From: a virus
Taxonomy: Duplodnaviria; Caudoviricetes
Direction: 5' to 3' (one strand)
IMG/VR virus record: IMGVR_UViG_3300028833_003520
DNA: 64,000 nt
Part shown: in pieces, positions 1 to 64,000 of the stretch
How the letters are laid out: each line of letters opens with the position of its first letter
How positions within the stretch are numbered: the first letter of the stretch is position 1
The notes under the pieces: generated by a model
The model's input: only the letters and a program-made list of their open reading frames with translations
Told to the model about the DNA's origin: nothing
Database searches by the model: none
Made by a program: the position numbers and the translations under genes

Positions 1-2
1 AG

Positions 3-1298
3 TATGCAACATCTGTTAAGACGATGGTTGGTGTCGCAGGTAAATCTTCACAGCGTGGTATGAAAGCACTCCGTAACGCTTGCCCTCAAGCCGTTTTGGA
101 GATGACATACCCTGTTACGCAGGGACTTCTGCAGGCAAAACACGACCCTGTTGACGCAAGGCAGAAGTACGCTACGGTTATGGACTCTGTAAGGTCGCTC
201 TGGAAGGGTTATAAACTGAATTTAGTTCAGGTTGATATGCTTGACGAAAATGGTCATAAACTCTATGACGAAAACGGTGATACCCGTAAGACAGAGATTT
301 ATGTCAAGGAGTATGACGATAATCATCAGCCTGTAAGAGCAACAAAAGAAGAGTTTATGGAACAGATGAAAGCCATTTATAGCCGTAAGGATATGCTTAA
401 TGTTGCTATAAACGATGACTACGTTAAAGAGGTTGCTGATAATCTCGTTGGTTCTGATGGACTTATGAGGAGTGTCGAAGACCCCGATGTAGGAAGTCCT
501 ATGGACAGACTTGCATATAAGAACGCAGATGTTCGTGCTATCGACCTTCTTGACGATATGGCAAAGAAGGGTGAGAGTATCTTTGATGGTAAGTACAATC
601 TCGGATTTGCTCCGAGAGCAGTAATGCGTAACATCAATAGAGAGTATCACAATATCAATGCTCGACCTGGCGAGCAGATTAGGGAACTTGATATTATTGC
701 AAAGAAGGACACTCTGGATAAGAAGGGTACTTCGAAGCCTGTTTATAATCAGGAAGATGTAGAGTTCCGTAAGTCAAAAATCGCCGAATTCGTGGCAGCG
801 AAGAGGAAGGTCAGAGAGTTGAACCTCGCATCTAACGGTAAGTATGTCATTTCTGTTGTTCCGACAGAGGACGGTATTGAATCTGAAGATGGTATGAGAG
901 GCTCTGAAGGTGTTAAAACGGTGAAGGATGTCAATTCTTTTATCGGTAAACACGCAAGGGACGGTGCCGTTACTTTCGAAGATGAGGGAACGACTTTCGC
1001 ATTTACACCAACGAATATCCGTTTGGTTGAGAAAGACGAACCTTATGAGACGAGGGATGGCAAACAAGCCGTTACACCTGCTAATTCTGTAGTAGTTACC
1101 TATGGTAACCCCGACTCTGATTACAGTTACGAGTATCGTTTTACTGTAAAAACAAGAGACGGACAGATTGTAAAGCCGAATATGGCACAGGTAAAGATGG
1201 CGATGAATTCGGAAGATACTCCTCCTGTCAACGGTAGGCGAACAATTGAGACTCCTGACGAGACTCCTAATAAGGATGTTGAGGGTAAAATTCCTTGA
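3..1298 (+). CDS. 5'-truncated large protein; putative C-terminal part of a two-barrel (beta'-like/single-subunit) RNA polymerase
   Basis: Frame is open to the window edge (YATSVKT precedes the ORF-track Met). ATSVKTMVGVAGKSSQR resembles the beta' bridge helix (DTALKTANSGYLTRR) and EMTYPVTQGLLQAKH the trigger helix (IGEPGTQLTMRTFH). No catalytic DxDGD is visible in the window. Confidence 0.42.
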   Translation, partial: YATSVKTMVGVAGKSSQRGMKALRNACPQAVLEMTYPVTQGLLQAKHDPVDARQKYATVMDSVRSLWKGYKLNLVQVDMLDENGHKLYDENGDTRKTEIYVKEYDDNHQPVRATKEEFMEQMKAIYSRKDMLNVAINDDYVKEVADNLVGSDGLMRSVEDPDVGSPMDRLAYKNADVRAIDLLDDMAKKGESIFDGKYNLGFAPRAVMRNINREYHNINARPGEQIRELDIIAKKDTLDKKGTSKPVYNQEDVEFRKSKIAEFVAAKRKVRELNLASNGKYVISVVPTEDGIESEDGMRGSEGVKTVKDVNSFIGKHARDGAVTFEDEGTTFAFTPTNIRLVEKDEPYETRDGKQAVTPANSVVVTYGNPDSDYSYEYRFTVKTRDGQIVKPNMAQVKMAMNSEDTPPVNGRRTIETPDETPNKDVEGKIP

Positions 1299-1353
1299 CA
1301 TATGAGGAAATTCGTGATAGTTTTTAACTATCCGAGAATAAGAAAGTCACACT

Positions 1354-1397
1354 AAATCGGAATCTTTATTCTTCGGAAAAAGGTTCCGATTTTTCTT
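1354..1397 (+). terminator. Intrinsic terminator
   Basis: AAATCGGAATCTTT...AAAGGTTCCGATTT hairpin with TTCG loop, followed by a T-tract. Confidence 0.75.
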
Positions 1398-1405
1398 GTT
1401 ATCTG

Positions 1406-1434
1406 TTGACTTTCTCCATATATGGTGTTATATT
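1406..1434 (+). promoter_or_regulatory. Sigma-A promoter with CCATATATGG palindrome (copy 1)
   Basis: TTGACT-17bp-TATATT, TG extended -10, palindrome at 1416-1425. Confidence 0.85.
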
Positions 1435-1484
1435 GACTTTAGTTAATATAGAGCAATACTGTTTGCTTGAAAGGAGATACAGTA

Positions 1485-2501
1485 ATGGCAAATTATCCTG
1501 ATGGTATGTCCAGAGAAGAGTATGAGAAGGCTATGGCTGAAATAATGGCAGAACAAGGCGATACTGCTCCTACTCAGGACGAGATAGATGGTATGGCAGA
1601 GCAACATCACGTCGATTCGATAATGCGTGCTCCTGCAGATTTCGATACAACAAACGATAAAGAGAATTTTGAGCGACTCATTTATGATGTCGGTGTTCAT
1701 TATGATAGTATCAAGTTTGGTGAGTTCGAGAGATGGAATTCAAACGAAACTCAAGACTCTGTAAACGAAGTTCTTGCAAATCGTCTTGTTAATTTCTCTA
1801 AATCTTGGGACCTTTATGGTCACAGAGATGCTTATGATACAGACGAAGAAGCATTTGAGGATATGCGTAAATCCGTTGAGGATTTAGACCAGTTAAAGAA
1901 TATTCACGAGAACCTCTGTGAAGATTTCGAGAATGCTTTTGATACTCCGTCGAAGTGGGTAGATATGATTAAGAGGTCAGATGACCTTTATAATAAACAA
2001 TATGGCGAGATGCCGAAGGAGACAACTATGGTGAATAATGATTACCCTTTAGATAAAAACGGTCAGTTTACTTTCGACTTTACGAAGGAAGTAGCAGAGA
2101 AGTCTGCACCCGAACCGCAGAAAAGTCTTGATGGCAAGACTGCACATAAGATTACTGAAGCGGAAGCAAGGGAGCGTATTGCCCAAGGAGAGTTTTCAAC
2201 TGATGTTGAGCCTTTTATGAGCGACGAAGAGAAGAGCAATGCACTTCTCAGGGAGCAGGAAGAGGCAGAAGACCGTGCTTGGGAAAGACAGCAGGAAGAA
2301 CAGATGAAGAAGGGTAATCAGGATGCTACTGTTAAGCCCACGAACGATTTTAAGCCGTTCAAACCGAGGAGACTTCCTAACGGTGTCACTCAGTACAATG
2401 GTTTCCAAGAGAATGAGAAGGGTGAACTTGTTGATGACGGATTCAGTTTCGAAGAGTATGACAAGGAACCCGAAGACGAGAACGGCGGTCTTGGTGAGTA
2501 A
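1485..2501 (+). CDS. Acidic hypothetical protein with RRLP...LGE C-terminal tail
   Basis: AAGGAG RBS before ATG 1485; ends KPRRLPNG...GGLGE. Confidence 0.85.
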   Translation: MANYPDGMSREEYEKAMAEIMAEQGDTAPTQDEIDGMAEQHHVDSIMRAPADFDTTNDKENFERLIYDVGVHYDSIKFGEFERWNSNETQDSVNEVLANRLVNFSKSWDLYGHRDAYDTDEEAFEDMRKSVEDLDQLKNIHENLCEDFENAFDTPSKWVDMIKRSDDLYNKQYGEMPKETTMVNNDYPLDKNGQFTFDFTKEVAEKSAPEPQKSLDGKTAHKITEAEARERIAQGEFSTDVEPFMSDEEKSNALLREQEEAEDRAWERQQEEQMKKGNQDATVKPTNDFKPFKPRRLPNGVTQYNGFQENEKGELVDDGFSFEEYDKEPEDENGGLGE

Positions 2502-2531
2502 TTAGTAAATAACGGAAGAGGGACAATAGTT

Positions 2532-4790
2532 ATGGCAGAAACTATTTTTCACGATAATCAGAAACAAGGTGCAAGTGTTCTTGGAACTGTTAAGAACGGT
2601 TACAAGCATAAGTTAACTGCTGAACAGCAGCAAGCACTTGCCGAGATGGTTAAGAAGAAGTCTGACTTACAGATGGATTATATTGATTTTCCTGCAAAAC
2701 ACGCTAAATGGGCAAGTTATGCAGATACACAGGCACAGGTTGATAAGCAGAATCGTATGTATTATGTGGCTTTGCTTGGTATCTGTGCAGTTCCTTTAAG
2801 GCACGGTGTAGATGCTCATTCGATTGCTACTTGTCTTGGTATGTATGCAGGTATTTGTATGGTTAGCCCTGGATTCAGAAAGAACATCAAGGGTATCGTT
2901 GGAGAAGTAATGCTTCCGTATTACGACCAGATACACGATATGTTCCCGAATTCTAAGTTTGCAAAACTGGTTGACAAGGTATTACCCGACAAGAATCAGT
3001 TGCTTATCGAAAAGAATTATGGAAGACTTCCGTTAACACCTGAAACTGCGGCTATGCAGAAGTTAGGGTGGATAGAGAAGGCTTACAAAGATATGCGTGA
3101 GCCTGGTGCCGATGAGGAAACTGTTATGCGTCAGTATAACGATGCTTGCAGAGCGTTAGATGACCTCTGTGAGCGTGATGGTGTTTCCAAAGAGGAAATG
3201 TCACAGAAAATGCAAGCATTTATGATGATGCGTATTCAGGAAAACCCTCAGAATGAGAGGTTTTATGCTGAATTAGATAATGGTTCTGTTACTTTGAGTA
3301 CACAGGACGTTGTTGAGGAAAACCCTGATGGTTTTGTTAGTGTTACTCGTCGTGCTATGCCGACAGAAGTTGATGGTAAGCGTGCTTATTGTTTCTATAA
3401 AGGCAAGAATACTTCTTATGATGGTGATTTTTCACCGAGAAGACCTTCTGCGGCAGAATCTCATAGCCAGAAGATGGGTGAGATTTGTCAGGACTATTGC
3501 CGTACAGTTAAGGATTACAGGGACTTGGGATATGAGTTGCAGTTAAACAATATTCAGTTCAGATTTAGAGATAATGTTGAGTTCTCGAAGTTCTGTGATG
3601 ATTTGGAGTCAGGTATTGGCGAGAACGAAGATTTTTATCGGAATAAATTTGGTATGTCCAAAGACGATTACTTGGCTGGATGCTATGACCTTGTATGTAA
3701 TGATATTACAAGTGCATCAATGGCAAGTTGGATTTTGCAGAAAGATAAGCAGTTGTCTGACCTTGTATCAAGCGAGAAATTAGATGCTTACGATAAGATG
3801 AATGTAAGTACAGAAATTCAGAAGAATTATCAGGGTATGGATATGCTTGTTAGCAAAATCAGAGAGCACGAAGCAAATAAGGCACAACTTGGCATATATG
3901 GTGCATATGCTACTCCGCTTATAGCGTCTGATGATGAGAAGAGAATATTCAATTTCGAAGAAGATACTTCTCTTAACGACGAAGAGCGTCTTATGATGCG
4001 TAATAAGGCTAATAGACAGTATCTCAAGGCTTATTCAGACGCAGTTACGAAGAGATGGCAGTACACGGCTGAGGGTGAGTATGGTAATCTTATTCACTTT
4101 GATTTTGCAACATCTGCAACTAAAGAAGAGCCGACGGCTTCTGTTCAGTTTAGTGGCAGAAACTTCTCTGATGAGAATGATGATGTATCGCCTGATTTGA
4201 ATGTTACACCTATAGATACAGCAAGCGGTGAGAAAGTTGTTCCGAAGTTTACTGAAGAAACATCTATCGAGTTTAATGATAGAGTGCTTGGTCATTTCAC
4301 TTATAGTCCGAAGGAATTTGAGTTGAAGAGCGACAAGCAAGGTCAGTATCTTTACTATATTGGTAGAGCAACTGAAGGCAGAAACATCGAGATACCGCAA
4401 GGTATTAAGTCTTGCCGTTGTATGTTTAAGGATAGACAAGATGTTGTTTCTGCACCTGAAATACCGAATGGTGTTGAGGATTGTAGTGAGATGTTTAGCC
4501 GTTCAGGAATTGAGACACCTCCGAAGATTCCTGGTACTGTTCATAATTGTCAGTATATGTTCTCTGAATGTACGAGCCTTACAAAAGTTCCTGCCGTTCC
4601 TTCATCTGTTACACAGACGAACGGTATGTTTAGTGCTTGTAAAACAAGTATTCAGAAACAGGGTGAAGATGTTATTAGGTATAGAAATAAGGAGTATGAT
4701 ATAGTTCTCGATTTGATGACTCATCAGAAGAACAATCAGAACGATATGGCAGACGATTTTGCGTCAATGTACGGTAGTTTTATCAATTAA
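2532..4790 (+). CDS. Hypothetical protein with C-terminal BspA/DUF285-like leucine-rich repeats
   Basis: 752 aa; four repeats of the form [IV]PxxVxxCxxMFxxC near the C-terminus. Confidence 0.7.
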   Translation: MAETIFHDNQKQGASVLGTVKNGYKHKLTAEQQQALAEMVKKKSDLQMDYIDFPAKHAKWASYADTQAQVDKQNRMYYVALLGICAVPLRHGVDAHSIATCLGMYAGICMVSPGFRKNIKGIVGEVMLPYYDQIHDMFPNSKFAKLVDKVLPDKNQLLIEKNYGRLPLTPETAAMQKLGWIEKAYKDMREPGADEETVMRQYNDACRALDDLCERDGVSKEEMSQKMQAFMMMRIQENPQNERFYAELDNGSVTLSTQDVVEENPDGFVSVTRRAMPTEVDGKRAYCFYKGKNTSYDGDFSPRRPSAAESHSQKMGEICQDYCRTVKDYRDLGYELQLNNIQFRFRDNVEFSKFCDDLESGIGENEDFYRNKFGMSKDDYLAGCYDLVCNDITSASMASWILQKDKQLSDLVSSEKLDAYDKMNVSTEIQKNYQGMDMLVSKIREHEANKAQLGIYGAYATPLIASDDEKRIFNFEEDTSLNDEERLMMRNKANRQYLKAYSDAVTKRWQYTAEGEYGNLIHFDFATSATKEEPTASVQFSGRNFSDENDDVSPDLNVTPIDTASGEKVVPKFTEETSIEFNDRVLGHFTYSPKEFELKSDKQGQYLYYIGRATEGRNIEIPQGIKSCRCMFKDRQDVVSAPEIPNGVEDCSEMFSRSGIETPPKIPGTVHNCQYMFSECTSLTKVPAVPSSVTQTNGMFSACKTSIQKQGEDVIRYRNKEYDIVLDLMTHQKNNQNDMADDFASMYGSFIN

Positions 4791-4803
4791 GGATGTGATG
4801 TAA

Positions 4804-5352
4804 ATGTCGAAGAAGGATTTAAGGCGAAAGTTACCACAGACTACGGGGGATGGAACTGACAATTCTAATTGGCAGGACGATTCACACGAGCAGATTTCGC
4901 TTGCAATGGGTAGTGAAGAATATAAGGAGTTCTTACACGATAATCAAATGCAGTCAAAGACTGATTTCGACGAGGTACGTCGTTTTGAGATTGCTAAAAC
5001 TCAAAAAGACAGAGTGCGTGATAAGCACAATAAGGCTACAGACCACGACGAACACGAGCGTGAGCGTACATATAACGAGGCACACGCCAAAGTTATGCGT
5101 GAAGTCGGTACTGATAAGCAGAAGAAGATGAAGACAAAGTTGAATCAGCGTCAAGCGTATGCTCATATCAAGAAGGAAGACCAGGATAGTAAAGCCGTCT
5201 CGACTGCAAGGAAAGAGGCTGAAAAGACGGAAAGTCCTGAAGATGATAAGCAAGTAAGACGCAATATGCCGAAGACTTTGGAAACACTTAAATACAATGA
5301 CGGAGTGACTGAAGATGATTATCTTCCTAAGGCACTCAGGAAATATACATAA
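4804..5352 (+). CDS. Charged hypothetical protein
   Basis: 182 aa ORF in operon; contains RRKLP near the N-terminus and RRNMPKTL near the C-terminus. Confidence 0.8.
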   Translation: MSKKDLRRKLPQTTGDGTDNSNWQDDSHEQISLAMGSEEYKEFLHDNQMQSKTDFDEVRRFEIAKTQKDRVRDKHNKATDHDEHERERTYNEAHAKVMREVGTDKQKKMKTKLNQRQAYAHIKKEDQDSKAVSTARKEAEKTESPEDDKQVRRNMPKTLETLKYNDGVTEDDYLPKALRKYT

Positions 5353-5366
5353 AGGAGAGTCATATT

Positions 5367-7346
5367 ATGGCGACAAGAGACCAGTTGGGAACCGATGCAA
5401 TTCTTACAGATGCTCAGAAGCAGTATAACAAAGAGCATCGTATGGATAATGCGAAGAAATCGGCAAATGCTGTAAAGGAGAAGATGAACGCTATTGCAGA
5501 AAGGGAATCAGAGCGTTATAACGCTCACCCTGTACTTCATCCTATGAGAAATATGCTCATTATGAAGGGTGTTCAGTATGGTGCTTCTGCAGCGATTTCT
5601 GCGGCGGCAGTTACGGCTCCTGTTGTATATGTGAATCATCGAATGAACAAGAACTTCAAACAGGAGTTCAATGGAATGGGTATGATGAAGTATGCAAAGG
5701 AATATAAGAAAGGCTATAAGAAGGCTGTTAAGGCTGGAAATATGGCTTTTGAAACCGATAAGGACTTTGGACTTACCGAAATGAAATTCGGTGAATATAC
5801 AGGTATTAAGTTACAGAAGGATTCGGAGAACTGGCGTACAACTGTCCTTTCTTGGTTTGACGCAGATGATGAGGCTCAGCGTCTTAATGACCGTGATAAC
5901 GATATAAGACGGCACGAGGCACATATGGCATTCGAGCGTGAAAAAGCCGAAGAAGAGATGCGTAAGCGTAAAGAGGAAATGCGTAAGATGGCAATTCCTA
6001 TGATGGCTTCTGAATTCTTTAGAAATCCTATGATTATTAGGCATTTGGCAGGTCTTAATTCAACTGCGGCACCTAATATGGCAGGATATGAGAATGATTT
6101 CTTCAATAATGCCGCACCGTTTACTAAGGCAGAAGCAATGCCACAGGAAAATACAGCGAAGCCACAGTCTGCTCCTGCAATGAAGGATGTTACTCCTAAT
6201 CAAGCAGATACGGCAGAGCCGATTGTTTATGGTAACGCTCCTGAAGCCAAGCCTCTGCTTGGTGCAGGTAATCAAGTAGTATCTCCGTTACCTGAATTCT
6301 GTGATGATTATCAGGTCGTGCAGATGTCTCCGCAGGTTTTGGAAGCATATACTTCTATGCAAGGCGAGTTTGCTCAAAACTCACCGCTTTATGCTCAGGC
6401 TGCATTGAGACAGCGTACAGACTGGTACGGTCTTCCCGATGGCACATTGGTTGAAGACCTTCAGACATTACAGAGTGCAATGTATTTGCAGTATATGATG
6501 GCAAATATGGCAGACGGTTCTATCACTACTATGAATGATATGGAGTGGTATCAGAACCGTTTCACAGACCATTGGACTGAGTTTGAGCAGACAGCGTTAA
6601 TGCCGAAGTATGGTGATAGGATTAAGGCATTCTATGAATCCAAGAATAAGACACCTTCAAAGGCAGAGCAGATTATGATTGATTCAAACGAGCACAAGTA
6701 TCAGGCTATTGAGCGTGGTACAGAGCCGAAGATTGCTATTGAATCTGCTCGTAAAGAGTCTTCAGTAGGTTTAGGCAGATATGCCGCAAAGACTATAGCA
6801 GATGTATTTGCAGAAGCGGCAGCAAGACATCAGTTCGAAGAGAAGGGAACTATTCCTGTTGCTATCGAACAGAAAGGCGAGGCTATCGCATTGCCTGACA
6901 ATTCTATGAAAGAGAATGATATGCCAGTAGTCGCTGTAAATAGTCTTCCTGAAAAGACGAATGATATGCCAGTAGTCGCTGTAAATAGTCTTCCTGAGAA
7001 GACGAATGAGATGCCTGTAGTGTCTGTGAATGCTCTTCCTGATAAGTCAGGTGGTATGCCTGTAGTTATCAGACCGAACGAAGCGACGGTTGAAGATAAG
7101 GATAAATCGGTAGTGGCTGAAGCAGGTGAGGATGAAGTCAAGGATGATAAGATTGGAACAACGAATGTTGGTTCAGAGAAGAAGAAAGAACATCGTAAAG
7201 TTCCTGCAGGCATAGCGGCTATAGCAAGTGAAGCAAGGAACTTGGATAAGGCATCTAACTATGTTGATGCTGTTCGTAACAGAGATGAAATGAAAGATGT
7301 TCCTGCAGTAAATGAAGCAATAAAAGATAGTGGAATGCAAATGTAA
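5367..7346 (+). CDS. Hypothetical protein with internal 15-aa repeats
   Basis: AAAGGAG RBS; 659 aa. Confidence 0.85.
   Translation: MATRDQLGTDAILTDAQKQYNKEHRMDNAKKSANAVKEKMNAIAERESERYNAHPVLHPMRNMLIMKGVQYGASAAISAAAVTAPVVYVNHRMNKNFKQEFNGMGMMKYAKEYKKGYKKAVKAGNMAFETDKDFGLTEMKFGEYTGIKLQKDSENWRTTVLSWFDADDEAQRLNDRDNDIRRHEAHMAFEREKAEEEMRKRKEEMRKMAIPMMASEFFRNPMIIRHLAGLNSTAAPNMAGYENDFFNNAAPFTKAEAMPQENTAKPQSAPAMKDVTPNQADTAEPIVYGNAPEAKPLLGAGNQVVSPLPEFCDDYQVVQMSPQVLEAYTSMQGEFAQNSPLYAQAALRQRTDWYGLPDGTLVEDLQTLQSAMYLQYMMANMADGSITTMNDMEWYQNRFTDHWTEFEQTALMPKYGDRIKAFYESKNKTPSKAEQIMIDSNEHKYQAIERGTEPKIAIESARKESSVGLGRYAAKTIADVFAEAAARHQFEEKGTIPVAIEQKGEAIALPDNSMKENDMPVVAVNSLPEKTNDMPVVAVNSLPEKTNEMPVVSVNALPDKSGGMPVVIRPNEATVEDKDKSVVAEAGEDEVKDDKIGTTNVGSEKKKEHRKVPAGIAAIASEARNLDKASNYVDAVRNRDEMKDVPAVNEAIKDSGMQM
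6915..7067 (+). repeat. 45-bp in-frame tandem repeat (~3.4 copies, NDMPVVAVNSLPEKT)
   Basis: Units start at 6915, 6960, 7005 and 7050, decaying toward the 3' end. Confidence 0.9.
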
Positions 7347-7367
7347 CCTCGTTGGTCAGTTTTTACA

Positions 7368-7411
7368 AAATAAAAATCCGTATTCTGTATAGCAGGTACG
7401 GATTTTTATTT
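7368..7411 (+). terminator. Intrinsic terminator
   Basis: AAATAAAAATCCGTA...TACGGATTTTTATTT inverted repeat after the stop codon. Confidence 0.75.
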
Positions 7412-7416
7412 GGAGT

Positions 7417-7445
7417 TTGACTTTCATTTTATATTAGTATATACT
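7417..7445 (+). promoter_or_regulatory. Sigma-A promoter
   Basis: TTGACT-17bp-TATACT, no palindrome in the spacer. Confidence 0.6.
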
Positions 7446-7545
7446 TGTTTATGAGCAGATTTTGCATTTATCTAATCATATCCACCACACGATTATCCAG
7501 GGGTTTTACAGGGGAATATGTAGAACAAAGGAGAAGACAAAGGAT

Positions 7546-7875
7546 ATGGCAAACAAGAAGAAGGTTAACCCTAAAAAGCCTTCCACAAAGGTAACGAACG
7601 GGAAAGTAACTCGTAAGATGCTCCTCAAAGAAATGGCTCGTCGAAGTGGAGCAGACAGCGAGACGACAATGGCGGTTTTCACATCAATGATAGATGTCAT
7701 TGTTGAAAATGTACGGGACGGTTCGACTGTAAGTATTACAGGATTAGGAAATTTCTATCTTCAGAAGCACAAGGGACATCCTGTGCAGTTTGAGTCCAGT
7801 ACAAACCACGTTGAGGACTATAATGTACTTAAGTTCTCGGCTTCGGATGCTTTGAATAAGAGATTAAGAGAGTAA
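7546..7875 (+). CDS. HU/IHF-family DNA-binding protein (divergent, basic N-terminal extension)
   Basis: GSTVSITGLGNF and LKFSASDAL match the HU fold; start reassigned to ATG 7546 after a purine-rich RBS. Confidence 0.8.
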   Translation: MANKKKVNPKKPSTKVTNGKVTRKMLLKEMARRSGADSETTMAVFTSMIDVIVENVRDGSTVSITGLGNFYLQKHKGHPVQFESSTNHVEDYNVLKFSASDALNKRLRE

Positions 7876-7901
7876 GATTTGCTCGGTATTACATAACACA
7901 A

Positions 7902-7939
7902 AATAGGCATTGTCGGTGTTTGATAATGCCTATTGTTTT
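7902..7939 (+). terminator. Terminator hairpin with TGTCGGTGTTTGAT cap (copy A)
   Basis: AATAGGCAT-cap-ATGCCTATT then GTTTT. Confidence 0.7.
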
Positions 7940-7962
7940 GCTTTCATAAAATAGTGAAAATG

Positions 7963-8003
7963 CTCATAAATGAGTTGATTTACGGTATTTTGTATGTTAT
8001 AAT
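7963..8003 (+). promoter_or_regulatory. Sigma-A promoter with adjacent CTCAT-AA-ATGAG dyad
   Basis: TTGATT(7975)-17bp-TATAAT with TG; dyad at 7963-7974. Confidence 0.6.
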
Positions 8004-8041
8004 TGCATTCGTAAAGATGTTGTTTTAGAAAGGAAATTTGT

Positions 8042-8785
8042 ATGAAAAAGACAAATCAGCCAATTTCAGAAGATGCTAAGTCATCTTCTATCTCTAAATC
8101 TCTTGTTGCTTTAATTGTAATTGCCGTAGCCGTTGTAGGTGTTGGTGTTGGTTTATTTATTAAGATTCAGAATGACCAGAATAAAGCCATTGCTCTCAAT
8201 GAAGCAGGTTTTCCTGTAAATGGTGAGACAATTCCTTCTGAATATCTTGATGCTGCTCACGGAATCGTTGAGAGTAGAGTAACAACACCGCCTCTTCGTG
8301 ATTATTCACTTACTATCCCCAGTGATGGTGATATGGAATTCGAGTTCAAAGATTCTTATGCTTACGGAACCATTGATTATATCGGTTCAAGCGATGTTTA
8401 TGAGCACGTAATCGGTACAGGTAATACATATATCCACTATAAGATGGTTATGACGTTAAGTGACGTTTATGCTTTGAATATAGGCACTGCATCATTTGTT
8501 TTTAATGATACATCAAGGAGTGGAGATGTTAAAATCAGAGTAAACGACGGGGATTGGGTCAATCCTTCGGAGTGTGCTGATTTACGAAGTGGTGATGTTG
8601 TTGAAGTTCTGATTTATACGGATAAGATTGATGATGTTTTCACTATTTATTGGGCATCTCCTGATGGTACACAGACAGCAACAATCGTACCTGAGACTGT
8701 TGCAGGACCTTCTAATGAAACAGCAGAGCCTAATGAAACTTCAACTACTGAAACCGCCGAATCGACGGAAGGAGATAAAGGTTAA
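8042..8785 (+). CDS. Membrane-anchored hypothetical protein
   Basis: Single N-terminal TM helix (LVALIVIAVAVVGVGVGLFI); T/E-rich tail. Confidence 0.8.
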   Translation: MKKTNQPISEDAKSSSISKSLVALIVIAVAVVGVGVGLFIKIQNDQNKAIALNEAGFPVNGETIPSEYLDAAHGIVESRVTTPPLRDYSLTIPSDGDMEFEFKDSYAYGTIDYIGSSDVYEHVIGTGNTYIHYKMVMTLSDVYALNIGTASFVFNDTSRSGDVKIRVNDGDWVNPSECADLRSGDVVEVLIYTDKIDDVFTIYWASPDGTQTATIVPETVAGPSNETAEPNETSTTETAESTEGDKG

Positions 8786-9378
8786 TGAAGGAGTCAGTTA
8801 TCAAAACCGTATATATTGCTTTTATCACAGTTTTGTTTGCGATAGCCTGTGTTATAGGCGGAATGTGTATAAGATATAATCGCATACCTGAAGCAATGGT
8901 AATTATCGGTTCATCACTGGTTGTCTTTTTGGTTTCAATGTTTCTACTGTTCACTCAAAAGAGTGCCGACAAGAAACTTGAAGAAGCAAAACTGATGGCT
9001 GAAGCAGGCGATTTTCTTATGAAGTCGAATGGTTGGATTACTCAGTTGACAGATGCAACTACTTTTGAACCTCGTCTTGCTTGTGGTAATGGAAGTATTG
9101 TTTTTCATAAGAACGGTTTCTTTATTTACGTTAATGAACAGTATGGTCAGAAAATCAATTACAGAGATTACTTAAGTTATGACGATATAACGGATGTGTA
9201 TGAGGATAACTTTGTTTACGACGGTGAAGAACAGATATATTTATGTATCAAAGTTGATGGTAAGACAATTCGCTTGACGATTGACTCGCAACTTAAACTG
9301 ATGGCAACTGAGGATATCTTAAACAAGCAGACAAACTATAGGTTTGATGAAGGCGAAGAGAAAGAAGACGACTCTTGA
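8785..9378 (+). CDS. Two-TM membrane protein
   Basis: Two hydrophobic helices then a soluble domain; TAATG coupling. Confidence 0.8.
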   Translation: MKESVIKTVYIAFITVLFAIACVIGGMCIRYNRIPEAMVIIGSSLVVFLVSMFLLFTQKSADKKLEEAKLMAEAGDFLMKSNGWITQLTDATTFEPRLACGNGSIVFHKNGFFIYVNEQYGQKINYRDYLSYDDITDVYEDNFVYDGEEQIYLCIKVDGKTIRLTIDSQLKLMATEDILNKQTNYRFDEGEEKEDDS

Positions 9379-9433
9379 GTCGAGCGTACTCTGTCGCTAT
9401 AATAATTGTGGTATCAACTCATTTATGAGTTGA
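9375..9433 (+). promoter_or_regulatory. Promoter plus 20-bp dyad TCAACTCAT-TT-ATGAGTTGA upstream of the HU gene
   Basis: TTGAGT-17bp-TATAAT (9375-9403); dyad at 9414-9433. Confidence 0.6.
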
Positions 9434-9459
9434 AATAAATAAACAAAGGAGAAATCAAA

Positions 9460-9744
9460 ATGAACAAAGGTGAACTTTTTGACGCAGTATTTGAGGCGAC
9501 CGCAAAAGATGGTGGCTCCAAGGCGGCAAATGACAGAAAGGTACAGGCTGTACTTGATGTTATCGCAAAGACAGTAGCAAGTGGTGAGGAAGTTGCTATT
9601 GCAAACTTCGGAACATTCAAGCCTGTAAAGAGAGCCGCAAGAAAATCTCGTAATGTTCTGACAGGCGAGACGATTCAGGTTCCTGAGAAGATTGTTCCTA
9701 AATTCACACCTGGTAAGGCTTTCAAAGAGTCTGTGAACAAGTAA
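9460..9744 (+). CDS. hup: DNA-binding protein HU
   Basis: MNKGEL, GEEVAIANFGTF, RAARKSRN..TGETIQVP, PKFTPGKAFKE. Confidence 0.92.
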   Translation: MNKGELFDAVFEATAKDGGSKAANDRKVQAVLDVIAKTVASGEEVAIANFGTFKPVKRAARKSRNVLTGETIQVPEKIVPKFTPGKAFKESVNK

Positions 9745-9839
9745 TCTTTCTAATAACAAATCTTTATGAGTGCTCGTTTATGTGTTATATTCGATATATC
9801 CATAAATGAGCATTTCATTAGAAAGATAGGAGCGATATT

Positions 9840-10475
9840 ATGAGTGAATTTGATTTTTCTGTGGATATTTTGGACTTCGATAATGATGGTTTTTACAAGC
9901 CTTCAAAAATTGAAGATTGTAAATTCGATGAAGTTATTCCATTTCGTAAAGCACACGGCGAGAGTTTTCTCCCGATGGATGTTGAACGTATCAATGCGTC
10001 AATCGTTAAAGAGTGCGATAAATTAGTAAAAGTGTATGAAACTAAGGTTTCTTATAACGAAGCAACTCGTGACTGGTTAATTGATGTTAAGGATTATATG
10101 AATGGTCGTGATTTCAATGATGATAGTGTCGAAAATAGTTATAAGAGTGACATCATTGAAAGAGGTTTTACTCCCGAAAATATAGACGAGCATATTGATA
10201 AAGCAAAGCAAGATATAGAAGACGGTAAGCAGACTGTTAAGGATGCTGAAAAGGACTTCTATGAAAGAGTATGGAAGACTGAGGGTGAACTATGTGCAGC
10301 ATCAGGACATAATCTTGATAAAGCGACTTTCGAGTATCTTGGTAGTTCATACGAAGAGTTTAGGGTAAAGAAACTGAAAGACCATCAGGCGAAGATGGAA
10401 TCTCGAATGAAAAGAGCAGATAATCTCACTTCTAATATCGTCAAGGAGACTGAAGATGATAAACAGAAGGAGTGA
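9840..10475 (+). CDS. Acidic hypothetical protein
   Basis: AGGAG RBS; 211 aa; basic patch RMKRAD ~21 aa from the end. Confidence 0.8.
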   Translation: MSEFDFSVDILDFDNDGFYKPSKIEDCKFDEVIPFRKAHGESFLPMDVERINASIVKECDKLVKVYETKVSYNEATRDWLIDVKDYMNGRDFNDDSVENSYKSDIIERGFTPENIDEHIDKAKQDIEDGKQTVKDAEKDFYERVWKTEGELCAASGHNLDKATFEYLGSSYEEFRVKKLKDHQAKMESRMKRADNLTSNIVKETEDDKQKE

Positions 10476-10480
10476 CGATT

Positions 10481-11158
10481 ATGAGTCAAACAAACAGTTT
10501 TTTATCCCAAAACCGCCCTGCTCGTGGTGAAATTTTTTATGTTGTTCCTCAGGGTGAGGAAGTTAAGTTAGGAGAATTTGTCGGTGGCAGACCTGCTATT
10601 ATCGTTTCAAACGATATGAATAACGAGTTCAACGGTGTTGTTGAAGTAGTTTATATGACGAGGGAAGGTCATCATAAGAATGATTTGCCAACAGATGTAA
10701 AAATTCTCTCTACTGGACAGGCTTCGATAGCACTCTGTAATCAGATTTACACGGTTCATAAGAAGCGTATTGGTAAATATGTAGGACAGTGTACTATTTC
10801 TGAAATGAAAGCCATTGACAAAGCACTATCTGTCGGACTTTGTATGGACACAATTTTCAATCAGAAGAATATTGTCGAGACTCTTGATGAGTGGAAGAAA
10901 CGAGTGCGTCTGGAACCTGATGCAGATGAGATTGAAAACATTCCGTATGTTGAGCCGACTGAAGAAGAATTAGCGAAGGCTAAAGAAGCGAAAGAAAGAG
11001 CGAAAGTCCAGACAGTTCAGGCAAAAGAATCGGTTAAAAATAATGAAGCCGAGAATTCTGAAGCCATTATTAAATTGACGACAGAGCGAGATTTGTATAA
11101 GCAAATGTATCAAGAACTGTTAGCCAAGTGCGTTAAGGCTGGCGTGGATATCAGTTAA
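10481..11158 (+). CDS. PemK/MazF-family endoribonuclease with C-terminal coiled coil
   Basis: RGEIFYV...GGRPAIIVSNDMNN...ALCNQIYTVHKKRI...IDKAL. Confidence 0.85.
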   Translation: MSQTNSFLSQNRPARGEIFYVVPQGEEVKLGEFVGGRPAIIVSNDMNNEFNGVVEVVYMTREGHHKNDLPTDVKILSTGQASIALCNQIYTVHKKRIGKYVGQCTISEMKAIDKALSVGLCMDTIFNQKNIVETLDEWKKRVRLEPDADEIENIPYVEPTEEELAKAKEAKERAKVQTVQAKESVKNNEAENSEAIIKLTTERDLYKQMYQELLAKCVKAGVDIS

Positions 11159-11170
11159 GGAGCGTATGTT

Positions 11171-11362
11171 ATGGCGAAAAAGAAGAAGACAAAGCGTACA
11201 ATAACTCCTGAGCATCTTAAGGCTATGCAAGAAGGCAAGGCAAAGGCAGCAAGACATCGTAAGATTGTTGCAGATGCAGAAGGACTTGAAAAGCGTATGC
11301 GAGACGCAGAGCGAGAATCTGCAAAGCCTGTAAAGATAGGCAGAAAAAGGCATAGGTACTAA
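11171..11362 (+). CDS. Small basic hypothetical protein
   Basis: AAGGAG RBS; 63 aa, K/R-rich. Confidence 0.75.
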   Translation: MAKKKKTKRTITPEHLKAMQEGKAKAARHRKIVADAEGLEKRMRDAERESAKPVKIGRKRHRY

Positions 11363-11373
11363 TAAGCAAATGC

Positions 11374-11403
11374 TTGATATATCAAAAGTATTTGTCTTAT
11401 AAT
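11374..11403 (+). promoter_or_regulatory. Promoter with TTGATATATCAA palindrome over the -35
   Basis: TTGATA-18bp-TATAAT. Confidence 0.5.
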
Positions 11404-11438
11404 TACAAAGAAATCTTGAAGAAAGGAGATAATAACGA

Positions 11439-11753
11439 ATGTGTTATCTGAGAGTGGTTTGCGAATACAATGGTGAGAAAATCGGCGTTGAACGAACACT
11501 TACAAACACTTTTACAAATAACAATGGTGACGGTGTTATTGAGGAAGTGAAGTTCGTTCTTGGTAATATTCTTTACGGTATCGAAGTTCAGAATCATTGG
11601 TTTGTAACAGATGAAATCTTCAATATTCTTAAGCAGGATATGGAAGAGACTGGTAAGGCTCCTAAAGAGGATGCTGCTACAACACTTTATGAGGGCTATA
11701 TTTACGGCGTTTACTTTAGTATTAAGCACCTTTATAAGTCTTCTATTCTTTAA
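11439..11753 (+). CDS. Hypothetical protein
   Basis: AAAGGAG RBS; 104 aa. Confidence 0.75.
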   Translation: MCYLRVVCEYNGEKIGVERTLTNTFTNNNGDGVIEEVKFVLGNILYGIEVQNHWFVTDEIFNILKQDMEETGKAPKEDAATTLYEGYIYGVYFSIKHLYKSSIL

Positions 11754-11767
11754 CGAATTTACAAGAG

Positions 11768-11805
11768 TAACGGGTTTGTCGGTGTTTGATGAACCCGTTA
11801 TTTTT
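11768..11805 (+). terminator. Terminator hairpin with TGTCGGTGTTTGAT cap (copy B)
   Basis: TAACGGGTT-cap-AACCCGTTA-TTTTT. Confidence 0.75.
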
Positions 11806-11807
11806 GG

Positions 11808-11836
11808 TTGACTTTATCCATATATGGTGCTATAGT
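11808..11836 (+). promoter_or_regulatory. Sigma-A promoter with CCATATATGG palindrome (copy 2)
   Basis: TTGACT-17bp-TATAGT; palindrome at 11818-11827. Confidence 0.85.
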
Positions 11837-11877
11837 AATTTCGTAGTACAAGTTTCTGTTTAAGGAGGAAAACTTTT

Positions 11878-12423
11878 ATGGCAGATGATAACAGGCAGGA
11901 AATGATTGATTTACGTCAATCTATTAACCTTCTTAATACCACTATCGAAGGACTTCAGAGTGAAGTTAAGAAGATGAACGAGCGTCTCGATAAGATTTCT
12001 GAGAATACTAAGGACACAGTTACGGCTGTTAAAGAGAATACTCAGTACACTGTTAAGTCGGGTAACTCTATTGTTAGTGCTGTTGATAAGAATACTGAGG
12101 CAACGAAGAATGGTGCTGAAAGAGTAGCAGGCGTTGTTCTCGAAGGTTCTGAGGCTCGTAGGGCGTTCTTTGACCAAATTTTAGCGGCTCAGAGACAGCA
12201 GCAGATGGCGAACGGTGGTCCTGGTATTGCAAAGGAAAGCCTCAATGCTGACCAGTTAAAGCATTTTGCTTCACTTGGTAAGACAGCAGACGACCTTCCT
12301 GCAAACATTAAGTTGGCAGATGGCGTTAACGGTAAGAAAGGTGTGAACCTTAATATCCGTCAGAGACGTACTCCTGATGTTCCCACAAGTGGTGAGGGAC
12401 CTGCTTCTCCGCAGATGGAGTAA
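11878..12423 (+). CDS. Coiled-coil hypothetical protein with RRTPDVP tail
   Basis: AAGGAGG RBS; ends RQRRTPDVPTSGEGPASPQME. Confidence 0.85.
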   Translation: MADDNRQEMIDLRQSINLLNTTIEGLQSEVKKMNERLDKISENTKDTVTAVKENTQYTVKSGNSIVSAVDKNTEATKNGAERVAGVVLEGSEARRAFFDQILAAQRQQQMANGGPGIAKESLNADQLKHFASLGKTADDLPANIKLADGVNGKKGVNLNIRQRRTPDVPTSGEGPASPQME

Positions 12424-12443
12424 TCAATCTAAAACACTTATAG

Positions 12444-12474
12444 TAAGGGCTTATCGTAAGGTAAGCCCTTATTT
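12444..12474 (+). terminator. Intrinsic terminator
   Basis: TAAGGGCTTATC-GTAA-GGTAAGCCCTTA-TTT. Confidence 0.7.
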
Positions 12475-12479
12475 ATGGG

Positions 12480-12508
12480 TTGACTTTCTCCATATATGGC
12501 GTTATACT
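12480..12508 (+). promoter_or_regulatory. Sigma-A promoter with CCATATATGG palindrome (copy 3)
   Basis: TTGACT-17bp-TATACT; palindrome at 12490-12499. Confidence 0.85.
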
Positions 12509-12547
12509 GATTTTAAGTTAAAAATCTATGTTTGAAGGAGATAGATT

Positions 12548-14140
12548 ATGAAGTATTCTTGCAATAATACGACTTTCAACGGTGTTCGTGTAAACGATAC
12601 TATTGATGAGTTTAGACGAGATAAATATACGAATGAAGATTATAAAGGGTACTTTGCTCGTCTTGTAGCCGTAGGCGAGAGACCGTATGATGTTCAAAAG
12701 ATTGGTGCTTCCAATGAGCGTTGTGATGCGGCGATTGCTATATTCTCAGAGCACGAGCCTTACAGGGCTATTTATGCTGTACCGCTTCCTGAAAAGTATG
12801 GTGAGTATGAGCGTGAAGATGGCACAAAAACTGCAAAGTTTAATAAGCCGTTATCAGAGTTCTGGGAGAAAGCAAGGAACTATAATATCGAAATCAATGA
12901 GAATAATCCGTTCATTGTTGATGCCAAGTTTAAGATAAAAGTTGGTAATACCAATGTCACTTATAATGGTCCTGTTGCTGTTACATCAAGATGGAACATC
13001 AATGATGATTTCAAGGGTTGTGTTGATGAGAAGACAGGCAAGACAAATTTAGATAATGTTAATGATGTTATGTATAAACATCAGAATAGTCTGATTTGCA
13101 CTTGTCTTGAAGACAATGGTATGTTCAAAAAGGGCAATATCATTGTGGCTGAACCTGGTGGCATCTATGATGTCAGTGTTAATAAGGTTTATACAGGCAA
13201 CAACAAAGGCACAAAGGAATATCTTGACTTTGTGGGTGATGTTGAAGCCAATCGTTATGAGTCTATCTCGAAGATGAGAGCCGATGCAAAACAGGCAAGA
13301 CACGAAGCCTATGAAGCAGAGGTATTGAGACTTAAGAGATATCAACGTGAGGCTGGTCTTGAAGGTCGTACAGCGTTTGAGAACAACGATACACCGTATG
13401 CAAAGATTACTTTGCGTGATATGAGAGACGATATGGTATCGCCTTATTACAAAGGTTATGTCGCTCTTGTAGATAAGCCTGGTTATCGTGACGGAGAATA
13501 TGACGAATATTATCGTCTTAAGAACTTAAAGACTGATTTGGCAGACCATAGATTAACTATGGGTGGTCGTGATTATGTCAACGGTGATTGGATGTCAGTT
13601 TACGAAGATAATCTCTTTGTAGATGAAGTCATCACAAAAGACCATCCTGAATATGCAAAATGTCAGGCTTTGGAAAAGCAGTTTGACGATATGCACGCTA
13701 ACGCACCTTATGAAATTACGGGTGTTATTTACGGTATTGATGCAACTTATGCTGATTATGATAAGGATAAGGTATATCCTCATTATGAACAGATTGAGGA
13801 GAAGACTTGGACTCCTAAAGATGTGCATTCTCTTGAGGATGCAGAGAAGTGGATTCTTAAGAATCACCCTGATTATTATATCGGATTTAGTGCATCGCAA
13901 AAGTGCCCAAGCGGTAATTTCCGTTGTGGAGCCGTACCTGGCTTCTATGGAAGAGAGGTAAGCGAAACTTATGAATCTCGAAGGAAATTTGCACAAGCAG
14001 AGGCAGATAAGTTAGGTGTTACTCTTGGACCTGTAGAACACGACAAAGACGGTAAGTTAATCGCACCTTCTTCAAGAAGAAGACTTCCTGATGTTCCGAA
14101 TGCAGGAGTTGATAATGATAAACAATATGGAGAGGAGTAA
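12548..14140 (+). CDS. Hypothetical protein with RRLPDVP...YGEE tail
   Basis: AAGGAG RBS; 530 aa. Confidence 0.85.
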   Translation: MKYSCNNTTFNGVRVNDTIDEFRRDKYTNEDYKGYFARLVAVGERPYDVQKIGASNERCDAAIAIFSEHEPYRAIYAVPLPEKYGEYEREDGTKTAKFNKPLSEFWEKARNYNIEINENNPFIVDAKFKIKVGNTNVTYNGPVAVTSRWNINDDFKGCVDEKTGKTNLDNVNDVMYKHQNSLICTCLEDNGMFKKGNIIVAEPGGIYDVSVNKVYTGNNKGTKEYLDFVGDVEANRYESISKMRADAKQARHEAYEAEVLRLKRYQREAGLEGRTAFENNDTPYAKITLRDMRDDMVSPYYKGYVALVDKPGYRDGEYDEYYRLKNLKTDLADHRLTMGGRDYVNGDWMSVYEDNLFVDEVITKDHPEYAKCQALEKQFDDMHANAPYEITGVIYGIDATYADYDKDKVYPHYEQIEEKTWTPKDVHSLEDAEKWILKNHPDYYIGFSASQKCPSGNFRCGAVPGFYGREVSETYESRRKFAQAEADKLGVTLGPVEHDKDGKLIAPSSRRRLPDVPNAGVDNDKQYGEE

Positions 14141-14145
14141 ATAAA

Positions 14146-14505
14146 ATGGCTAACGAGAATGTTGCATACACCATATTCAAAGATAGTCACGGACGTGAAA
14201 AGTTTCGTGGTCTTTGGGATAACAACGGTGTTCCAACGCCTGTTGAAGTTAGACTTGATTATGGTAAGCATAAATGGACTGATAAAGAGATTATGTCTCT
14301 TCTGAAAGGCGAGGAAGTCCAATTAGACTCGTTTGAAACGAAGGGTGGTAATCAGATGCCTATTTCGGGCAAACTCGGTCCTCAGTCTTATATGGGTCGC
14401 CCATATATAGGCTTTGTAAGGACAGATGCAGAAGCCACAAAACGAAGACTCCCTGAAGTTGGTGGAGTAGAACCTACACAGCCTCAGGCAGAAATGGAGG
14501 GATAA
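14146..14505 (+). CDS. Small protein resembling a topoisomerase C-terminal repeat, with RRLP tail
   Basis: WTDKEIMSLLKGEEV...FETKGGN..ISGKL resembles Toprim_Crpt repeats; ends KRRLPEV...EMEG. Confidence 0.55.
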   Translation: MANENVAYTIFKDSHGREKFRGLWDNNGVPTPVEVRLDYGKHKWTDKEIMSLLKGEEVQLDSFETKGGNQMPISGKLGPQSYMGRPYIGFVRTDAEATKRRLPEVGGVEPTQPQAEMEG

Positions 14506-14509
14506 GCCT

Positions 14510-15124
14510 ATGTCTTCTGAATCTTTACGTCCAGATAATCCACAAAAGTCAATGCCATTTAGATTGGTTGATTTACAGAGACCAAGAAACGGTATTGATT
14601 TAACTCGCAGAAGTGTTATTTACGAAGGTCAGGAATATTTCGTAAGAATTGGTGCATATTCAAAAGGACAGATGGCGTTGCGTTTTGAAGCGAAGAATGC
14701 GGAAGCATTCAAGCCAGGTGTTGTCCAGAGTTCTGTTAAGCCTATCAGGGTTACTTGGAACTTGGGTAACTATATAGGAAGAGAACGTCCTATGCCGAAG
14801 AATAGCAGTTTTTTGAATACGCCCGAATTTCCTGGCATTGAGGATTTTGTTATGAGTACGGGAGTAGCAAAACCTGTACTTCGTAATGGAGAACAAGTTG
14901 TACGCTGTCATAGAGCCAACAATGAGTGGTATCCTGCTTATGAATTTGACGAGAAGAAGTTGAGAATATTAGACCCCGAAGGGTATGAGCGTTATTCTCA
15001 ATCTTATGATAGGCAGGCAGCCGAGGAAGAGAAGATGAAGACAGCAAGGCTGTCAAGACGACACGGTTCTTGTCCTCAGTTGGAAACATATGACGAGGTT
15101 GTCTTGGACGACGCACAGTTCTAA
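14510..15124 (+). CDS. DUF4313-like protein
   Basis: YSKGQMAL, VTWNL, FLNTPEFPGIEDFV..GVAKP, YPAYEF pattern. Confidence 0.55.
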   Translation: MSSESLRPDNPQKSMPFRLVDLQRPRNGIDLTRRSVIYEGQEYFVRIGAYSKGQMALRFEAKNAEAFKPGVVQSSVKPIRVTWNLGNYIGRERPMPKNSSFLNTPEFPGIEDFVMSTGVAKPVLRNGEQVVRCHRANNEWYPAYEFDEKKLRILDPEGYERYSQSYDRQAAEEEKMKTARLSRRHGSCPQLETYDEVVLDDAQF

Positions 15125-15142
15125 AAGCCTTTATTTTATTAG

Positions 15143-15194
15143 TTGTCAAATACTCATTTATATGGTAAAATCTCCTTATAAATGAGTATTTTTT
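15143..15194 (+). promoter_or_regulatory. Promoter overlapped by a long inverted repeat (also terminator-like)
   Basis: TTGTCA-17bp-TAAAAT; AATACTCATTTATA...TATAAATGAGTATT then T-tract. Confidence 0.55.
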
Positions 15195-15209
15195 ATTGGA
15201 GTTAGTGAG

Positions 15210-15353
15210 ATGATTGTAGCACTTATATTAACGATTGTTGGATTGTTTTCTGCATCGTATTTCGTGACAGATTGTTTTTGGAAGCGTGATTTCAAAAAGA
15301 TGGAACGAGAAGCAACACCAGAGTGTAAGTGTAAGGTTACTCCAATAAGATAA
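15210..15353 (+). CDS. Small membrane peptide (47 aa, not in ORF track)
   Basis: GGAG upstream; MIVALILTIVGLFSASYFV...; fills the gap before the next gene. Confidence 0.6.
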   Translation: MIVALILTIVGLFSASYFVTDCFWKRDFKKMEREATPECKCKVTPIR

Positions 15354-15364
15354 GGAGTTTAGAG

Positions 15365-16465
15365 ATGAATATAAAGTGCCCACATTGTAATAAGCAGTTC
15401 TCGTTGGATTCGTCTGATGCGTCTGAGATTATATCTCAGGTAAGAACGAGCGAATTTGAGAGCGAAGTTAACAGACGAGTAAATAGCGAAGTTAAGGTCG
15501 CTGTTATGGAGAGTAAGCAAGACTCTATGTCGAAGATTTCTGACCTTCAGATTGCCTTAAAGCAGGCTGAAAGTGAGAAAGAATTGGCAGTTATTAAAGC
15601 CGAAACCGCTTTGCGTGCGGATTATGAAGCCAAGTTAAGGGATAAGCAGACCGAACTCGATTACTATAAGGATTTCAAGACGAAGCAGTCAACCAAAATG
15701 GTTGGCGAGTCTTTGGAGCGTTATTGTTCTGACGAGTTCAACAAAGTGCGTATGATGGCGTTCCCGAACGCTTACTTTGAGAAGGATAACGAAGTGTCAA
15801 AAACTGGTTCAAAGGGCGACTTTGTTTACAGAGAATTTGACGAGGAAGGCGTAGAACTTCTGTCTATTATGTTCGAAATGAAGAACGAAATGGACACAAC
15901 TGAGAAGAAGCACAAGAATGAGGATTTTTTCAAAGAACTTGATAAAGATAGAAAGGAGAAGAATTGCGAATACGCAATTTTGGTATCGCTTCTTGAAGCA
16001 GATAGTCCTTTATATAATCAAGGAATTGTGGACGTATCATATAAATATGATAAGATGTACGTAGTTCGCCCTCAATTCTTTATAGCGATTATCAGTGTTT
16101 TGAGAAACGCTGCTTTGGCATCTTTGGAGACAAAGCGAGAACTTCAGAGAGTTCGTAATCAGAATATTGATATAACGAACTTTGAGGCTGAACTGAATAA
16201 ATTCAAAGACGGGTTTGCCTACAATTATACTCAAGCATCGAAGCGTTTTAACGAGGCAATAGACGAGATAGATAAGACGATTGCTCATCTGCAGAAGGTT
16301 AAAGATGCATTGACAAATTGTGATAGACAGTTAAGGCTTGCAAACGACAAGGCTGACGGCATAACAATTAAGAGGCTTTGTAGGAATAATCCGACGATGA
16401 GTGAAAAGTTCAAGGAGTTACGAGAGAATGGAGAAACAAATACACAGGTGCCCGATTTGCCATAA
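15365..16465 (+). CDS. DUF2130 family protein
   Basis: IKCPHC, STKMVGESLE, KGDF, IMFEMKNE, CEYAILVSLLE, YVVRPQFF. Confidence 0.85.
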   Translation: MNIKCPHCNKQFSLDSSDASEIISQVRTSEFESEVNRRVNSEVKVAVMESKQDSMSKISDLQIALKQAESEKELAVIKAETALRADYEAKLRDKQTELDYYKDFKTKQSTKMVGESLERYCSDEFNKVRMMAFPNAYFEKDNEVSKTGSKGDFVYREFDEEGVELLSIMFEMKNEMDTTEKKHKNEDFFKELDKDRKEKNCEYAILVSLLEADSPLYNQGIVDVSYKYDKMYVVRPQFFIAIISVLRNAALASLETKRELQRVRNQNIDITNFEAELNKFKDGFAYNYTQASKRFNEAIDEIDKTIAHLQKVKDALTNCDRQLRLANDKADGITIKRLCRNNPTMSEKFKELRENGETNTQVPDLP

Positions 16466-16628
16466 CGAGAGAATGGAAGTTGGAGTATGTTATCGAAAAT
16501 ATGATGTGTTTGCGTATAACATATATTGCCCGAAATGCAATTTCACAGGTAGGTCGTATAGGATGCGATATAAAGCGATTGATAAGTGGAATGCATTGTG
16601 TAAACAATTTGAATCTGCGGCTGTATAA
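16428..16628 (+). CDS. Lar (restriction alleviation)-like Zn-ribbon protein
   Basis: CPIC...CPKC...AIDKWN pattern. Confidence 0.55.
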   Translation: MEKQIHRCPICHNERMEVGVCYRKYDVFAYNIYCPKCNFTGRSYRMRYKAIDKWNALCKQFESAAV

Positions 16629-16664
16629 CGGCGGTGGAAATATATCCTGAGGGGGATTAGGAAA

Positions 16665-16937
16665 ATGAAAAAGAGGAAGATGAAGGAAAGTACGGTGCAG
16701 TTACTTGGTGCATTATTTTTCTTTCTTTGGGGAACAATGCTGTTAATCGGCGGAATACTTGATGTGCCTATTTGTTCATATTACGGATGGGTCAATTGGC
16801 TTGTTGATAAACTGGGAGTGTCAGTGGTCTGTACGGCGTGTGCATTGTTCTGTTATGTTCTGTCAGGCGTTTGTGTTAAACAAGCGTTTGAAGAACAGAA
16901 GAACGAATTAAAAGAAGCATCGGTATCTGATACTTAA
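16665..16937 (+). CDS. Small two-TM membrane protein
   Basis: Two hydrophobic segments. Confidence 0.7.
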   Translation: MKKRKMKESTVQLLGALFFFLWGTMLLIGGILDVPICSYYGWVNWLVDKLGVSVVCTACALFCYVLSGVCVKQAFEEQKNELKEASVSDT

Positions 16938-16970
16938 TTACGACTAACCAAACTTTATACTCATCTCACG

Positions 16971-17011
16971 AAATTAGAACTGTGTCGGTGTTTGATGCAG
17001 TTCTAATTTTT
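16971..17011 (+). terminator. Terminator hairpin with TGTCGGTGTTTGAT cap (copy C)
   Basis: AAATTAGAACTG-cap-CAGTTCTAATTT-TT. Confidence 0.75.
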
Positions 17012-17013
17012 GA

Positions 17014-17042
17014 TTGACAATCTCCATATATGGCGTTATACT
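17014..17042 (+). promoter_or_regulatory. Sigma-A promoter with CCATATATGG palindrome (copy 4)
   Basis: TTGACA-17bp-TATACT; palindrome at 17024-17033. Confidence 0.88.
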
Positions 17043-17089
17043 AATTTTAAGTTGTAAAACTATGTTTTGACTTAAAAGGAGAATTTAAT

Positions 17090-17407
17090 ATGGCATTTTC
17101 ACAGTCATCATTGAATAGTCATAAAGATTTGGCAACAAGTGGTATTTCTGAAGAAGAATGGATGAAAGACGATTCTTTGGTTAAAACAAGTGATTTAACT
17201 GAGGAACAGAAGGTTCGTCTTGATAAGATAATGCAACCACCTGTATCAAGATTTAATTCACAGATACGTAAGCGTTTGCAAACTTCTCCAAGACAGGAGA
17301 GGTCAGATTTTATCATTATAAATGAGAAGCCGTCTAATAGAAGGCTGCCTAACTTACCTTCACAATTGACGAGTGATAGAGATTTAGGAGACGATTTTGA
17401 TGGATAA
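17090..17407 (+). CDS. Hypothetical protein with RRLPNLP tail
   Basis: AAGGAG RBS; 105 aa. Confidence 0.8.
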   Translation: MAFSQSSLNSHKDLATSGISEEEWMKDDSLVKTSDLTEEQKVRLDKIMQPPVSRFNSQIRKRLQTSPRQERSDFIIINEKPSNRRLPNLPSQLTSDRDLGDDFDG

Positions 17408-17410
17408 GGC

Positions 17411-17436
17411 TATGGCGTTATACTGATTTTAAGTTG
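17411..17436 (+). repeat. Truncated copy of the palindrome promoter (3' half only)
   Basis: TATGGCGTTATACTGATTTTAAGTTG: 25/26 identical to 17029-17054; its first 25 nt match 12495-12519. Confidence 0.85.
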
Positions 17437-17465
17437 GGAATCTATGAGCAAGAGAGGAAAAGTCT

Positions 17466-18266
17466 ATGACAAGTAATAACCGTCAATTAAAAGCAACACC
17501 TTCTGGTGGTGATATGAACAGCAAAGAACCTAATATGTTTACGTTCTATGTTGATAATTACGGTAGTTATCCTCAAAATAAGCCTGACAGTATCGCTCTG
17601 TATGGTAAAGAGAATATTCCGTTCTTGAAGGATAAGAGCATTGATGAAATCAAGAATGCTCATATGTACTGGGGCAGTGATGAGGCGAGAAGTAGGGAAC
17701 TTTTAGGTATGTATAACGGTGATACGATGGTACTTTTCGGTGATATTGAAAAGTTACCTACAGAGTATAAGCACGATGCCGAATTGATGACACCAAAGTA
17801 TGTTGCAGAGCGTGTACAGAAATCGAAGATGATGAATGTGTATGCTCCTGATGATTTATCGAAAAACTCTTTTTATCTTATTACTTTGGGTAGCAAGGAC
17901 GAAGATGGTGAGGTTTTCCCTGGCATTGAGAGATTTAATCCTGACTATGAGGGAGAGAGTGTTGATGATATTACAAATCATCTTTGTGAGTTCCTTTCAC
18001 AGACAGACAAGGCTTATGTAGATAATCAGAAGTGGGTTCACGAAGTTTACGAAGGAAAAGACCAAGTTTTCGGTAAGTATGTTAACGATATTAGTGATAA
18101 AACGATGAATAAAATCTATGAGGAAATCAAGGGCTATGGTAAGGCATCAGAGATACCTACCATTAAGTCACAGGTAGTAGATTTAAGAAAGAGTCAGAGG
18201 GCAAATCGTAGATTGCCTGATGTACCCGATGTGCAGAATGATAATGAAAAGCAATGTGGAGAGTGA
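17466..18266 (+). CDS. Hypothetical protein with RRLPDVP...QCGE tail
   Basis: GAGG RBS; 266 aa. Confidence 0.85.
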   Translation: MTSNNRQLKATPSGGDMNSKEPNMFTFYVDNYGSYPQNKPDSIALYGKENIPFLKDKSIDEIKNAHMYWGSDEARSRELLGMYNGDTMVLFGDIEKLPTEYKHDAELMTPKYVAERVQKSKMMNVYAPDDLSKNSFYLITLGSKDEDGEVFPGIERFNPDYEGESVDDITNHLCEFLSQTDKAYVDNQKWVHEVYEGKDQVFGKYVNDISDKTMNKIYEEIKGYGKASEIPTIKSQVVDLRKSQRANRRLPDVPDVQNDNEKQCGE

Positions 18267-18280
18267 AAGGAGATTAGCGT

Positions 18281-19510
18281 ATGCCTAATTACAAGAGAGG
18301 TCGTATGGGACCTGATAAGTATTTTGATTACTTAGTAGAGCAAGATGAACAGCGTGTTCGTAATGAGAAGGTCGATTCTATACGAGAGACTATCTTTGGA
18401 CCTGCATCATATCAGTCACAGGCAGACGAGGAAAGAACTCAGAGGCAAACAGAGTTTGCTAAACTTGTCCTTGACGGTAAGATGGACTATAGCAGAGCCA
18501 AAGCCAATTATGTTAATAAAAACACGGCTGTAGATTACGAGTGGTTAGCCACGAGAACTGATTCTCAATTGAACAAAGGATTGTTTCTTCGACAGAGATT
18601 TCAGCAGGATGCAAGCGAAGATGAATCCGCTTTGAAGAAGAATATTGAGAATATTAAGAATGAACCCTGTGTATATTTGAGTACGTGCCGTGAGTTACGT
18701 ATAGAGCCAACATCGAATCGTAGCGAAGTGCTTAAACATAAGAGCGATTATGTAGCGTCCTTTGATACGGATGAGGAAGACTTTTTGCGTAAAAAGGCGG
18801 CTGAGTTGGAGTCAAATCCTAATCAGTTGAAAGATTATCTGAGTGTGGCTGCACAGGAAGAGATAATGGATATGCGTGCCAGTGATGAGTGGGTGAAGGC
18901 AAATGGCGGCATACATTTGGATAATGCTAAAAAGTATGGCGAAGGCATTAGACATTTGGATGAGCCGATTCGTTATATGAGCAAATCGTCACAGCAGATG
19001 TTTTATCAGTCCATTATGGATTATATGAAGGAGTCTGCGTTGGGTCCTGATAAGAATCATCCGCTATTTGATAGACCACATAGTTTCACACCTGACCAAG
19101 AAGCAGAATTGCTTTGTAGGTCTAATAAGTGGTATGCGAAGGATTTTGATGCGGCGTATGATACGGCATTCCATAAAGACGGACCTTTGTTCCCGTATCA
19201 GTTTGTTAATCACAGTGGTATGAAACTTAATGAGCAGATGGTTCGTATTCCTGATGATAAGTTACCGAAGGAGCGTTCTTACTTTACAGGTAAATTTGCG
19301 TCTTTGGGATATATTAAACCGAATCCCGATACTGAGAGTGCAATGAAGAAGCAAGAAGGTAGTGCACGTAGGATGCCTGAAACTCTTGCAGATATTCAGC
19401 CGAACCCTGATAGCGTAACGAATAAGCAAGATGATAGTGCACGCAGGATGCCTAAAACTCTTGCAGATATTAAACCGAATCCGAATAACGGTATGCAGTT
19501 AGGAGAGTAA
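18281..19510 (+). CDS. Hypothetical protein with duplicated RRMP tail ending QLGE
   Basis: AAGGAG RBS; SARRMPETLAD / SARRMPKTLAD. Confidence 0.85.
   Translation: MPNYKRGRMGPDKYFDYLVEQDEQRVRNEKVDSIRETIFGPASYQSQADEERTQRQTEFAKLVLDGKMDYSRAKANYVNKNTAVDYEWLATRTDSQLNKGLFLRQRFQQDASEDESALKKNIENIKNEPCVYLSTCRELRIEPTSNRSEVLKHKSDYVASFDTDEEDFLRKKAAELESNPNQLKDYLSVAAQEEIMDMRASDEWVKANGGIHLDNAKKYGEGIRHLDEPIRYMSKSSQQMFYQSIMDYMKESALGPDKNHPLFDRPHSFTPDQEAELLCRSNKWYAKDFDAAYDTAFHKDGPLFPYQFVNHSGMKLNEQMVRIPDDKLPKERSYFTGKFASLGYIKPNPDTESAMKKQEGSARRMPETLADIQPNPDSVTNKQDDSARRMPKTLADIKPNPNNGMQLGE
19349..19483 (+). repeat. 75-bp-period direct repeat duplicating the RRMP tail
   Basis: AAGCAAGA...AGTGCACG.AGGATGCCT.AAACTCTTGCAGATATT at 19349 and 19424. 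Confidence 0.85.
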
Positions 19511-19514
19511 TGAT

Positions 19515-20189
19515 ATGGCTAATAAAAAAGCGAAGAAGAGTCTTGCCAAGACGAATACGAAGCCGTCTGTTAAGAAGTCAAATGGTGGTGAATCCAAGAC
19601 TGTAGCGAGTGAGCGAAAGGAAGAGATGAACCTCGATTTAGGTGTCTATGCTGATGGTACTCCGAAGGATGATAAGTTTGCAAAGGCAAAGCAGTTGAAG
19701 GACAAGGGTAATAAGGATGTTACTGATGGCGTTGTAAATCAAGCCAAGAATGCACCTGGACTTGCCATTGGTATTCTCACGACCGCAGGTACTTTAGGCG
19801 GTGGAGCCGTTGTTGGTGTACCGATGATAGTCGGTGCGGCACCTGGTATTATCAAAGGCAAGTATCAGGAAACGAAGGGCAAGATTGAGTTGGCTCAGAG
19901 TGGAATAGAAGCCAATAAGGTTATGAAAGATAATGATATGACGAAGGAAGAAAAGAAGGCGGCTCGTCGTGAGTTAGCCGAGTACAATAAGGATTCAGTC
20001 AAGCGTGCTATTAAGTCCAAGCCTGAGGAAGTTAAGAAGACTCTTGATGATACGAAGGATGCTTTAAGTCAGATTGCAGAGGAAACGAAGAAGTCTGATG
20101 TACACGCAAAGCGTGTAAAACAGGCTAATAGCAGATTGAGTATTCCTGAAACAAGTTCAGTAAACAAGGGTGTTGAACTTGGCGAATAA
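19515..20189 (+). CDS. Hypothetical protein with Gly-rich hydrophobic segment; ends ELGE
   Basis: GLAIGILTTAGTLGGGAVVGVPMIVGAAPG; tail SRLSIPE...ELGE. Confidence 0.8.
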   Translation: MANKKAKKSLAKTNTKPSVKKSNGGESKTVASERKEEMNLDLGVYADGTPKDDKFAKAKQLKDKGNKDVTDGVVNQAKNAPGLAIGILTTAGTLGGGAVVGVPMIVGAAPGIIKGKYQETKGKIELAQSGIEANKVMKDNDMTKEEKKAARRELAEYNKDSVKRAIKSKPEEVKKTLDDTKDALSQIAEETKKSDVHAKRVKQANSRLSIPETSSVNKGVELGE

Positions 20190-20217
20190 GCCGAGAATAT
20201 AAAGTACAGTGTTGGCG

Positions 20218-20257
20218 TAAATAGTCTGGGTGCATAGTCGCTCAGACTATTTATTTT
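20218..20257 (+). terminator. Intrinsic terminator
   Basis: TAAATAGTCTGGGTG...CGCTCAGACTATTTA-TTTT. Confidence 0.75.
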
Positions 20258-20265
20258 GAAAAATG

Positions 20266-20295
20266 TTGACAAAACTATGGTTTTATCTATATAAT
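20266..20295 (+). promoter_or_regulatory. Consensus sigma-A promoter of the RHH gene
   Basis: TTGACA-18bp-TATAAT; spacer contains the dyad AAAAC-TATG-GTTTT. Confidence 0.7.
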
Positions 20296-20329
20296 TGATT
20301 TCAAGAATAGGGAAAGAGAGGTGATAGAA

Positions 20330-20710
20330 ATGGCAAGACCTAAAAAGGACGGACATTCAATCAATGTATATCTTGATGAAATGCAGTATAAGAATTTGGC
20401 TGCATTTGCTACTATGTCAGGTATGACAAAGACCTCTATTCTTGAAGAGGCTTTGAAGCGTTTTCTGGCTCCTTATTGTGAGGACGAGGAAATTAAAGCC
20501 GTACCTGCATTGCTTATCAAGGGCAATTCTGAACTTGATAAGAAGATGGCAGAAAACGAGGGTAGAGAGGTTACGATTACTGAGACTCCTTGTTTTGTAT
20601 TAAGTCAGGAAACGGTCTTTAATCAGCCTTATTATCGAATTTATGAACCGTCAATATCTCAGATGATGAAGGTTCCGATAGAACATATTAGGTTTCCTTC
20701 GAAATCTTGA
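20330..20710 (+). CDS. Ribbon-helix-helix (CopG/Arc-like) DNA-binding protein with C-terminal extension
   Basis: MARPKK..HSINVYLD...L...A...GMTKTSILEEALKRFL; GAGGTG RBS. Confidence 0.75.
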   Translation: MARPKKDGHSINVYLDEMQYKNLAAFATMSGMTKTSILEEALKRFLAPYCEDEEIKAVPALLIKGNSELDKKMAENEGREVTITETPCFVLSQETVFNQPYYRIYEPSISQMMKVPIEHIRFPSKS

Positions 20711-20716
20711 TTTACA

Positions 20717-20745
20717 TTGACAATCTCCATATATGGCGTTATACT
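20717..20745 (+). promoter_or_regulatory. Sigma-A promoter with CCATATATGG palindrome (copy 5)
   Basis: TTGACA-17bp-TATACT; palindrome at 20727-20736; identical to copy 4 over 29 nt. Confidence 0.88.
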
Positions 20746-20787
20746 GTTTTTATAGTATGACGCCATATTTTTATTGAAAGGAAGTCA

Positions 20788-22140
20788 TTGAGTATGGAAG
20801 AAAAAGATATTAAAACTTTATCGTTAGACTATAATTTGTCGCTCGAAGAGCAGACAAAACAGATAAAGGATTATGCTAAAACGGTTAAGGATAGGTCTTT
20901 CCGAGTACAGTATAAAAACAACGAAGAATTCGTTGATTGTGTAAGCATTGTTGATTCGAATAGACGTGTTGATGCTTATGGTAAAGAGCATCCCCTTCCA
21001 CACGTAAAACCGTTTTCAGTTGTTGACGTTTGGTATGAGAATGATGTCAATGGTAGAGGAACAGAGTTACTTGAAGACCAAATGTCAATAGACGGCGTAG
21101 CAGAAGAATATAAGAACCAATCTGATTGGCAGAAGGATGTGTATATGTCAAAAGCAGTAAAGAGTAGCGATTCAGTTTTTGCATATACACAAGAGGATGT
21201 TAAGACTATTGAGCATTTAACTCCTGGTCAGATGAGTGATATGAATAGACGGATTAAACGCACTTTGTTTTTGAATGCTGATTCAAATCTTTCGCAGCAA
21301 TCAATGGCAATAAACAAGTTTGCAAAGAATGGTAATTTTGGCACGTTTTTCGTGGAATATGTTGATAAAGACGGTTTTTGTGTTGATTCAACGATGGCTG
21401 TGGATTTGAGAAAGAATCTGGAAGACGAACCTGATAGGTTTGACTTTTATGGTGATGACCGTCTTGCCAGAAACGTAAGCGTGAGTGAGTTCGTTGAACT
21501 TCGTGAGAAACAGCCGTTTTCACCTAATCACGAACTTACAATGACATCGTATAAAGGTTATGCTGATGAGAAGGCTTTTCAGGAGAATAAGGGTGTTGAT
21601 GTATGCTACCTTTATGATGAGAAAAGGAAGGCTAATAAGCCTGTTCTTTTTATCACTTCTGTAAAGGAACGTGACGGTTTTATTAAACCTCATTCGAACG
21701 GTGGTACAAAATTTGATGGCGAAGCCTATAAATCAAGGCTACCGTATCAGTATAAAGATTGGAAGGTTTTCTTCCACGAGTCTTATGATGATGTGACATC
21801 TGCTATGGCTGCTATGAAAGAGCGTATGGATTCGTTTAGTAAATATAGTCGTACACCTGATTGGAAACAGATGGTGGACTATTATGGTGTAAAATGTACA
21901 AGTGTAGTAGCAGATGTTTATGATAAGAGATTACCTAAGATGTTCAATGAAAATTGCATTGTGAATACAAATGTGGCTTCGAAGAAAGGCGGTATTCCAA
22001 CGACGAATGTTCAGCGTGGTAACGATGAACCAAGGAAGTCAGGAATGCCGACTACAAATGTTAATCCAGAGAAGCCAAAGCGTAGATTACCTTCTATGCC
22101 GACGACAAGTGCAGATAGTGAATGTCAGTTAGGAGAGTAA
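20788..22140 (+). CDS. Hypothetical protein with RRLP...QLGE tail
   Basis: 450 aa (start TTG 20788 or ATG 20794); three [IM]PTT repeats in the tail. Confidence 0.85.
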   Translation: MSMEEKDIKTLSLDYNLSLEEQTKQIKDYAKTVKDRSFRVQYKNNEEFVDCVSIVDSNRRVDAYGKEHPLPHVKPFSVVDVWYENDVNGRGTELLEDQMSIDGVAEEYKNQSDWQKDVYMSKAVKSSDSVFAYTQEDVKTIEHLTPGQMSDMNRRIKRTLFLNADSNLSQQSMAINKFAKNGNFGTFFVEYVDKDGFCVDSTMAVDLRKNLEDEPDRFDFYGDDRLARNVSVSEFVELREKQPFSPNHELTMTSYKGYADEKAFQENKGVDVCYLYDEKRKANKPVLFITSVKERDGFIKPHSNGGTKFDGEAYKSRLPYQYKDWKVFFHESYDDVTSAMAAMKERMDSFSKYSRTPDWKQMVDYYGVKCTSVVADVYDKRLPKMFNENCIVNTNVASKKGGIPTTNVQRGNDEPRKSGMPTTNVNPEKPKRRLPSMPTTSADSECQLGE

Positions 22141-22142
22141 GT

Positions 22143-23015
22143 ATGAGTGTTATTACAGTTCACGGTGTTAAAGGTACTGTTGGTGATAAACCGTTATTTG
22201 ATAAGTTAGTTGAAGATGGTGTTATTCACGAAGGAACTTTATGGTCACCGAAGCGTAAACAGGAAGTTCAGTTTAACAGTATTCTTGATTATCAGAAGTG
22301 CACGGATGCAGTCAAGGCTATGATTGCTGAACGCTGTGCGAATGATGTGCTAAAGTTTCGTAAGAATAATGAAGGCAGAGTTACTGAAGCAGATATCGAA
22401 GAGTATGCGAAGCATTCGAGTGTTGAGCAGTTCAATATGCCTGTTAGCAAGGGTAATGATGGTTCTGTGGTATGGTCTTTGAATTATTGTTATGATGACA
22501 CACCTTTAACGGCAATAAGTACACTTTATCCTGATACACGGTTTGAGTATTATGCAAGCACTGAAGGACATTTAGACACATCTTGTTATGTAAAGAACGA
22601 TAAGTTGTGTAATAAAGATGGTAAGTATTTTGACAAGTATATGCTTGTCAATAAGAGTGCTATCCGAAAAGTGCGAGATAGTGATTCTATGCAAGTTAAT
22701 ATATGGGTGGATTCAAAGGACAAACAGTCTGCAAAATTCTATGTTAAGGAAGATGCAGTTGAGGTGTCTGATTTGACTGGAACTCATAGTTGGCAAGCAG
22801 ATAAGCGTAAGATATTTATCGAAGATAAGAGTAAACCGATTACGCTGTATCGAACACTGGAGAATGGTGAGCGTTCTAAGGAAGAGTGGATGCTTGACGA
22901 TTTAGTCAAAGCAGTCGATGACTGTAAGAACGATTATCGGAAGCGTAAAGCAGAAGAGAAGGCAAATCAGATAACTGGTCCACAGACTGATAATCAGCAG
23001 CAGATTGGAGAGTGA
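22143..23015 (+). CDS. Hypothetical protein ending QIGE
   Basis: ATG 22143 after AGGAG within the previous gene's end. Confidence 0.8.
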   Translation: MSVITVHGVKGTVGDKPLFDKLVEDGVIHEGTLWSPKRKQEVQFNSILDYQKCTDAVKAMIAERCANDVLKFRKNNEGRVTEADIEEYAKHSSVEQFNMPVSKGNDGSVVWSLNYCYDDTPLTAISTLYPDTRFEYYASTEGHLDTSCYVKNDKLCNKDGKYFDKYMLVNKSAIRKVRDSDSMQVNIWVDSKDKQSAKFYVKEDAVEVSDLTGTHSWQADKRKIFIEDKSKPITLYRTLENGERSKEEWMLDDLVKAVDDCKNDYRKRKAEEKANQITGPQTDNQQQIGE

Positions 23016-23019
23016 CAGT

Positions 23020-23331
23020 ATGAGTGGTTTTATTTTAACAACGAAGTCAGGTAGTATTTACACCTTTGAGAAGAACAAGGATAATCCGTATCACACAATG
23101 TCGAGTGAAAAATTCGGTAAGAAAGAAGTGAGTGTTGATAGTGCAGTTATGTGTGGTGCTCCTTTTCAGTTTACTTGCACCGATAATGAGATGAATGGCG
23201 ATTTGAGAGGTAAGCCGATTAGAACATCTGTTGTTGAAAAGATTAGATGTTTTGATGACCAACCGAGAAGACTTCCTGATGTGCCTATACAGCAGACTGG
23301 ATATTCGGCACAGCAGGGTTATGGTGAGTAA
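23020..23331 (+). CDS. Hypothetical protein with RRLPDVP...YGE tail
   Basis: ATG 23020 after GGAG. Confidence 0.8.
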   Translation: MSGFILTTKSGSIYTFEKNKDNPYHTMSSEKFGKKEVSVDSAVMCGAPFQFTCTDNEMNGDLRGKPIRTSVVEKIRCFDDQPRRLPDVPIQQTGYSAQQGYGE

Positions 23332-23373
23332 AAAAAAAAAGAGAGGCAACTCGATTGAGTTGTCTCTCTTTTT
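23330..23373. terminator. Bidirectional terminator where the two arms converge
   Basis: A-tract, AGAGAGGCAACTC-GATT-GAGTTGTCTCTCT, T-tract. Confidence 0.9.
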
Positions 23374-23375
23374 GC

Positions 23376-23555
23376 TTAACGTCTTTCCTTTAAGAAAGTC
23401 TTGCTATCCATTCCGTTCATATCGGCGGCACGTTTGATAATCTTTTTCTTATCACCGTGAACGCCAGGAATGGGAGTCTGCTTGGGGTCCGAGGCACTGC
23501 AGATGCCGTATTCTTTTGAACCCTTAATTTTTACGATATCGTAAGTTAATGCCAT
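23376..23555 (-). CDS. Small basic protein (59 aa, not in ORF track)
   Basis: AGAAAGGA RBS; MALTYDIVKIKGSKEYGICS...FLKERR. Confidence 0.7.
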   Translation of the reverse strand: MALTYDIVKIKGSKEYGICSASDPKQTPIPGVHGDKKKIIKRAADMNGMDSKTFLKERR

Positions 23556-23613
23556 TCACATATGTTTTCCTTTCTTTAGATTTGATGAAAGACGTATTCA
23601 TTACATCAAGACT

Positions 23614-23697
23614 ACTGATTTAAGGAAGTTGCCTCTCGCTCTGGACAGCGTTCATAACTCAATATTAGGGCAACCTATCTTCCAGCCTTAAATCAGC
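23614..23697 (-). ncRNA. Small structured RNA with potential pseudoknot
   Basis: P1 GCUGAUUUAAGG/CCUUAAAUCAGU; P2 AGGUUGCC/GGCAACUU; hairpin CGCU-GUCCAG-AGCG whose loop can pair with the CUGGA bulge; G-U pairs indicate the - strand. Confidence 0.55.
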
Positions 23698-23717
23698 ACT
23701 ATTCATATAATGAGGCT

Positions 23718-23756
23718 AAAAAAATAGACCATACGGTTTTCCGTATAGTCTATTTT
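23718..23756 (-). terminator. Terminator of the large ncRNA
   Basis: AAAATAGACTATACGG-AAAA-CCGTATGGTCTATTTT-TTT on the - strand. Confidence 0.85.
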
Positions 23757-23779
23757 AGGGTAGAAGGGTTGGAATCGTC

Positions 23780-24462
23780 AATTAACATTACAGTATATTA
23801 TATCTGGCTTTTTATCACCTACACCATCTGCACTACTGTTTATCACGCTAATAGGAACACAAGTCTGAGCATAGGCAGGCAACTCCTATACTTCTTGCGT
23901 TGAGCCGAGGCTCCATAGCCTATGAGGGATTGATACCCCCAGCCGTCACCCACTTGGACGAATCCAAGCAAAACCATTCAGAAGAAGTAGGGATATTTCA
24001 TATTCCTAAAAAATCGTCATCTTCTTCCGCCTTGGGCTACAGACAAGTGTGGCTTGCGTTATAGTCACCATTACAGTGACATCACGGCGAATCATCTTGG
24101 GGTGCATTCCCAACAGAGCATCCTCATTTGCGGTGAGGTGGGTAGTAATTAGACGAGTCTAATACTACGCTTATTGGGTTATTCTCCCACAGGGAGCGTC
24201 TATTGCGATGACCACAAGCCCACTTACGCTAACATCATACAGGTGTGTGCTATGTCCCGTGAAACGAATATTGTTATACCGCTTGAACGATGGTCACCCA
24301 AGAATCGACAGTTCCAAATGGAAACCCAAATGGAAGAGCGACGTTCAAATTGCCCACAAGAGAAGTATCCTTCTCTATCAGGCTTTTTCGGTGGGACGTA
24401 CCTCAGCAGGGTGGTTAACCCTTCGTGCACTGAGTTACATATAACACACTGTAATGTCAATT
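23780..24462 (-). ncRNA. Large (~680 nt) structured ncRNA, ROOL-like candidate
   Basis: 24-bp closing helix (24439-24462 with 23780-23803; the three non-WC pairs are all G-U on the - strand); many internal hairpins (CUUGGA-UUCG-UCCAAG, GAGAAG-GAUA-CUUCUC, GUAGUAUUAGAC/GUCUAAUUACUAC); flanked by terminators; no credible ORF. Family assignment rests on size and context only. Confidence 0.78.
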
Positions 24463-24512
24463 CACAACAAAAGTTTTATGAAAAACCGAGTAGGTTTTGA
24501 ATTTAAGGGGAC

Positions 24513-24539
24513 AAAAAGAGGGAGATTTCTCTCCCTCTT
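24513..24539 (-). terminator. Terminator after thyX
   Basis: AAGAGGGAGA-GAAA-TCTCCCTCTT-TTT on the - strand. Confidence 0.85.
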
Positions 24540-24602
24540 AATGCTCCGAAGTTTTCACAGAATGTTTGGAACAATATGTATCAACTGTTCTGTGAACTTC
24601 AC

Positions 24603-25607
24603 TTACTGTATTCTTCCGTTAGATGCTTTAACAAGCAGGGGATAAGCAATCTTCATTACTTCGACCATCTGAGGATGAGGCTTGCCTGTAACACCGTGAC
24701 AACGAAGGTTTACGATATGCTGCCACTCACGTTCAGTAGCCGTGATGAAAATCTCGGTCTTGAGTGAGTTAGGCAGTACGCTACGAGCCTCTTGCGGTGT
24801 AGCACCTTTCTCAATGAGTTCGAAGTAAGCCTTTTCACAAGCCTTGCAAGCATTCTTCCAAATCTTGTATTCCTCGCTACTTGTATTCCAGTAGAAAGGT
24901 TCAATGACAGTGATTTCTTCACCGAACTGACCTTTTGTATAGTTGCAGTAGCGTGTGGATTCCTGACCGAAAGATGCAGGTCTGTGTCGCACGAATTCGT
25001 GAGAAACTCCTCTGTCACAAGTGAAAAGAACTGTGTGAACGATGAAATCGGAAGGTTCATCTCCAGAAATTGTGTTAGCAACTTCGTCACGAGGGACAAC
25101 TCTGACAAGAGGACTCTCGTTAAGTTCTTTCTCAATGATAGAGAAGGACATTACGTTATCTTCCTTACAAGTTTCGGTAATTGCAGGGAAGAGTTCAGGG
25201 TAAGCGGCGTGAAGAGCGTGCTGAATGCCGTGTCCGTCACCGACAACAATACCTGTATTAACGAAATCCATCCAAGTGCGGAATGAAGCCATAACGATGC
25301 CTGATACTTCGTCAAATTTCATATAGTTACGCATTGCGTAACGAGGATGCTGGTCAGCGTGTGCAGTCATTGTTGCCCAAATATCTTTCGCAAGATTCTT
25401 TCTGCGGTCGATATAGGCAAGATAGATGTCCTCGTGTTCGAGCATAGCACCGTGCTTGTGTGCAGCGAGACCTTTGACAAATCCGACGGCAGATTCGGGC
25501 GTAATCTTGTCTTCAGACTTGTAACAAGTGCGTCCGACCTTTTCGATAAAGGCATAGGGATGCACATTGTGTTCAATCAGTTGAGCATTAGGTTTGATAA
25601 TGTTCAT
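24603..25607 (-). CDS. thyX: FAD-dependent thymidylate synthase
   Basis: GRTCYKSE, H.AMLEH, RGVSHEFVRHRPASFGQESTRY, EARSVLP, HPQM. Confidence 0.95.
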   Translation of the reverse strand: MNIIKPNAQLIEHNVHPYAFIEKVGRTCYKSEDKITPESAVGFVKGLAAHKHGAMLEHEDIYLAYIDRRKNLAKDIWATMTAHADQHPRYAMRNYMKFDEVSGIVMASFRTWMDFVNTGIVVGDGHGIQHALHAAYPELFPAITETCKEDNVMSFSIIEKELNESPLVRVVPRDEVANTISGDEPSDFIVHTVLFTCDRGVSHEFVRHRPASFGQESTRYCNYTKGQFGEEITVIEPFYWNTSSEEYKIWKNACKACEKAYFELIEKGATPQEARSVLPNSLKTEIFITATEREWQHIVNLRCHGVTGKPHPQMVEVMKIAYPLLVKASNGRIQ

Positions 25608-25625
25608 AGTGTATTTTGTCCTTTC

Positions 25626-25892
25626 TTATAAAATGCTACCATCGGGATTGAGAACTGTTTTTCCTATCTTGGTGATTTTGTTGGTATCACCTTCAACAGC
25701 AAGAATCATAGACGAGTTTATCTGATATGAACCGTCGATGTATTCGCCGTCTTTGAGAGGCAGTTTCTCAATGTTTTCGTTTACTGTAGCAATAGCCTCG
25801 TCAAGAGACTTTGCTTTTACAGTAACAGTGGAGTACATACTCCATTCAACAGGAATTGTATAATCCTTGATTTCATTATTCGGATTCGACAT
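25626..25892 (-). CDS. Hypothetical protein
   Basis: AAGGAGGA RBS before ATG 25892; V.AKSLDEAI motif common in phage small proteins. Confidence 0.7.
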   Translation of the reverse strand: MSNPNNEIKDYTIPVEWSMYSTVTVKAKSLDEAIATVNENIEKLPLKDGEYIDGSYQINSSMILAVEGDTNKITKIGKTVLNPDGSIL

Positions 25893-26805
25893 CGGTTTCG
25901 TCCTCCTTGGATTCCTGATTATCTGTTGAATCATCGGAATCTTCTTGTTCTTCATTACCGTCGAGTATGCGTTTTACAGTGATAAACTCGGCAATGCCTG
26001 TTTGTTTATTGGTGTGCTGAAGTCTAAAAATCATATCGTTATCAGTATTCTTCTTGATTTTAGAGAATATCTGATATGGAAGGTAAATGATTTTGACGAA
26101 ATTTCTCTTGGCGTTTCTCTTTTCCATAAGCGAGGAGATGCCTGCGATGATTATGGAAAGAATAATAATGAGTACGATAATGCCTATGAGAGTAACAATA
26201 ACACCGTTTTTAGTATTATCAGCATTGGCTTTCAAATCACCTATGGTCATATAGTTTGTATAGAAGTCTGTGAATAGCGTCAGAGACGGCATTACATAAG
26301 TCACATTATAGACTTCGTTAGTATTCATATCTGTTATGACCAATTCAAATGCAATAGCATTGTTGTCTTTCTCATAGTCATATAATGACTTGAAAGAAAT
26401 GTTTGTATAAACCATTGCATTGCTGACGGTGTACCCGTACACGGATGATATGTTGCCGACATTCTCGAATCGTTGCGTAGCCTGATTCGTTTTATCGACT
26501 CGCATTGTAGCGTTAATTTGATATGAATGGTCCATATCAATCGGAATAATCTCTGCGAGATTTTTCAGAGCAATCGCCAAATGAGAATCGTCGGTATAAA
26601 GATTGTCATAGAAGGTGAAGTATTTGGTATTCGCTTCGAACCAAATAGTATCACCATCTGCAACATATCCATTCGTGGTACTATCCGTCGTAATGACAGT
26701 ATTACCTTCATCACCTTCATCGGCAAGGACTGTCATAGACGGGGCAAAAAGAACAATAGAAGTGAAGAGAAGAATACTGGTCAATTTTGCAAGTGTTTTT
26801 CTCAT
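25876..26805 (-). CDS. Exported/membrane protein
   Basis: Signal peptide (..TVLA|DE) and one C-proximal TM helix. Confidence 0.8.
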   Translation of the reverse strand: MRKTLAKLTSILLFTSIVLFAPSMTVLADEGDEGNTVITTDSTTNGYVADGDTIWFEANTKYFTFYDNLYTDDSHLAIALKNLAEIIPIDMDHSYQINATMRVDKTNQATQRFENVGNISSVYGYTVSNAMVYTNISFKSLYDYEKDNNAIAFELVITDMNTNEVYNVTYVMPSLTLFTDFYTNYMTIGDLKANADNTKNGVIVTLIGIIVLIIILSIIIAGISSLMEKRNAKRNFVKIIYLPYQIFSKIKKNTDNDMIFRLQHTNKQTGIAEFITVKRILDGNEEQEDSDDSTDNQESKEDETDVESE

Positions 26806-26820
26806 TGTGTGTGTTTCCTT

Positions 26821-26979
26821 TCATTTTTCTTTTTGACGAAAATCAAGTTCTGAACAGAGTGCATCGTAGTAATCTTCGTTTGCGAAGAGTTCCTCAGTAT
26901 TGTTGTTGAGGCGTTGCAACTCTGTAAGAATGTCTCTGTAAGAGAGTTTCTTGATTTTTATGTAGAGTTCTGATTGCAT
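26821..26979 (-). CDS. Small hypothetical protein (52 aa, not in ORF track)
   Basis: AGAAAGGG RBS; MQSELYIKIKKL...; fills the operon gap. Confidence 0.6.
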   Translation of the reverse strand: MQSELYIKIKKLSYRDILTELQRLNNNTEELFANEDYYDALCSELDFRQKEK

Positions 26980-26994
26980 TGAAATGCCCTTTCT

Positions 26995-27381
26995 TTAATT
27001 GATGTAGGTAGCGATACATATAGCGGCGTATGTGCCGTATATTGTATCATTTTTGTCAATGCCTGGGATAGTAGAATCGGTGCGTTCTACGAAGATTTCT
27101 AAGGATTCGTAATATTCGGCTTGCCAAATCTTAGCATAGGTATCGCAAATGTCTTGAAGAGTTGGATTCTTGAAAGTCCATTCATCAATAGCCTTGTTTG
27201 CGGCATATTCAGCGTTACTCGAATATTCTTCTTTTCTTGCGTCTTCCCAAAGGAATTCATCATCGTTTTCGCCGTTGAAATCAGCGTCGAAATCTGCAAG
27301 GTCTGTAAGGAAGGCAATAAGACCTTCTTTCGAACTGATGTTTCGGACGATTAGATTTGAGTGTTCAACATATCTTGACAT
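26995..27381 (-). CDS. Acidic hypothetical protein
   Basis: AAGGAAGGA RBS before ATG 27381. Confidence 0.75.
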   Translation of the reverse strand: MSRYVEHSNLIVRNISSKEGLIAFLTDLADFDADFNGENDDEFLWEDARKEEYSSNAEYAANKAIDEWTFKNPTLQDICDTYAKIWQAEYYESLEIFVERTDSTIPGIDKNDTIYGTYAAICIATYIN

Positions 27382-27383
27382 AA

Positions 27384-28268
27384 TTATTCCTTCCTTACGA
27401 GATTGCAAATGGTGACGTAGTTAAGGATGCCTGCATCATTAAAACGAGTCATCATAAATTCATCGTCTTCCATCAAGTTGCAAATCCATTCGACAGTTGT
27501 TTCGTCAACGGAATCGTAGCGGATTTGATGACATAAACATCTGATTGCTTCTTTATTGGCTTCTCGTATTTTTTCGTATGCTTCGTGTAAAGCAGCATAT
27601 TCAGAGTCACCTTTGCGTTTACCTTGAACGACACCCTTAAAATAGCCAATGATATATTTCTTTATATCTTTGGTAGAAAGGTTTAAGGGATTAGTAAAGC
27701 ATTGCTCAATGCCTTCTTTTATCGTGGTGCCCTGTTTAGGTGTTATGTGAATATCTACTGAAGCACAGATTTCGTAAATAGTGTAGAATAACTCATCTTC
27801 GGATAAGACATTTAGTTCTTCTTGCTCATCTTCACAGATGTGCATTTCAGTATCGAAATCTTCTGCTGTTAAGGTGCCACTGTTACGATTTGGTATTTTG
27901 GGTTCTTCAGAATCCCAGTTCTGATTATCGTTACCAAGAGGAGATTCAAGAGAAGTATCTTCATTTACATCTTGGTCAAAGATGGAGACTTGGTACGATT
28001 CAGATTTTTTTTCGTCGGCACCGATTGAGTAAAACGCTTTGGCGAAGGAACTTGATGGAGTTTCTTGTGTTTTTGATTTTGTCTTCTTCGGTGTTTCGTC
28101 ATCAGGTTCAAGCATTGCTTTTCTCTTCTTTTTAGAAGTCTTTGGTTTGCTTGCAACGTGATTGAAAGCATCTGCAAATGACCTGCTGCTATTACCGAGA
28201 ATGTTTCCTGATGACTTACCTTTAGATGAAGAAAGACTGTTAAAAGCATCAGCGAATGATTTACTCAT
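27384..28268 (-). CDS. Hypothetical protein with three SFAxAF motifs
   Basis: AAAGGAG RBS; 294 aa. Confidence 0.8.
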   Translation of the reverse strand: MSKSFADAFNSLSSSKGKSSGNILGNSSRSFADAFNHVASKPKTSKKKRKAMLEPDDETPKKTKSKTQETPSSSFAKAFYSIGADEKKSESYQVSIFDQDVNEDTSLESPLGNDNQNWDSEEPKIPNRNSGTLTAEDFDTEMHICEDEQEELNVLSEDELFYTIYEICASVDIHITPKQGTTIKEGIEQCFTNPLNLSTKDIKKYIIGYFKGVVQGKRKGDSEYAALHEAYEKIREANKEAIRCLCHQIRYDSVDETTVEWICNLMEDDEFMMTRFNDAGILNYVTICNLVRKE

Positions 28269-28286
28269 AAGTCGTTACTCCTTTCT

Positions 28287-28577
28287 TTATAGGTTTTGAG
28301 AGGAAAAAGCAGGAATAGCAGATTGAATTGTTGAAACAATGATGCGTCTGAAGAATTCGTATCGAGGTTGTGTGTCGCAGTTGAATGGACCGCTTACAAC
28401 TTTGATAGCGAGGTTTGCAGTTTCAACACATTCGTCAACGAAGCGAGAGTCTTCTTTCATAGCGTCATTTCTGAAGTGTAGAACACAGGATATACGATTC
28501 ATATCCTTCATTGTCAAGACAATGTTTTTCCTGATTTCTTTTTCTGTGAGAGTAGAGAGATTGACGCACTTGCTCAT
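28287..28577 (-). CDS. Hypothetical protein
   Basis: ATGA overlap with the upstream gene. Confidence 0.7.
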   Translation of the reverse strand: MSKCVNLSTLTEKEIRKNIVLTMKDMNRISCVLHFRNDAMKEDSRFVDECVETANLAIKVVSGPFNCDTQPRYEFFRRIIVSTIQSAIPAFSSQNL

Positions 28578-29059
28578 ACGGCATCTTCTCCTTCTGTATC
28601 ATCATCATTAGGAGTGCCGTACTCGTTAAGAAGATTATCAATATTAGCCCAATAATCGAGATTGCAGTCGTATTTGCCGTTAGCGTAAGCACGAGCAGCC
28701 TCTATACATTTTTCAGGCGTGATGATAATATTGTTGTCTTCTGCAGTTCTTTCAATATCTTCTTTGACATACTGTGCTCGTCTTTCACGGAAGCATTCCT
28801 CAATGGTCTCGTCAGAGAGCCATTCAAGAGGAATTGTGAATCGAGCATTTGATTCAAAGTATTCAGAGAAAGAAGAATACCAATTCTCACCAAGGCAAGC
28901 GTTTACGTCTTCATCGGTGCGAATGGTGAAATTCTTGAAATCATTTGTGCCGACAAGGTATGTCTTACCTTCTGTCCAAAATGATTTATTTTCTTCTGAA
29001 TATGACTTGATACACTTTGCTTCAAAAGTGTATCGGTAAGGTGATAAAGAGTTGCCCAT
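28574..29059 (-). CDS. Hypothetical protein
   Basis: AAAGGAG RBS; in operon. Confidence 0.75.
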   Translation of the reverse strand: MGNSLSPYRYTFEAKCIKSYSEENKSFWTEGKTYLVGTNDFKNFTIRTDEDVNACLGENWYSSFSEYFESNARFTIPLEWLSDETIEECFRERRAQYVKEDIERTAEDNNIIITPEKCIEAARAYANGKYDCNLDYWANIDNLLNEYGTPNDDDTEGEDAV

Positions 29060-29061
29060 AA

Positions 29062-29820
29062 TTAGTCTCCTTTACCTATGTAGTTTGGATTATTTGACAT
29101 ACATCTTGTCGGGTTCCTTTTTGCCCAAGCATTAAGGTCTGACAAGTCGCTGTCAATACCGTGTCTTGCAAAGACCTCTGCGAACATATTCTTCTGTTCG
29201 GGGTGATTACTCAGATAGTATTCTATGCAGAAGCCTTTAAGTGCGATGAGCGTTTGAGAAAGACTGTTCTGTGATGTTGTAGTGTAACTACTGTAAGTAC
29301 CACCTAAATAACCTCTGACGATATTGTCGAATCCATCAGTTTCATAGCCATTAGCGATATGATGATGGTGGAGTTCGTTAGGGTCATTAGTCTTGTAGAA
29401 GTTAGGTGTGTATGATGTAGGCAAGTCTTTCCATAACTTATCAGAGCGTTTCTTGAGGTCAAGGAACTGCTCATAAGTCCATCCCTGCTTGCAGAAGTAG
29501 CGATAAAGTGCAGCAGGGAGTTCTTCAAAGTTATTTGAAGTAACGGCACGACAGAATTCGTGTTTTACAGGACTGTCAATATCGTTGACGTAATAACTGG
29601 TTGAGTATGGAGCCGATTCGCCGTGTTTTGCACGAAGATTGTCGGTTCCAACGATAAGAGCGTCAAGACAGATATTGATGCATTCTGCTTCGGTTTCTGC
29701 CTTGATTTCCTTTTCAAGAGCAGCGGATTCTGCCTGAAGACAAGCGACTTCTTTGGTTTTCTTGTCGAGTTTTGTCTGCATCTTCTTTAACTGCTTCAGT
29801 TTTTCTTCTGTAGTAGGCAT
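29062..29820 (-). CDS. Hypothetical protein with N-terminal coiled coil
   Basis: AAAGGA RBS; 252 aa. Confidence 0.8.
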   Translation of the reverse strand: MPTTEEKLKQLKKMQTKLDKKTKEVACLQAESAALEKEIKAETEAECINICLDALIVGTDNLRAKHGESAPYSTSYYVNDIDSPVKHEFCRAVTSNNFEELPAALYRYFCKQGWTYEQFLDLKKRSDKLWKDLPTSYTPNFYKTNDPNELHHHHIANGYETDGFDNIVRGYLGGTYSSYTTTSQNSLSQTLIALKGFCIEYYLSNHPEQKNMFAEVFARHGIDSDLSDLNAWAKRNPTRCMSNNPNYIGKGD

Positions 29821-29822
29821 AG

Positions 29823-30248
29823 TTATTTCCTTTCGAGTAGGTGAGAGTAATCTTTGATGAACTGACCTTTGGATAAGACCACAAGGGTAGAGACGGAAGA
29901 AAGTATTTCTTTCGTTTCATTATATTCTTCTTCTGTTGGAACGAAGTTACCTTGTTTTCGCTCATCCAAAGTATCTATGCAATCTTGATAGGTACTTTGA
30001 ATGAAAGCGAGGTCTATAAGGTCAGGGCAGTAATGGTTGATGAAAATGTTACCGAACTTTTTTTCTTTGATTCGTACTTGTTTAGCGTACTCTGTTTCAA
30101 TTTCGGCAAAAGTGACTTCGTGAGCATTTATGCCATAACTTGAAAATCTATATTGGTGCATAAAGTAATGAAAATCAAAGTCGTGGAATTCGGGGTGTGA
30201 AGCACAAATGGTGCTTTTACCTGTTCCATAGAAACCATAAATTATCAT
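29823..30248 (-). CDS. P-loop (NMP kinase-like) protein
   Basis: MIIYGFYGTGKST Walker A at the N-terminus; ATGA coupling to the MTase. Confidence 0.7.
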   Translation of the reverse strand: MIIYGFYGTGKSTICASHPEFHDFDFHYFMHQYRFSSYGINAHEVTFAEIETEYAKQVRIKEKKFGNIFINHYCPDLIDLAFIQSTYQDCIDTLDERKQGNFVPTEEEYNETKEILSSVSTLVVLSKGQFIKDYSHLLERK

Positions 30249-31168
30249 ATAGTGACCGTCCTGTAGAGTACATATGCTCCAAATCGCTGAACGGCTTTGT
30301 CGATAAATTCGGAACAAATTTCGTAAACAATGCCGAAGCGATTCTTATTTGTCGTAGCCTGTAACAAGTTACAAGAGCCTCCGAACTGGTCAAGACATAT
30401 ATCTCCTTCTTCAGTTAGGTTACCGATGAGATACTCATAGAGGGCAATAGGTTTTTCCGCCTGATGATGTTTCTCTCTTGTCGGCAAAAGAACCTCAATT
30501 TCATATTTGAGGATTTCTTTTGTCTGATAACCTGCAATTCCAGGGCGAGAGAGTTTTCTCGGTTTGCCCTTTGTGAAGATGATTAACTGCTGAACACCTT
30601 TGGTGGTCTTGCCAGTGTTGATTGTACCTTCGGGGGCGTTACGCCAAATGCAGTGGGTGTAATACTTAAGACCACACTGGTCAGCAAATTTCTTTACTTG
30701 GTACAAGTATTCCCAATTTGTTGCACTTTCGACGGGAAGGAACTCAACAAGGTAAGCACCGTCCTTAAGGACTCTGGCTTTTTCCTTGAAGTCTTCAAGG
30801 GAATACTGAAATACATCGTATTCAGCAAAGCCTTTTTGATTACCTGACTTGTGAGCCTTCTTGTCTTCCCAAGGGTGGTCGGTAATGATGCAGTCGATAG
30901 ATGCATCTTCGATTTCGGCGAGTTTTCTTCCGTCACCTTCGATGAGAAGGGAACAGGACTTTTCGCCTTTGAGCATATATACGCCTTTGCATACACGCTG
31001 AAAGTCGTCTTCGTGGCGATATATGACTGCACGAGCCGATTCGTGGACGGTATCGCTATTTGAGACATAATTGCTATTGTCGATAGCATTATAGATTTCT
31101 TTAAGAGTGCTGACACCACCTGTGCAGCCTGACATAAAGTTAATGATAACTTCTCGTAATGTACGCAT
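30245..31168 (-). CDS. Beta-class N4-C/N6-A DNA methyltransferase with N-terminal winged-helix-like domain
   Basis: SIDCIITDHPW (motif IV), H.AEKPIAL, CLDQFGGS (motif I); AAGGAG RBS before ATG 31168. Confidence 0.85.
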   Translation of the reverse strand: MRTLREVIINFMSGCTGGVSTLKEIYNAIDNSNYVSNSDTVHESARAVIYRHEDDFQRVCKGVYMLKGEKSCSLLIEGDGRKLAEIEDASIDCIITDHPWEDKKAHKSGNQKGFAEYDVFQYSLEDFKEKARVLKDGAYLVEFLPVESATNWEYLYQVKKFADQCGLKYYTHCIWRNAPEGTINTGKTTKGVQQLIIFTKGKPRKLSRPGIAGYQTKEILKYEIEVLLPTREKHHQAEKPIALYEYLIGNLTEEGDICLDQFGGSCNLLQATTNKNRFGIVYEICSEFIDKAVQRFGAYVLYRTVTI

Positions 31169-31182
31169 TGTTTTCTCCTTGA

Positions 31183-31665
31183 TTAGATGTTGTAAAGGGA
31201 AAAATTCCAAGCATTTCCCAATTCGTAGTACAAACCCCAATAAGAGAAGTAGTTGTTCAGGCGACTTCTTGTACGCCAATCTTCATCCCAACCTTCGTTA
31301 AGAAGGTGGTATAGACGACCTTCGGTGGAAACGGAGAGGTACTCGCCGTTGTAATCGAAGAAGTCGTTGGGGTCAAGTGGACAAATGTACCACGTATAAA
31401 TTTTGCCGTTATGGTTATGTTCTACTTTTTCGAAAGAGATATTTTTGCTTCTGCAATATGAATATTCTCTTGCTTCGTCTTGGCAACAGAACCATTGATT
31501 CTTGTAGTGGTAGTAAACACGAGTGTCAAAGAATAGTTCGTTGTCGATGAGGTATCTCAGAAGACCTTCTGCCATCTTTTTGATGTTGTCAGGTGTTCTT
31601 GAAAGACGCTCGTTGATGTTAGTACATCTTGTGCTAAATTTAGTCGGTATGTAACCTTGACTCAT
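31183..31665 (-). CDS. Hypothetical protein
   Basis: AGAAAGGG RBS; ends GLYYELGNAWNFSLY. Confidence 0.75.
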   Translation of the reverse strand: MSQGYIPTKFSTRCTNINERLSRTPDNIKKMAEGLLRYLIDNELFFDTRVYYHYKNQWFCCQDEAREYSYCRSKNISFEKVEHNHNGKIYTWYICPLDPNDFFDYNGEYLSVSTEGRLYHLLNEGWDEDWRTRSRLNNYFSYWGLYYELGNAWNFSLYNI

Positions 31666-31684
31666 AATGTACCCTTTCTACGCC

Positions 31685-31772
31685 TCCAGAATGCCCGTAG
31701 AGCGTTTGTAAGCGTTCAGACGTGTCTGGTTATGTCTAAAGCGTTAAAACGCACTACAGGGGCAATTATGGA
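31685..31772. other. Long imperfect intergenic hairpin (ssDNA origin/ssDNA promoter-like)
   Basis: CCAGAATGCCC-GTAG-AGCGTTT...AGAC / GTCT...AAACGC-A-CTAC-A-GGGGCAATTATGG; bulged, no T-tract. Confidence 0.5.
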
Positions 31773-31774
31773 CG

Positions 31775-32458
31775 TTATGAGGCGGTTGTCTTGTCTTTGG
31801 ACTGTTTGACAGGTATATCAGCGATTTGTTTGTTTATCTGCTTACTCATAGTTAAGAGCGAACGATACTTGTTAAGTTCACCCTTAAGAGTGTCAATCTC
31901 GTTCTCAAGAAGATTGATGTAATCATCTTTGGAGATTTCTTGTGAGGGAGCAGAAACAAGCGGATTTGCCTTTGTATCAGTTGTCCAAAGTGTTTGTTTC
32001 TTGACTTCAGGACTATATTCATCAATGTCCTGTTTATATGTTACTATGTATCGTTCCCATTTCTTAAAGCAAGTAACGGGACGACGATTGGGGTGGATTG
32101 CAAACTGAAACATCAAGGTGGATTCTACTGATTTCATTTCTTCATCAGTGATGTGACCAATGTACTGTGCAATCCTACTTTTATCAATTGTGTATAACTG
32201 CTCGCATAATGCGAGTGCTTTCTTATCTGCCGACATAATCGGGACTTGCGTGGGACGAACAGGTTTGTTCTTCCTTTCTGTTCGCAGATAAACGACGGTA
32301 ACTGTCTGCGAATATTTGTTAGCAACGTCATTGGAGATAACAAGTGCAGGTCTATCAGACCAAATTTCAGCACCAGTTGGCTTAACATCTCCGTCTGTTA
32401 TGTGGTAGATATCACCCTTTAAGATAGTACGATTACTTGCCATAGTTAATCCATACAA
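31775..32458 (-). CDS. Second PemK/MazF-family protein with C-terminal coiled coil
   Basis: KGDIYHI...RPALVISNDVAN...ALCEQLYTIDKSRI. Confidence 0.85.
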   Translation of the reverse strand: MYGLTMASNRTILKGDIYHITDGDVKPTGAEIWSDRPALVISNDVANKYSQTVTVVYLRTERKNKPVRPTQVPIMSADKKALALCEQLYTIDKSRIAQYIGHITDEEMKSVESTLMFQFAIHPNRRPVTCFKKWERYIVTYKQDIDEYSPEVKKQTLWTTDTKANPLVSAPSQEISKDDYINLLENEIDTLKGELNKYRSLLTMSKQINKQIADIPVKQSKDKTTAS

Positions 32459-32554
32459 ATATCCTTTCTGATTTCTTCATACTTTTTAGTTGCAGAACCA
32501 TACGAAGTAGGGGATAGTAGCAAATGCCACTACCCCTACGAATTCGTATTTGGT

Positions 32555-35497
32555 TTAAGGAACGGGATTGTTGTTCGGATTAGGCTGTGGTGTTGGCTGA
32601 CCGAGGTTATAGTGACCGTCTGCGTCGTAGAAATCGTCGTCGATTTCTTCGAAGGTCATCTTACCCTGTTTAATCATATGTGTCTTACCGACCTTGCGTG
32701 CCTGTTCCAAGTCCTTATCGTGCAAAGCCTTGCAGATAAGGTTGTAATCGCTCTGAATACGAGGTGTCTTTACAGTGTTGTAAGACAGGATGCATTCGGA
32801 GTTCTTCGCTCTGGTGAATGCAACGTAGAACATACGCTTATCGTCTTCAGGTACACGATTATCAGTCTTGTGGATAATGATAACATTATCGAACTCAAGC
32901 CCCTTTACAGAGTGAATGGTTGAGAAAATGAAGTTCTTGGTTGAATAATCTTCCAACTTCTTCTTTTCATTGTTCGTAGAGAGGAGAGACTGACGAATAG
33001 CGTTAGACTCAATCTCGTAAGCAAGAAGGCTTTCCTTAACCTCTTCGAGCAACTTATCTTTGGTGATGATGCCAGCCTGATACTGAGCAACTAATCCATT
33101 GACCGTATCGAAGTATTCTTCTTTCCAAGAGGCAAGCATCTTGGCGAGGGCAACCTGATTTTTCTGTTCATCACCGTGCATAATGTATGAGCAACGGTTC
33201 TGAATAGCCTGTTCAACACAGTCAAGGAAGTTCTGTGAAGGTACGAACTTGATTTCGTGCCAATACTTCTTAATGAATGTGCTGAATACACAAGAATCCA
33301 TAATTCTTTCAGGAATTATGTTTGCAGTAGTTGCCTGAGGATAAAGTGTCTTGATGGCATCTTCAGCCTTTTGAACTTCTCTACGCTTATAAGCGATGAT
33401 TGCAATTTGCTCACCTCTTGCAAGGCAAGCGTCAATGAACGGCTTGCAAGCACCACCGAGGTCGGGACCGATGTGATTCAAGTAGTCTCCTACTTTGGAA
33501 AGTCCCTGATACTGGAGATTGACTTTGTTACGGAAAGTTCTTTCTGTAACTTTAGCAAGACTGTTAGCGTGCAACTGAATGTGAGCAAACTGGTTTGCTT
33601 CAATGTCTGCAAGCGTGGAGTTCGCAAAGTCCAAAATCTCCTGATTACTACGGTAGTTAATCTGCAACTGATAAGTTGTGAATACGTTACTTCCTTCAAG
33701 GGCGTTCAAAGCCTTTGAGTCACTGCCTCTGAACTCGTAGAGTGTCTGTGAACCGTCACCTACGATAAAGAGTGATTCCTTATGCTTATCAACATACTTG
33801 ATAAGGTAGATGAACTCAAAGATTGAGTTGTCCTGTACCTCGTCAACGATGAGGAACTTACTCTGAACTTCGGGCGGTTCAACGAACGAATCAATCTTCT
33901 GATAGCAGATGATGATTTCAAGTTCAAGAGTAGTTTGACCAAGTGTGTCAAGCATATCTATTACTTTGTCGTAATTCTCTTCGACGAAAGCGTTGAGTTT
34001 TACCCACGCTCCTCTGACGTTATAAGCGATGTCGTAGAGCAATTCACTGAATCTTTCAGCCAGAGGGTTCTTCTGGAAGTAGATTTCCAAACAGTTCCTT
34101 ACTGTTGAGATGGATGAAAGTTCGTGCTTGCACTTCTTTTCGCCTGTATTGGGGTCAATAATGCTGAAATTCTCTGAGTAGATGGTGTGAATCATCTTTG
34201 CGATGGTCATCGAGTGAACCTGAGAGTTCAATTCAGAGATATGGTCAGCCGCAGCGTTGGTGAATGATAAGACGGTAATGTCTTCAGGCTTAATACCGCA
34301 GTTAATCATATAAAGCATACGACCATTGATTGCTGTGCTCTTACCTGTGCCTGCACCTGCCTGTACGAGTACAAGGGGTTCAGTTGTAGAAATAGCAACC
34401 TGCTGTTCCTTTGACCAACTGTGAGCCATAGTAGGAAGCGGTATTGCACCATTCGGCTTGCCGAGAGTATTAAGGAGTGCCTTGTTCTTGTTAAGGCTTG
34501 CGAGCGTATCGGAAAGAAGCAAATTCAGATTTGCCTTACAGATACGGGACACAACATCAGGCTGTGTACTGAAATACTTAACAAGAATATCGTAGATGTT
34601 ACGAGACATAGTAAGAGGTATCTGGTATCTTTCCAGGTCTCTTACAAGACGAATGATGATTGTTTCATCGTCGAGAGTGGCTCCTGTAACTCGGTTAGTT
34701 CTACGGTTTGTCTTGGGCTGAGCAATCAACTGCTTGATAAAGTCCTCAACCGTTTCACTGATAGTAGTGTTCCACTCTGTGGCACGCTTTGCAACAACTC
34801 CGTAAACGCTTAATGATGAGAAATAGTCGTCAATAGCGTTCATATCAATGGTAGCCGTTGCACGATTGGGGTTACCGTTCTTAAGTATCTGAATGAGTGT
34901 GTTATAAGGGTCACAGGAGAACTGTACGTCGTATCTATTCTTTGAATAGTCATCCAGTGCAGTGAAATCCAATCCCTTTTCGCACACGAGATTCTTTGAG
35001 TCAGCAATCGTGAAGAGGTTAATCTGATAGCAAGGCTGGAACTTGGATTCCTTTGTGCCATCTTTATGCGTTGTCTCTTCAAGAATGATACTGTGAATGT
35101 CGAGGCTTATGTAGATGTCAGCATTGACATTGTTCTTCTTGCCAACAATTGTACCAATCTTCTGCATAGTTGCGTCGAGATTAGGGTCAGGAGCCGTGCG
35201 GTAAAGATAGTAATCCCAAAGGTTGCAAGTTGCGTGTATCGGGATTGTATTAAGAGGAAGGAAGTAAGTCTTGGTATCACCACTGACTGTTGTGTCCTTC
35301 TTACAATGCAGATTGTTTGCATTAGTAGGACGATTCATCATAAGAGGATTCATCGGGTTGTTTGCTTCGCAGAGCAAACCAACTTTCTTACCGTTTCCTG
35401 TAAGGATAGGACTGAAAAACTTCGGTGAATACTCGATAACAGTCGCTACGCTTTGCTGATTAACCAGATTGTCAAGGTTACTAAAATCTATTGGCAT
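32555..35497 (-). CDS. UvrD/Rep-family SF1 helicase with long N-terminal extension
   Basis: AGAGTGKS, SFTNAAA, VDEVQD, VGDGSQTLYEFRG, NYRS, TIHSVKGLEFDNV, YVAFTRAK. Confidence 0.92.
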   Translation of the reverse strand: MPIDFSNLDNLVNQQSVATVIEYSPKFFSPILTGNGKKVGLLCEANNPMNPLMMNRPTNANNLHCKKDTTVSGDTKTYFLPLNTIPIHATCNLWDYYLYRTAPDPNLDATMQKIGTIVGKKNNVNADIYISLDIHSIILEETTHKDGTKESKFQPCYQINLFTIADSKNLVCEKGLDFTALDDYSKNRYDVQFSCDPYNTLIQILKNGNPNRATATIDMNAIDDYFSSLSVYGVVAKRATEWNTTISETVEDFIKQLIAQPKTNRRTNRVTGATLDDETIIIRLVRDLERYQIPLTMSRNIYDILVKYFSTQPDVVSRICKANLNLLLSDTLASLNKNKALLNTLGKPNGAIPLPTMAHSWSKEQQVAISTTEPLVLVQAGAGTGKSTAINGRMLYMINCGIKPEDITVLSFTNAAADHISELNSQVHSMTIAKMIHTIYSENFSIIDPNTGEKKCKHELSSISTVRNCLEIYFQKNPLAERFSELLYDIAYNVRGAWVKLNAFVEENYDKVIDMLDTLGQTTLELEIIICYQKIDSFVEPPEVQSKFLIVDEVQDNSIFEFIYLIKYVDKHKESLFIVGDGSQTLYEFRGSDSKALNALEGSNVFTTYQLQINYRSNQEILDFANSTLADIEANQFAHIQLHANSLAKVTERTFRNKVNLQYQGLSKVGDYLNHIGPDLGGACKPFIDACLARGEQIAIIAYKRREVQKAEDAIKTLYPQATTANIIPERIMDSCVFSTFIKKYWHEIKFVPSQNFLDCVEQAIQNRCSYIMHGDEQKNQVALAKMLASWKEEYFDTVNGLVAQYQAGIITKDKLLEEVKESLLAYEIESNAIRQSLLSTNNEKKKLEDYSTKNFIFSTIHSVKGLEFDNVIIIHKTDNRVPEDDKRMFYVAFTRAKNSECILSYNTVKTPRIQSDYNLICKALHDKDLEQARKVGKTHMIKQGKMTFEEIDDDFYDADGHYNLGQPTPQPNPNNNPVP

Positions 35498-35587
35498 TAT
35501 AGTTATCCTTTCTGTTTGTATTTATTCTCCCTGCTGGTTAGAACAGGGAGAATGCCTTATTTGATTTTAAGTACGAAAGAGTTGGAG

Positions 35588-37651
35588 TCAAGTGTCACTA
35601 TCTTTATCGTTTGGCTCACTCTCGATTGGTGATGCAGATTTTGTATCATCAATGAGATAAGTAGAGTCAGATTCAACGATAGCGTTTTCAGTGAGAATAC
35701 TGCCATTATAGTAATTCGTGGAAGCCATTCTTTTTGCTTTAAGCATAAAGTTTTCTATGTATTCACGAACTGCTTTGTTAGCAGGGCGAGCACCGAATGA
35801 AGGTACATAAGTACGCTTAACTATTTCATCTAAATCTTTGTCAGGTATCTTGTCAGGGAGTTTGAGTGTTCTCTTTTCTGCCTTGATACGAGTGACTTCT
35901 CTTTCGTATATATCTACAACGATTTCTCTGTAGATATCTTCGTTCAATTCATTCATCTGAATGATATGGTCGAATCTATTCAGAAGTTCGTTATCAAACC
36001 ATTTGGACAATTCTTTGACTTCAGACTTGTAAGAAGTCTTTGCCTCTTCTGTGTTGAAGCCAAGAGGATTCTTGACTTCTTTGTGAGCAGCATTTGAAGT
36101 AGCAATGATAATTGCTTTTGAAAAGTCAATGACTTGACCGTTACGATTGCTCTTAATGTAGCCTTCATCAAAGGCTTGCATAAAGAGTCTCTGAACAGAT
36201 TTATGTGCTTTCTCTAACTCGTCAAGCAGAATAACTGCGTAAGGGTTAGATGCGAGTGAGTCGAACGGTAATTCTGCATTGGAATCACTTCCAATGAAAC
36301 CCACGACAGAACCAACAATCTTGTTGATACTATCTTCTCCTGAGAACTCTGTCATATTGAGGGTAATGATAGGCGAACTTGTTAAGTCTTTGCCAAGAAC
36401 CTTGGCAATTTCTGTCTTACCAACGCCTGAAGGACCGACAAGTAAGAATGTCAGAGGTTTCTTGTGTGGGAATAATTCAAAATCATTTCGTTCGACCGCA
36501 TTGCAAATTTCTGCAAGTGCTTCGTCCTGACCTTTGATGTATGAAAGGTCTCTTTCGAGGGCTTCGATATCAAGTTCAGTTTTCGAACTGGTTCCTGTCA
36601 TCATTCTGATGGCAGTTTTCTTGATTTGTTCAACGGTCAGACGGAAGAACGGCATACTGTGGATAGCGTCGATTGTATCTTGAGCACGCTGTCTATCTTC
36701 TGCAGTTTTTGCAAGTAATTTTTGAGTGGTCATTTCCTGTTCGGCAGTCTTATAGAACAAGATGGTATCAGCAATGGCTCTGTCCATCAGAGTAATTGCG
36801 GTATCAGGTCTATGATTGCCAGCGAGATGATAATCATCGGCGATTGCTACGAGGGCTTCAAGAATATCGTCTTTGAACTGAACTTTCTTATTGTAATGGT
36901 TGTAATAAGAAGGCTTAATGTCTTTCAGAATTTCGATAGTCTGAGACTTCGATAATTCATCAACGATAACTCTTGTAAATCTTCTGTTGAAAGCAGGATT
37001 ATCCATAAAGTCCTTGCTTTCCTGAAGAGTAGTAGAGCCGATAACTTTAATTTCGCCTCGTGCCAATGCAGGTTTCAAAATTTCTGCAATGTCAGTGTAA
37101 TGCCTTGCAGAAAGCATTAAATGTATCTCATCAATAAACAAGATTGCTTTGTTTTTCGGGTCTGATGCAAACTCTATAACGGCTTGCATTTTCTGCTCAA
37201 CCATACCAACTAAGGTACTGCCTGATACTATGTTCTGTAGAGGCAGAGAGTAGATGGTATAGCCTTTAAGCGAATCAGGTATGAGAGGGTCGTCGTTTTC
37301 AAGTCTGCGAGCAATATCTTCTACAATACAAGTTTTACCGACACCTGCGGAACCGATATACAAAGCGTTTGGCTTGTTTTTACCGATAAGAATGGAGAGT
37401 GTTTGTTCAATGATTTCGTCTCTGAATTTAATCGGAGTGGCATCTTTGAACATATCGTTGTAATTGATAAGCAGAGAGTCGAGCGAATTTTCTTCGCCTG
37501 TACCGTTAGAGTTTCTACTCGGTGCAATCACAATTACTCTGGGCTGACCATTATCTTCGTTGTTACCGCCGTTGTTTGTTCCATTGTCTTCAGGCGGTGG
37601 AGTGTTTTTCGATTTATCCGATGTCGGATTTGTAAAATTGTTGTAAGCCAT
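35588..37651 (-). CDS. Clp/Hsp100 two-ring AAA+ ATPase lacking the N-domain
   Basis: GSAGVGKT/FIDEIH/LKPALARG and GPSGVGKT/LLDELEKAH/FGARP; NPLGF loop. Confidence 0.92.
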   Translation of the reverse strand: MAYNNFTNPTSDKSKNTPPPEDNGTNNGGNNEDNGQPRVIVIAPSRNSNGTGEENSLDSLLINYNDMFKDATPIKFRDEIIEQTLSILIGKNKPNALYIGSAGVGKTCIVEDIARRLENDDPLIPDSLKGYTIYSLPLQNIVSGSTLVGMVEQKMQAVIEFASDPKNKAILFIDEIHLMLSARHYTDIAEILKPALARGEIKVIGSTTLQESKDFMDNPAFNRRFTRVIVDELSKSQTIEILKDIKPSYYNHYNKKVQFKDDILEALVAIADDYHLAGNHRPDTAITLMDRAIADTILFYKTAEQEMTTQKLLAKTAEDRQRAQDTIDAIHSMPFFRLTVEQIKKTAIRMMTGTSSKTELDIEALERDLSYIKGQDEALAEICNAVERNDFELFPHKKPLTFLLVGPSGVGKTEIAKVLGKDLTSSPIITLNMTEFSGEDSINKIVGSVVGFIGSDSNAELPFDSLASNPYAVILLDELEKAHKSVQRLFMQAFDEGYIKSNRNGQVIDFSKAIIIATSNAAHKEVKNPLGFNTEEAKTSYKSEVKELSKWFDNELLNRFDHIIQMNELNEDIYREIVVDIYEREVTRIKAEKRTLKLPDKIPDKDLDEIVKRTYVPSFGARPANKAVREYIENFMLKAKRMASTNYYNGSILTENAIVESDSTYLIDDTKSASPIESEPNDKDSDT

Positions 37652-37732
37652 TGCAGTTACTATCCTTTTTGTTGTTGAAATTACGGTAGGTTAGGGTGGA
37701 AGGCAAGCCTTCCAACCCTTACCGTATTTGAA

Positions 37733-39439
37733 TCAGAAGAGAAGTTTTCTTCTGATATCGGGGTCAACGTGTAACATACTTTCACAGAAGCGTTCTGCTG
37801 ACTCTTTTTCCTCTTCGAAGTCAATACAACCGTATGATTCGAGAGGCAAGTAGTAGAGATTTCGGGGATGTTTAACGAAACGGTTCTGTCTCCATACCCA
37901 TTCAAAGTCAGTCATAATGATAGAGAATTCTCTCTTACGCTTATCGCTCTGATTGATGTAGTGCCAAATCTGCTCGTAATCTGTACCGCCGTCAACCTTT
38001 TTGATGCGGTTAAATTCGGCAAAGATTTCGGATAAGGTCTTATCACGACACTTAATAAGTGAATCGGAAGACAAACTATCGGAGAAACTGTTGAAGTATA
38101 AGTTCATATTAAACTTTTTGGCTAATATGATACAAGACTTGATAGCAGTCTGATAGTTCTGTTCACTAACGGAACCCGAAGTATCGAGGTAGATATGAAT
38201 ATCGGGTTTATAAGTGACTCGTGTAGTTTTACCTTGCAGATTGAAGTCTTCAGGCTTACGTCTGTTAGGGCGTGAGAAAGTATGAACTGTGTTCTTAAAG
38301 ATGTTCTCTGATGACTGAACCGCTTGCATTTTATCAAGAATGCTCTTGATGATAACAAGCATTTCTTCAGGAGTCGGCTGTTTCGTTCTGAACTTCATAG
38401 GCTTGCAAACGCCAGATGCTTTGTTATTCTGAAGCATCATTTCGGCTGCAACTACGGCTCCCTTTGCCGCCTTACGCAAATTCTTTGCGGATGCGGTAAG
38501 TCTGTTCAGTTCTTTCTGACTGGTTGTTGTAATCTTCATACTAACAGCCTGAGAGATAATGTCCCATTCATCACGGATGGATGTTGCAGACGCTCTTGAA
38601 TGTTTCTCAACATTTACAAGAGTGATTGTTCTTGGAGTGTAAAGTTCTCTCAATGAAAACGGTAGGCAACCGAACTCTGCGTCGGAGACCTGTTTGGTGT
38701 AGTTCATCAATGCGGCAACGATGATTCGTGCAAATGAGAACTCTTCTACGTTTTCATCAGGTAAGTCACGAAGAGCAAAGGTTTCAGTCAGGTTATCTAA
38801 CTTAACATTCATAAAGTCTTTTATGATGTTACAGGTGGCATTTGATAAAACTCCACTTGCGTACATAGGCTGAACTTGAATGTCGAACCAAGCCTTAAAA
38901 TCTTCGAACGACCTCTCGTTTACAAAGTAAAATCCGAGAGTATCAGGTCTTGCATAATATGCAAGGGCAACGAAGAACTTTTCGTATGAACATACTCCAC
39001 CCAAGAACTGTCTGGCTGTAGGGATTACATCCTGAGCAGGTGTGTAGATGATTGTCTGTGAAGGAAAGGGGAGAGGCGGCACGCCTGGGTGAGTCGCATT
39101 CTCCTTGACTAACGCCTGTACGGAGAACAGTGAATCAACAGGCATCTGAGGTGCCTTATCATAATAAATCATTGTGCTTGTCAGCAATTCCTTAACAGCA
39201 AGTTCAGCAGCAGGGTTGTTGTTGATGTAAGCATCAACAACGAGTGCCGTTATATCATCTTCTGTGAGTTTCTTGCCATTCGCCTGAATAGAGGCTTTGA
39301 CACGCTTAGAATGAGGAGTGAATAACGGTTTTACTATTGTCTCCTTGATGAAGGCAATAGGGTCGAAGTCCCCTGACGGCTTTGATGTGTAAATTGGTGA
39401 AAGCACGACAGGCTTATTATTACTTACACTAATAGCCAT
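37733..39439 (-). CDS. vWA-domain protein (MoxR partner)
   Basis: IYLDTSGSVS MIDAS, GGTD, IIMTD. Confidence 0.85.
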   Translation of the reverse strand: MAISVSNNKPVVLSPIYTSKPSGDFDPIAFIKETIVKPLFTPHSKRVKASIQANGKKLTEDDITALVVDAYINNNPAAELAVKELLTSTMIYYDKAPQMPVDSLFSVQALVKENATHPGVPPLPFPSQTIIYTPAQDVIPTARQFLGGVCSYEKFFVALAYYARPDTLGFYFVNERSFEDFKAWFDIQVQPMYASGVLSNATCNIIKDFMNVKLDNLTETFALRDLPDENVEEFSFARIIVAALMNYTKQVSDAEFGCLPFSLRELYTPRTITLVNVEKHSRASATSIRDEWDIISQAVSMKITTTSQKELNRLTASAKNLRKAAKGAVVAAEMMLQNNKASGVCKPMKFRTKQPTPEEMLVIIKSILDKMQAVQSSENIFKNTVHTFSRPNRRKPEDFNLQGKTTRVTYKPDIHIYLDTSGSVSEQNYQTAIKSCIILAKKFNMNLYFNSFSDSLSSDSLIKCRDKTLSEIFAEFNRIKKVDGGTDYEQIWHYINQSDKRKREFSIIMTDFEWVWRQNRFVKHPRNLYYLPLESYGCIDFEEEKESAERFCESMLHVDPDIRRKLLF

Positions 39440-39486
39440 ATCTTTTTCCTTTCTGAAATATGGTATGTTACATTATGGACTAAATA

Positions 39487-40764
39487 TTAGCCCATAATGT
39501 AACTGAGTGACTGTGCGAGAGGTGTGTTGGAATTGAGTACGGACTCAACATTTCCAGAATCAAGCATATCCTTTGAGTAAAGTCCCATAAGAGTCTTGAG
39601 GTCAACGGGGTCCATCTTCTTGATTTCAGTTACCAACTGAGTGATGTAGATTTCGTTGTCTTCCTTCTCATACATAAGGTAGAGCATACAACCTGACTTC
39701 TCACCGTCTGTCATCTTTGAGATGAAGTCGTTGAGAGAGTTTACATCCTTGCACTTCTTGAAATCGTCGTAGCAAGAAGGCTTAGGTACTGTAACAGAAG
39801 TATTGCTACCGTTACCGAGATTAGCGACGTTGCTTGTGATTTCTGCATAGAGAAGAGCAGCAAATGCGGTTTGACCGACAACTGCTTCGATAATGCCCTG
39901 AAGAGCACTCTTATCGGGAACATTTTCTCCTACCTTCTGTACAGTGTTGATACGAGCATAGAACTCGTCCTTTGTGTACATATTGAGTTTCTGTGAAAGA
40001 GCCTCAATGCTTCGAGGTGATGTAAAAGGTACACTTCTACCTTCGTCGAGAAGTTCCTCAATGTCAAACTCGTTGTTATTATCAGGGTCAGAAATCTGAC
40101 CAGTAGCAGAGATAGAGATTGACTTCTGAAGCAGACATTCAGGATGCTTAACGAGTACATTCTTAATGTAGATGTTAAGGTCAGGAACTACTTCGAGGAA
40201 TGTATCGAGGTCGGGCTTTACGTGAATCCAGAACAGTCTGTTAATAACAGCGTCATCAACGGTTGTAACGTGTCCCTTATCATTACCCGAAAGCATAATC
40301 TTCAGGTTATCAGGAAGAGCGAATGTACCGATAACTCTCTGAGTTGCAAGGTTGAGAAGTGAGGACATAACGTCAGCAGGAACTCTGTTGAACTCATCGA
40401 GGAAGAGAATAGGAGTTTCTCTCGGATTGTCGATAGCGTACATAATAGCGTCAGTAATTTCCTGACGAGGATAGAAGTTTGTCTGATACTGCAAACCACT
40501 ATTGAAAAGGTCTGTTGAGTTCTTACCCTTAAGAGTCTTGGGGTCGATAGGAATAAGTCTCTGACCTGTAAGGTCGGCTCTATCTACCAACTGGTTACAA
40601 GGAATGGTGAATGCCTTTGTGTGCATCTCGTTTGCGAGTGCAAGAACGAAGGAAGTCTTACCAATACCAGGCTCTCCGAGTAAGCAGGGCAAGGCTCTTG
40701 TCTGAAGAGTCTTCTTGATTTCATCAGTAAGCAGGGGACCAAACTGGAAGTTCACATCATACAT
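39487..40764 (-). CDS. MoxR-like AAA+ ATPase
   Basis: GEPGIGKT, DLTG, LFLDEFNR, SGN, AVINR, SPRS; AAAGGAG RBS before ATG 40764. Confidence 0.88.
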   Translation of the reverse strand: MYDVNFQFGPLLTDEIKKTLQTRALPCLLGEPGIGKTSFVLALANEMHTKAFTIPCNQLVDRADLTGQRLIPIDPKTLKGKNSTDLFNSGLQYQTNFYPRQEITDAIMYAIDNPRETPILFLDEFNRVPADVMSSLLNLATQRVIGTFALPDNLKIMLSGNDKGHVTTVDDAVINRLFWIHVKPDLDTFLEVVPDLNIYIKNVLVKHPECLLQKSISISATGQISDPDNNNEFDIEELLDEGRSVPFTSPRSIEALSQKLNMYTKDEFYARINTVQKVGENVPDKSALQGIIEAVVGQTAFAALLYAEITSNVANLGNGSNTSVTVPKPSCYDDFKKCKDVNSLNDFISKMTDGEKSGCMLYLMYEKEDNEIYITQLVTEIKKMDPVDLKTLMGLYSKDMLDSGNVESVLNSNTPLAQSLSYIMG

Positions 40765-40988
40765 AATAGTTTCTCCTTTAATTTTTATCGTTTGATGATG
40801 TAATGTGTTGTTACTCAAAAAAGCAGTGTTGCTTTTAAGAATCATAAATAGTACATAAATCTATAAACTTATAGATTCGCTTTTGGGCTTACACTCCTTT
40901 ATGTGTAAGAACCAAAGGCAGTTCGAAAGTTATGGGCAATAACTTGCGATTAGGGATTTTGAAGGTATGTGTTCAATATTAAAAATCG

Positions 40989-41017
40989 TTGATATATCAA
41001 CCAATTTATGCTAATAT
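40989..41017 (+). promoter_or_regulatory. Promoter with TTGATATATCAA palindrome over the -35
   Basis: TTGATA-17bp-TAATAT with TG. Confidence 0.5.
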
Positions 41018-41052
41018 TGAATGTGAATTATATGAGGAAAGAGAGGTATATT

Positions 41053-41655
41053 ATGACAGGCAAAAGTCATTTGGCGGCAAATATTGGAACAGCAATTTAT
41101 TGCACGAATGCTATGGTATATGCTGTTTGTTTTGCTCCACCAATGATTGCAAAAATTGCAAATGAAGGACTGCATTATTTTGCTGGCTCTGGAGATAATA
41201 CCCCTTTAGTTCTTTATATCATAGCGAGTGTTGGTTTTTATCTTTTAGGAACATTACTTCCTGATATAGATAAAGACACTTCTATGATTTCACAGATATT
41301 TCACTTTCACATACCGATAGAACATCATACGTGGACACACTTGGTTTATTGGGCGTTAGCGTTTATTCCTTTGGGATTAGTGTTTCGACCAATAATGTTT
41401 CTGCCAATCGGTTATGTTTTACATCTTGTGGCAGATAGTTTTTCTGTGTGTGGCAACTGTTGGTTTGTTCTTAATTATCGTCGTTATGGCGATAATGGTG
41501 CAAAGGTGAAGAAAGGACATATCCTGAAACTTTACCAAACAGGCAAAGCCTCGGAATATGTCCTCGTAAGTGTTTTCTTCACTTTAGCCGTTGTGATGTG
41601 TATCTACTTTTACAAAGAAGATATTTACCGAACGGCATTAGATGTCATCATCTAA
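41053..41655 (+). CDS. Membrane-bound metal-dependent hydrolase (YdjM/DUF457-like)
   Basis: MTGKSH, LLPDID, HHTWTH, HLVAD plus TM helices. Confidence 0.85.
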   Translation: MTGKSHLAANIGTAIYCTNAMVYAVCFAPPMIAKIANEGLHYFAGSGDNTPLVLYIIASVGFYLLGTLLPDIDKDTSMISQIFHFHIPIEHHTWTHLVYWALAFIPLGLVFRPIMFLPIGYVLHLVADSFSVCGNCWFVLNYRRYGDNGAKVKKGHILKLYQTGKASEYVLVSVFFTLAVVMCIYFYKEDIYRTALDVII

Positions 41656-42558
41656 GTGGTCTGACGCAAGCCAAGCATTCATTACACGCTCGAATGATTG
41701 AGTATCACCCATAAGCCTATCGGCGAATAATTCGACAGGAATATATCGGGTTTCAATCTTTGGAGCGTTTTCGAGTGTAGCAGGCTCGTTTTCATCTTCA
41801 TTATCTGTGTCAGGAATGAAAGCGATAGCGACTGTTCCGATGTCACCTTGACGAAGGATATTAAGGTCGATACAACGGTTGGTGATGTAAACGAGATTGT
41901 CAAACTGGTTCTTGGTGCCGTACAGATAACTTGCGAAATTCTCCAAATCTGACTCAACATACTTGTTTGTGTAGGTATGGAGAATGGTGCAGTTTTCAGA
42001 GAACATTTCGTTGTGATTGATGATTTCATCAAGACGTTTCTCAAATTCAGAGAACTGTTTGTCTTCATCAGCACGTCTTTTCTCAAAGATTGTGTAAGCC
42101 TCGTATTCTTTAGCCTCTTTCTCTGGAAGGAGTGCTAATTCTTCTTCAGAAAGAGATGAAGGTGGTGTGTAGGACTCTACTGTATAACCGACTGCTCTTG
42201 AGATTGCTTTGTTACGAGCAATATCTGTATCGGATTTCATATAGACGAGATGGAAACTGAGGTCAGGGCGATTAGCAATGAGTTCATAGAATCCCTTGGG
42301 GTCTATGATGTAAACATCGCATTCTTCAAGTTGCTTTTCTGTGGCGAAGTATTCATATTCACCAATCTTTGTGTATGCAATACAGTTTACCTGTTTTGCT
42401 TTTGATTCAGACGGGTCAATGAAAGTGTGAGTGTCTTCAGTAGGAGAACGCTTAGGACGAGTTGCATACGATTTGAGGATATTCAGTCCTCTCTGTTCAA
42501 GCATACGAGCAAGCGTATCTTTTCCTGTTCCTGAACGACCGACAATCAGATATTTCAT
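41638..42558 (-). CDS. Guanylate-kinase-like protein
   Basis: IVGRSGTGKDT, SYATRPKR, YIIDPKG. Confidence 0.8.
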   Translation of the reverse strand: MKYLIVGRSGTGKDTLARMLEQRGLNILKSYATRPKRSPTEDTHTFIDPSESKAKQVNCIAYTKIGEYEYFATEKQLEECDVYIIDPKGFYELIANRPDLSFHLVYMKSDTDIARNKAISRAVGYTVESYTPPSSLSEEELALLPEKEAKEYEAYTIFEKRRADEDKQFSEFEKRLDEIINHNEMFSENCTILHTYTNKYVESDLENFASYLYGTKNQFDNLVYITNRCIDLNILRQGDIGTVAIAFIPDTDNEDENEPATLENAPKIETRYIPVELFADRLMGDTQSFERVMNAWLASDHLDDDI

Positions 42559-43601
42559 AATCCGAGGTCTCCTTTCGTAATGGCATCGTTGCCAGTGTAG
42601 TGTTTTTCTGTAGGATTGTCCGATGTAGCGGCAATACCTAAAAGGTCAACCGAAGGAATGGTTGAAGGTAAGTCAGGTTTCCAAATAGCAATGTTAACAT
42701 CTTTGTTGATAGCGTTACGGTTAATCAAAGTTGAGATGATAGTAATTGCGTAGTCCTTGAATTCCTGTTCGGTAGCGTTATGTTCTTCCATATATTTCTG
42801 CTTGTTAAAGCAGATATAAGCACCGTGACGAGAATCCAGAGGGATGATGTAGATAATGTCGCAATCAAAGACATTTTTAGAAATACCTTCAACAAGTTCG
42901 CTTCGAAGCATATATGCATATTCTGCGAAGTCAGAGTAATTGGTAAACAGAATAAGTTTGAAATCATTGGGGAACTTAATTTGTGCTTCACCAATCTGCA
43001 TAGCAGCCTTTGATAAGGTGTTACCCCAAACGCTGTTGTAAAGACCTCTATCGAATGCATAGTTGCTCCAATCATCTTTGTCGCCACCGTTGTTTTTGTA
43101 AACACATAGCGGTTCGGCGTTATCAAAGGTGATATTAGAATAGAAGTCTCCGTTAGGAGCAATACCTGTTAATGTTTTGAAGTATAAGACGAGTCCGAAT
43201 TCGTCTAATTCAATACGAGAAACATCTTTAGCGTATTCTTGCGGTACATCAGCCAGAGGCATTGCGGCAACAATGGTGGTATGGTTGAATGTGGCGTTAT
43301 CACGCCAAGCAGCATTGCAGAGATTCTGAGGCAGTGTGTTGATTGAATTATTGGCACCAATGCAGATACTCATCATAGAGGCTTCTGAGCCATCGTAATT
43401 CTGTGATAGTTCTTCAATGTATAAACAGGGACAGTTTTTTTCGTCTCCTTTGATTTGAAAAACGATACCGTGACCATTATTCGTATGAATAAGGTTAGGT
43501 TTGATACTTTCAACACGAGTTACGAGGACATTATTCTTTATAATCTTGGTCTCAAAGCATCGCTTGAATTCTTCGAAAAATTCGTTGATGTTAATCTTCA
43601 T
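42555..43601 (-). CDS. Hypothetical protein
   Basis: 348 aa; AAGGAG RBS. Confidence 0.8.
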   Translation of the reverse strand: MKININEFFEEFKRCFETKIIKNNVLVTRVESIKPNLIHTNNGHGIVFQIKGDEKNCPCLYIEELSQNYDGSEASMMSICIGANNSINTLPQNLCNAAWRDNATFNHTTIVAAMPLADVPQEYAKDVSRIELDEFGLVLYFKTLTGIAPNGDFYSNITFDNAEPLCVYKNNGGDKDDWSNYAFDRGLYNSVWGNTLSKAAMQIGEAQIKFPNDFKLILFTNYSDFAEYAYMLRSELVEGISKNVFDCDIIYIIPLDSRHGAYICFNKQKYMEEHNATEQEFKDYAITIISTLINRNAINKDVNIAIWKPDLPSTIPSVDLLGIAATSDNPTEKHYTGNDAITKGDLGL

Positions 43602-43613
43602 TGGTGAGTCTCC

Positions 43614-44252
43614 TTATTTAAGTTCTGATTGCAATTCAACAAGTCTATTAAAGTCAGATTGATTGAACACAATGTTTCCATTGAGGTCTTGATAATATAA
43701 GACTTTCTTGGTGTATTCTAATGCACCATTATAAGTATATGCTCTTAAGTATATACCTGAAGGGACTTCGCTGACAGGGTATTGTTCGAGCAAGGCTTGT
43801 CCTTGTGGAGAACGAGATGAGATAAAGTAGATGTTATCTACGTTGGCTGAAGCAGCCATTAAATCATCGTAAATAGCCCTGCAATCAGGACAGTCAAAAC
43901 GGTAGTAGATGATAATTGTGCCTGGAGTAAGTTCAGTAGGGAGTGTATCTTCAACAGGCGAGTGACTGATGCCATCATACATAGTCGCAATAGTCATATC
44001 ACGAGTGTATGCTCCGTGTTTGACAGCAATAGCATAACTTGCATTGAGTACGACCATACTGATGAGACTTAATGCTGTAATTATTCCAAGTGCAACAATT
44101 ACTCTTTTCTTGGCTTTTTGAGCCGTATCTTTGATGCCTTTTCTGAACTTACGAATAGTGTCAATGAGTATAATGACGATGATAATGATACCAATGAGTG
44201 AAATGAAATAGGTAGCATTTACAGCGTCATCTAACTTCAAAGTGCTAAACAT
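43614..44252 (-). CDS. Membrane-anchored thioredoxin-fold protein
   Basis: Two TM helices, CPDC, VSEVPS cis-Pro region. Confidence 0.7.
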   Translation of the reverse strand: MFSTLKLDDAVNATYFISLIGIIIIVIILIDTIRKFRKGIKDTAQKAKKRVIVALGIITALSLISMVVLNASYAIAVKHGAYTRDMTIATMYDGISHSPVEDTLPTELTPGTIIIYYRFDCPDCRAIYDDLMAASANVDNIYFISSRSPQGQALLEQYPVSEVPSGIYLRAYTYNGALEYTKKVLYYQDLNGNIVFNQSDFNRLVELQSELK

Positions 44253-45480
44253 TTTCGTTATCCTTTCTTACTTTGAGTATGTTCTGCGGAGTATCAAATG
44301 CTTGATTGGGATTATCTTTCATTAAGCATTTTCTTCTACGGATGGAATCCTTGAAAGGTATGATACGACCGTCAGACATATGCCGTATTCCACCACGAGC
44401 GTGCCAAACAGGAACCTTGTATTTAACAATGGTTTCTTCTGTAGGCATTCTGGGTATTTTAACGGACTGGACTTTGATGTTGCCGACATAGCGAATATGT
44501 CTGTTATCAACAGCAATTTCTTCGCTTGGCTGTGCAACAATCGTTCGGGGAGTAGATGTTCGTGTAGTACGAACTTTCTCGTTGTACAGTTTGATATTGA
44601 CTAATGCAATAAGACTGATGAAAATCGTGGCAAGACTATTGAAAATAGTTTTACCGTGTTTTTCGTTTTCAAGCAATTGTGTGCCATATCTTCGAATAGG
44701 TTCGGAAACGGCGTTAACCAAAACTGTACTATAGAAAACCGTTTGTTCGTCTTCACTCCAACATTCTTTATTCAAGTCAATTTCGGTGAAAATATCGGTA
44801 AAGAATTTGTATGGAATACAATCTTTTTGTAAGTCTAAAGATGAAGCGGTAAAGACTCCTTCTATACCTGGCTGCCACGTCACCATATGGTCGTCGGAAA
44901 CATAGTTGACGTAATCTTTGACATAGATAGTGGCAGATTGATTTACAGAATCAATTTCCTGTATTTTCCAATAGATGTATCTGTCGGCAGTAATCTGCAA
45001 TACGCCTTCTGAAAAACAGGGAACACACAAAAGCCAACTGTTTGATTCTATATCGGAATTAAGTTTTGCTTCAGTAAGAAGTTGTAGGATTTTGTTAAAA
45101 TCAACCTGTGTTCCTTTGACGTGAGATTTTCCGAAAAGATACTCTTGTAAGTCGATTATATCCAAAGATTTTAACTTTTTCTTGGAAAGTGCAAGACCTC
45201 TATTTACAATCAATTGATTGTATGAGCGTTGTAGCATCTTTGGATTAAGACCATAGCGTTCGTTAGCAATTTGACCGACTAATTCTATTTCATCATTTAT
45301 GGTATGAATGAGAAGGTCTTCATCGACAGCAGTATCGACTTTGGCGAATGCGTCATTAAGTCGTTTCTGCAAAAGTATAGCGAGAGGGTCGCTCGACTTT
45401 GAATAGAAGGTGTTATGCTTCGTGTCGCTTTGACCTGCAACTCTCATAGAGAAAGGTAGGCGAGAATTATTCGGCAACAT
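44245..45480 (-). CDS. Hypothetical protein
   Basis: 411 aa; WHARGGIRH near the C-terminus resembles WxVRGHWR motifs of phage proteins. Confidence 0.75.
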   Translation of the reverse strand: MLPNNSRLPFSMRVAGQSDTKHNTFYSKSSDPLAILLQKRLNDAFAKVDTAVDEDLLIHTINDEIELVGQIANERYGLNPKMLQRSYNQLIVNRGLALSKKKLKSLDIIDLQEYLFGKSHVKGTQVDFNKILQLLTEAKLNSDIESNSWLLCVPCFSEGVLQITADRYIYWKIQEIDSVNQSATIYVKDYVNYVSDDHMVTWQPGIEGVFTASSLDLQKDCIPYKFFTDIFTEIDLNKECWSEDEQTVFYSTVLVNAVSEPIRRYGTQLLENEKHGKTIFNSLATIFISLIALVNIKLYNEKVRTTRTSTPRTIVAQPSEEIAVDNRHIRYVGNIKVQSVKIPRMPTEETIVKYKVPVWHARGGIRHMSDGRIIPFKDSIRRRKCLMKDNPNQAFDTPQNILKVRKDNENV

Positions 45481-45502
45481 AAATTGCTCCTTTCGTTAAG
45501 TA

Positions 45503-46516
45503 TTATTCTTCATCGTTTTCGGTTTTCTGATTATTTGGGTTACCTCTATCTTTACTGATGACATTTTTAGCAATCCATAAAAGCCAAGGAAGACCACATC
45601 GCTTTTCAGTATGCTTTTGTCTAAAAGTCAGTTTGTCTTTGGCAACTTCATACAATATCCACGCTTTTTCGTTATCGGTGTAAGTATGACCGATTTTCCT
45701 TATTCCGTAGGATTTGATTAAGCATTTAAGTTTGTAGTGAAGAAAGCCTATATAGGCAAATTCGTATTTGGAAGGGTCGTCTTCAGTAGGATAATTATCC
45801 TTCTTGAAGTCTGATGGGGTTTTCTTGTATTTGCTTCTTGAAAGGAGAGTCACTATCTCGTCTTTCAAAGGAATGTCTTCAGGTTCTAATTCAGAAACAT
45901 CAACTTCTGTGGCAATAACTTCTTTCTGAATGGCACAGAGTTCTCTGAATACTTCTGTAAAGTCACCGTTTCCAGTAGCAGGACCAATGGAATTACGAGT
46001 AAATGTGATGTAGTGGTTCATCAAGATTTCGTAGAAATTGTGTTCCTCTTGAAGCGTGACTTTCTTTGCGGCTATAGGATATTCTGTTATACAAGCAGGA
46101 AGAGGGAAGACAAGATGAATGCCTTTACCTGATACAGAAACTTCACCATAAACGTAGTTAAGTTGTAGTAGTTTATCTTTGATATGTTTAGGGCACGAAG
46201 GCTCTATATCAAGTACAACGAAACCGTCGATGAGTGCGTCAAGCCAGTATGTGTTGTTTGCGGCATCAGGAACGTACTGACAGATTGTATCTAAATCGGT
46301 TAGGCACTGTTCGTTAGCAAACTTTGCACCTGTCAATTCGTTGTCATAAATCATCCTGTAGATGTCTAAGGGCATCTTCTTAATCTTTCCATTATCTTTC
46401 ATTTGTTTAGTCGAGATAGTCCATTTTTTGTTGTTCTTAATGGACTGAATGAATGGATTAGAGTAGAAATCCTTAAACATCTCGTAAGGATTACACTGAA
46501 CAGACGGCTGATACAT
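45503..46516 (-). CDS. Primase-polymerase (AEP superfamily)-like protein
   Basis: FVVLDIE and EVSVSGKGIHL motifs; helical C-terminal domain. Confidence 0.65.
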   Translation of the reverse strand: MYQPSVQCNPYEMFKDFYSNPFIQSIKNNKKWTISTKQMKDNGKIKKMPLDIYRMIYDNELTGAKFANEQCLTDLDTICQYVPDAANNTYWLDALIDGFVVLDIEPSCPKHIKDKLLQLNYVYGEVSVSGKGIHLVFPLPACITEYPIAAKKVTLQEEHNFYEILMNHYITFTRNSIGPATGNGDFTEVFRELCAIQKEVIATEVDVSELEPEDIPLKDEIVTLLSRSKYKKTPSDFKKDNYPTEDDPSKYEFAYIGFLHYKLKCLIKSYGIRKIGHTYTDNEKAWILYEVAKDKLTFRQKHTEKRCGLPWLLWIAKNVISKDRGNPNNQKTENDEE

Positions 46517-46723
46517 AGTCGTGTTTCCTTTCTTCTTGTTACTGTTTTTTGGTATAAGGCAAGGGGATATAGTCGCACTCTATATTCCCCTTAACCTTTA
46601 AGTTTTACCATAATTTAAGGAGTATAAATTAGATGATGATTATCGTAATAAGTACGAGTAGCCTACAATCAAATGACTGTAGGCTACCGATAGTTACTTA
46701 TTTATTGAGTCACGAAAGACTTC

Positions 46724-47815
46724 TTACTGAATGTAAGCACTTCTGCTATCTGCGGCAGGGTCATAACGAATACCGCCCTGAGGCTGAGCCTGTGTCTGCT
46801 GTCCAGGGTTGTACATAGCACCACCCTTTGCAGGGTCATATGCCTGCGGAGCCTGAGGAGCAGGCTGAACGGGTGCGTTCTGTGCAGGATTGTAAGGTGC
46901 GTTAGGAACTGCCTGTGTCTGCTGAACAGGTGCGTATGCTCCGTTCTGTGCAGGGTTATACGGCTGTCTGTTTGCACTATAAGGCTGTGCAGGAGCAGGA
47001 GTATTCTGAATAGGCTGCTGAACGGGTGCACTCTGTGCAGGGTTGTAAGGAGCGTTTGTAGGCTGTGCCTGATACTGAGGCTGAGCCTGAGGCTGTGCCT
47101 GATACTGCTGAACGGGTGCGTTCTGTGCAGGATTGTAAGGCTGACCAGCAGAAGGCTGTGCATAACCTACATTCGGCTGATAAAGTGCCTGCTGTGCAGG
47201 GTTGTAAGGCTGACCGTTAGGTTCTGCCTGAGGATGAATACGTCTATCGTAGCCCTGAAGCGGTACGAATGTTGCTCCAGAATCAGCGAAAGCCGTGCCT
47301 GCACGATAGATAGGCTCCTCTTCGCAGATGATGTCGTTAAGAGTACAACCGCAACCTGCGTAGTTCTTGCTCTTGAATGTACGGACTGTCATAGTGACTG
47401 TCATTCCCTGTGCAAGTTCACCTTCAGGTCTAATCTCAACCAACTGATTGCCACGACGAACGGCTACGATAGGAAGGGTGTTACCCTTGTTAACATAACT
47501 GCACCAAAGTCCCTTTGATGTGTCGTAGTTAATCTTGTCTGCCTGCTTCGGATAGTAGAGACGCTCGGCGATGTACTGCTCTTCAAGAGTAGGGTTCTGA
47601 GGGTCTTTGAATACTACCTCTGCGAAGTTGATGGTGAGAGATGTGTGCGGCTTGTCAATAGGGGACATACCCATATTAACTCTGCGTGCATTGGTGTTCT
47701 CAAGTTCCTTGCCCTGAATCTGTGAGGTAACTCTGCAATACTGCACCTTACCTCTGATATGGACTGTTTCGTTAGGTCTAATCATTGTCTTCGTGATTTT
47801 CTTCTCATTACTCAT
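46724..47815 (-). CDS. Putative ssDNA-binding (OB-fold) protein with Q/P/Y-rich repeat tail
   Basis: Beta-rich N-domain (GELAQGMTVTMTVRTF..CTLNDI), next to prim-pol; AAGGAG RBS before ATG 47815. Confidence 0.5.
   Translation of the reverse strand: MSNEKKITKTMIRPNETVHIRGKVQYCRVTSQIQGKELENTNARRVNMGMSPIDKPHTSLTINFAEVVFKDPQNPTLEEQYIAERLYYPKQADKINYDTSKGLWCSYVNKGNTLPIVAVRRGNQLVEIRPEGELAQGMTVTMTVRTFKSKNYAGCGCTLNDIICEEEPIYRAGTAFADSGATFVPLQGYDRRIHPQAEPNGQPYNPAQQALYQPNVGYAQPSAGQPYNPAQNAPVQQYQAQPQAQPQYQAQPTNAPYNPAQSAPVQQPIQNTPAPAQPYSANRQPYNPAQNGAYAPVQQTQAVPNAPYNPAQNAPVQPAPQAPQAYDPAKGGAMYNPGQQTQAQPQGGIRYDPAADSRSAYIQ
46750..47225 (-). repeat. Imperfect peptide repeats [QA]PYNPAQ (5 copies plus 3 degenerate)
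   Basis: Recurrent TGTGCAGG.TT[GA]TA on the + strand. Confidence 0.85.
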
Positions 47816-48181
47816 AATGAATTTTCTCCTTAAATGTAGATTCGTAATTCTTAGTTCGTAATTTCGATTCGATATTCGGCTCAAATAATTATTCGAAAAG
47901 TAGGTGCGACAAATAAATATTTTTGCAAAAATATGTATTCGACTGTGCGAAATAAGTTAAGTTGGTGTGAGATTGCTCCGCTACTTAATCTCAGAATTTT
48001 AAGCGGAAGATAGTTAGCCCATTGGTCTCACTCCTTTCTTGTTCTGGATTTATACTTGAAACATAATCACAGGTAAAATATTATATTTTAACTTGAAAAT
48101 ACAATTTCCCTGTGATATAGTGAGTATATCATAAATTTACTCATTTATCAATACTTTTTTCAGGAAAGGACGACAAAAAGT

Positions 48182-48814
48182 ATGAAAAACGAACGAGTCA
48201 TCATCACTGTGGTTGGCGTGACTGCCACCCTTGCAGTAGCGGTTGGTGCCTTCTTCGTTGTCCGTGAAGTAGTGTTCGATACACAGACGGTTCGAGCAGC
48301 AGAAATAGCAGACCAATGCGTTGAATATACTGAAAAGTATAACGAGATGGCTGGACTGTACTATAATGCTATGAACCCGAAGCCGACTACTACAACAACT
48401 ATCGAAACTAAGATTACTGGTGATGTATCTGTCACAGTAACTCAAGACGGTACAGTTATTGCGGATAACAACGGAAGTCCTGACGGCTCTGTCAAAGTTG
48501 ACGTGACCGTTGGTAGCGATGGGTCGGTTAATGTCGGTGTGGATGTTCCTCCCGAACAACCGCCTGAAGAACCTGCTGAACAGCCTGTAATCGTCGATGG
48601 AGAGGAAATCTACATCAGTCAGATTACGACAGTAGCGGAGAACGGAGACTTGATTTACAGAATCAAGTGGGGCGATACATTGTGCCGAATTTCACGTATT
48701 TTCGGTTACTCTGTACAAGAACTTGCAGAATACAATCATATCAAGAACCCTGACCTGATATATGCGGATTCTACACTCCGAATTCCGACTTCAAAGTCGA
48801 AGCCGAACGGTTAA
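48182..48814 (+). CDS. Membrane-anchored LysM-domain protein
   Basis: N-terminal TM; YRIKWGDTLCRIS...VQELAEYNHIKNPDLIYADSTLRIP. Confidence 0.9.
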   Translation: MKNERVIITVVGVTATLAVAVGAFFVVREVVFDTQTVRAAEIADQCVEYTEKYNEMAGLYYNAMNPKPTTTTTIETKITGDVSVTVTQDGTVIADNNGSPDGSVKVDVTVGSDGSVNVGVDVPPEQPPEEPAEQPVIVDGEEIYISQITTVAENGDLIYRIKWGDTLCRISRIFGYSVQELAEYNHIKNPDLIYADSTLRIPTSKSKPNG

Positions 48815-48840
48815 AACCTGAATTTATGATAGACACTTGG

Positions 48841-48867
48841 AAAGGCACCCTGTAAGGGGTGCTTTTC
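48841..48867. terminator. Terminator between convergent genes
   Basis: AAAGGCACCCT-GTA-AGGGGTGCTTTT. Confidence 0.7.
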
Positions 48868-50691
48868 TTATGTGTCGATTATGCGTTTTATTGCTTCAAG
48901 GGTTTTAATTTGAGCGTTCTTATAGTCGTCTAAAACTTGCTTGATTTGAAGTATCTTGTCTTCATCGGTAGCAGACGCAATCGCTTGAATTGCAGTCTCG
49001 ATGATGTTCTGTGCATCCTGTATAGCAGGTGGACTTGGAACGATGGCAAGATTGTCAGGTGAAGAAATACCGTTCTGACTATAATCCATTCCATCAGGCG
49101 ACTGAATCGCATAGGTCGGTTGGGCAGGATAGGACGGTGTTACTTCATAGGTGTTAGGCGGTACAGGAGTGACATAGTTATTGTCAATATCGAGTTCTGA
49201 TGTGAGGTCTGCTAATATAGCAGTTGTATCAATATCAGACATTATCTGTACGCCGTTAGCCGATACATTCGTTTCAAGAGTTTCGTAAAGTTCGCATTTA
49301 ACAGAGTCAATGAGGGCTTCTTGTGATGTGTCTTTTCGTTCAATATTCGCCCAAGAACGAAGGTCATAAGTACCCTGAACCATAAGGTGATGTACCATAG
49401 TAGGATAAATAGCACCTTGGCGGTTAAGTCGTTTGATACACTGTTTATATTCCTCAAGCGATTGAGGAAGGGTGTACCAAATGAGTGTATGACCGCCATC
49501 TTGGAGATTTAAGCCGTGTCCTGATGAGGCTGGCTGAACGAGAAGAACTTTAATCTTACCTTCGTTCCATCTTTTCTTCATTTTTGGCGAACCATCAAAT
49601 TGCTCAAAAGGAATCTTAAGTTTAGTTAAGTAATCCTTTAGCATTTTGAGGTCTGAATAGTAATGGTAGGCAACCATTACATTGTCATCTGTATTGTTAA
49701 TGATATACTCAGTTGCTTCGAGTTTCTTTTCGTGTATCTTAAAGAACTCGTGACTACCTGACTCTTTGTATAGAGCACCTGAAGCCATTTGTTGCAGTCG
49801 CCCTGCAAGGACGGCGGCATTGGCTGCGGTAATCTCTTCACCATCAATTTCTAAAACGAGGTCTTCTTTGAACCGTTTATACATATTCATCTCATTATCG
49901 TCGAGATAAAGAGGTATGAAATTGAGGTTGATAGGTGGGATATACATTGAGGAGTTTTTCATAGAGATAACGAGGTCGCTTATAAGGCGGAATATCTCTT
50001 GTTCGGCTCCTGGAATGGGTTTCCATCCCATCTTCTTGCCAGGCACTTTTGGTGTTTCAAAACGCTCTCTAAAGCGTGTGATACAATCACCAAGACGGTA
50101 ACCCATATCAAGTAGCCAAGTTTCAGCCCAAAGGTCTTCAATGCCTTTAGGCATAGGAGTACCTGTGAGTCCGATAAGACGCTCGATATAAGGTCTTACT
50201 TTCTGTAAGGCTTGGAATCGGTCCGAGTCATAAGACTTGAACGATTGTATTTCGTCAATGATAACGGTAGGAAAGTACCACACAGGAGAAATTCTGTTTA
50301 ATACTTTGTCGTAGAATGTGGGCATATTTTCTATGAGGTCAACAACAAGGTCTCGGTTGATAAACCAGACTGTAGGTGGCTCATTAGGAATACTCTTGTA
50401 TAATGCTAATCGTTTTTTACGAGTTAGTTTATTTCCACGTTCATTGACGATAAGAGATTTGTATCTAAAGGGATAATTCCATTTTTCAATCTCTTCAACC
50501 CAAGTCGAACGAGCAATGTTCTTGGGTGCAATTATCAGTATATGATGATTGGGATTTATATCGTCCATTGCATCTAAAGTAGTGCGTGTTTTGCCTAAAC
50601 CCATATTCAAGAATAAGGAACAGTATGGATGAGTTAGAATGAAGTCTTTTGCAACCTGTTGATGTGGTAGCAAAGGTGTTTGTGATTCCAT
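48868..50691 (-). CDS. SNF2-family (phage-type) helicase
   Basis: MGLGKT, IIDEIQ, GLTGTP, LQQMASG, GHGLNLQ, RLNRQG. Confidence 0.92.
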   Translation of the reverse strand: MESQTPLLPHQQVAKDFILTHPYCSLFLNMGLGKTRTTLDAMDDINPNHHILIIAPKNIARSTWVEEIEKWNYPFRYKSLIVNERGNKLTRKKRLALYKSIPNEPPTVWFINRDLVVDLIENMPTFYDKVLNRISPVWYFPTVIIDEIQSFKSYDSDRFQALQKVRPYIERLIGLTGTPMPKGIEDLWAETWLLDMGYRLGDCITRFRERFETPKVPGKKMGWKPIPGAEQEIFRLISDLVISMKNSSMYIPPINLNFIPLYLDDNEMNMYKRFKEDLVLEIDGEEITAANAAVLAGRLQQMASGALYKESGSHEFFKIHEKKLEATEYIINNTDDNVMVAYHYYSDLKMLKDYLTKLKIPFEQFDGSPKMKKRWNEGKIKVLLVQPASSGHGLNLQDGGHTLIWYTLPQSLEEYKQCIKRLNRQGAIYPTMVHHLMVQGTYDLRSWANIERKDTSQEALIDSVKCELYETLETNVSANGVQIMSDIDTTAILADLTSELDIDNNYVTPVPPNTYEVTPSYPAQPTYAIQSPDGMDYSQNGISSPDNLAIVPSPPAIQDAQNIIETAIQAIASATDEDKILQIKQVLDDYKNAQIKTLEAIKRIIDT

Positions 50692-50774
50692 CAGTATTCA
50701 TATCCTTTCTTTAGAATTTAATGCCGTAATAACATTGTGGATTTGCGTACAGCAAATGAGTTTGTTGGCAAACT

Positions 50775-51272
50775 CTATGATTGAACGCAATCATAACTTA
50801 TACGGGGTGTAAAGCCATACTGAATTTCGTCGTGTTCCATTTCTGTTACGATTGGGAGTGATAGGGGTTCATATCCTAAATCATTGAAAAGGTTGAACCA
50901 AAACTGTTTTGCATAATCATTAGTTTTTAGAATCATCAGACAGTATTTTCCTGTATGACTGTTAACGAAGTTGGTAACAGTGTTTGTCATAAGGAAGTGA
51001 TGTCTGTATTCTTTGCTAACGTATGACTGACAGATGAAGTAATCACAGTCAGGGTGACAGTCAGGAGCCTTTCCAATGATTAAGAAACCTACAATGGTAT
51101 CGTCAGAGACGATATCAATCCATTCATAGTAGGGTTGGTCGAGATAATCTTGGCACCATTGAAATTTGGTGGAAGGTAAATCAGGGAAGGGGAAGCCCTT
51201 GATTTCTTCAAGGTCTTTGACATATTGAGCATAGAGAGCGTGTCTTCTTGTCTGAAGATTTTGCTTACTCAT
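50775..51272 (-). CDS. GNAT-family acetyltransferase
   Basis: IVGFL, YVSKEYRH, NDYAKQFW...LGY. Confidence 0.7.
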   Translation of the reverse strand: MSKQNLQTRRHALYAQYVKDLEEIKGFPFPDLPSTKFQWCQDYLDQPYYEWIDIVSDDTIVGFLIIGKAPDCHPDCDYFICQSYVSKEYRHHFLMTNTVTNFVNSHTGKYCLMILKTNDYAKQFWFNLFNDLGYEPLSLPIVTEMEHDEIQYGFTPRISYDCVQS

Positions 51273-51846
51273 TTACTTCTATTGCTCCTTCACCAAATCT
51301 GTCGTTATCGGTTATTTCGTCACCTGTAATCAAGGTATCTTCGTATCTGATGGTACGTCTGATGTCCTTGAGAGTAACGATAATGTTCCAAAAATCGCCG
51401 TATTCTTTGATTTTTCTTATCTCGACCGCATAAATCCTACGATAATGGTCGTTAATGACCTTGTAGGAGTTATACTTGTTTACTTGGAGTTCGGTTGTTC
51501 GATTTTCGTTGATGTTCGTAGTGATGTAGCAGTTTCCATCTACACCGTTTTCACGAATACCGAATCCAACAACAACACGATAGGGTCCTTCCATTTCGTC
51601 TATCTCTTCGATGCACTTCAATACTCTATTCCAATCAATAAGGAAGTCGCTTGCGTAAGAGTCACAAAATCTTCCTGTTTCTTGAATGAGATAGGTTGCA
51701 ATGCTTGAAAGATTGATGCAAGAAGCGTCGATATGCTGTGAAGCAAGGATTACATCTTTCTGTTTGTCAAATGCTTTGGTAATAGCCTTGTTGAACTCCC
51801 AAGCATCTGCGTCATAGAATTCCTCGCAATAGTTTTTGTTTGACAT
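51265..51846 (-). CDS. Hypothetical protein
   Basis: AAAGGAG RBS; 193 aa. Confidence 0.8.
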   Translation of the reverse strand: MSNKNYCEEFYDADAWEFNKAITKAFDKQKDVILASQHIDASCINLSSIATYLIQETGRFCDSYASDFLIDWNRVLKCIEEIDEMEGPYRVVVGFGIRENGVDGNCYITTNINENRTTELQVNKYNSYKVINDHYRRIYAVEIRKIKEYGDFWNIIVTLKDIRRTIRYEDTLITGDEITDNDRFGEGAIEVNE

Positions 51847-52016
51847 AGAGTTTCTCCTTTATTGACAGAAAATATTGTTCGGTTTACAATAAAATTGGTT
51901 CAGGTGAATTGTGCATATGATGTTCTCCTTTCTGAAAGTAAAGGTAGCAAGTGCGATTGTTGGTGGCAATCGCACTTGTTTTATTATAGCACAATTTTAT
52001 TGATAAACGAGCGTTT

Positions 52017-52313
52017 TTAATCCATTGATTCAACTACTTCGATAACGATATGACGGTCTTCATCAACCGTTATGTAACGAACGAACATATCGAGTAAGAT
52101 AGGGTCAACGGCTTCAATTTCCGAAGGGTTGCAGTTTGTTGTTGAAACTGTAGGAGAAGCAAGGTCGTCCCACGAGAGTTCGTTGTTACCGACATCTGAC
52201 GTACAATCGTAGATATCGACTGTACAGTTGAAATCGAAGTTGTAATCTGATGAAAATTCTCGAAGAGTGATAGGTCGTCTTGGCTTGAACGGGTTATTCA
52301 TCATTTTCACCAT
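52017..52313 (-). CDS. Hypothetical protein
   Basis: ORF in operon. Confidence 0.65.
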   Translation of the reverse strand: MVKMMNNPFKPRRPITLREFSSDYNFDFNCTVDIYDCTSDVGNNELSWDDLASPTVSTTNCNPSEIEAVDPILLDMFVRYITVDEDRHIVIEVVESMD

Positions 52314-52866
52314 CCGTTCTGACGTAGCGTGTTACTTCAACGATTCTTGTTTCTTTCCTTGTGACTTTCTTGTGGGTTTTACAGAAGTCAATATAAGCAG
52401 CAAGAATATTGTCGCAAAGTTCATCAAACTTGGTGACAAGAAGAACACGGTCTTTGAGTTCACTCATAGACCATTCGTCTTTATCGTTAAAGTCAGCATA
52501 CTGGTCAATATCACGACCTGGATAGGTAGAGTAACTACCGTCTTCGTTTCTTTTAGTCTCGTACATTACGAGATAACCGCCAGAGCGTCCGTTGAAACCG
52601 ACAGCATAGCCTGTTTCTTCCAAGAAATCGTTTTCAAGACGGTAAATAGCCAATCTTAAATCGAATGGTGTTTCCTCGTAAGCGAGGTTATTCATCATAG
52701 TTTCGATTTCCTTATCTTCAATGCCAAGATTGTAAATTTTTACATTGTTGGCATAGGATTTGGAGAGATTCCAACTATTCATTGTATAGTAGCGGAAATG
52801 GTTTTCAAGGAAATCGACCATAGCCTTACGACTACGAAGGTCAACGTCTTTCTTAAAGGTTTTCAT
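52294..52866 (-). CDS. Hypothetical mobile-element protein
   Basis: RYYTMNSWN, GFNGRSGGYLV; AAAGGA RBS before ATG 52866. Confidence 0.8.
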   Translation of the reverse strand: MKTFKKDVDLRSRKAMVDFLENHFRYYTMNSWNLSKSYANNVKIYNLGIEDKEIETMMNNLAYEETPFDLRLAIYRLENDFLEETGYAVGFNGRSGGYLVMYETKRNEDGSYSTYPGRDIDQYADFNDKDEWSMSELKDRVLLVTKFDELCDNILAAYIDFCKTHKKVTRKETRIVEVTRYVRTDGENDE

Positions 52867-52939
52867 AAATTTTTCCTTTCTTAAAGGGAAGTAAAGATAT
52901 GACTGCAAGCAATTTGCTTACAGCCCTTCTTTAAGTTAA

Positions 52940-53347
52940 TTATTCGTTTGATTTGCCGTTCTCAAAGCCATCTTCGTAGGTAGTTAACGAAGGAACGTCA
53001 TTATCTATCAGTTGAGACGGGTTTGCATAACGAGGTGTAACACTTGTTATTTGTTGCTTATATCGGTCAAATACGATGAGATAATGTACGTGTGTATCAG
53101 GGTCAACCCAATCATAGATTTCTATGATATTGGGTGAGTTTAATGTGAACTCATCAAGGCGAGTTATGCTTGGTATTGGCTCTGTTGGTGCAACCGTTTC
53201 AGAAGGTTCTGAAGGTATGGTTGCATCTGTTGACGGAAGTGCTTGGGCAGTTGTTTCGTCGATAGGGTCAACAGGTTCAAGGAAATACGAACAGCCTGTA
53301 AGTGCGATGCTTATAAGCAACGCAAAGATGATTAGTAATTTTCTCAT
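52940..53347 (-). CDS. Lipoprotein (DUF6440-like)
   Basis: Lipobox LTGC; VDPDTHVHYL. Confidence 0.7.
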   Translation of the reverse strand: MRKLLIIFALLISIALTGCSYFLEPVDPIDETTAQALPSTDATIPSEPSETVAPTEPIPSITRLDEFTLNSPNIIEIYDWVDPDTHVHYLIVFDRYKQQITSVTPRYANPSQLIDNDVPSLTTYEDGFENGKSNE

Positions 53348-53371
53348 ATGTTTCTCCTGTTATAACGGTAA

Positions 53372-53938
53372 TTAGGTCTTTCCTGTTGAACCGAACCCAC
53401 CTGTGCCACGCTCTGTATCGTCAAGTTCATCGACTTCGGTGATATTAGCCTTGAGATAGGGTAGGAAGACCATCTGGGCGATTCTTTCTCCGTCTTCAAT
53501 CTCAACGGCTACCTTGTCGAACATATCAGGGTTACCTGTTTTTGAGTCGATAACCTGAGGTGTATGGTCATTGTGCAATGCAACAATGATTTCACCACGA
53601 TAGTCGGGGTCGATAACGCCGACACAGTTTTCAGGTCTGATGTTCTGCTTGCAAGCAAGACCTGAGCGAGCAAAGACGAATCCACCTACGCCCTTGGGTA
53701 TTGCCATAGCGATACCTGTGTGGCACATTACTGTAGCACCTGCAGGAATGACGAGAACTTTCTTGCCGTCATTATTGGTGTAAACCATTCCACCTTTAGG
53801 ACAGCAATCTGTGTCGTTAATCTTGATGTACAAATCCATACCTACGGCATCTTCGGTGCCTTTGGTGGGTAAATGTGCGTCAGGATTGAGTTTCTTGGTA
53901 GGGACTTCGATGTCTCTGATGATTTCGTTGAAGTTCAT
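53372..53938 (-). CDS. dut: Trimeric dUTPase
   Basis: GMDL, ARSGLA, GVIDPDYRGEI, GERIAQ, RGTGGFGSTG. Confidence 0.95.
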   Translation of the reverse strand: MNFNEIIRDIEVPTKKLNPDAHLPTKGTEDAVGMDLYIKINDTDCCPKGGMVYTNNDGKKVLVIPAGATVMCHTGIAMAIPKGVGGFVFARSGLACKQNIRPENCVGVIDPDYRGEIIVALHNDHTPQVIDSKTGNPDMFDKVAVEIEDGERIAQMVFLPYLKANITEVDELDDTERGTGGFGSTGKT

Positions 53939-53948
53939 AGTTTTCTCC

Positions 53949-54161
53949 TTATTCAAAATCTTTGTCGGAAAAGTCTGTATAGACTTCATCATTATACTCA
54001 ATGTCATATGTTCTGAAGATTTTATCGACGAGAACTATTTTGACTTGGGTATGGTATGGGATTATGGTAGGTGGAGTAGTGTGAAAGGTCTTTGACCTTG
54101 ATAGGTAAACTGTATCACCAACCTTAAATCTCATTTTCTTAAAAAGTGGCATTAAAATCAC
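53949..54161 (-). CDS. Small hypothetical protein
   Basis: FKVGDTV motif; in operon. Confidence 0.6.
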   Translation of the reverse strand: MILMPLFKKMRFKVGDTVYLSRSKTFHTTPPTIIPYHTQVKIVLVDKIFRTYDIEYNDEVYTDFSDKDFE

Positions 54162-54200
54162 CCTTTCTTGAATGCCAATTTATCTAATGGCTGAGATGTG

Positions 54201-54602
54201 TTATCCAACGGCTGTTTCCAAATTTTCAACAGGGTGTTCAAGAAGGTCTTGAGCAAGTCGAGTTGTAATCTTTATACGGCGATTGGTAGTAATATCAAGT
54301 GTAATAAACTTGTATTTATGGTTCTTGATATTAAAGCCGATAAACTCGTGGATATGGTTATCTCTTGGGTTACGGAACTGCTTATGCAGAGCCGATTCAT
54401 CAACACCATATCGTCTTGCGTAGGCAACCCACTGCTGTTCATAAGAGTTAAAGCGTTTTACCATATCACAATTCATAGGAAAAGCGTGGGTAACTTTAAC
54501 ATCAGGATGGGATTCTTGCCATTCATTAAATGGTGTATCGGTGATAGTATGGAATACTTCGCCGTTCTCTTCGTAGAGTATGCAGAACTTATCCATATTC
54601 AT
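54201..54602 (-). CDS. Hypothetical protein
   Basis: TAATG coupling. Confidence 0.7.
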   Translation of the reverse strand: MNMDKFCILYEENGEVFHTITDTPFNEWQESHPDVKVTHAFPMNCDMVKRFNSYEQQWVAYARRYGVDESALHKQFRNPRDNHIHEFIGFNIKNHKYKFITLDITTNRRIKITTRLAQDLLEHPVENLETAVG

Positions 54603-54976
54603 TACCCCTGCGTGACGCTCTTAAAGTCAATAGCCTCAATGGATTCGGTAGAACCTGTGGCTTTTGCGGTAATGTAGTAGATAGCGGAGTTAGTTACGAA
54701 CTCTGCTGTGGCAATGGTTTCAGGCTTCATATTCTGAAGAATGTCTGAGACCTTCTTAACATACTCTTTGCCACCTTCTACGTTTTCCTTGGGGTTCTTA
54801 AGCGTGATGACATCAGTAATGACACAGGGTGTCATTTTGAGGTCTTTTTCTGTCTTAAGGTCACCGCTTTCATACTCGATAAGAACGGCTTTCGAACCGA
54901 CTGTAACATTTTCAATCCATACGGATGCTGTCTGATAGTTGGAAATAAGACCGTTAGTTAATGTCAAGTTTTTCAT
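54602..54976 (-). CDS. Hypothetical protein
   Basis: ATGA coupling, AAAGGAG RBS. Confidence 0.75.
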   Translation of the reverse strand: MKNLTLTNGLISNYQTASVWIENVTVGSKAVLIEYESGDLKTEKDLKMTPCVITDVITLKNPKENVEGGKEYVKKVSDILQNMKPETIATAEFVTNSAIYYITAKATGSTESIEAIDFKSVTQG

Positions 54977-55452
54977 TCGTTGTCTCCTTTGTTTTCTGAA
55001 TTTTTGAGTGCCTCTGCGATTTTATCAATCATTGACTGTGGTACAAAACATTTTCTATCAGAAATAACTTTTTCTGCAAGGTCTTTTGCAAAATTTGTCC
55101 TAATAAATTCAGGTTTTGCAACAATCCACGAGCCTGTCGGATAAAGTGAGATTCCGTTAGGTTTTGCAATAGGCGGAAGTTTGCTTGGCAACTGTTCTTC
55201 AACTGTGCCTATAAGAACGATGCCTGTTTCCATCTGTTCTTTACACTTTTTACAAGGCTCGTAGTCGATGAACATTTCAGGCTTGGCTTCTTCATCGGAA
55301 TCTCTTATGACTTTTCCGTTTTCGCCGATGCGTCTGATTCTACCAGGGACTACGATTGTTTCTTTGCTTTTTCCACAGAAGAAACACATAGGAATAACGG
55401 GGTTCAGTCCGTATTTAGGTGATAATTCTATAGAATCGTCTTTCTTTGCCAT
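54973..55452 (-). CDS. Phage-type hypothetical protein with two CxxC
   Basis: SPKYGLNP..CFFCG...PCKKC. Confidence 0.75.
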   Translation of the reverse strand: MAKKDDSIELSPKYGLNPVIPMCFFCGKSKETIVVPGRIRRIGENGKVIRDSDEEAKPEMFIDYEPCKKCKEQMETGIVLIGTVEEQLPSKLPPIAKPNGISLYPTGSWIVAKPEFIRTNFAKDLAEKVISDRKCFVPQSMIDKIAEALKNSENKGDNE

Positions 55453-55465
55453 AATAAGTCCTTTC

Positions 55466-55837
55466 TTATATGATTCCGTTGGTGCGGAATTCGGTTAAAA
55501 GTCCGTACTTTTTACCGTAGATGGTAAAGAAGTTTCCCCACCAAGCGAGGTCTGCGGTGTCGTAATCACAGATTTCGAATGTTCTCTGCCATTCTTTAGC
55601 GAATTCGCTTAAAGCGTTCTTATAGAACTGATAAGGCTGTTTGCTGTAGTAAGCAGGAGTGGGTTCTTTAGGACAGTGATAACTACGGTTACCCTTGATT
55701 GTAGGCTGCCAAGCCGCAATCATTCTAAAGAATTCATCTAAACGGTTACCCCATACTCCGTATGGGTTGGAGCCGTCTGCGAAGTCGAACCACTGTGTGT
55801 TTCCTGCTTCTCCGTAGATAGTCTTCTTTTTAGACAT
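55466..55837 (-). CDS. Hypothetical protein
   Basis: GAAGGTG RBS; ends KKYGLLTEFRTNGII. Confidence 0.75.
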   Translation of the reverse strand: MSKKKTIYGEAGNTQWFDFADGSNPYGVWGNRLDEFFRMIAAWQPTIKGNRSYHCPKEPTPAYYSKQPYQFYKNALSEFAKEWQRTFEICDYDTADLAWWGNFFTIYGKKYGLLTEFRTNGII

Positions 55838-56072
55838 TCTTGTCACCTTCTTTCGCAATAGGTGTTTTATTTTCAATAGTTACGGTTGATATAGCGTCGA
55901 GGATATCCTCTACGGACATATCAATCCTGTTAGCCGTTTCGAGAAGAAGGGAGTTCCATTCATCATCAGAGAATTGCTTGTCATTTAAGCCAGCCAAAGC
56001 GTCAAGGATTGATTCCTTACTTCCAGTAAGAAGAAGGTCTTTGTACGCATAAAGTTCAGTTGTCTTTTCCAT
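55830..56072 (-). CDS. Small acidic hypothetical protein
   Basis: AGGAGG RBS. Confidence 0.7.
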   Translation of the reverse strand: MEKTTELYAYKDLLLTGSKESILDALAGLNDKQFSDDEWNSLLLETANRIDMSVEDILDAISTVTIENKTPIAKEGDKNV

Positions 56073-56862
56073 AATCGTCTTCCTCCTGTTCGTTTGCTTT
56101 ATCTTTTAAGAGGTTTGAAAGATGTTCGGCTTGTGATTGTGAGCAAGCCTTACGGTATTCTTTAACAACCTTTTCAAGTTCACCACGCTTAAATCTTGGT
56201 TTTTGTACTTGTTTTTCATAAAGGCAACGTGCAAAGCCTTTTGTTAATATCTTATTGATTTTAGCAAAATAGGGGTCAAGATGGGGTGGTAACCAAGTGT
56301 CTGAACGACAAAGGAAGATGAGGTCAAATTGTTCGTTTAAGATGCAATCGAAATCGAACTGAATTATTTCTCTTAATTTCTTTTGGCATTTCAAACCATA
56401 CATATCTTCAGAAACTCTATTCGCAATCCAAGTGATTTCTGTGTTTGGAATAGTCTTCTTGATATGTGTACCCCAGTTGCCACAATCGAGGTTTTTGTTA
56501 TCGTTGAAAAGGTCGTGATGGGTGTCAATATTGTAAATATGACAACCTGTATAGTTGCCATTTGAATATTGCTGTGTGATGAAATCAAAGATTCTAACGT
56601 GACTTCCAACACTCATACAGAGTGTATTAAAGTCTTGTTTGTATAGAATACTTATAAGCACATCCAAATGTTCTTTGTCAATTTTAACTTGTCTAATCGC
56701 ACTCTCATACGAAGCGTAATGGTTTAACCATATTACTGCCGATAATGAGGATGGAGCATCGTGTCCATCAGGATAGCAATTTCTCATTATCTCTGCGGAG
56801 TTATGAGGGAATTTTTGAAAATAGTCGAAGTCGATAGACAAGACTTTTAGAATTTTGCCCAT
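56056..56862 (-). CDS. Arginase/deacetylase-fold (UPF0489-like) metallo-protein
   Basis: LSIDFDYF, SH, NIDTHHD, CGNW, CRS.TWLPPH. Confidence 0.55.
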   Translation of the reverse strand: MGKILKVLSIDFDYFQKFPHNSAEIMRNCYPDGHDAPSSLSAVIWLNHYASYESAIRQVKIDKEHLDVLISILYKQDFNTLCMSVGSHVRIFDFITQQYSNGNYTGCHIYNIDTHHDLFNDNKNLDCGNWGTHIKKTIPNTEITWIANRVSEDMYGLKCQKKLREIIQFDFDCILNEQFDLIFLCRSDTWLPPHLDPYFAKINKILTKGFARCLYEKQVQKPRFKRGELEKVVKEYRKACSQSQAEHLSNLLKDKANEQEEDDYGKDN

Positions 56863-57023
56863 AAAAATTCTCCTTTCTGGATGGTAATTACTTGAGCGTT
56901 ATTGTTCCGCAACAATTGGGCAAATTGTGAAGGAAAGGGATGCATATATGCAAAGAGAGTGGTGCTACCAATTGATAGCACCACTGTATTGCATTGAAAA
57001 ATCAGATGGGATTTTTCTGATAG

Positions 57024-57287
57024 TTAGTCCTCAGTGGAAGTTTGAGCGAATCCTGTCCAATCCTTAAGGATTTCAGGATTTTCCACGATTCCATATTCGT
57101 GACACGCTCCGTTAACAAGAGTACCGATTTGCTGTGTGAATGTACCTTCTTGATTGTTTGTCGTATAGGTAGCCTCATCACCATCAATCGAGATAATCTT
57201 GATTACGTTTGCTTTACCATTGTTGTTCTTGTCTTTGCAAGCAAGGACGAACTCTTCGTAGGTGTAGTGAACTTTCATAGATGTCAT
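57024..57287 (-). CDS. Hypothetical protein
   Basis: ATGA overlap region, AAAGGAG upstream. Confidence 0.65.
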   Translation of the reverse strand: MTSMKVHYTYEEFVLACKDKNNNGKANVIKIISIDGDEATYTTNNQEGTFTQQIGTLVNGACHEYGIVENPEILKDWTGFAQTSTED

Positions 57288-57311
57288 CTCCTTTCGATGA
57301 TATTTATGGGG

Positions 57312-57557
57312 TTAAGCATTGTCCTCGTAATATTTTTCATACTTTCCGCAATGACAGAATCCTGGTTTGTCTTTGTCACGGAAATCTTTGCACATACAGA
57401 TGGTATCAGGTGTATGTACAAGGCTACAAGGGCAATATGCTTCGCCAAACTGATTTTTGTTCGACTCAAGTTTTTCGTTAATATCGTTAACGAGTTCTGA
57501 GTCGGATGAGTCAAGAATAGGGCGGAGCCTTATCTTGAGTTGCCTATTATTCTCCAT
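57312..57557 (-). CDS. Ferredoxin-thioredoxin reductase catalytic-subunit-like protein
   Basis: YCPC...ICMC...GFCHCG (family pattern CPC/CPC/CHC). Confidence 0.8.
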   Translation of the reverse strand: MENNRQLKIRLRPILDSSDSELVNDINEKLESNKNQFGEAYCPCSLVHTPDTICMCKDFRDKDKPGFCHCGKYEKYYEDNA

Positions 57558-57571
57558 AATTCAGTTCCTTT

Positions 57572-58048
57572 CTAATCGCTGATTATTTTGGCGAACTGAT
57601 TGTCACTTGCAAGATGAATTCCAAGTATTTCATCGAAATGTTTTTCCTGACCAGGAATAAATCTTCCGAATTTTACAATGAGATTTGGGTATTCCTTCAG
57701 AAGTTCGATTTTGTCTGCAATTTCATTAGGATAATAGCCTGTATAAATGACGATATCGTCATTTGTTTCTTTTCTGATTGCTTTTACGAGGTTGAGCATT
57801 TCGTCAAATGTGTCAAACGGCTCTAACCCACCAAAGCAAATGGCTTCCGTAATGAAATTGTTGGTGTACTGTTTGACTATGGTACTTTCGTCTATATTAA
57901 GTGAAGAGGCAAGAGCCAGTTCGCTGTTTTGGCAAACTTTGCTCTTGCACTCTTTGTCACACTTAAAACTGCATTTAGGAAACAGTACGACCATACAAGG
58001 TTTCTTGTACTGAAGGAAATCTTCAGGGATTATACCTTTGATTTCCAT
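57572..58048 (-). CDS. nrdG: Anaerobic RNR activating radical-SAM enzyme
   Basis: CSFKC..C....CQN, FGGLEP, IYTGY, KFGRF, ASDNQ; adjacent to nrdD. Confidence 0.88.
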   Translation of the reverse strand: MEIKGIIPEDFLQYKKPCMVVLFPKCSFKCDKECKSKVCQNSELALASSLNIDESTIVKQYTNNFITEAICFGGLEPFDTFDEMLNLVKAIRKETNDDIVIYTGYYPNEIADKIELLKEYPNLIVKFGRFIPGQEKHFDEILGIHLASDNQFAKIISD

Positions 58049-58059
58049 AACTTATCTCC

Positions 58060-60078
58060 TTAAAGGTCTCGACTCTCTTGAGCGAGTTTATAGACATCAT
58101 ACCAATAGCGTGTTTTGAACTCACGCTTTCTTTCCTTCGAGTAATGACGTACAGGTTCGAAGAATCCGACGATTCTCTGCCAAGTGTCAACAACCTGACC
58201 GCCACAGTGAGGACAGGTATCTGTTCCTACAAAGGCGTGAAGGTTCTCGCACTGGTTGATACGGGTGTTGAAAGCGAAGTAGATAACATCCATTGATGCG
58301 ACGTGGTTGAGAGCGTCCCAAGCCGTGTCGGTGTTCGGGAAGTTGCTCTCAAGGTTGATGTGAGCAATAGCACCACCACTACACTTCTTATCAAGGATTG
58401 AACTGACACGCAGTTTCTCATTGATAGAGCAGTTAGCAGAAAGAGGAATCCACTGGTTAGAGTAGATGAATCTCTTCTCGTCTCTGATGTTGTAGTAGAG
58501 GTTGTCTTTTGCACAGAGGATAACGGCGGCACGCTCTGCAGGTACAGACTCAATATTGAAGTTGTAGTCGGCAGGGAAGTGGTCTTTAACGTCGTTGAGG
58601 ATTTCGAAGACTTTCGAAGCAAACTCAATGCCTTCATCTGACCACTCAACTAAGCCAAATTCATCGGTCTTGATAAAGCCGAAGGCTTCAGCAACTTCGT
58701 AAAGACCAAGAATACCGATTGTGCAATACTGCTTGGTCATATCAATACCGCCACGACCGACGTTGGGAAGAAGTTTCTTCTCAACATTACGCTTGATGAT
58801 GTGGCGAATAACATCGAGTGTTTGACAGCATATAGTTGTTCTTTCACGGAGAATACTGAGATAGCGGTCAACATCGTACTGACCATCTTCTTCAGCCGTT
58901 TCGTATGCAATCTTCATAAGGTTAATGGTATTAACCTTAACAGAACCGATAGAAAGGGCAGTACCACCGATGGAATTGATAAATCCACCGAGTTTCTTTG
59001 TATCAGAGAGGAGTCTGCAACAGTTACTCAATGTACCGACATTATCGGACATAAAGAAGTTGCTATCGTTCCACTTTGTGTTGTGGTCGGAACACCATCT
59101 TGCAAAGTCATTATCCTTGAATATGTTCCACTTCTTTGTCTTATGCATTTCTTTAAGTTCTTCAGGAGTGATGTCATCTCTTTTGAGGAGCGAATAAGTA
59201 AGAACAGGGAATGTGAACATATTCTTCTCACGAGTGGCTGATACGACTTCCATAAAGACCTTTTCGTGCTCAATGAGGTCTTCGATGTGGTCGATGGCGA
59301 ATGTACCGTCAGGGAATTCTACACCACCGAAAAGGGCTGTGAGGTAAGGTCGGTCGAAAATTGAGACGTTGACGAAAGCAGACTGGTCAACACGGATGAA
59401 CGGCTGATTAAGTCTGAAAATCAACTTCTGAAATGCCTGTCGGAGATAGTAGTCTGGATTGTTAATGAGATAGTTATTCTCAACATCGTGTTTCCAGAAG
59501 TAGTAAGTCCAAAGAAGGACATTAGGAAGACCGCAAGCACCTGAAGTTCTGTTGGAATAGAATGAAACGAACTCAATAACATCATCAATGAACGTAGTTA
59601 AGTGCTTAGGCGGTTCGTTATTGTAGTTCTTTGTATTCATCTCATCAGGTGTGAGGAAGTAAATGCCTTCTGTGGCAAGTCTTGTAAGGTCGTAAGCGTA
59701 GCAATACGGCTTGAATGATGCACTTGCGGCATCGTGGAGATAGAATGCTCCAATCCATTCGAGTTCAAGCCAAGTCTTTGCAGCGTCAAGACCATATCTT
59801 TTCTTATACTCATAAAAGATTTTGTTGAAAGCAAAGAGTTTCTGTTCGGGTTTTGCACACTCATTAAGAAGTGAACAAACATCTTTGTGATGAGCATTAG
59901 CGTTACCGTCGATAGAAGCGTCGGCAACATTCTTGTCAATGAATCCGTCGATGAAGTCGGTAAAGGCTAACTGACTGTGGTGAAGACCGTTGAGAATCTG
60001 AAAATCAACACCATAGCGTTTCTTTATGTCTTCAATGGCATATTCGAAATCTTCATCAAGTTTTATGTCAACAAGCAT
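58060..60078 (-). CDS. nrdD: Class III anaerobic ribonucleotide reductase, no ATP cone
   Basis: YLHD, PYC, FTFPV, NCCRL, ESVPAE, GGAIAHIN, C-terminal Zn site and RIVGFF glycyl-radical loop. Confidence 0.93.
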   Translation of the reverse strand: MLVDIKLDEDFEYAIEDIKKRYGVDFQILNGLHHSQLAFTDFIDGFIDKNVADASIDGNANAHHKDVCSLLNECAKPEQKLFAFNKIFYEYKKRYGLDAAKTWLELEWIGAFYLHDAASASFKPYCYAYDLTRLATEGIYFLTPDEMNTKNYNNEPPKHLTTFIDDVIEFVSFYSNRTSGACGLPNVLLWTYYFWKHDVENNYLINNPDYYLRQAFQKLIFRLNQPFIRVDQSAFVNVSIFDRPYLTALFGGVEFPDGTFAIDHIEDLIEHEKVFMEVVSATREKNMFTFPVLTYSLLKRDDITPEELKEMHKTKKWNIFKDNDFARWCSDHNTKWNDSNFFMSDNVGTLSNCCRLLSDTKKLGGFINSIGGTALSIGSVKVNTINLMKIAYETAEEDGQYDVDRYLSILRERTTICCQTLDVIRHIIKRNVEKKLLPNVGRGGIDMTKQYCTIGILGLYEVAEAFGFIKTDEFGLVEWSDEGIEFASKVFEILNDVKDHFPADYNFNIESVPAERAAVILCAKDNLYYNIRDEKRFIYSNQWIPLSANCSINEKLRVSSILDKKCSGGAIAHINLESNFPNTDTAWDALNHVASMDVIYFAFNTRINQCENLHAFVGTDTCPHCGGQVVDTWQRIVGFFEPVRHYSKERKREFKTRYWYDVYKLAQESRDL

Positions 60079-60095
60079 TGTGTGTTTCTCCTTTC

Positions 60096-60308
60096 TTACT
60101 TATTGGATTGCTCGTTAAGCCATTTGATTGCGTCTGTGTATGAAAGCATACCTGAATCAGTTTCTAACTGAGGAAAGGTCTGCAATCCTTTGGGGTTATT
60201 ATCGGCGGTGACTTCTACGGTTTCGAAATCGACACCTTGCATAGTCATACGCTTTTCTAATACCTTACACGCAGGGCAACCAATGGTGTATAAGATAGGC
60301 TTAGACAT
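60096..60308 (-). CDS. NrdH/glutaredoxin-like protein
   Basis: LYTIGCPACKVL, TFPQL; AAAGGAG RBS before ATG 60308. Confidence 0.85.
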   Translation of the reverse strand: MSKPILYTIGCPACKVLEKRMTMQGVDFETVEVTADNNPKGLQTFPQLETDSGMLSYTDAIKWLNEQSNK

Positions 60309-60469
60309 AATTGGTTTTCTCCTTTCTAAATGGGTGATTTGTTGATTGTGCAACAGAATAATTATACCACATTCTTGCTCAAAAATGAGCGATTTTTATG
60401 GTTTTTGTGTTGATTTTCAGGGCTGATTTGCCCATATTTCTATGAGCAAATCAATCACCCTTTAGAAAA

Positions 60470-61483
60470 TCAGGCGAAGTATGTTTCGTAAGCGTCCTTG
60501 AGCATAGCAAGACGAGTGCAAACATTTTCGCTGTGATTGCTACCATTAGAGCAGGCATCATTGTAACGGCTACTCTTTGACGGTGTTCCATCAAAGAAGT
60601 TCTGAAGGAAGATTGCAAAGTCTGAAGGGTCCTTGCCTTCCTCGATAGCCTTCTGAGCAACCTGTGTAAGAGAAATGAGATGCGTTCTTGTAATCATCTT
60701 CTTTGCTGTCTTCTTGTCCTCAAGATTAAGCAATGCAGAGTGAGCATCGTCGAGGAAGTTGAAGATAGGCTTCATCTGGTCGTTGACTTCCTTGGAAATC
60801 TTGAGTTCTCCATAGATAGGTCTGACATCCTTGTTATCAAGGGCAGTCATATCGTTAGCAACCATATACATCTTGATGGCTGTGTCCTCATTCTGATACG
60901 AGTCGATAGCCTTTTCTGTAAAGTTCTCTGCAAACAGAGGGTGAGAGGCGAGTTTTCTGATACCTGTAAGGTCAGCCGCCTGAATACGAGTCTTCTCGGA
61001 AGCAGAAAGAGGCTTACCATTGTTCAGACGAGCCATAATCTCTGTAATCTCTTCATCGGTAATATCGGTGAAGTAGTAAACAGTAATCTGTGCAGCGTCG
61101 AGAGTATCTTTGAGGCTCTCGGAAAGGTCGTCATACTTAAGACCGTTGAGTTCGATTTCTGTACCGTCTTCGTCGATGATGGGTTCGAGACCTACAAGAG
61201 CAAACTCGTTGTTCTTGAACTTGGTGATAGTAAGGCATCTCTGCTTACCATCAAGTGCGTCGAAGACTGCAACGTCACCCTTCGGTGTTTTGACTGTTCT
61301 GCCATCTCTGATGGTGTACATAGGCGGTACAGGATAACCTCTGAGGAGAGAGTCGATAAAGAGGGACTTTCTTGCATTGTCCCAAACGTAACCTCTCTGA
61401 ATAGCATTGTCAAAGACAAGGCTATTGTTGGTGACCATCTTGAAAATCTGCTTTGTGTTCCAGGGAATTGATGCTTTAATCAT
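60470..61483 (-). CDS. DUF262 (GmrS/ParB-like) domain protein
   Basis: IQRGYVW, FIDSLLRGYPVPP, LDGKQR, ARLNNGKPLS. Confidence 0.88.
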   Translation of the reverse strand: MIKASIPWNTKQIFKMVTNNSLVFDNAIQRGYVWDNARKSLFIDSLLRGYPVPPMYTIRDGRTVKTPKGDVAVFDALDGKQRCLTITKFKNNEFALVGLEPIIDEDGTEIELNGLKYDDLSESLKDTLDAAQITVYYFTDITDEEITEIMARLNNGKPLSASEKTRIQAADLTGIRKLASHPLFAENFTEKAIDSYQNEDTAIKMYMVANDMTALDNKDVRPIYGELKISKEVNDQMKPIFNFLDDAHSALLNLEDKKTAKKMITRTHLISLTQVAQKAIEEGKDPSDFAIFLQNFFDGTPSKSSRYNDACSNGSNHSENVCTRLAMLKDAYETYFA

Positions 61484-61505
61484 TTTGGGTATTTCTCCTT
61501 TATTA

Positions 61506-61895
61506 TTATTCAGTTTTGAATGTATTTAACCACATCTCATAGGTTCCGTTTGTGGCGTTGCCTGAAATGAGAGCGTTTAAGTCTGATACGAAGTTGAGAT
61601 ATATCTCGTCTTCATCGTCAAATTCGAAGTTTCCGTTGTTTGCAATCATTGTTTCACGAATCTTGTCGTTGTACGGCTTTGCAAAGTCAGAGAACTTACA
61701 AGTAATTGTGTTCTCCTTTGCGTATTTAGGAACAATGACTTCAACATTGTTTGCAAGGAAACAAAGGAATTTGTCACAAGGGTCGTCGCTTGTTTCGTCA
61801 CCAAGAACGAAAGCGACATATACATTGTCAAGGTCTGTATCGCAAACATCGAGACAATCTGTATTGCGTGAATTAAAGTATTCTTTGATGGTCAT
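61506..61895 (-). CDS. Acidic hypothetical protein
   Basis: AAGGAG RBS. Confidence 0.75.
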   Translation of the reverse strand: MTIKEYFNSRNTDCLDVCDTDLDNVYVAFVLGDETSDDPCDKFLCFLANNVEVIVPKYAKENTITCKFSDFAKPYNDKIRETMIANNGNFEFDDEDEIYLNFVSDLNALISGNATNGTYEMWLNTFKTE

Positions 61896-61898
61896 AGT

Positions 61899-62297
61899 TT
61901 ACTCCTTTTCTGTAATGCCGATTGTGATTTTATCCTCGTCAATATATGACGGGAAAAGTTGTTTGTTTGCGAGAAGTCTTGCAAATTTTGCGTCAGGGGC
62001 GGAAATTGTATCTTTTATGGTAATAGTAACTTCAAAGTTCTTGCTTTTAGCGAGGTAATCTTTGACAGTAATATTGCCTTTATCAGAAATGGTAGCGTCG
62101 TCAATATAAAGCCTTGGCTTACCACCTTTCTGAATGTAATGTTTTCCGTCGGCTGTTGTTTTGATGTTCATCAAAGCAAGTTCAACGAGACTTACAGACC
62201 TGACAAGGTTGTTCTTCTCTTTTCCTGTGTAATAGACTTCTCCATCTGAAAAGACAGAAGGTTCGGTAGGTTTGCCGTTGATACCGTCAACTATCAT
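61899..62297 (-). CDS. Hypothetical protein
   Basis: ATGA coupling. Confidence 0.7.
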   Translation of the reverse strand: MIVDGINGKPTEPSVFSDGEVYYTGKEKNNLVRSVSLVELALMNIKTTADGKHYIQKGGKPRLYIDDATISDKGNITVKDYLAKSKNFEVTITIKDTISAPDAKFARLLANKQLFPSYIDEDKITIGITEKE

Positions 62298-62725
62298 AAC
62301 AGTTTCTCCTTTCTGAGTACATCTTCAAGAGATGCCCACTCGTAGTTTGAAGCGGAGCAGGAAACGAGCCATTTGCCGTTTTCGAAGAGGTAGTTCCAGC
62401 CCATCCAGTTTTTGAGTTCTTCTTTACTCAAAGTTTGAATGGAAAGTCTTTCTTGGCGGTCTCGTGCATAAAATACACACTGATTTTTGACTGATTCGTA
62501 GTATTCTTTGTCGTAGAGTCTGCGACTGAAATCAATAGGTTCAGTTCCTATTTCTTCGTAGATACAAGAAGCGTCACCGTGTGCTATAAGTTCTGATGCT
62601 TTCTGTTCATCAGAATAATGTTTGAACAAGATTACGCCAAGATGCCTTAAGTAGCCGTCACCGTGACAGTAGATAGTTTTTATCTCATTGTCTTTGTTTA
62701 TTCCAATCTGTGCGTGACTACTCAT
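62294..62725 (-). CDS. Phage-type hypothetical protein
   Basis: IYCHGDGY...G..L..HY, FYARDR, YLFENGKW. Confidence 0.8.
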   Translation of the reverse strand: MSSHAQIGINKDNEIKTIYCHGDGYLRHLGVILFKHYSDEQKASELIAHGDASCIYEEIGTEPIDFSRRLYDKEYYESVKNQCVFYARDRQERLSIQTLSKEELKNWMGWNYLFENGKWLVSCSASNYEWASLEDVLRKEKLL

Positions 62726-62726
62726 A

Positions 62727-62975
62727 TTAACTCTCCTTTAGCAAGTTCTTGCTGTTTTCAATAAGTTCGAGAACAGTTGCGTTAAGGCGGTATGCATTAA
62801 GATTCCATACAGTAACGATATCGTTATGCGGAGTTTTAATAACATTAGCAATAACGGCTCCTGATGCATTAGGGTCAATAGGATAACCGTCGATAGCAAT
62901 GATTTCATTGCCATCGTCATCGGTTTCTCTGTGTGTATTCTCAAAGAATACATATTCATCGGTTGTGCGTGTCAT
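62727..62975 (-). CDS. Hypothetical protein
   Basis: AGGAGG RBS before ATG 62975. Confidence 0.7.
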   Translation of the reverse strand: MTRTTDEYVFFENTHRETDDDGNEIIAIDGYPIDPNASGAVIANVIKTPHNDIVTVWNLNAYRLNATVLELIENSKNLLKES

Positions 62976-63661
62976 ACTGCCTCCTGTCCGATAAGTCCAC
63001 CACAAGAAGGACACTGCGGTAAGAATCCAATTATTGTTTCAGTAGTGCAGTATTCTCTGCCACAATACTGACAATAATATCTCTTAATCCTTACGCCGTC
63101 TTCAGTAGGAATATCGGTAGTTGTTTTATTCTGTTCGAGGACTGCCTCAGTTTCATCGTCTGCATAGGTATCTTTGACTTCGGCAAGTTCTTTGTCCAGT
63201 TGATTCTGGTATTCTTCTTTAGCCTGATTGAGAGTATCATCAGTTGGGTTGTTTTGCTTGTACTTTTCATACTCTTCTTTCTCTTTGCGAATAGCATCTT
63301 CGACTTGTTTAGCAATCTTGTCTCCAATTTTCTCTGCCTGTTCTTTAGCCAAGTTTTCGGCTTTTTGTAAATCTTTTTCAATTTTTGCATTATGCAAATC
63401 AGAAGAAGATTTTGTTTTACGTTTAGGCAGAGAAAAATCGGGAAGTGATATGCTGTAACTATGGGTCGTAAGAGCCATTGCAGTTTTGAATATACCTGTG
63501 AAGAGAAATATGACTCCCATTACGGTGAGAATAGTACCACCAAGTTGTAATATCTTTGGTGGAAATGCGTCACCAAAAAGGGTAGGTGAAGTTGAGCAAA
63601 TACTTCCGATGGTAACCATAATAATACCCATAAATAGTGTTAGAATTGGCATACAAATCAT
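62972..63661 (-). CDS. Two-TM protein with coiled coil and C-terminal Zn ribbon
   Basis: TM helices; CQYCG...CPSCGG. Confidence 0.75.
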   Translation of the reverse strand: MICMPILTLFMGIIMVTIGSICSTSPTLFGDAFPPKILQLGGTILTVMGVIFLFTGIFKTAMALTTHSYSISLPDFSLPKRKTKSSSDLHNAKIEKDLQKAENLAKEQAEKIGDKIAKQVEDAIRKEKEEYEKYKQNNPTDDTLNQAKEEYQNQLDKELAEVKDTYADDETEAVLEQNKTTTDIPTEDGVRIKRYYCQYCGREYCTTETIIGFLPQCPSCGGLIGQEAV

Positions 63662-63664
63662 TCC

Positions 63665-64000
63665 TTAATAGAAGTTAGGTGGCAAGGGATTATCGGGGTC
63701 ACTGTTTATGACTGAGTTTTGATAATCTGCTTGCGATTTTTCGAAACCAACGTGAGAATTCTGATAGAATCGAACACCTGATTGATGTGGTATATCAGGA
63801 AGGTATTGCTGATATGTCCAATGATTTTGGAAATCGTGTGGATATTTATATCCAATACCTGAACCATATCGAGATGCGGTGCTATAGTGAGTGTCTCGAA
63901 GATGCATTGGAACTGTGTTGTTCGGATTGTTCTTTACATACTGCCGAGCACTATCAATTCCAACGACAGCAGAATTACTCTTTGGTGCCATCGCAATATA
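63665..64000 (-). CDS. rarA: RarA/MgsA replication-associated recombination ATPase, C-terminal part (truncated by window)
   Basis: YIAMAPKSNS, VPMHLRD.HY, GYKYPHDF, QQYLPD; frame open to the window end. Confidence 0.85.
   Translation of the reverse strand, partial: YIAMAPKSNSAVVGIDSARQYVKNNPNNTVPMHLRDTHYSTASRYGSGIGYKYPHDFQNHWTYQQYLPDIPHQSGVRFYQNSHVGFEKSQADYQNSVINSDPDNPLPPNFY

Follow-up and report, generated by a model that had tools for sequence, protein, structure and literature searches.

Type IV coupling proteins are the receptors of C-terminal signals on the substrates of type IV secretion systems (T4SS). Substrates of the Legionella Dot/Icm (type IVB) system carry an acidic signal, the E-block, together with a hydrophobic residue at -3/-4, and in type VII secretion (T7SS) the C-terminal tail of EsxB is bound by the FtsK/SpoIIIE-type ATPase EccC/EssC. 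The VirE2 and VirF proteins of Agrobacterium, T4SS substrates read by VirD4, possess Arg-rich C-terminal translocation signals (Vergunst et al. 2005, cited in an excerpt of PMC8406263), and unfolding of T4SS substrates is required for their passage (PMC5826034). Plasmid proteins are transferred by conjugative systems, as in the 'conjutome' of the F-like pED208 and with the Sog/TraC primases (PMC8406263, in excerpt; PMC11288057); the excerpt of PMC8406263 names for F-like systems only the internal TSA/TSB signals of the relaxase and mentions no shared linear tag. RNA polymerases (RNAP) are injected by some phages, namely the N4 virion RNAP and the two-barrel RNAP of P23-45, which is fused to the tape-measure protein (bioRxiv 10.1101/2022.12.01.518664).

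The DNA analysed here (hereafter the window, 64,000 nucleotides) belongs to a 243-kb conjugative-type megaplasmid of rumen origin, in which unrelated proteins share a C-terminal tail. Like the VirE2/VirF signals, this tail is a short, unstructured, charged peptide with key arginines, common to unrelated proteins of one element, and the element also encodes an ATPase of the VirD4 type. Unlike the loose charge pattern of the Agrobacterium signals, it follows a two-part consensus with fixed spacing (RxLPxxP, linker, hydrophobic-G-E); moreover, the host is monoderm, VirD4 is giant (1300-1460 aa), the putative cargo includes an RNA polymerase, VirB4 is undetectable in three complete relatives and translocation is proposed here from the sequence. 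The resemblance to the Dot/Icm E-block is that acidic residues cluster within the last 10-17 positions, with a hydrophobic residue after them near the C-terminus (RNAP family profile, the related locus L005, actinobacterial loci). However, adaptor genes of the DotL/DotM/IcmSW type were not identified here, the RxLPxxP box has no Dot/Icm counterpart, and the proposed target is a bacterial recipient and not a eukaryotic host. Common to T7SS are a large membrane-anchored ATPase of the FtsK/VirD4 superfamily, a monoderm host and a short disordered C-terminal signal, which would be read by the ATPase. Unlike EccC, this ATPase matches the VirD4/TraG/TrwB families, and a relaxase is present; a Pfam search of the tailed proteins gave no match beyond a weak one to DUF4313 in 14510 (genes are named after their first nucleotide) and therefore, unlike T7SS substrates, no match to WXG100, and no YxxxD/E motif was noted in them by eye. 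If the interpretation proposed below is correct, many plasmid establishment proteins would pass from donor to recipient through the conjugation machine, as in the pED208 conjutome, but with a recognisable shared linear tag, unlike TSA/TSB. As with N4 and P23-45, a giant polymerase owned by the mobile element would enter the new host with the DNA, although by the conjugation motor via a C-terminal tag and not by virion delivery. In the PDB, the RNAP of L020, a close relative, matched the P23-45 enzyme weakly.

A two-part tail on soluble proteins of the + arm

Most likely, the tail is an address peptide: C-terminal, intrinsically disordered and built of two parts. The first part is a basic box with proline (R-x-[LMT]-[P or hydrophobic]-[D/E]-x-P; RRLPDVP in the window), placed about 20 residues before the C-terminus. 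A linker of 9-13 residues, polar or acidic, connects it to the carboxy-terminus itself, which is of the type hydrophobic-Gly-[E/D/G/A] (Q-[LYCI]-G-E in the window). An earlier note on this DNA had listed about a dozen unrelated + arm proteins sharing it, and all the tails listed, strict and looser, were located where it had placed them (Table 1). With the looser versions included, the carriers are about 14 unrelated soluble orphan proteins plus the giant two-barrel RNAP of the element, whose tail terminates ..VEGKIP, i.e. without the hydrophobic-G-E end. In the duplicated tail of 18281, RRMP lies 22 aa from the end and its second copy at 47; the 4804 protein has an additional N-terminal RRKLP motif, with RRLP as counterpart in the L020 orthologue. 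No published description of such a tail was found.

Table 1. Tailed genes, their promoters and a ClpB-like gene in the window (distances are from the box to the C-terminus)
Position	Strand	Feature	C-terminus	Remarks
3..1298	+	RNA polymerase, C-terminal 431 aa of 2136-aa protein	ends GRRTIETPDETPNKDVEGKIP; RRxIETP, 20 aa	
1406..1434	+	Promoter TTGACT-N17-TATATT		spacer palindrome CCATATATGG; heads operon A (1485, 2532, 4804, 5367)
1485..2501	+	Tailed orphan, 338 aa	RRLP, 44 aa; GLGE-COOH	long acidic linker
2532..4790	+	752-aa protein	no clear tail (ends ..MYGSFIN)	operon A; sole exception of the regulon
4804..5352	+	182-aa protein	variant RRNMPKTL.., 30 aa	
5367..7346	+	659-aa protein	degenerate RNRDEMKDVP-x10-GMQM	
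11808..11836	+	Promoter		CCATATATGG spacer; operon B
11878..12423	+	Tailed orphan, 181 aa	RRTPDVP, 19 aa; ..PQME	
12480..12508	+	Promoter		CCATATATGG spacer; operon C
12548..14140	+	Tailed orphan, 530 aa	RRRLPDVP (RRLPDVP, 20 aa); ..KQYGEE	
14146..14505	+	Tailed orphan, 119 aa	KRRLPEV (RRLPEV, 20 aa); ..AEMEG	
14510..15124	+	204-aa protein	loose, acidic; SRRH.., 22 aa; ..DDAQF	weak DUF4313 match
17014..17042	+	Promoter		CCATATATGG spacer; operon D
17090..17407	+	Tailed orphan, 105 aa	RRLPNLP, 22 aa; ..DLGDDFDG	
17466..18266	+	Tailed orphan, 266 aa	RRLPDVP, 19 aa; ..KQCGE	
18281..19510	+	Tailed orphan, 409 aa	ARRMPETLADIQPNP.. / ARRMPKTLADIKPNP..GMQLGE	tandem duplicated tail
19515..20189	+	224-aa protein	looser first half SRLSIP; ELGE-COOH (GGCGAA)	last gene of operon D
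20717..20745	+	Promoter		CCATATATGG spacer; operon E
20788..22140	+	Tailed orphan, ~450 aa	KRRLPSMP (RRLP, 19 aa); ..CQLGE	
22143..23015	+	290-aa protein	loose first half KRK..; QQIGE-COOH	
23020..23331	+	Tailed orphan, 103 aa	RRLPDVP, 21 aa; ..GYGE (GGTGAG)	last gene of the arm, followed by terminator
35588..37651	-	ClpB-like AAA+ ATPase, two-ring, without N or M domain		candidate tail reader/unfoldase

The motif R[RK][LMT]P was present in the last 30 aa of 8/24 + arm proteins, in all eight 19-22 aa from the C-terminus, vs. 0/39 of the - arm (Fisher 2e-4), from which the tail had already seemed to be absent; shuffling of each protein (2000 trials) gave a mean of 0.026 and a maximum of 2. Terminal G[ED]{1,2} was found in 8/24 vs. 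1/39 proteins (shuffle mean 0.27). A tail profile HMM was run on 1295 six-frame ORFs from the window and six other loci. The matches at E<0.1 were confined to real + strand genes (best off-target match, E 0.83), and they ended ≤5 residues from the C-terminus, with the exception of two weak secondary stretches inside two matched proteins. Since this HMM was trained on the window and L005 tails, the independent evidence consists of the matches in L011 and the negatives only. None of the tailed proteins has a signal peptide, in agreement with the earlier note, or a TM-like segment (maximum KD19 ≤1.7), and the three + arm proteins with TM-like or signal segments all lack the tail. In the AF2 model of the 12548 protein the body is folded (pLDDT 72-94) and the tail (pLDDT 36-38) is predicted to be disordered.

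Conservation in relatives and a common promoter class

One condition set beforehand against the tail was its loss from orthologues, but it is kept in the L020 orthologues of the window proteins, the bodies of which are about 43% identical (38-45%). Conservation above body level was clear for 1485 (80% identity in the last 25 aa, 38% in the body) and modest for 4804 (0.85 vs. 0.67). In the RNAP, RRxIETP is conserved but the residues around it are not; in 5367 the RNRxxMKxVP box is conserved (RNRNDMKQVP-x10-QLGL in L020), although its tail as a whole is not conserved above body level in this comparison. The 12548 protein combines a fast-evolving body with retained motif residues: 46 nonsynonymous and 42 synonymous codon differences separate the gene from a 91% relative, and every motif residue is unchanged.

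Every related element has its own shared version of the tail. In L005 and L011 this is R-x-L-[IV]-[DE]-[AG]-P-E-D..hydrophobic-G-[GDE], present in 12 proteins of which one body only is homologous to a window protein. The RNAP of L019 and three of its neighbours show RR[ML]P with an aromatic end, the Actinomyces MAG L028 has ..DDGFEL on the RNAP and ARRMG-x13-DDGFEL on the products of the next two genes, and the Gordonia plasmid pGKT2 has RDLPEG-x10-PQLGG, ..GPELGA and, on the RNAP, ..EGLGA. Alignment of 117 full-length RNAP homologues by their C-terminus revealed a basic composition at -21 to -36, acidic at -2 and -4 to -8, and hydrophobic at -1 and -3. A generic tail test, the criteria of which were fixed in advance, was applied to 68 non-redundant actinobacterial loci; it was passed by 47/68 RNAPs and 31/88 downstream + genes, vs. 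0/119 upstream machine genes and 42/506 - strand genes (Fisher 3e-12). The tails of the relaxases are inconsistent: that of L017 (..EDPEQGL) fits, but those of the pGKT2 and Streptomyces MobL proteins do not.

The tailed genes form one regulon under one class of operator-bearing promoters: those with the CCATATATGG spacer lie in front of precisely the tailed operons, with a tail in 14/15 of the genes behind them vs. 0/11 of the other + arm genes (Fisher 1.6e-6). In L020 this promoter class additionally heads the RNAP operon. The postulated element-wide, protein-level address tag is thus strongly supported on comparative grounds: orthologue conservation, element-specific versions, predicted disorder, restriction to soluble proteins and a single regulon.

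The element and its transfer genes

The contig that contains the window (243,445 bp) encodes a 1458-aa VirD4 protein (T4SS-DNA_transf/TraG-D_C match) directly upstream of the RNAP gene, the product of which is a 2136-aa fused beta/beta'-type enzyme with a match to RNA_pol_Rpb1_2; its pGKT2 homologue matches Rpb2_6 and Rpb1_2. The module of MobL relaxase, ClpB-like ATPase, giant VirD4 and RNAP also occurs on pGKT2, on plasmids of Staphylococcus and Streptomyces, and in 74 genomes of actinobacteria; there, too, such tails are present on the RNAP and on the products of the genes downstream of it. The gene order (MobL, ClpB-like, anchored protein, giant VirD4, RNAP, HU) is shared by pGKT2, the Streptomyces plasmid and L017, and kept in part in L020 and the S. 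aureus plasmid. In L017 and L020 a ClpB-like gene lies upstream of VirD4; the copy in the window is the other one, and the second ClpB-like gene of L017 adjoins UvrD, the same arrangement as in the window. Transfer of pGKT2 between genera is on record (Jung et al. 2011, cited in PMC5640721).

A phage identity of the element was rejected on the basis of the VirD4 gene upstream of the RNAP, the membership of the MobL-plasmid family and the lack of PHROG matches. The 20 + arm proteins scanned contained no capsid, terminase, portal or tail protein and gave no PHROG match, and no DNA or protein match was found in the phage collection or IMG/VR. Of the transfer genes proposed earlier for a search, VirD4 is present, whereas a VirB4-type ATPase (PF12846, PF03135, PF01935) was undetectable in three complete relatives, all with VirD4 (pGKT2, S. 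aureus NZ_CP150776 and Streptomyces NZ_CP109461, classed by MOB-suite as mobilizable or non-mobilizable). Therefore, the export channel may not be a classical T4SS, and the label 'classical T4SS substrate' is too strong.

Export and other proposed roles of the tail

As to the role of the tail, we lean towards an export or docking signal for VirD4/ClpB-like machinery. The tail would dock proteins on the transfer ATPases of the element, namely its coupling protein of the VirD4 type (1458 aa) and, encoded beside it, a ClpB-like unfoldase with two rings, for which the free unstructured C-terminus would be the starting place. The earlier note lists conjugative translocation separately from recognition by the element's Clp ATPase; the two may follow each other in a single pathway. 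However, the promoters of the tailed operons are of the host type (sigma-70-like) with an operator, which is also expected if the genes are switched on in the recipient once the DNA has entered; translocation of their proteins would then not be needed.

It is unlikely that the tail merely marks clients of the ClpB-like ATPases, leading to unfolding, remodelling or turnover within one cell without export; early establishment factors, for example, would thereby have a short lifetime or stay inactive up to the time of their use. As a rule, AAA+ unfoldases engage an unstructured terminus some 20 residues long, which suits the predicted disorder of the tail, the plasmid family has conserved two ClpB-like ATPases that are two-ring and lack N and M domains (one of them in the window), and the operator-controlled promoters agree with timed expression. 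However, ClpB-type enzymes do not work with a protease, and none was seen adjoining the ClpB-like genes, the first of which shares the + strand gene row with VirD4, which points to transfer. A turnover tag is also hard to justify on the element's own RNAP, conserved across phyla, and known degrons are shorter and read by host proteases, so that element-specific versions would not be expected. Docking on a non-motor intracellular hub, i.e. HU-like proteins, SSB-coated or relaxase-bound DNA, or the polymerase, seems improbable. The tail would then assemble the tagged proteins into a single nucleoprotein complex, the reverse of the arrangement with the acidic C-terminal tail of SSB. HU genes are indeed conserved just 3' of the tailed genes, and in many relatives the tail closes with acidic residues and a hydrophobic tip, like that of SSB (..DDLPF, present on plasmid SSBs of the same records). 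The polymerase itself is tailed, though, and is hence a client and not the hub, and HU and SSB are conserved proteins, which leaves the differences in tail between elements without explanation.

The tail acts at the protein level, and the very improbable reading that it has no function of its own, as a by-product of Shine-Dalgarno constraint or a 3' recombination module shared through gene-cassette shuffling, is already largely refuted. In 12548, 18281, 20788 and 22143 the terminal GE is encoded by GGAGAG with the next start codon 4-8 nt downstream, so these codons double as a Shine-Dalgarno sequence; the same applies to GAGGGA in 14146, and the L005 genes are packed 3-4 nt apart. Codon variation, taken earlier as a mark of protein-level selection, is to be read with this qualification. 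At 1485, 19515 and 23020, GGTGAG or GGCGAA encodes GE with no close downstream gene needing a Shine-Dalgarno sequence, also at operon ends. Furthermore, neither the RxLPxxP box, which lies 60 nt upstream, nor the Q/E-hydrophobic residues in front of GE have such a role, the tightly packed - arm genes lack the tail (0/39), high-GC relatives show the same protein pattern with other codons, and differing codons between copies exclude a shared DNA module. Packaging into a virion or other particle, one of the destinations first considered, is extremely improbable. Encapsulins do have C-terminal cargo-loading peptides, and phage internal proteins would be another parallel; the - arm includes genes often found in large phages (ThyX, NrdD, a dUTPase-like C-terminal motif, SNF2 helicase, DNA methylase), and the weak match of the L020 RNAP is to a virion enzyme. 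Against this stand the negative phage searches described above and, instead, VirD4 on the element and VirD4 with a MobL relaxase in its relatives.

Under the export interpretation, the tailed proteins would enter the recipient cell along with the transferred DNA, the cargo being the RNA polymerase and fast-evolving establishment or anti-host factors. Such co-export would place them in the recipient ahead of any plasmid gene expression. If the tail is a true delivery signal, this recognisable tag would allow the cargo list to be read from sequence alone.

C-terminal tails and their regulon in the window

All the C-terminal tails listed in the earlier note were present, at the distances from the end that it had given. 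The tail is a two-part peptide, typically with an RRLPDVP-like box about 20 residues from the end, a linker and a hydrophobic-G-E end. A simple gene call yielded 24 genes on the + strand (window 1-23.4 kb, the + arm) and 39 on the - strand (beyond 24.6 kb, the - arm). The motif R[RK][LMT]P was found in the last 30 residues of 8 of the 24 + arm proteins, invariably 19-22 residues from the end, and in none of the 39 - arm proteins (Fisher 2e-4), whereas per-protein shuffling gave an expected count of 0.026. This bears out the claim that the motif is specific to the + arm. A G-[ED] carboxy-terminus was present in 8/24 and 1/39 proteins, respectively. A profile HMM of the tail was searched against every six-frame ORF (1295 in total) from the window plus six further loci, a search that is circular for its training members and informative for the negatives and for the related locus L011. 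At E<0.1 the matches were confined to real + strand genes and ended no more than five residues from the C-terminus, with the exception of two weak secondary stretches inside two matched proteins.

No tailed protein has a signal peptide, in agreement with the earlier note, or a transmembrane-like segment, and the three + arm proteins that do have one or the other all lack the tail. In sortase (LPXTG) signals the motif precedes a hydrophobic segment and then a basic tip, and the protein has an N-terminal signal peptide; a sortase or membrane-anchoring signal was rejected, because the tails are hydrophilic and the proteins lack such segments and signal peptides. Stop-codon reassignment or a polyprotein was also discarded, since the genes lie in different frames and each has its own Shine-Dalgarno sequence and start codon. 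In the AF2 model of the C-terminal domain of the family of 12548 (genes are named by their start in the window), the body showed pLDDT values of 72-94 and the last 24 residues values of 36-38, and the tail is therefore predicted to be a disordered appendage. This domain gave no fold match in the PDB. The tail of gene 18281 is a tandem duplicate, with a 25-residue repeat (ARRMPETLADIQPNP.. and then ARRMPKTLADIKPNP..GMQLGE). In one 182-aa protein, residues 7-11 at the N-terminus form an RR(K)LP box, in addition to a C-terminal variant, and the orthologue keeps this N-terminal box.

The window contains exactly five copies of the palindrome CCATATATGG, all of them in the + arm, when about one match would be expected even at one mismatch. 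Each is positioned identically within the 17-nt spacer of its promoter, TTGAC[AT]-N17-TATAnT. The five operons headed by these promoters contain all the tailed genes, and other promoters precede untailed + arm genes: tailed genes account for 14 of the 15 genes behind CCATATATGG promoters and for none of the 11 other + arm genes (Fisher 1.6e-6), or for 11/15 and 0/11 if strict tails alone are counted. In L020, a bovine metagenome locus with the genes of the window in the same order, a promoter of this class also heads the operon of a 214-aa protein and the RNA polymerase of the element (RNAP). It is likely that CCATATATGG is the operator of a dedicated regulator for the tailed operons and, in L020, for the RNAP operon. 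Operator-bearing promoters of host type would also be expected if the genes were switched on in the recipient once the plasmid had entered.

Searches of Pfam, PHROGs, NCBIfam and the Atlas leave the + arm proteins as orphans; the exceptions are a pair of HU-like proteins, one MazF-like and one DUF2130 protein, and none of them is tailed. For the tailed proteins, no family was found in Pfam, PHROGs or NCBIfam (DUF948 and DUF4313 were matched below threshold only), and the ESM Atlas provided no usable match. The + arm DNA matched nothing in phage and plasmid collections, and nothing was found in IMG/VR with an RNAP fragment and the 12548 protein, or in a first scan of genome contigs with the 12548 family. 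The tail profile searched against a 5.8-billion-protein set (lengths 'longer') returned only proteins of the same two element lineages, which is uninformative on breadth. The - arm has genes for ThyX, NrdD, a DNA methylase and a GmrSD-N protein, for UvrD-like and SNF2 helicases, and for a two-ring ClpB-like ATPase and an AAA protein. A ROOL RNA lies in a 1.27-kb gene-free gap, where the two arms converge. GC skew is strongly positive in the + arm (0.17-0.26) and weakly positive in the - arm (0.02-0.12), and AT skew changes sign at ~24 kb. The features located in the window and in related loci are collected in the table.

Features of the window and of related loci, with their coordinates
Feature	Location	Strand	Remarks
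CCATATATGG copies	window 1416, 11818, 12490, 17024, 20727; L020 9230, 16235; L016 4526		
182-aa protein with N-terminal box	window 4804-5352; L020 19805-20353	+	
Two HU-like genes	window 7546-7875, 9460-9744	+	outside the tail regulon
MazF/PemK-like toxin domain with ~100-aa C-terminal extension	window 10481-11158	+	outside the tail regulon
Small membrane protein	window 16665-16937		
Gene with duplicated tail	window 18281-19510	+	
ROOL RNA, full-length	window 23787-24458	-	Rfam RF03087; score 198 bits (gathering score 99); model positions 1-574
ThyX homologue	window 24603-25607	-	~190-aa N-terminal extension; Pfam domain covers residues 188-304 only
UvrD-like helicase, then second ClpB-like two-ring ATPase	window 32555-37651	-	pair on the opposite strand, common to the rumen element and a 67% GC actinobacterial scaffold (L017 22110-25742)
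Sortase beside a 326-366-aa protein, then D5-type primase-helicase, signal peptidase and PTH2	L005 14299-16067; L011 7126-8774		all untailed

Conservation of the tail in related elements

The earlier note had made its reading depend on whether orthologues keep the tail, and they do. The L020 orthologues are 38-45% identical to the window proteins in the body, whereas the tail of 1485 is 80% identical; in the RNAP of this locus RRxIETP is retained amid otherwise unalignable sequence, and the orthologue of the window gene 5367 retains RNRxxMKxVP-x10-hydrophobic-x-hydrophobic. Between 12548 and its 91% relative (L016 59-1651) there are 46 nonsynonymous and 42 synonymous codon changes, with all the motif residues unchanged, and the neighbours of 12548 show 99-100% protein identity to L016. 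This pattern of substitutions suggests diversifying selection or recombination at 12548. The small membrane protein listed in the table is likewise only 57% identical.

More distant elements carry tails of their own. The element represented by L005 (a 150-kb contig) and L011 has a single protein family in common with the window; 12 of its + strand proteins end in R-x-L-[IV]-[DE]-[AG]-P-E-D..hydrophobic-G-[GDE], with the same ~20-residue geometry. A reading of RRLPDVP as a class I SH3 ligand was set aside, as this lineage lacks the first proline (RELIDAP). In locus L019 the RNAP ends in SRRMPDVP..DYGA and three neighbours have RR[LP]xP..aromatic ends; in an Actinomyces MAG (L028) the RNAP ends in ..DDGFEL and the next two genes in ARRMG-x13-DDGFEL. 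The tails of the Gordonia plasmid pGKT2 (NC_018580.1) are RDLPEG-x10-PQLGG, ..GPQLG and ..GPELGA, with ..EGLGA on the RNAP, and a 420-aa protein of this plasmid ends in ..RDLPEGNAAPTNDNGPQLGG.

Across 117 full-length polymerase homologues, basic residues prevail at -21..-36, acidic ones at -2 and -4..-8, and hydrophobic ones at -1 and -3, counted from the C-terminus. The Streptomyces DDDYGMGY type outweighed the others in an earlier residue-level PSSM of RNAP ends, which generalised poorly, and a generic class-based test was used instead. This test, fixed beforehand, required a net acidic charge of at least 3 over the final 12 residues, the absence of K/R from the final 6 and the presence of F/Y/W/L/M among the final 4. 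It was applied to 68 non-redundant actinobacterial loci, for which, at their high GC, gene calling is crude, and it was passed by 47/68 polymerases, 31/88 products of + strand genes immediately downstream, none of the upstream machine genes (0/119) and 42/506 - strand proteins (Fisher 3e-12). In sum, the tail is conserved, with a shared version proper to each element; the polymerase and the genes next downstream carry it, and the motor proteins lack it.

The element and its transfer module

The 243,445-bp contig of the window (ENA ERZ27257202) was reached by exact look-up of the 338-aa protein 1485-2501, and the genes upstream of the window could be read as stored calls. Directly upstream lie a 1458-aa VirD4 (T4SS-DNA_transf, TraG-D_C), a 208-aa protein and a 2136-aa protein matching RNA_pol_Rpb1_2; the first ORF of the window is the end of this polymerase. 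A coupling protein of the VirD4/TraG type is encoded, then, on the tailed element itself, one of the genes that the earlier note had proposed to look for, and likewise in relatives. In pGKT2, the RNAP homologue matches Rpb2 domain 6 and Rpb1 domain 2, and the genes before it encode a two-ring ATPase of the ClpB-like kind, a membrane-anchored protein and a VirD4 of 1412 aa. The Streptomyces plasmid NZ_CP109461.1 and L017 repeat the order MobL relaxase, ClpB-like ATPase, anchored protein, giant VirD4, RNAP and HU. MobL is part of the module in these two and in pGKT2. Within the stretch of L020 analysed, the order is the same from the ClpB-like ATPase onwards, the relaxase lying beyond that stretch, and a 55-kb S. 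aureus plasmid (NZ_CP150776.1) has VirD4 followed by RNAP, with MobL annotated elsewhere on the record. HU is kept just downstream of the polymerase in the Streptomyces plasmid, L017, L019 and L020. At E 0.001 or better, the RNAP family comprises 244 cluster representatives (50% identity clusters) in metagenomes, and 74 loci were found in genomes of actinobacterial species, some of them chromosomal. pGKT2 transfers between genera, according to PMC5640721 (citing Jung et al. 2011); a cross from Gordonia sp. KTR9 to Rhodococcus jostii has been shown to succeed.

The giant VirD4 was detected in all three complete relatives (pGKT2, NZ_CP150776.1 and NZ_CP109461.1), each of which also has MobL. VirB4, also named in the earlier note, was not found in these three when searched with PF12846, PF03135 and PF01935, by which a very divergent VirB4 could be missed; a classical T4SS is accordingly not recognisable as the channel for transfer. 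The family with MobL and giant VirD4 may use an uncharacterised transfer apparatus.

Possible readers of the tail and known systems

Co-regulated soluble proteins, the polymerase included, are marked by a disordered, conserved two-part C-terminal peptide; the element that encodes them bears a VirD4 and belongs to a family of transmissible plasmids. The earlier note had read the tail as an address tag for conjugative translocation, virion packaging or recognition by a Clp ATPase; its observation is confirmed and this interpretation finds support in part. We lean towards a reading of the peptide by the transfer ATPases of the element itself. The tail is specific to each element, and its reader would therefore be encoded by the element; the candidates, both conserved, are VirD4 and the adjacent ClpB-like unfoldase. 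The argument draws on what is known of conjugation. Coupling proteins are receptors for C-terminal signals. Substrates must unfold for passage (PMC5826034), and plasmid proteins are transferred during conjugation as well (PMC8406263, PMC11288057).

Several rival explanations bear on the same data. The tail might be a by-product at the DNA level: the GE codons are GGAGAG wherever the gap to the following start codon is 4-8 nt, and GGAGAG is, because of this spacing, also a Shine-Dalgarno sequence. The differing codons that the earlier note took as a sign of protein-level selection include GGTGAG or GGCGAA at 1485, 19515 and 23020, where no close gene follows. Shine-Dalgarno overlap was nevertheless rejected as the sole cause, given that it explains neither the RxLPxxP box nor the Q/E-hydrophobic residues, and that the tightly packed - arm genes never have such ends. 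A virion packaging signal would call for a particle, and no capsid, portal or terminase was found by Pfam in 41 window proteins (from ~80 called ORFs) or by PHROGs in 20 + arm proteins, nor did window queries match phage databases. A cargo peptide for a phage or encapsulin shell was discarded for want of a capsid or shell gene among the window proteins scanned, and a prohead-protease L-x-E site for want of capsid genes. Less probably than a signal read by the transfer ATPases, the tail could also be a client tag for the ClpB-like ATPase only, one of the two candidate readers, or a peptide that docks onto a hub.

The nearest known systems are C-terminal signals, Arg-rich or of the E-block type, on T4SS effectors of Gram-negative bacteria, the 'conjutome' of the F plasmid, the recognition of tails by T7SS EccC and the RNA polymerases injected by phages. 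In contrast to these, the tail has a defined consensus with fixed spacing, the setting is monoderm with VirB4 apparently lacking (three complete relatives), the giant VirD4 has a ClpB-like ATPase as its partner, and the conserved client is a polymerase. The tailed proteins resemble substrates of T4CP-dependent (type IV) secretion in having an unstructured C-terminal signal common to unrelated orphan bodies, and a VirD4/TraG-type coupling protein on the same element, but no VirB4-type ATPase of a mating-pair channel was found in the three complete relatives. The Dot/Icm E-block is a stretch rich in Glu/Asp within the final 10-17 residues, the residue at -3/-4 being hydrophobic; the profile of the RNAP family has this form, as do the tails of L005 and of the actinobacterial loci, whereas the tails of the window are just mildly acidic. 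T7SS (ESX/Ess) substrates are WXG100-type helical hairpins with YxxxD/E or a similar signal; neither WXG100 nor any other Pfam match was found among the tailed proteins, and no YxxxD/E was noticed by eye in the tails. No description of the plasmid family, its RNAP or the tail was found in the searchable literature.

A wider model goes beyond the reading of the tail by transfer ATPases and is offered tentatively, as a rather unlikely scheme taken whole. A widespread monoderm conjugative family would move its DNA without a recognisable VirB4 channel, the giant VirD4 motor acting together with a dedicated ClpB-like unfoldase. Tail-tagged RNAP and fast-evolving tail-tagged effectors would be injected along with the DNA, the entering plasmid would be transcribed by its own injected polymerase, as in phage N4, and the tail would be a means to read the whole injected proteome from sequence.

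An undescribed transfer module is indicated, with MobL relaxase, ClpB-like unfoldase, giant VirD4 and RNA polymerase and with no detectable VirB4, which is frequent in Actinomycetota and also present in rumen megaplasmids and in plasmids of staphylococci. Should the tail prove to be an export signal, it could serve as a tool for protein delivery between bacteria, and it would be, as far as could be found, the first sequence-readable address label for proteins delivered by conjugation in Gram-positive bacteria. The complete injected proteome of each element could then be listed, including a giant plasmid RNA polymerase and many fast-evolving orphans, and these orphan proteins would be natural candidates for anti-defence or establishment factors.

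Follow-up and report, generated by a model that had tools for sequence, protein, structure and literature searches.

Five copies of a single promoter, each with the same perfect 10-bp palindrome (CCATATATGG) between its -35 and -10 elements, head five terminator-insulated operons in a 64-kb stretch of a giant rumen mobile element (the whole stretch analyzed here, hereafter the window), and the genes of these operons are strongly associated with a shared C-terminal protein tail. The promoter, palindrome included, recurs in a very distant relative. The explanation that we favor, and consider reasonably probable, is that the five operons form one regulon, in which a promoter of the host sigma-A type contains an embedded operator for a dimeric repressor.

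Operator-defined regulons time the establishment and transfer genes in the best-studied plasmids (RP4, p576 and pKM101). Almost nothing comparable is known for giant mobile elements in Firmicutes of the gut and rumen. In the window, one 10-bp site would provide a handle on about 15 orphan genes, whose co-expression is expected and whose shared tail points to a shared fate. Because the site persists in so distant a relative, probing with the 29-mer should suffice to pull out the regulator, and comparing reporters that have or lack the palindrome should suffice to identify the inducing condition. The tagged set and the adjoining element-encoded RNA polymerase would thereby become experimentally approachable.

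Promoter copies and their insulation

The pattern TTGAC-N5-CCATATATGG-N3-TAnnnT occurs five times in the 64-kb window, always on the + strand, where none is expected by chance. The copies of this promoter (class A) lie at 1406..1434 (copy 1: TTGACT, palindrome 1416-1425, -10 TATATT), 11808..11836 (copy 2: palindrome 11818-11827, TATAGT), 12480..12508 (copy 3: 12490-12499, TATACT), 17014..17042 (copy 4: 17024-17033, TATACT) and 20717..20745 (copy 5: 20727-20736, TATACT). In all five, the -35 and -10 are 17 bp apart, with the palindrome at positions 5-14 of the spacer. An earlier reading made from the DNA alone (the sequence-only reading) had placed the five copies at exactly these starts, with a constant 17-bp spacer and the palindrome at one fixed position, and our pattern scan recovered both. 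Shuffles yielded 0 occurrences of the exact 10-mer. No sixth match to the 29-mer pattern was found in the window, even at three mismatches, and the palindrome variants with one mismatch, at 3892 and 14401, are intragenic.

All five copies stand at the head of an operon, either behind a strong terminator hairpin or overlapping one. Copies 1-4 start 1-15 nt after hairpin-plus-U terminators (z -4.8 to -7.1), all on the + strand. The hairpin before copy 1 (1355..1391; -16.5 kcal/mol, z -4.8) closes the RNA-polymerase gene unit; those before copies 2 (11762..11806; -26.0 kcal/mol) and 4 (16966..17013; -21.3 kcal/mol) have the conserved loop GTCGGTGTTTGAT, and that before copy 3 lies at 12437..12479 (-22.9 kcal/mol). 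The claim that a terminator directly precedes four of the copies is correct for copies 1-4, but copy 5 has one too, in this case overlapping: a hairpin with a 17-bp stem (20731..20768, +; -23.6 kcal/mol, z -7.6), followed by TTTTATT, with a 5' arm made of the right half of the palindrome and the -10. This hairpin would stop transcripts arriving from the upstream gene for a ribbon-helix-helix (RHH) protein, not those begun at copy 5. Since each unit is sealed by a terminator from its upstream neighbor, the five operons (15 genes) would depend on one site and thus form one regulon.

The copies are predicted to be strong promoters for RNA polymerase carrying the primary host sigma factor (sigma-A/sigma-70 type). 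Their -35 is close to TTGACA, reading TTGAC(A/T) in 5/5 copies from the window and in 12/12 canonical copies from a distantly related element in MAG JAZSES01 (G001). As expected of sigma-70/sigma-A promoters, which have spacers of 17 ± 1 bp, the spacer is 17 bp and T1, A2 and T6 of the -10 are invariant in all copies. Across 18 canonical copies, TTGAC and -10 positions 1, 2 and 6 are constant, while -10 positions 3-5 vary freely. If transcription starts about 7 nt past the -10, the palindrome would lie at about -25 to -16.

The tail-bearing gene set

All five operons are on the + strand. Operon 1 (1476..7346) comprises a gene with an RRLP...GLGE tail (1476-2501), one with the variant RRNMP (4804-5352) and two large genes in which the tail is wholly absent (2532-4790 and 5367-7346). 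Operon 2 (11878..12423) is one tagged gene (RRTPDVP). In operon 3 (12548..15124), two RRLP genes (12548-14140 and 14146-14505) are followed by the variant SRRHGSCP (14510-15124), and in operon 4 (17090..20189), three RRLP or RRMP genes (17090-17407, 17466-18266 and 18281-19510) are followed by the variant NSRLSIP...ELGE (19515-20189). Operon 5 (20794..23331) has two RRLP genes (20794-22140 and 23005-23331) and, between them, one with a terminal QQIGE only (22122-23015).

As the sequence-only reading had proposed, the first gene behind every copy carries the tail: RR[LT]P is found near the C-terminus in 5/5, at -44 in the product of 1476-2501 and between -22 and -19 in the other four. It had also listed + arm promoters that lack the palindrome and lead to untagged genes (7417, 7975, 9375, 11374 and 15143); these hold up, and the promoter at 20266 behaves likewise. 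Based on the canonical tag, 10 of the 15 genes in palindrome operons are tagged, compared with none of the 14 behind the six other promoters (Fisher P = 2e-4). When variant tails are included the counts are 13/15 and 0/14 (Fisher P = 2e-6), and for first genes alone they are 5/5 and 0/6 (P = 0.002). The suggested test of motif against tail-bearing genes therefore gives a strong association within the window. The description of promoter and tail as two independent signals marking one gene set is accurate as to this association, but not throughout, because 2 to 5 genes of the palindrome operons lack the canonical tail.

Outside the tail, the tagged proteins are not paralogues, so the copying of entire cassettes does not account for the pairing of promoter and tail. 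They received no Pfam or PHROG assignment and gave no Atlas lead, and we detected no regulon gene with a recognized establishment function, such as anti-restriction. For the 530-aa tagged protein, relatives turned up at 91% and 43% identity, and a related-loci search with a tagged protein returned nothing. The single-chain RNA polymerase of the element, the gene of which ends at 1298, bears a variant of the tail. The proposed regulon would consist almost entirely of orphan proteins with a common C-terminal RR[LM]P...GE tail, which suggests that one functional set of genes is marked out twice, by its transcriptional control and by its protein tag.

Constraint on the palindrome and what may read it

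Within the spacers of the window copies, none of the ten palindrome positions varies, compared with four of the seven others (P = 0.015). In G001, 6/7 spacer positions outside the palindrome vary and 0/10 within it, a contrast that partly reflects ascertainment, since the sites were found by searching for the palindrome. When the G001 scan tolerated mismatches, 10 of 10 fell outside the palindrome. As far as sequence can tell, the palindrome behaves as an element under constraint apart from RNA-polymerase contacts. We found no report of the 10-mer as an operator in the literature. The earlier proposal of one operator-controlled regulon co-defined with the tail is partly supported as a whole: the separate constraint on the palindrome and the statistical strength of the tail link in the window both stand.

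The same short symmetric site is present at several promoters of one element in both cases, five in the window and 12-19 in G001, where 12 copies are canonical, TCCATATATGG sites number 19 in all and a control pattern gave 0. The two elements are distant: the tails of their RNA polymerases are 32% identical (E 6e-22), and between the promoters conservation is confined to TTGAC, the palindrome and TA...T, with flanks and cargo genes that cannot be aligned. One G001 copy lies just 3' of its polymerase gene, as does copy 1 in the window. In at least two G001 promoters the palindrome is moved by 3 bp to abut the -10, and it is also present outside canonical promoters. The same promoter, again with an invariant palindrome, precedes a PcfJ-like protein on two JGI metagenome contigs.

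These patterns bear on the idea that no trans factor is involved, the 29-mer being an optimized promoter cassette that duplication or gene conversion has multiplied and the palindrome being kept for a cis effect on strength (for example, spacer flexibility) or by hitch-hiking. The copies inside each element are very alike and spacer sequence can affect promoter strength, but ten contiguous spacer positions are constant in three lineages in which the other spacer positions are free. No structural role is obvious for the G/C ends of the palindrome, its occurrences in G001 at a shifted position and outside canonical promoters count against the idea, and the completely different flanks argue against recent copying. 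We consider this explanation very improbable.

Megablast of positions 1-20000 against phage and plasmid collections gave no match, and the strict motif had no match in IMG/VR or GTDB genomes. A search of 596 Gb of species genomes located the multi-copy form on the small contigs of a single MAG and nowhere else, with none at chromosomal genes. Most matches to the looser motif were single-copy promoters, unrelated and autoregulated, in which the palindrome is longer; we set these aside as different systems. Some single-copy promoters elsewhere have longer palindrome versions in the spacer and ArsR-, XRE- or CsoR-type regulators downstream, and thus the spacer is a common position for an operator.

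The lack of the multi-copy form at chromosomal genes counts against the palindrome being the site of a borrowed host global regulator that links the regulon to host physiology, such as an NrdR-like box. A conserved host factor would easily explain a site kept across two elements with otherwise unalignable proteins, no regulator encoded by the elements was found to be conserved between the two, and the core resembles the NrdR box, which has the core CwATATATwG inside a 16-bp dyad and occurs at nrd genes as paired boxes about 31 bp apart. However, the palindrome always has C at position 2 and G at position 9, both of which are A or T in the NrdR box, the sites are single rather than paired, and no box lies near the nrdD of the element (58060-60078). 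On these grounds an NrdR box is rejected, and control by a host regulator is in our view decidedly unlikely.

The palindrome could also be a positive specificity element that recruits the single-chain RNA polymerase of the element, a partner factor or an activator, in which case class A would be element-specific promoters. Motif and polymerase gene occur together in both elements with the motif directly downstream, TTGAC is stricter than is usual in host promoters, and the polymerase itself carries a tail variant. Nevertheless, the -35 and -10 fit the sigma-A consensus, the -10 varies in the sigma-70 style (TAnnnT), and host polymerase would use a consensus promoter with a 17-bp spacer regardless. 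Moreover, polymerases of this single-chain kind are described as missing the sigma-binding flap insert (PMC7824862). The shifted palindromes of G001 add to the case against, in that a 3-bp shift is tolerated more easily by a steric repressor than it would be by a stereospecific activator. We regard recruitment of this kind as unlikely.

Repression through the spacer is the reading that we prefer. Promoters that combine consensus elements with a 17-bp spacer work without an activator, and spacer-bound proteins repress, except for MerR-type regulators, which require spacers of 19-20 bp. The putative operator CCATATATGG would be bound by a DNA-binding protein of two-fold symmetry carried along by the element, and the bound repressor would block access of the polymerase. 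With the repressor absent or inactivated, for example when the DNA is just inside a naive cell or upon an induction signal, all units would fire together; as the repressor accumulates they would be shut off jointly.

The genes behind the same promoter in G001 share a recurrent C-terminal motif, noticed post hoc and different from that of the window. An HMM of the window tail had no significant match among G001 proteins, and the window-type RRLP tail is not demonstrable there. That the same promoter heads C-terminally tagged orphans at 32% identity suggests that the coupling of promoter and tag is ancient and selected. By extension, promoter-operator and tail may be halves of one conserved 'cargo regulon', in which one signal would release a burst of unrelated tagged proteins, including the single-chain RNA polymerase, with the tag directing either export or co-packaging with DNA bound for the next cell, or else degradation at a set time by the AAA+ machinery of the element. 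We view this as rather doubtful; the window contains neither export or packaging machinery nor a tag receptor.

A candidate regulator and comparison with known systems

The best local candidate for the repressor is a protein of 126 aa (20330..20710, +) that appears, based on Pfam and an AF2 model (pLDDT 79), to join an N-terminal RHH module to a C-terminal SH3-like barrel. It is singled out because its gene lies between two regulon units, with its stop codon 6 nt 5' of copy 5, because it has its own palindrome-free promoter (20266..20295, +; TTGACA-18-TATAAT, 12/12 consensus), and because it is predicted to form a symmetric dimer. Its Pfam RHH_1 match is below the cut-off (E 0.005), and a relative with 59% identity carries PF01402. 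The homodimer model scored 0.75 against 0.00 for the best control, a mark attained by 20/30 proteins solved as one-chain pairs and by 1/23 solved as single chains; solved structures include many RHH dimers, and reaching the mark is accordingly a sign of likeness that may reflect memorization by the predictor. Runs agreed in at least 97% of contacts with a partner pLDDT of at least 86, and the interface spans residues 7-57, with a 12:12 contact. A fold search with the model returned weak SH3/Tudor-like matches only, for the C-terminal domain, and no PDB sequence match was found at E <= 1.

No member of this family was found in G001 by protein, RHH domain or 40-row profile, which in a fragmentary MAG is weak evidence; the four Pfam RHH_1 matches there are on host-like contigs or unrelated. 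A related-loci search with the family in genomes and viral contigs returned nothing. RHH operators usually have at least two subsites, and one 10-bp site is short for such a protein. The link between this protein and the palindrome is one of position, and we propose it only tentatively.

MerR-type operators are likewise dyad-symmetric sites between the -35 and -10, but their promoters have 19-20-bp spacers and longer dyads, and the 17-bp spacer and 10-bp dyad found here lead us to reject a MerR-type promoter on geometry. In the large virulent Bacillus phages, the HU-like protein TF1 of SPO1 reportedly shuts off host-type early promoters. There, as here, clusters of very strong host-type promoters reportedly each head a short insulated unit of orphan genes, and the arm of the window that holds the class A promoters also has two genes of the HU family (7462-7875 and 9460-9744). 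TF1 sites are, however, reportedly long and dependent on modified bases, and nothing here points to modified DNA or marks the HU-like proteins as site-specific.

In the IncP-1 plasmids RP4/RK2, the dimeric repressor KorA acts at a 12-bp symmetric operator, OA (GTTTAGCTAAAC), at seven promoters (PMC2665229). As here, a short, perfectly symmetric operator is repeated across one element within a network that has further operators, in the window a second class, CTCATWWATGAG. KorA differs in that it belongs to Gram-negative plasmids, is of the helix-turn-helix type and acts together with KorB, and its targets are replication, partition and transfer genes rather than a tagged orphan set (PMC2665229). 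No KorA or KorB homologue was detected in the window.

Together with KorA/OA, the closest published parallel is the Reg576 establishment regulon of the Bacillus pumilus plasmid p576, in which, according to Val-Calvo et al. 2018 (PMC6294495), a plasmid-encoded RHH dimer represses several sigma-A promoters through one short operator. Both are mobile elements of Gram-positive type with a short promoter operator shared by genes mostly of unknown function. The details differ: the Reg576 operator consists of paired direct TTATCCC heptamers to which two dimers bind, mostly located 5' of the -35 but in some cases within the spacer or close to the RBS, in contrast to a single 10-bp inverted repeat at a fixed spacer position. 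Reg576 is also autoregulated, while the promoter of the RHH gene here lacks the palindrome. There is no detectable sequence similarity to Reg576 (no PDB match at E <= 1), no ardC-like gene was found here, and the available part of that report describes no shared protein tail. Judged by operator, homology and autoregulation, the resemblance is one of working and not of family. The logic of Reg576 resembles zygotic induction, with an expression burst on entry followed by shut-off (PMC6294495), and provides a precedent for the scheme proposed here.

Promoter copies and transcription units in the window

The 64-kb window has exactly five occurrences of the palindrome CCATATATGG, and 100 shuffles yielded none. 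All five occurrences lie in one 29-nt frame, TTGAC[TA][TA]T[CA]T-CCATATATGG-[TC]G[TC]-TATA[TGC]T, which a motif scan of the window places at 1406, 11808, 12480, 17014 and 20717 (all +), so that the five-copy promoter of the sequence-only reading stands, positions included. No further site of this pattern was found in the window with up to three mismatches tolerated, and the palindrome with one mismatch, at 3892 and 14401, is intragenic in both cases. In a generic promoter scan, all five copies score 10-11 of 12 consensus positions and are among the top sigma-70-type matches on the + arm.

Along the + arm (1-23331), short transcription units follow one another. The - arm genes encode helicases, primase, NrdD, ThyX, dUTPase, a methyltransferase and a Lon-like ATPase, functions in replication and nucleotide metabolism. 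Ribosome-binding sites are AAGGAG-like. No close relatives were retrieved from phage and plasmid collections by megablast of 1-20000. The junction of the arms coincides exactly with a full-length ROOL RNA (Rfam RF03087, 198 bits, E = 4e-43; 23787-24458, -). Each arm also carries one of two paralogous proteins of ~228 aa (10472-11158, +; 31775-32458, -), in both of which a MazF/PemK toxin domain at the N-terminus (E = 1e-18 and 4e-23) is joined to a C-terminal extension.

Hairpin-plus-U terminators lie directly upstream of copies 1-4 (-16.5 to -26 kcal/mol, z -4.8 to -7.1); a terminator function is what their sequence would predict. The earlier claim that four copies sit behind a terminator holds for these, and its count needs amending, since copy 5 also has a hairpin that overlaps it. 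Copy 5 starts 6 nt after the stop codon of the preceding gene, and it overlaps a 17-bp-stem hairpin followed by TTTTATT (20731-20768, +; -23.6 kcal/mol), whose 5' arm consists of this copy's right palindrome half and its -10. Transcripts arriving from upstream would form the hairpin and stop, and those initiated at copy 5, with their 5' end within it, would escape termination. All five units would thus be insulated, because copies 1-4 follow terminators and copy 5 overlaps one. The same arrangement, with spacer and -10 of the next promoter as the 5' arm and part of the transcribed leader as the 3' arm, is found at 15148-15191 as well as at 20731-20768; it may be a compact design that blocks read-through and spares transcripts starting at that promoter. 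Three terminator hairpins (7902-7934, 11762-11806 and 16966-17013) have unrelated stems and the identical loop GTCGGTGTTTGAT. Selection seems to act on this loop itself, which might bind a protein or RNA or serve as an opposite-strand signal.

In four of the five palindrome units, the leaders (1435-1478, 11837-11880, 12509-12550 and 17043-17092) have RATTT(TAAGT) in common where transcription presumably starts, as well as CTRTGTTT ~10 nt ahead of the ribosome-binding site. These motifs may be a translational or RNA-stability element.

Association of the palindrome with C-terminal tails

We listed the C-termini of all + arm genes, 15 of them in the five palindrome units and 14 behind six other promoters. 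The canonical RR[LMT]P motif is present in 10 of the 15, located 19-22 residues from the end (44 in 1476-2501), and most of these proteins end in GE. Variant tails occur in another three (RRNMP, SRRHGSCP and NSRLSIP...ELGE). The RR motif is missing from two or three palindrome-unit genes: 2532-4790 and 5367-7346 have no tail whatsoever, and 22122-23015 keeps just a terminal QQIGE. The + arm promoters without the palindrome (7417, 7975, 9375, 11374, 15143 and 20266, all +) head 14 genes, none of them tagged. Both sides of the proposed pairing, tailed genes behind the palindrome and untagged genes behind other promoters, are therefore borne out (Fisher's exact test, p = 2e-4 for canonical tags, 2e-6 with variants included, 0.002 for first genes only). 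All-against-all BLASTP showed that the tagged proteins have little in common outside the tail, which rules out duplication of promoter-plus-gene cassettes as the origin of the pairing.

Copies beyond the window

The main new result is that the combination of promoter and palindrome is conserved outside the window, even in an element related only very distantly. In JGI metagenomes, a scan detected the motif on two 5.8-kb contigs, L001 and L002, in each case 37-39 nt upstream of the gene for an 809-aa PcfJ-like protein and adjoining a ParM-like gene. On L001 these genes lie at 156-2585 (PcfJ-like, with a zinc ribbon) and 3809-5026 (ParM-like actin), a gene content that points to a plasmid context.

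With a looser motif, the matches in 596 Gb of species genomes and in IMG/VR fell into two kinds. The first comprises single-copy promoters with longer palindromes (GTCCATATATGGAC, TTCCATATATGGAA and similar) before small ArsR-, XRE- or CsoR-type regulators. We set these aside as unrelated autoregulated operators; judged from their sequence, they mark this spacer position as a usual operator site. The second kind is one metagenome-assembled genome, JAZSES01 (G001), binned as 'Candidatus Limenecus', with many copies on small contigs for which the binning may be wrong. A mismatch-tolerant scan found 11 copies in G001 and the looser genome scan a twelfth, compared with none for the control; their consensus is TTGACATTTT-CCATATATGG-ATG-TAT[AGT]AT. 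The pattern TCCATATATGG occurs at 19 sites in G001 and its control at none.

The G001 copy on contig C180 (3709-3737) lies ~50 nt beyond the stop codon of a reading frame at least 1012 aa long; the final part of this frame is 32% identical (E = 6e-22) to the putative polymerase gene of the window (3-1298). The promoter thus stands just after a polymerase-type frame both on C180 and, as copy 1, in the window. Beyond the polymerase gene and one other short match, window proteins have no detectable relative on the promoter-bearing G001 contigs. This co-occurrence and synteny with the polymerase gene favor a less likely rival reading, in which element-specific transcription machinery or an activator would recognize the palindrome. 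Against it stand the sigma-A-like pattern of variation among the copies and the presence in G001 of at least two promoters in which the palindrome is shifted by 3 bp and touches the -10 (TTGATT-N7-palindrome-TAAAAT and TTGCAA-N7-palindrome-TAATAT), each before a gene.

When all 19 copies are stacked, information is confined to TTGAC, the palindrome together with the T preceding it, and positions T1, A2 and T6 in the -10; the flanks hold none. Within the 17-bp spacer, none of the ten palindrome positions varies, compared with 4 of the 7 others in the window (p = 0.015) and 6 of 7 in G001, where the p-value of 6e-4 is inflated by ascertainment because sites were found via the palindrome. The distribution of mismatches is the fairer test, and in the mismatch-tolerant G001 scan 10 of 10 fall outside the palindrome. 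An operator-like constrained site, as first read from the window, is thus upheld. That some spacer positions are fixed and others drift, in three lineages, also speaks against a promoter cassette optimized independently of any factor. A ten-base block that stays fixed amid drifting neighbors, in elements whose proteins align barely or not at all, needs a sequence-specific reader.

A hidden Markov model of the window tail found nothing significant among G001 proteins. By eye, the G001 polymerase homologue ends in ...AVMAKDKTIPSKAQLEAQKNREDLGE, and several genes behind G001 promoters have KTIP, KRIP or ARMP near the C-terminus. A different expression, [IV][AMV](A)K[FWA], located 20-30 residues before the C-terminus, matches 9 of 153 tails of ORFs on the promoter contigs of G001 and L001 versus 3 of 755 control tails; these statistics are post hoc, since the expression was picked after viewing the data. 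Proteins with this motif are encoded at L049 (C180), L071 (C164), L044, L051 and L053, some of them also with K[RT]IP. The promoter seems to head C-terminally tagged orphan proteins in both elements, with diverged tags and post hoc statistics.

Candidate regulators and proposed mode of action

Between units 4 and 5 lies a ribbon-helix-helix (RHH) gene (20330-20710, +) with its own promoter at 20266 (12 of 12 consensus positions, without the palindrome) and its own terminator. Its product matches Pfam RHH_1 weakly (E = 0.005, below the cut-off), and a 59%-identical relative carries a Pfam RHH annotation. In an AF2 model (pLDDT 79), the helix-helix portion of the RHH fold precedes an SH3-like barrel. 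The protein belongs to an unnamed family of ~120 residues (135 matches at E <= 1e-3 among 1.84 billion representatives), in which the N-terminal RHH domain is variable and the C-terminal barrel, with the motifs NEGRE, C-VL, PYY and MKVP, is conserved; no Pfam model covers this C-domain. The homodimer model scores 0.75 (best control 0.00). Of proteins with structures solved as pairs of one chain, 20 of 30 attained this value, as did 1 of 23 whose structures are single chains. Contacts agree by at least 97% between runs, with partner pLDDT of at least 86, and the predicted interface spans residues 7-57, including a 12:12 contact, as in the RHH beta-ribbon. The dimer result indicates likeness only, because RHH dimers are common among solved structures; the modeled symmetric dimer would fit a palindrome. 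Neither the protein nor its family was found in the fragmentary G001 genome by protein, RHH-domain and profile searches. As regulator of the palindrome, the RHH protein is a candidate by position alone, and a rather doubtful one.

Alternatives are a host factor or one of two HU-family genes in untagged + arm units (7462-7875 and 9460-9744; one with a 45-residue N-terminal extension), which recall phage-encoded HU-like transcription modulators. The palindrome could likewise be bound by a borrowed host regulator. A reading as an NrdR-like box was rejected on sequence, site number and location.

A second operator-like dyad, CTCATWWATGAG, occurs in the window at 1677-1688, 7963-7974, 9418-9429, 15175-15186 and 60378-60389, and it lies at or adjoins the untagged-gene promoters 7975, 9375 and 15143. 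G001 has six exact sites (C127, C235, C253, C304, C360 and C407) versus one for the control. The 8-bp core CATWWATG, common to this dyad and CCATATATGG, is suggestive of two related regulators or of a single one recognizing two classes of site.

In their fixed and variable positions, the palindrome-bearing promoters follow the pattern of primary-sigma promoters (sigma-70 recognition), so the host holoenzyme would be expected to use them. To our knowledge, proteins bound between the hexamers compete with polymerase, the only exception being MerR-type regulators, which need spacers of 19-20 bp. Since the promoters here are near consensus with a spacer of optimal length, a repressor is the economical reading of whatever binds the palindrome. 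Once bound, it would compete sterically with polymerase, a mechanism that the shifted G001 copies fit.

An operator-defined regulon of a mobile element would be of a known kind. What appears unusual is that it coincides with a class of protein tag and is conserved in a very distant relative. No homology to the published Reg576 and KorA cases was detected. The closest published case is Reg576 of plasmid p576, where an RHH repressor binds a short operator common to four sigma-A promoters, which drive putative establishment genes, and the outcome is a burst of expression after transfer (PMC6294495). KorA of RP4 binds a 12-bp symmetric operator at seven promoters (PMC2665229). In both cases the operator differs from the one described here, and both are functional analogues rather than members of one family.

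Follow-up and report, generated by a model that had tools for sequence, protein, structure and literature searches.

The window analysed here, the whole stretch of 64,000 nucleotides (64 kb) from an IMG/VR virus record, carries a region next to a thymidylate synthase gene whose two ends pair with one another, and it raises the question of whether this region encodes a structured RNA and to which family such an RNA would belong. The original prediction had named two possibilities, a relative of ROOL and a new class of large RNA. We scanned all 64 kb with Rfam 15 and identified positions 23787–24458 on the minus strand as ROOL RNA (RF03087; family described by Weinberg et al. 2017, PMC5737381) with a score of 198.1 bits (gathering threshold 99.1, E 4e-43). 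The match spans model positions 1–574 of 574 and is complete at both ends. About 12 non-canonical pairs are marked in the alignment to RF03087, and the conserved cores CAAUAGACG, GUAGCCCAAG, UCUGAAU, and GCUCAGACUU align with high posterior probability. Besides ROOL, no Rfam family reached its gathering threshold anywhere in the 64 kb, including GOLLD, OLE, raiA, and HEARO. The Rfam comparison proposed with the original prediction thus returned a strong ROOL match, which confirmed the RNA and removed its novelty, as had been foreseen. The gene is 672–683 nt long:

23780–24462, minus strand: ROOL RNA gene (covariance-model match 23787–24458, widened by the closing helix P1)

We are highly confident that the minus strand of this region holds a complete ROOL RNA on a large phage-like genome of about 243 kb from rumen/bovine-type metagenomes, and that it forms a separate unit between the terminator of thyX and its own. 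The window copy is a divergent new member of the known ROOL family and not a new RNA class.

The predicted closing helix was recovered in full: 24462–24439 pairs with 23803–23780 over 24 contiguous bp, with exactly three G-U pairs when read on the minus strand, which would be C-A mismatches on the plus strand. This helix is the ordinary P1 of the ROOL family, in which both ends of the RNA pair, as in the molecule whose cage structure has been solved (PMC12286853). It shows the exchanges UA/AU, CG/UA, GC/AU, and UA/CG/AU across four clade members. It could, as originally suggested, also be an RNase III processing stem. The whole element has a minimum free energy of -236.9 kcal/mol, with z-scores against shuffles of -7.2 on the minus strand and -7.0 on the plus strand; because these values are alike, energy alone cannot fix the strand. 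The minus-strand orientation was correct and is set by the Rfam match, which is strand-specific, and by the G-U pattern. The interior hairpins were likewise borne out. Those at 23953–23968, with a UUCG loop (-8.1 kcal/mol, z -3.5), and at 24142–24168 (z -2.65) fold on their own, while those at 24360–24375 and 24402–24434 correspond to the tip of P3a and to P2 in the covariance-model alignment. The long-range pairing of UUGAACG (24348–24342) with CGUUCAA (24289–24283) forms the base of the ROOL helix that is usually capped by a GUGA loop. Alignment to the model and to ROOL relatives on rumen/bovine-type metagenome contigs (L100, L108, and L110) gave the following parts, listed from the 5' end with the two strands of P1 first:

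24439–24462, minus strand: 5' strand of the P1 closing helix (24 bp, 3 G-U; compensatory changes in four clade members)
23780–23803, minus strand: 3' strand of the P1 closing helix (24 bp, 3 G-U; compensatory changes in four clade members)
24402–24434, minus strand: P2 two-tier hairpin, CUCAG...CUGAG around AGGGU-UAACC-ACCCU (model alignment)
24352–24383, minus strand: P3a hairpin with conserved GGAUAC tip (model alignment)
24282–24349, minus strand: P3b helix with UUUGAAC/GUUCAAG base and GUGA-type tip, enlarged here (54 nt vs 12 in the model)
24303–24342, minus strand: insertion of 40 nt in P3b (missing in the aligned L100, L108, and L110)
24197–24205, minus strand: J6/7 invariant core CAAUAGACG (model alignment; invariant among relatives)
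24145–24173, minus strand: 29-nt insertion in P8, predicted to form the 24142–24168 hairpin (absent from L100, L108, and L110)
24127–24133, minus strand: L8 loop CCGCAAA, at the site of the family GUGGCAA loop (alignments)
24097–24108, minus strand: J6/8 strand AAUGCACCCCAA, which in the solved cages pairs with L8 of another copy to give the B4 kissing loop (alignment)
23985–24030, minus strand: variable linker, equivalent to the internal loop that is disordered in the cage (low-confidence loop region in the model alignment)
23953–23968, minus strand: UUCG-capped hairpin inserted 3' of the conserved UCUGAAU (22 nt vs 1 in the model; common to L100)
23870–23890, minus strand: P18 hairpin, whose L18 loop has the same central GC as the family loop U(C/A)GCU

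The inner AU pair of P2 is replaced by GC in L108 and L110, and five to six pairs of P3a carry double compensatory changes. The P3b insertion is predicted to add a hairpin of -17 kcal/mol (z -2.3). The L18 loop, which is the site of the symmetric bridge B6, reads GUUGCCU as compared with GU(C/A)GCUC in the family; its central GC is kept here and not in L100.

Support for this structure came from homologues of the locus. In L100 (ThyX about 61–63% amino-acid identity), a ROOL scoring 226.8 bits is found two genes 3' of thyX; in L108 (ThyX 52–60% identity), a ROOL scoring 252.5 bits comes immediately after thyX and is itself followed by two tRNAs. L110 and L111 were found in the metagenome collection via a pattern conserved in the window, L100, and L108; their ROOL scores 258.4 bits and lies among tRNAs. 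In a three-sequence alignment analysed with RNAalifold, 41 of the 161 pairs showed double compensatory changes and 94% of the cells were paired, compared with 4–6 pairs and about 40% of the cells in slid controls, in which the 3' partner was shifted by 1–3 columns. The four-sequence alignment gave double changes in 54 of 131 consensus pairs versus 3–9 in slid controls, with 97.7% of the cells paired, covariation being scored in both cases on the same few sequences from which the structure was derived. The covariation among homologues that had been called for at the outset is therefore present. Two further loci were too near-identical to be informative and were left out of this analysis: L097 is identical across the region, and L099, at 98.3% identity, shows nine changes within ROOL (four of them in the variable linker), one of which turns a G-U into a G-C pair and one of which weakens a terminal A-U pair. 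Identity between the window and L100 is 87% for ROOL and 68% (nucleotide) or 63% (amino acid) for thyX, so the RNA is either more constrained than its coding neighbour or was exchanged more recently.

These results also bear on whether the element could be an unrelated new large RNA class. Such a reading could draw on a score below that of typical ROOLs and on the absence of DNA-level matches from phage collections: searches of the phage collection with ROOL and with the surrounding 10 kb gave no match, and branch-specific patterns, exact or degenerate and verified on the window and the loci, had no match in viral contigs. These patterns had no match in genome contigs or the first metagenome scan either, and a ThyX-based scan of viral contigs returned no relatives. 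Nevertheless, the match spans the full model with a score twice the gathering threshold, the helices align along with the invariant core motifs, and L100, L108, and L110 bridge the window copy to typical ROOLs. The full-length match together with covariation excludes a new class, to which we assign next to no probability; of the two possibilities named initially, the ROOL relative stood and the new class did not.

The immediate flanks of the ROOL gene contain the following elements:

24603–25607, minus strand: thyX, flavin-dependent thymidylate synthase (Pfam Thy1, PHROG thymidylate synthase), upstream co-oriented neighbour
24511–24539, minus strand: intrinsic terminator of thyX, 5' of ROOL (fold)
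24484–24495, minus strand: 12-nt motif ACCTACTCGGTT, 22 nt 5' of P1 (single occurrence in the 64 kb)
23718–23756, minus strand: intrinsic terminator of ROOL (fold)

Both terminators had been anticipated, and both fold well. The thyX terminator upstream of ROOL reaches -20.6 kcal/mol (z -5.7), and the terminator of ROOL itself, with a 16-bp stem and a U run, -20.7 kcal/mol (z -7.6). L100 and L108 have terminators at the site of the ROOL terminator, with different stem sequences. A simple consensus terminator scan had missed both terminators of the window. No sigma-70-like promoter upstream of P1 reached the scan threshold. By eye, the best reading in the 50-nt spacer from the thyX terminator to P1 is TTCAAA-17-TAAAAC (24501–24473), a weak match that L108 does not conserve; this tentative candidate would start transcription 3–6 nt before P1. 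The motif ACCTACTCGGTT recurs 5' of the ROOL of L108 (L108 5195–5206) and not of the closer relative L100, at 22–29 nt from the ROOL 5' end.

The same flanks speak to the possibility that the region is protein-coding, or a long structured 3'UTR of thyX without an RNA function of its own. ORFs of 78–108 aa do overlap the ROOL region, and ROOL runs in the same direction as thyX with no clear promoter to itself. However, these ORFs have no Pfam match, public gene callers place no gene between thyX and the 59-aa gene in five contigs, and substitutions track base pairing rather than codons, so that the check for a coding signature in the small overlapping ORFs, which formed part of the original prediction, found no coding signal. 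A 3'UTR is further contradicted by the strong terminator between thyX and the element and by the two genes (L100) or the 177-nt insert (L099) that separate thyX from ROOL in relatives. We give this reading hardly any credence and treat the element as a ROOL gene in its own right.

Between the ROOL terminator and the 59-aa ORF (23376–23555) lies another structured element of about 100 nt (23600–23705, minus strand). It is 93% identical to its counterpart in L100 (99/106), while the adjacent small protein is only 63% identical, and it shows one compensatory change, G-C to A-U, in an inner helix. It has no Rfam match, and L108 has tRNAs at the corresponding position.

ROOL lies directly 3' of thyX in the window, and L100 and L108 have the two in the same order. 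Six other ThyX homologues (P0002, P0004, P0005, P0006, P0007, and P0008) have no ROOL beside thyX, which limits the synteny to a sub-clade. In L099, a 177-nt insertion (1665–1842) with a called 69-aa ORF lies between thyX and ROOL, marking the spacer as a site of gene gain or loss. The ThyX of the window has 334 aa, of which Pfam Thy1 matches only residues 188–304 (profile positions 56–167 of 191). Thousands of metagenomic ThyX homologues of about 320–350 aa match it over the full length, many of them on contigs of 80–250 kb; this suggests that a long form of ThyX is specific to phages.

Other products encoded in the window are NrdD, two helicases (one of the SNF2 type, one of the UvrD type), a MoxR-like ATPase, and a Clp-like double AAA ATPase; many of its other ORFs are matched by neither Pfam nor PHROGs. 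The identical ThyX protein occurs in JGI, ENA, and Logan assemblies, on public contigs as long as 243,504 bp, and one related contig is labelled bovine metagenome. We read the host genome as that of a jumbo phage of the rumen or gut; since no structural gene was identified in the 64-kb window, phage-like is the preferred and safe wording. ROOL is situated at the convergence of two gene arms, 1–23331 on the plus strand and 24603–64000 on the minus strand. The ORFs of the plus-strand arm have almost no Pfam or PHROG matches, and the GC skew falls at about 24 kb from about 0.2 to below 0.1.

The divergence of the window copy became apparent by comparison with ROOLs in IMG/VR, where a core motif scan anchored on CAAUAGACG yielded 96 loci. 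Eighteen of these were scanned with Rfam and carry ROOLs of 294–406 bits, all inside tRNA/tmRNA islands. The window ROOL has about half the typical IMG/VR score and the lowest of all ROOLs examined. A tRNA or tmRNA lies within 2 kb of ROOL in 50 of 62 ROOL-bearing loci (median four), as opposed to none in the 64-kb window. A search for a tRNA remnant 3' of the window ROOL returned no tRNA-like match and only a spurious sub-threshold lncRNA match. Ten divergent IMG/VR loci are likewise without tRNA neighbours, and the absence of tRNAs is therefore a minority pattern and not unique to the window. The two inserted hairpins (24303–24342 and 24145–24173), predicted from the fold, appear each to be unique to the window copy. 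The ROOL of L110 has its own 30-nt insertion just 3' of P2 (at about 680–710), at a site that differs from the window insertions, which indicates that such ornaments are ordinary in the ROOL family and specific to lineages.

A further difference concerns the pairing of L8 with J6/8, a highly conserved intermolecular kissing loop that forms bridge B4 of the cage (Kretsch et al. 2025, PMC12286853) and appears as a pseudoknot in the 2017 ROOL model (PMC5737381). We located B4 from the Rfam consensus UGGCA/UGCCA and the sequence of the env-120 construct, UUGGUA/UACCAA (6 bp; PMC12286853 supplement). In the other collected ROOLs, B4 comprises 4–6 covarying bp (UGGC/GCCA, UGGU/ACCA, UGGA/UCCA, UAGU/ACUA, and UAGCAC/GUGCUA), and L108 and L110 retain UGGU/ACCA. 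In contrast, the window loop CCGCAAA and its J6/8 strand AAUGCACCCCAA are complementary only at GCA/UGC (3 bp), and L100 has 2 bp (CG/CG). A match of 2–3 bp is not above chance, and B4 thus appears weakened or rewired in the window/L100 branch, whose assembly into an octamer is accordingly not assured.

The window/L100 branch could therefore be regarded as ROOL-derived with a rewired quaternary structure, having lost the canonical B4 and gained two hairpins, and it may then assemble otherwise, i.e. with another stoichiometry, as an open shell, as a monomer, or with a required partner. The reduction of the covarying 4–6 bp pairing to 2–3 bp in both members, its retention in the sister loci L108 and L110, and the 40-nt and 29-nt insertions found only in the window copy agree with this view. 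On the other hand, the conserved 2–3 bp G-C core is in the same register and could still dock, the solved cage has several further bridges, hairpin insertions are common in ROOLs as in L110, and looking for a different covarying partner of J6/8 turned up chance-level matches only. On balance we consider such rewiring unlikely. There is correspondingly a small chance that this branch, located by thyX and away from tRNAs, builds an assembly unlike the canonical octameric cage; if so, it would be a natural variant for asking what cage geometry serves.

ROOL forms a homo-octameric RNA-only cage (PMC12286853), as is also stated in the commentary on Ling et al. (PMC12515178). The closest known system is the ROOL family itself with its solved member env-120, a cow-rumen RNA (Kretsch et al. 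2025, PMC12286853) that shares with the window ROOL the long terminal P1, the layout of P2, P3a–c, P6–P8, and P17–P18, and a similar size (659 nt vs 672–683 nt). The variable linker, phage context, and rumen/bovine-type source are also common to the window copy and env-120 or the wider family. The window copy differs from the family in its score, its two extra hairpins, its L8/J6-8 pairing of 2–3 bp, the lack of a tRNA within 64 kb, and its position after thyX. The ROOLs of Enterococcus faecalis and Firmicutes bacterium CAG:227 (Ling et al. 2025), which we set beside the window copy by description, belong to the same family and, in the account given in PMC12515178, form an octameric cage 28 nm across with a disordered internal loop that can be deleted; unlike the window copy, they are described as bacterial or prophage copies. 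GOLLD is similarly a large ornate phage/prophage RNA that often lies near tRNAs and forms an RNA-only cage (PMC12286853), but it has a different sequence and fold and is a 14-mer.

By analogy with the solved homologues, the window ROOL would fold into a flat multi-junction monomer, and eight copies would self-assemble without protein into a hollow cage of about 28 nm across, with the variable linker (24030–23985) presumably inside (PMC12286853; PMC12515178). On its role we speculate that the RNA may be produced in large amounts during infection and, as a structural element free of protein, sequester or scaffold other molecules, possibly with a link to tRNA biology.

Few natural RNAs are known to assemble into a large cage without protein; ROOL is one of them, and one more copy by itself adds little. 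The window copy, however, defines a divergent rumen jumbo-phage branch with thyX as a fixed neighbour. Two of its members, the window copy and L100, are without nearby tRNAs and have an apparently weakened B4 bridge, making the branch a useful contrast for testing whether ROOL function needs tRNA linkage or cage closure.
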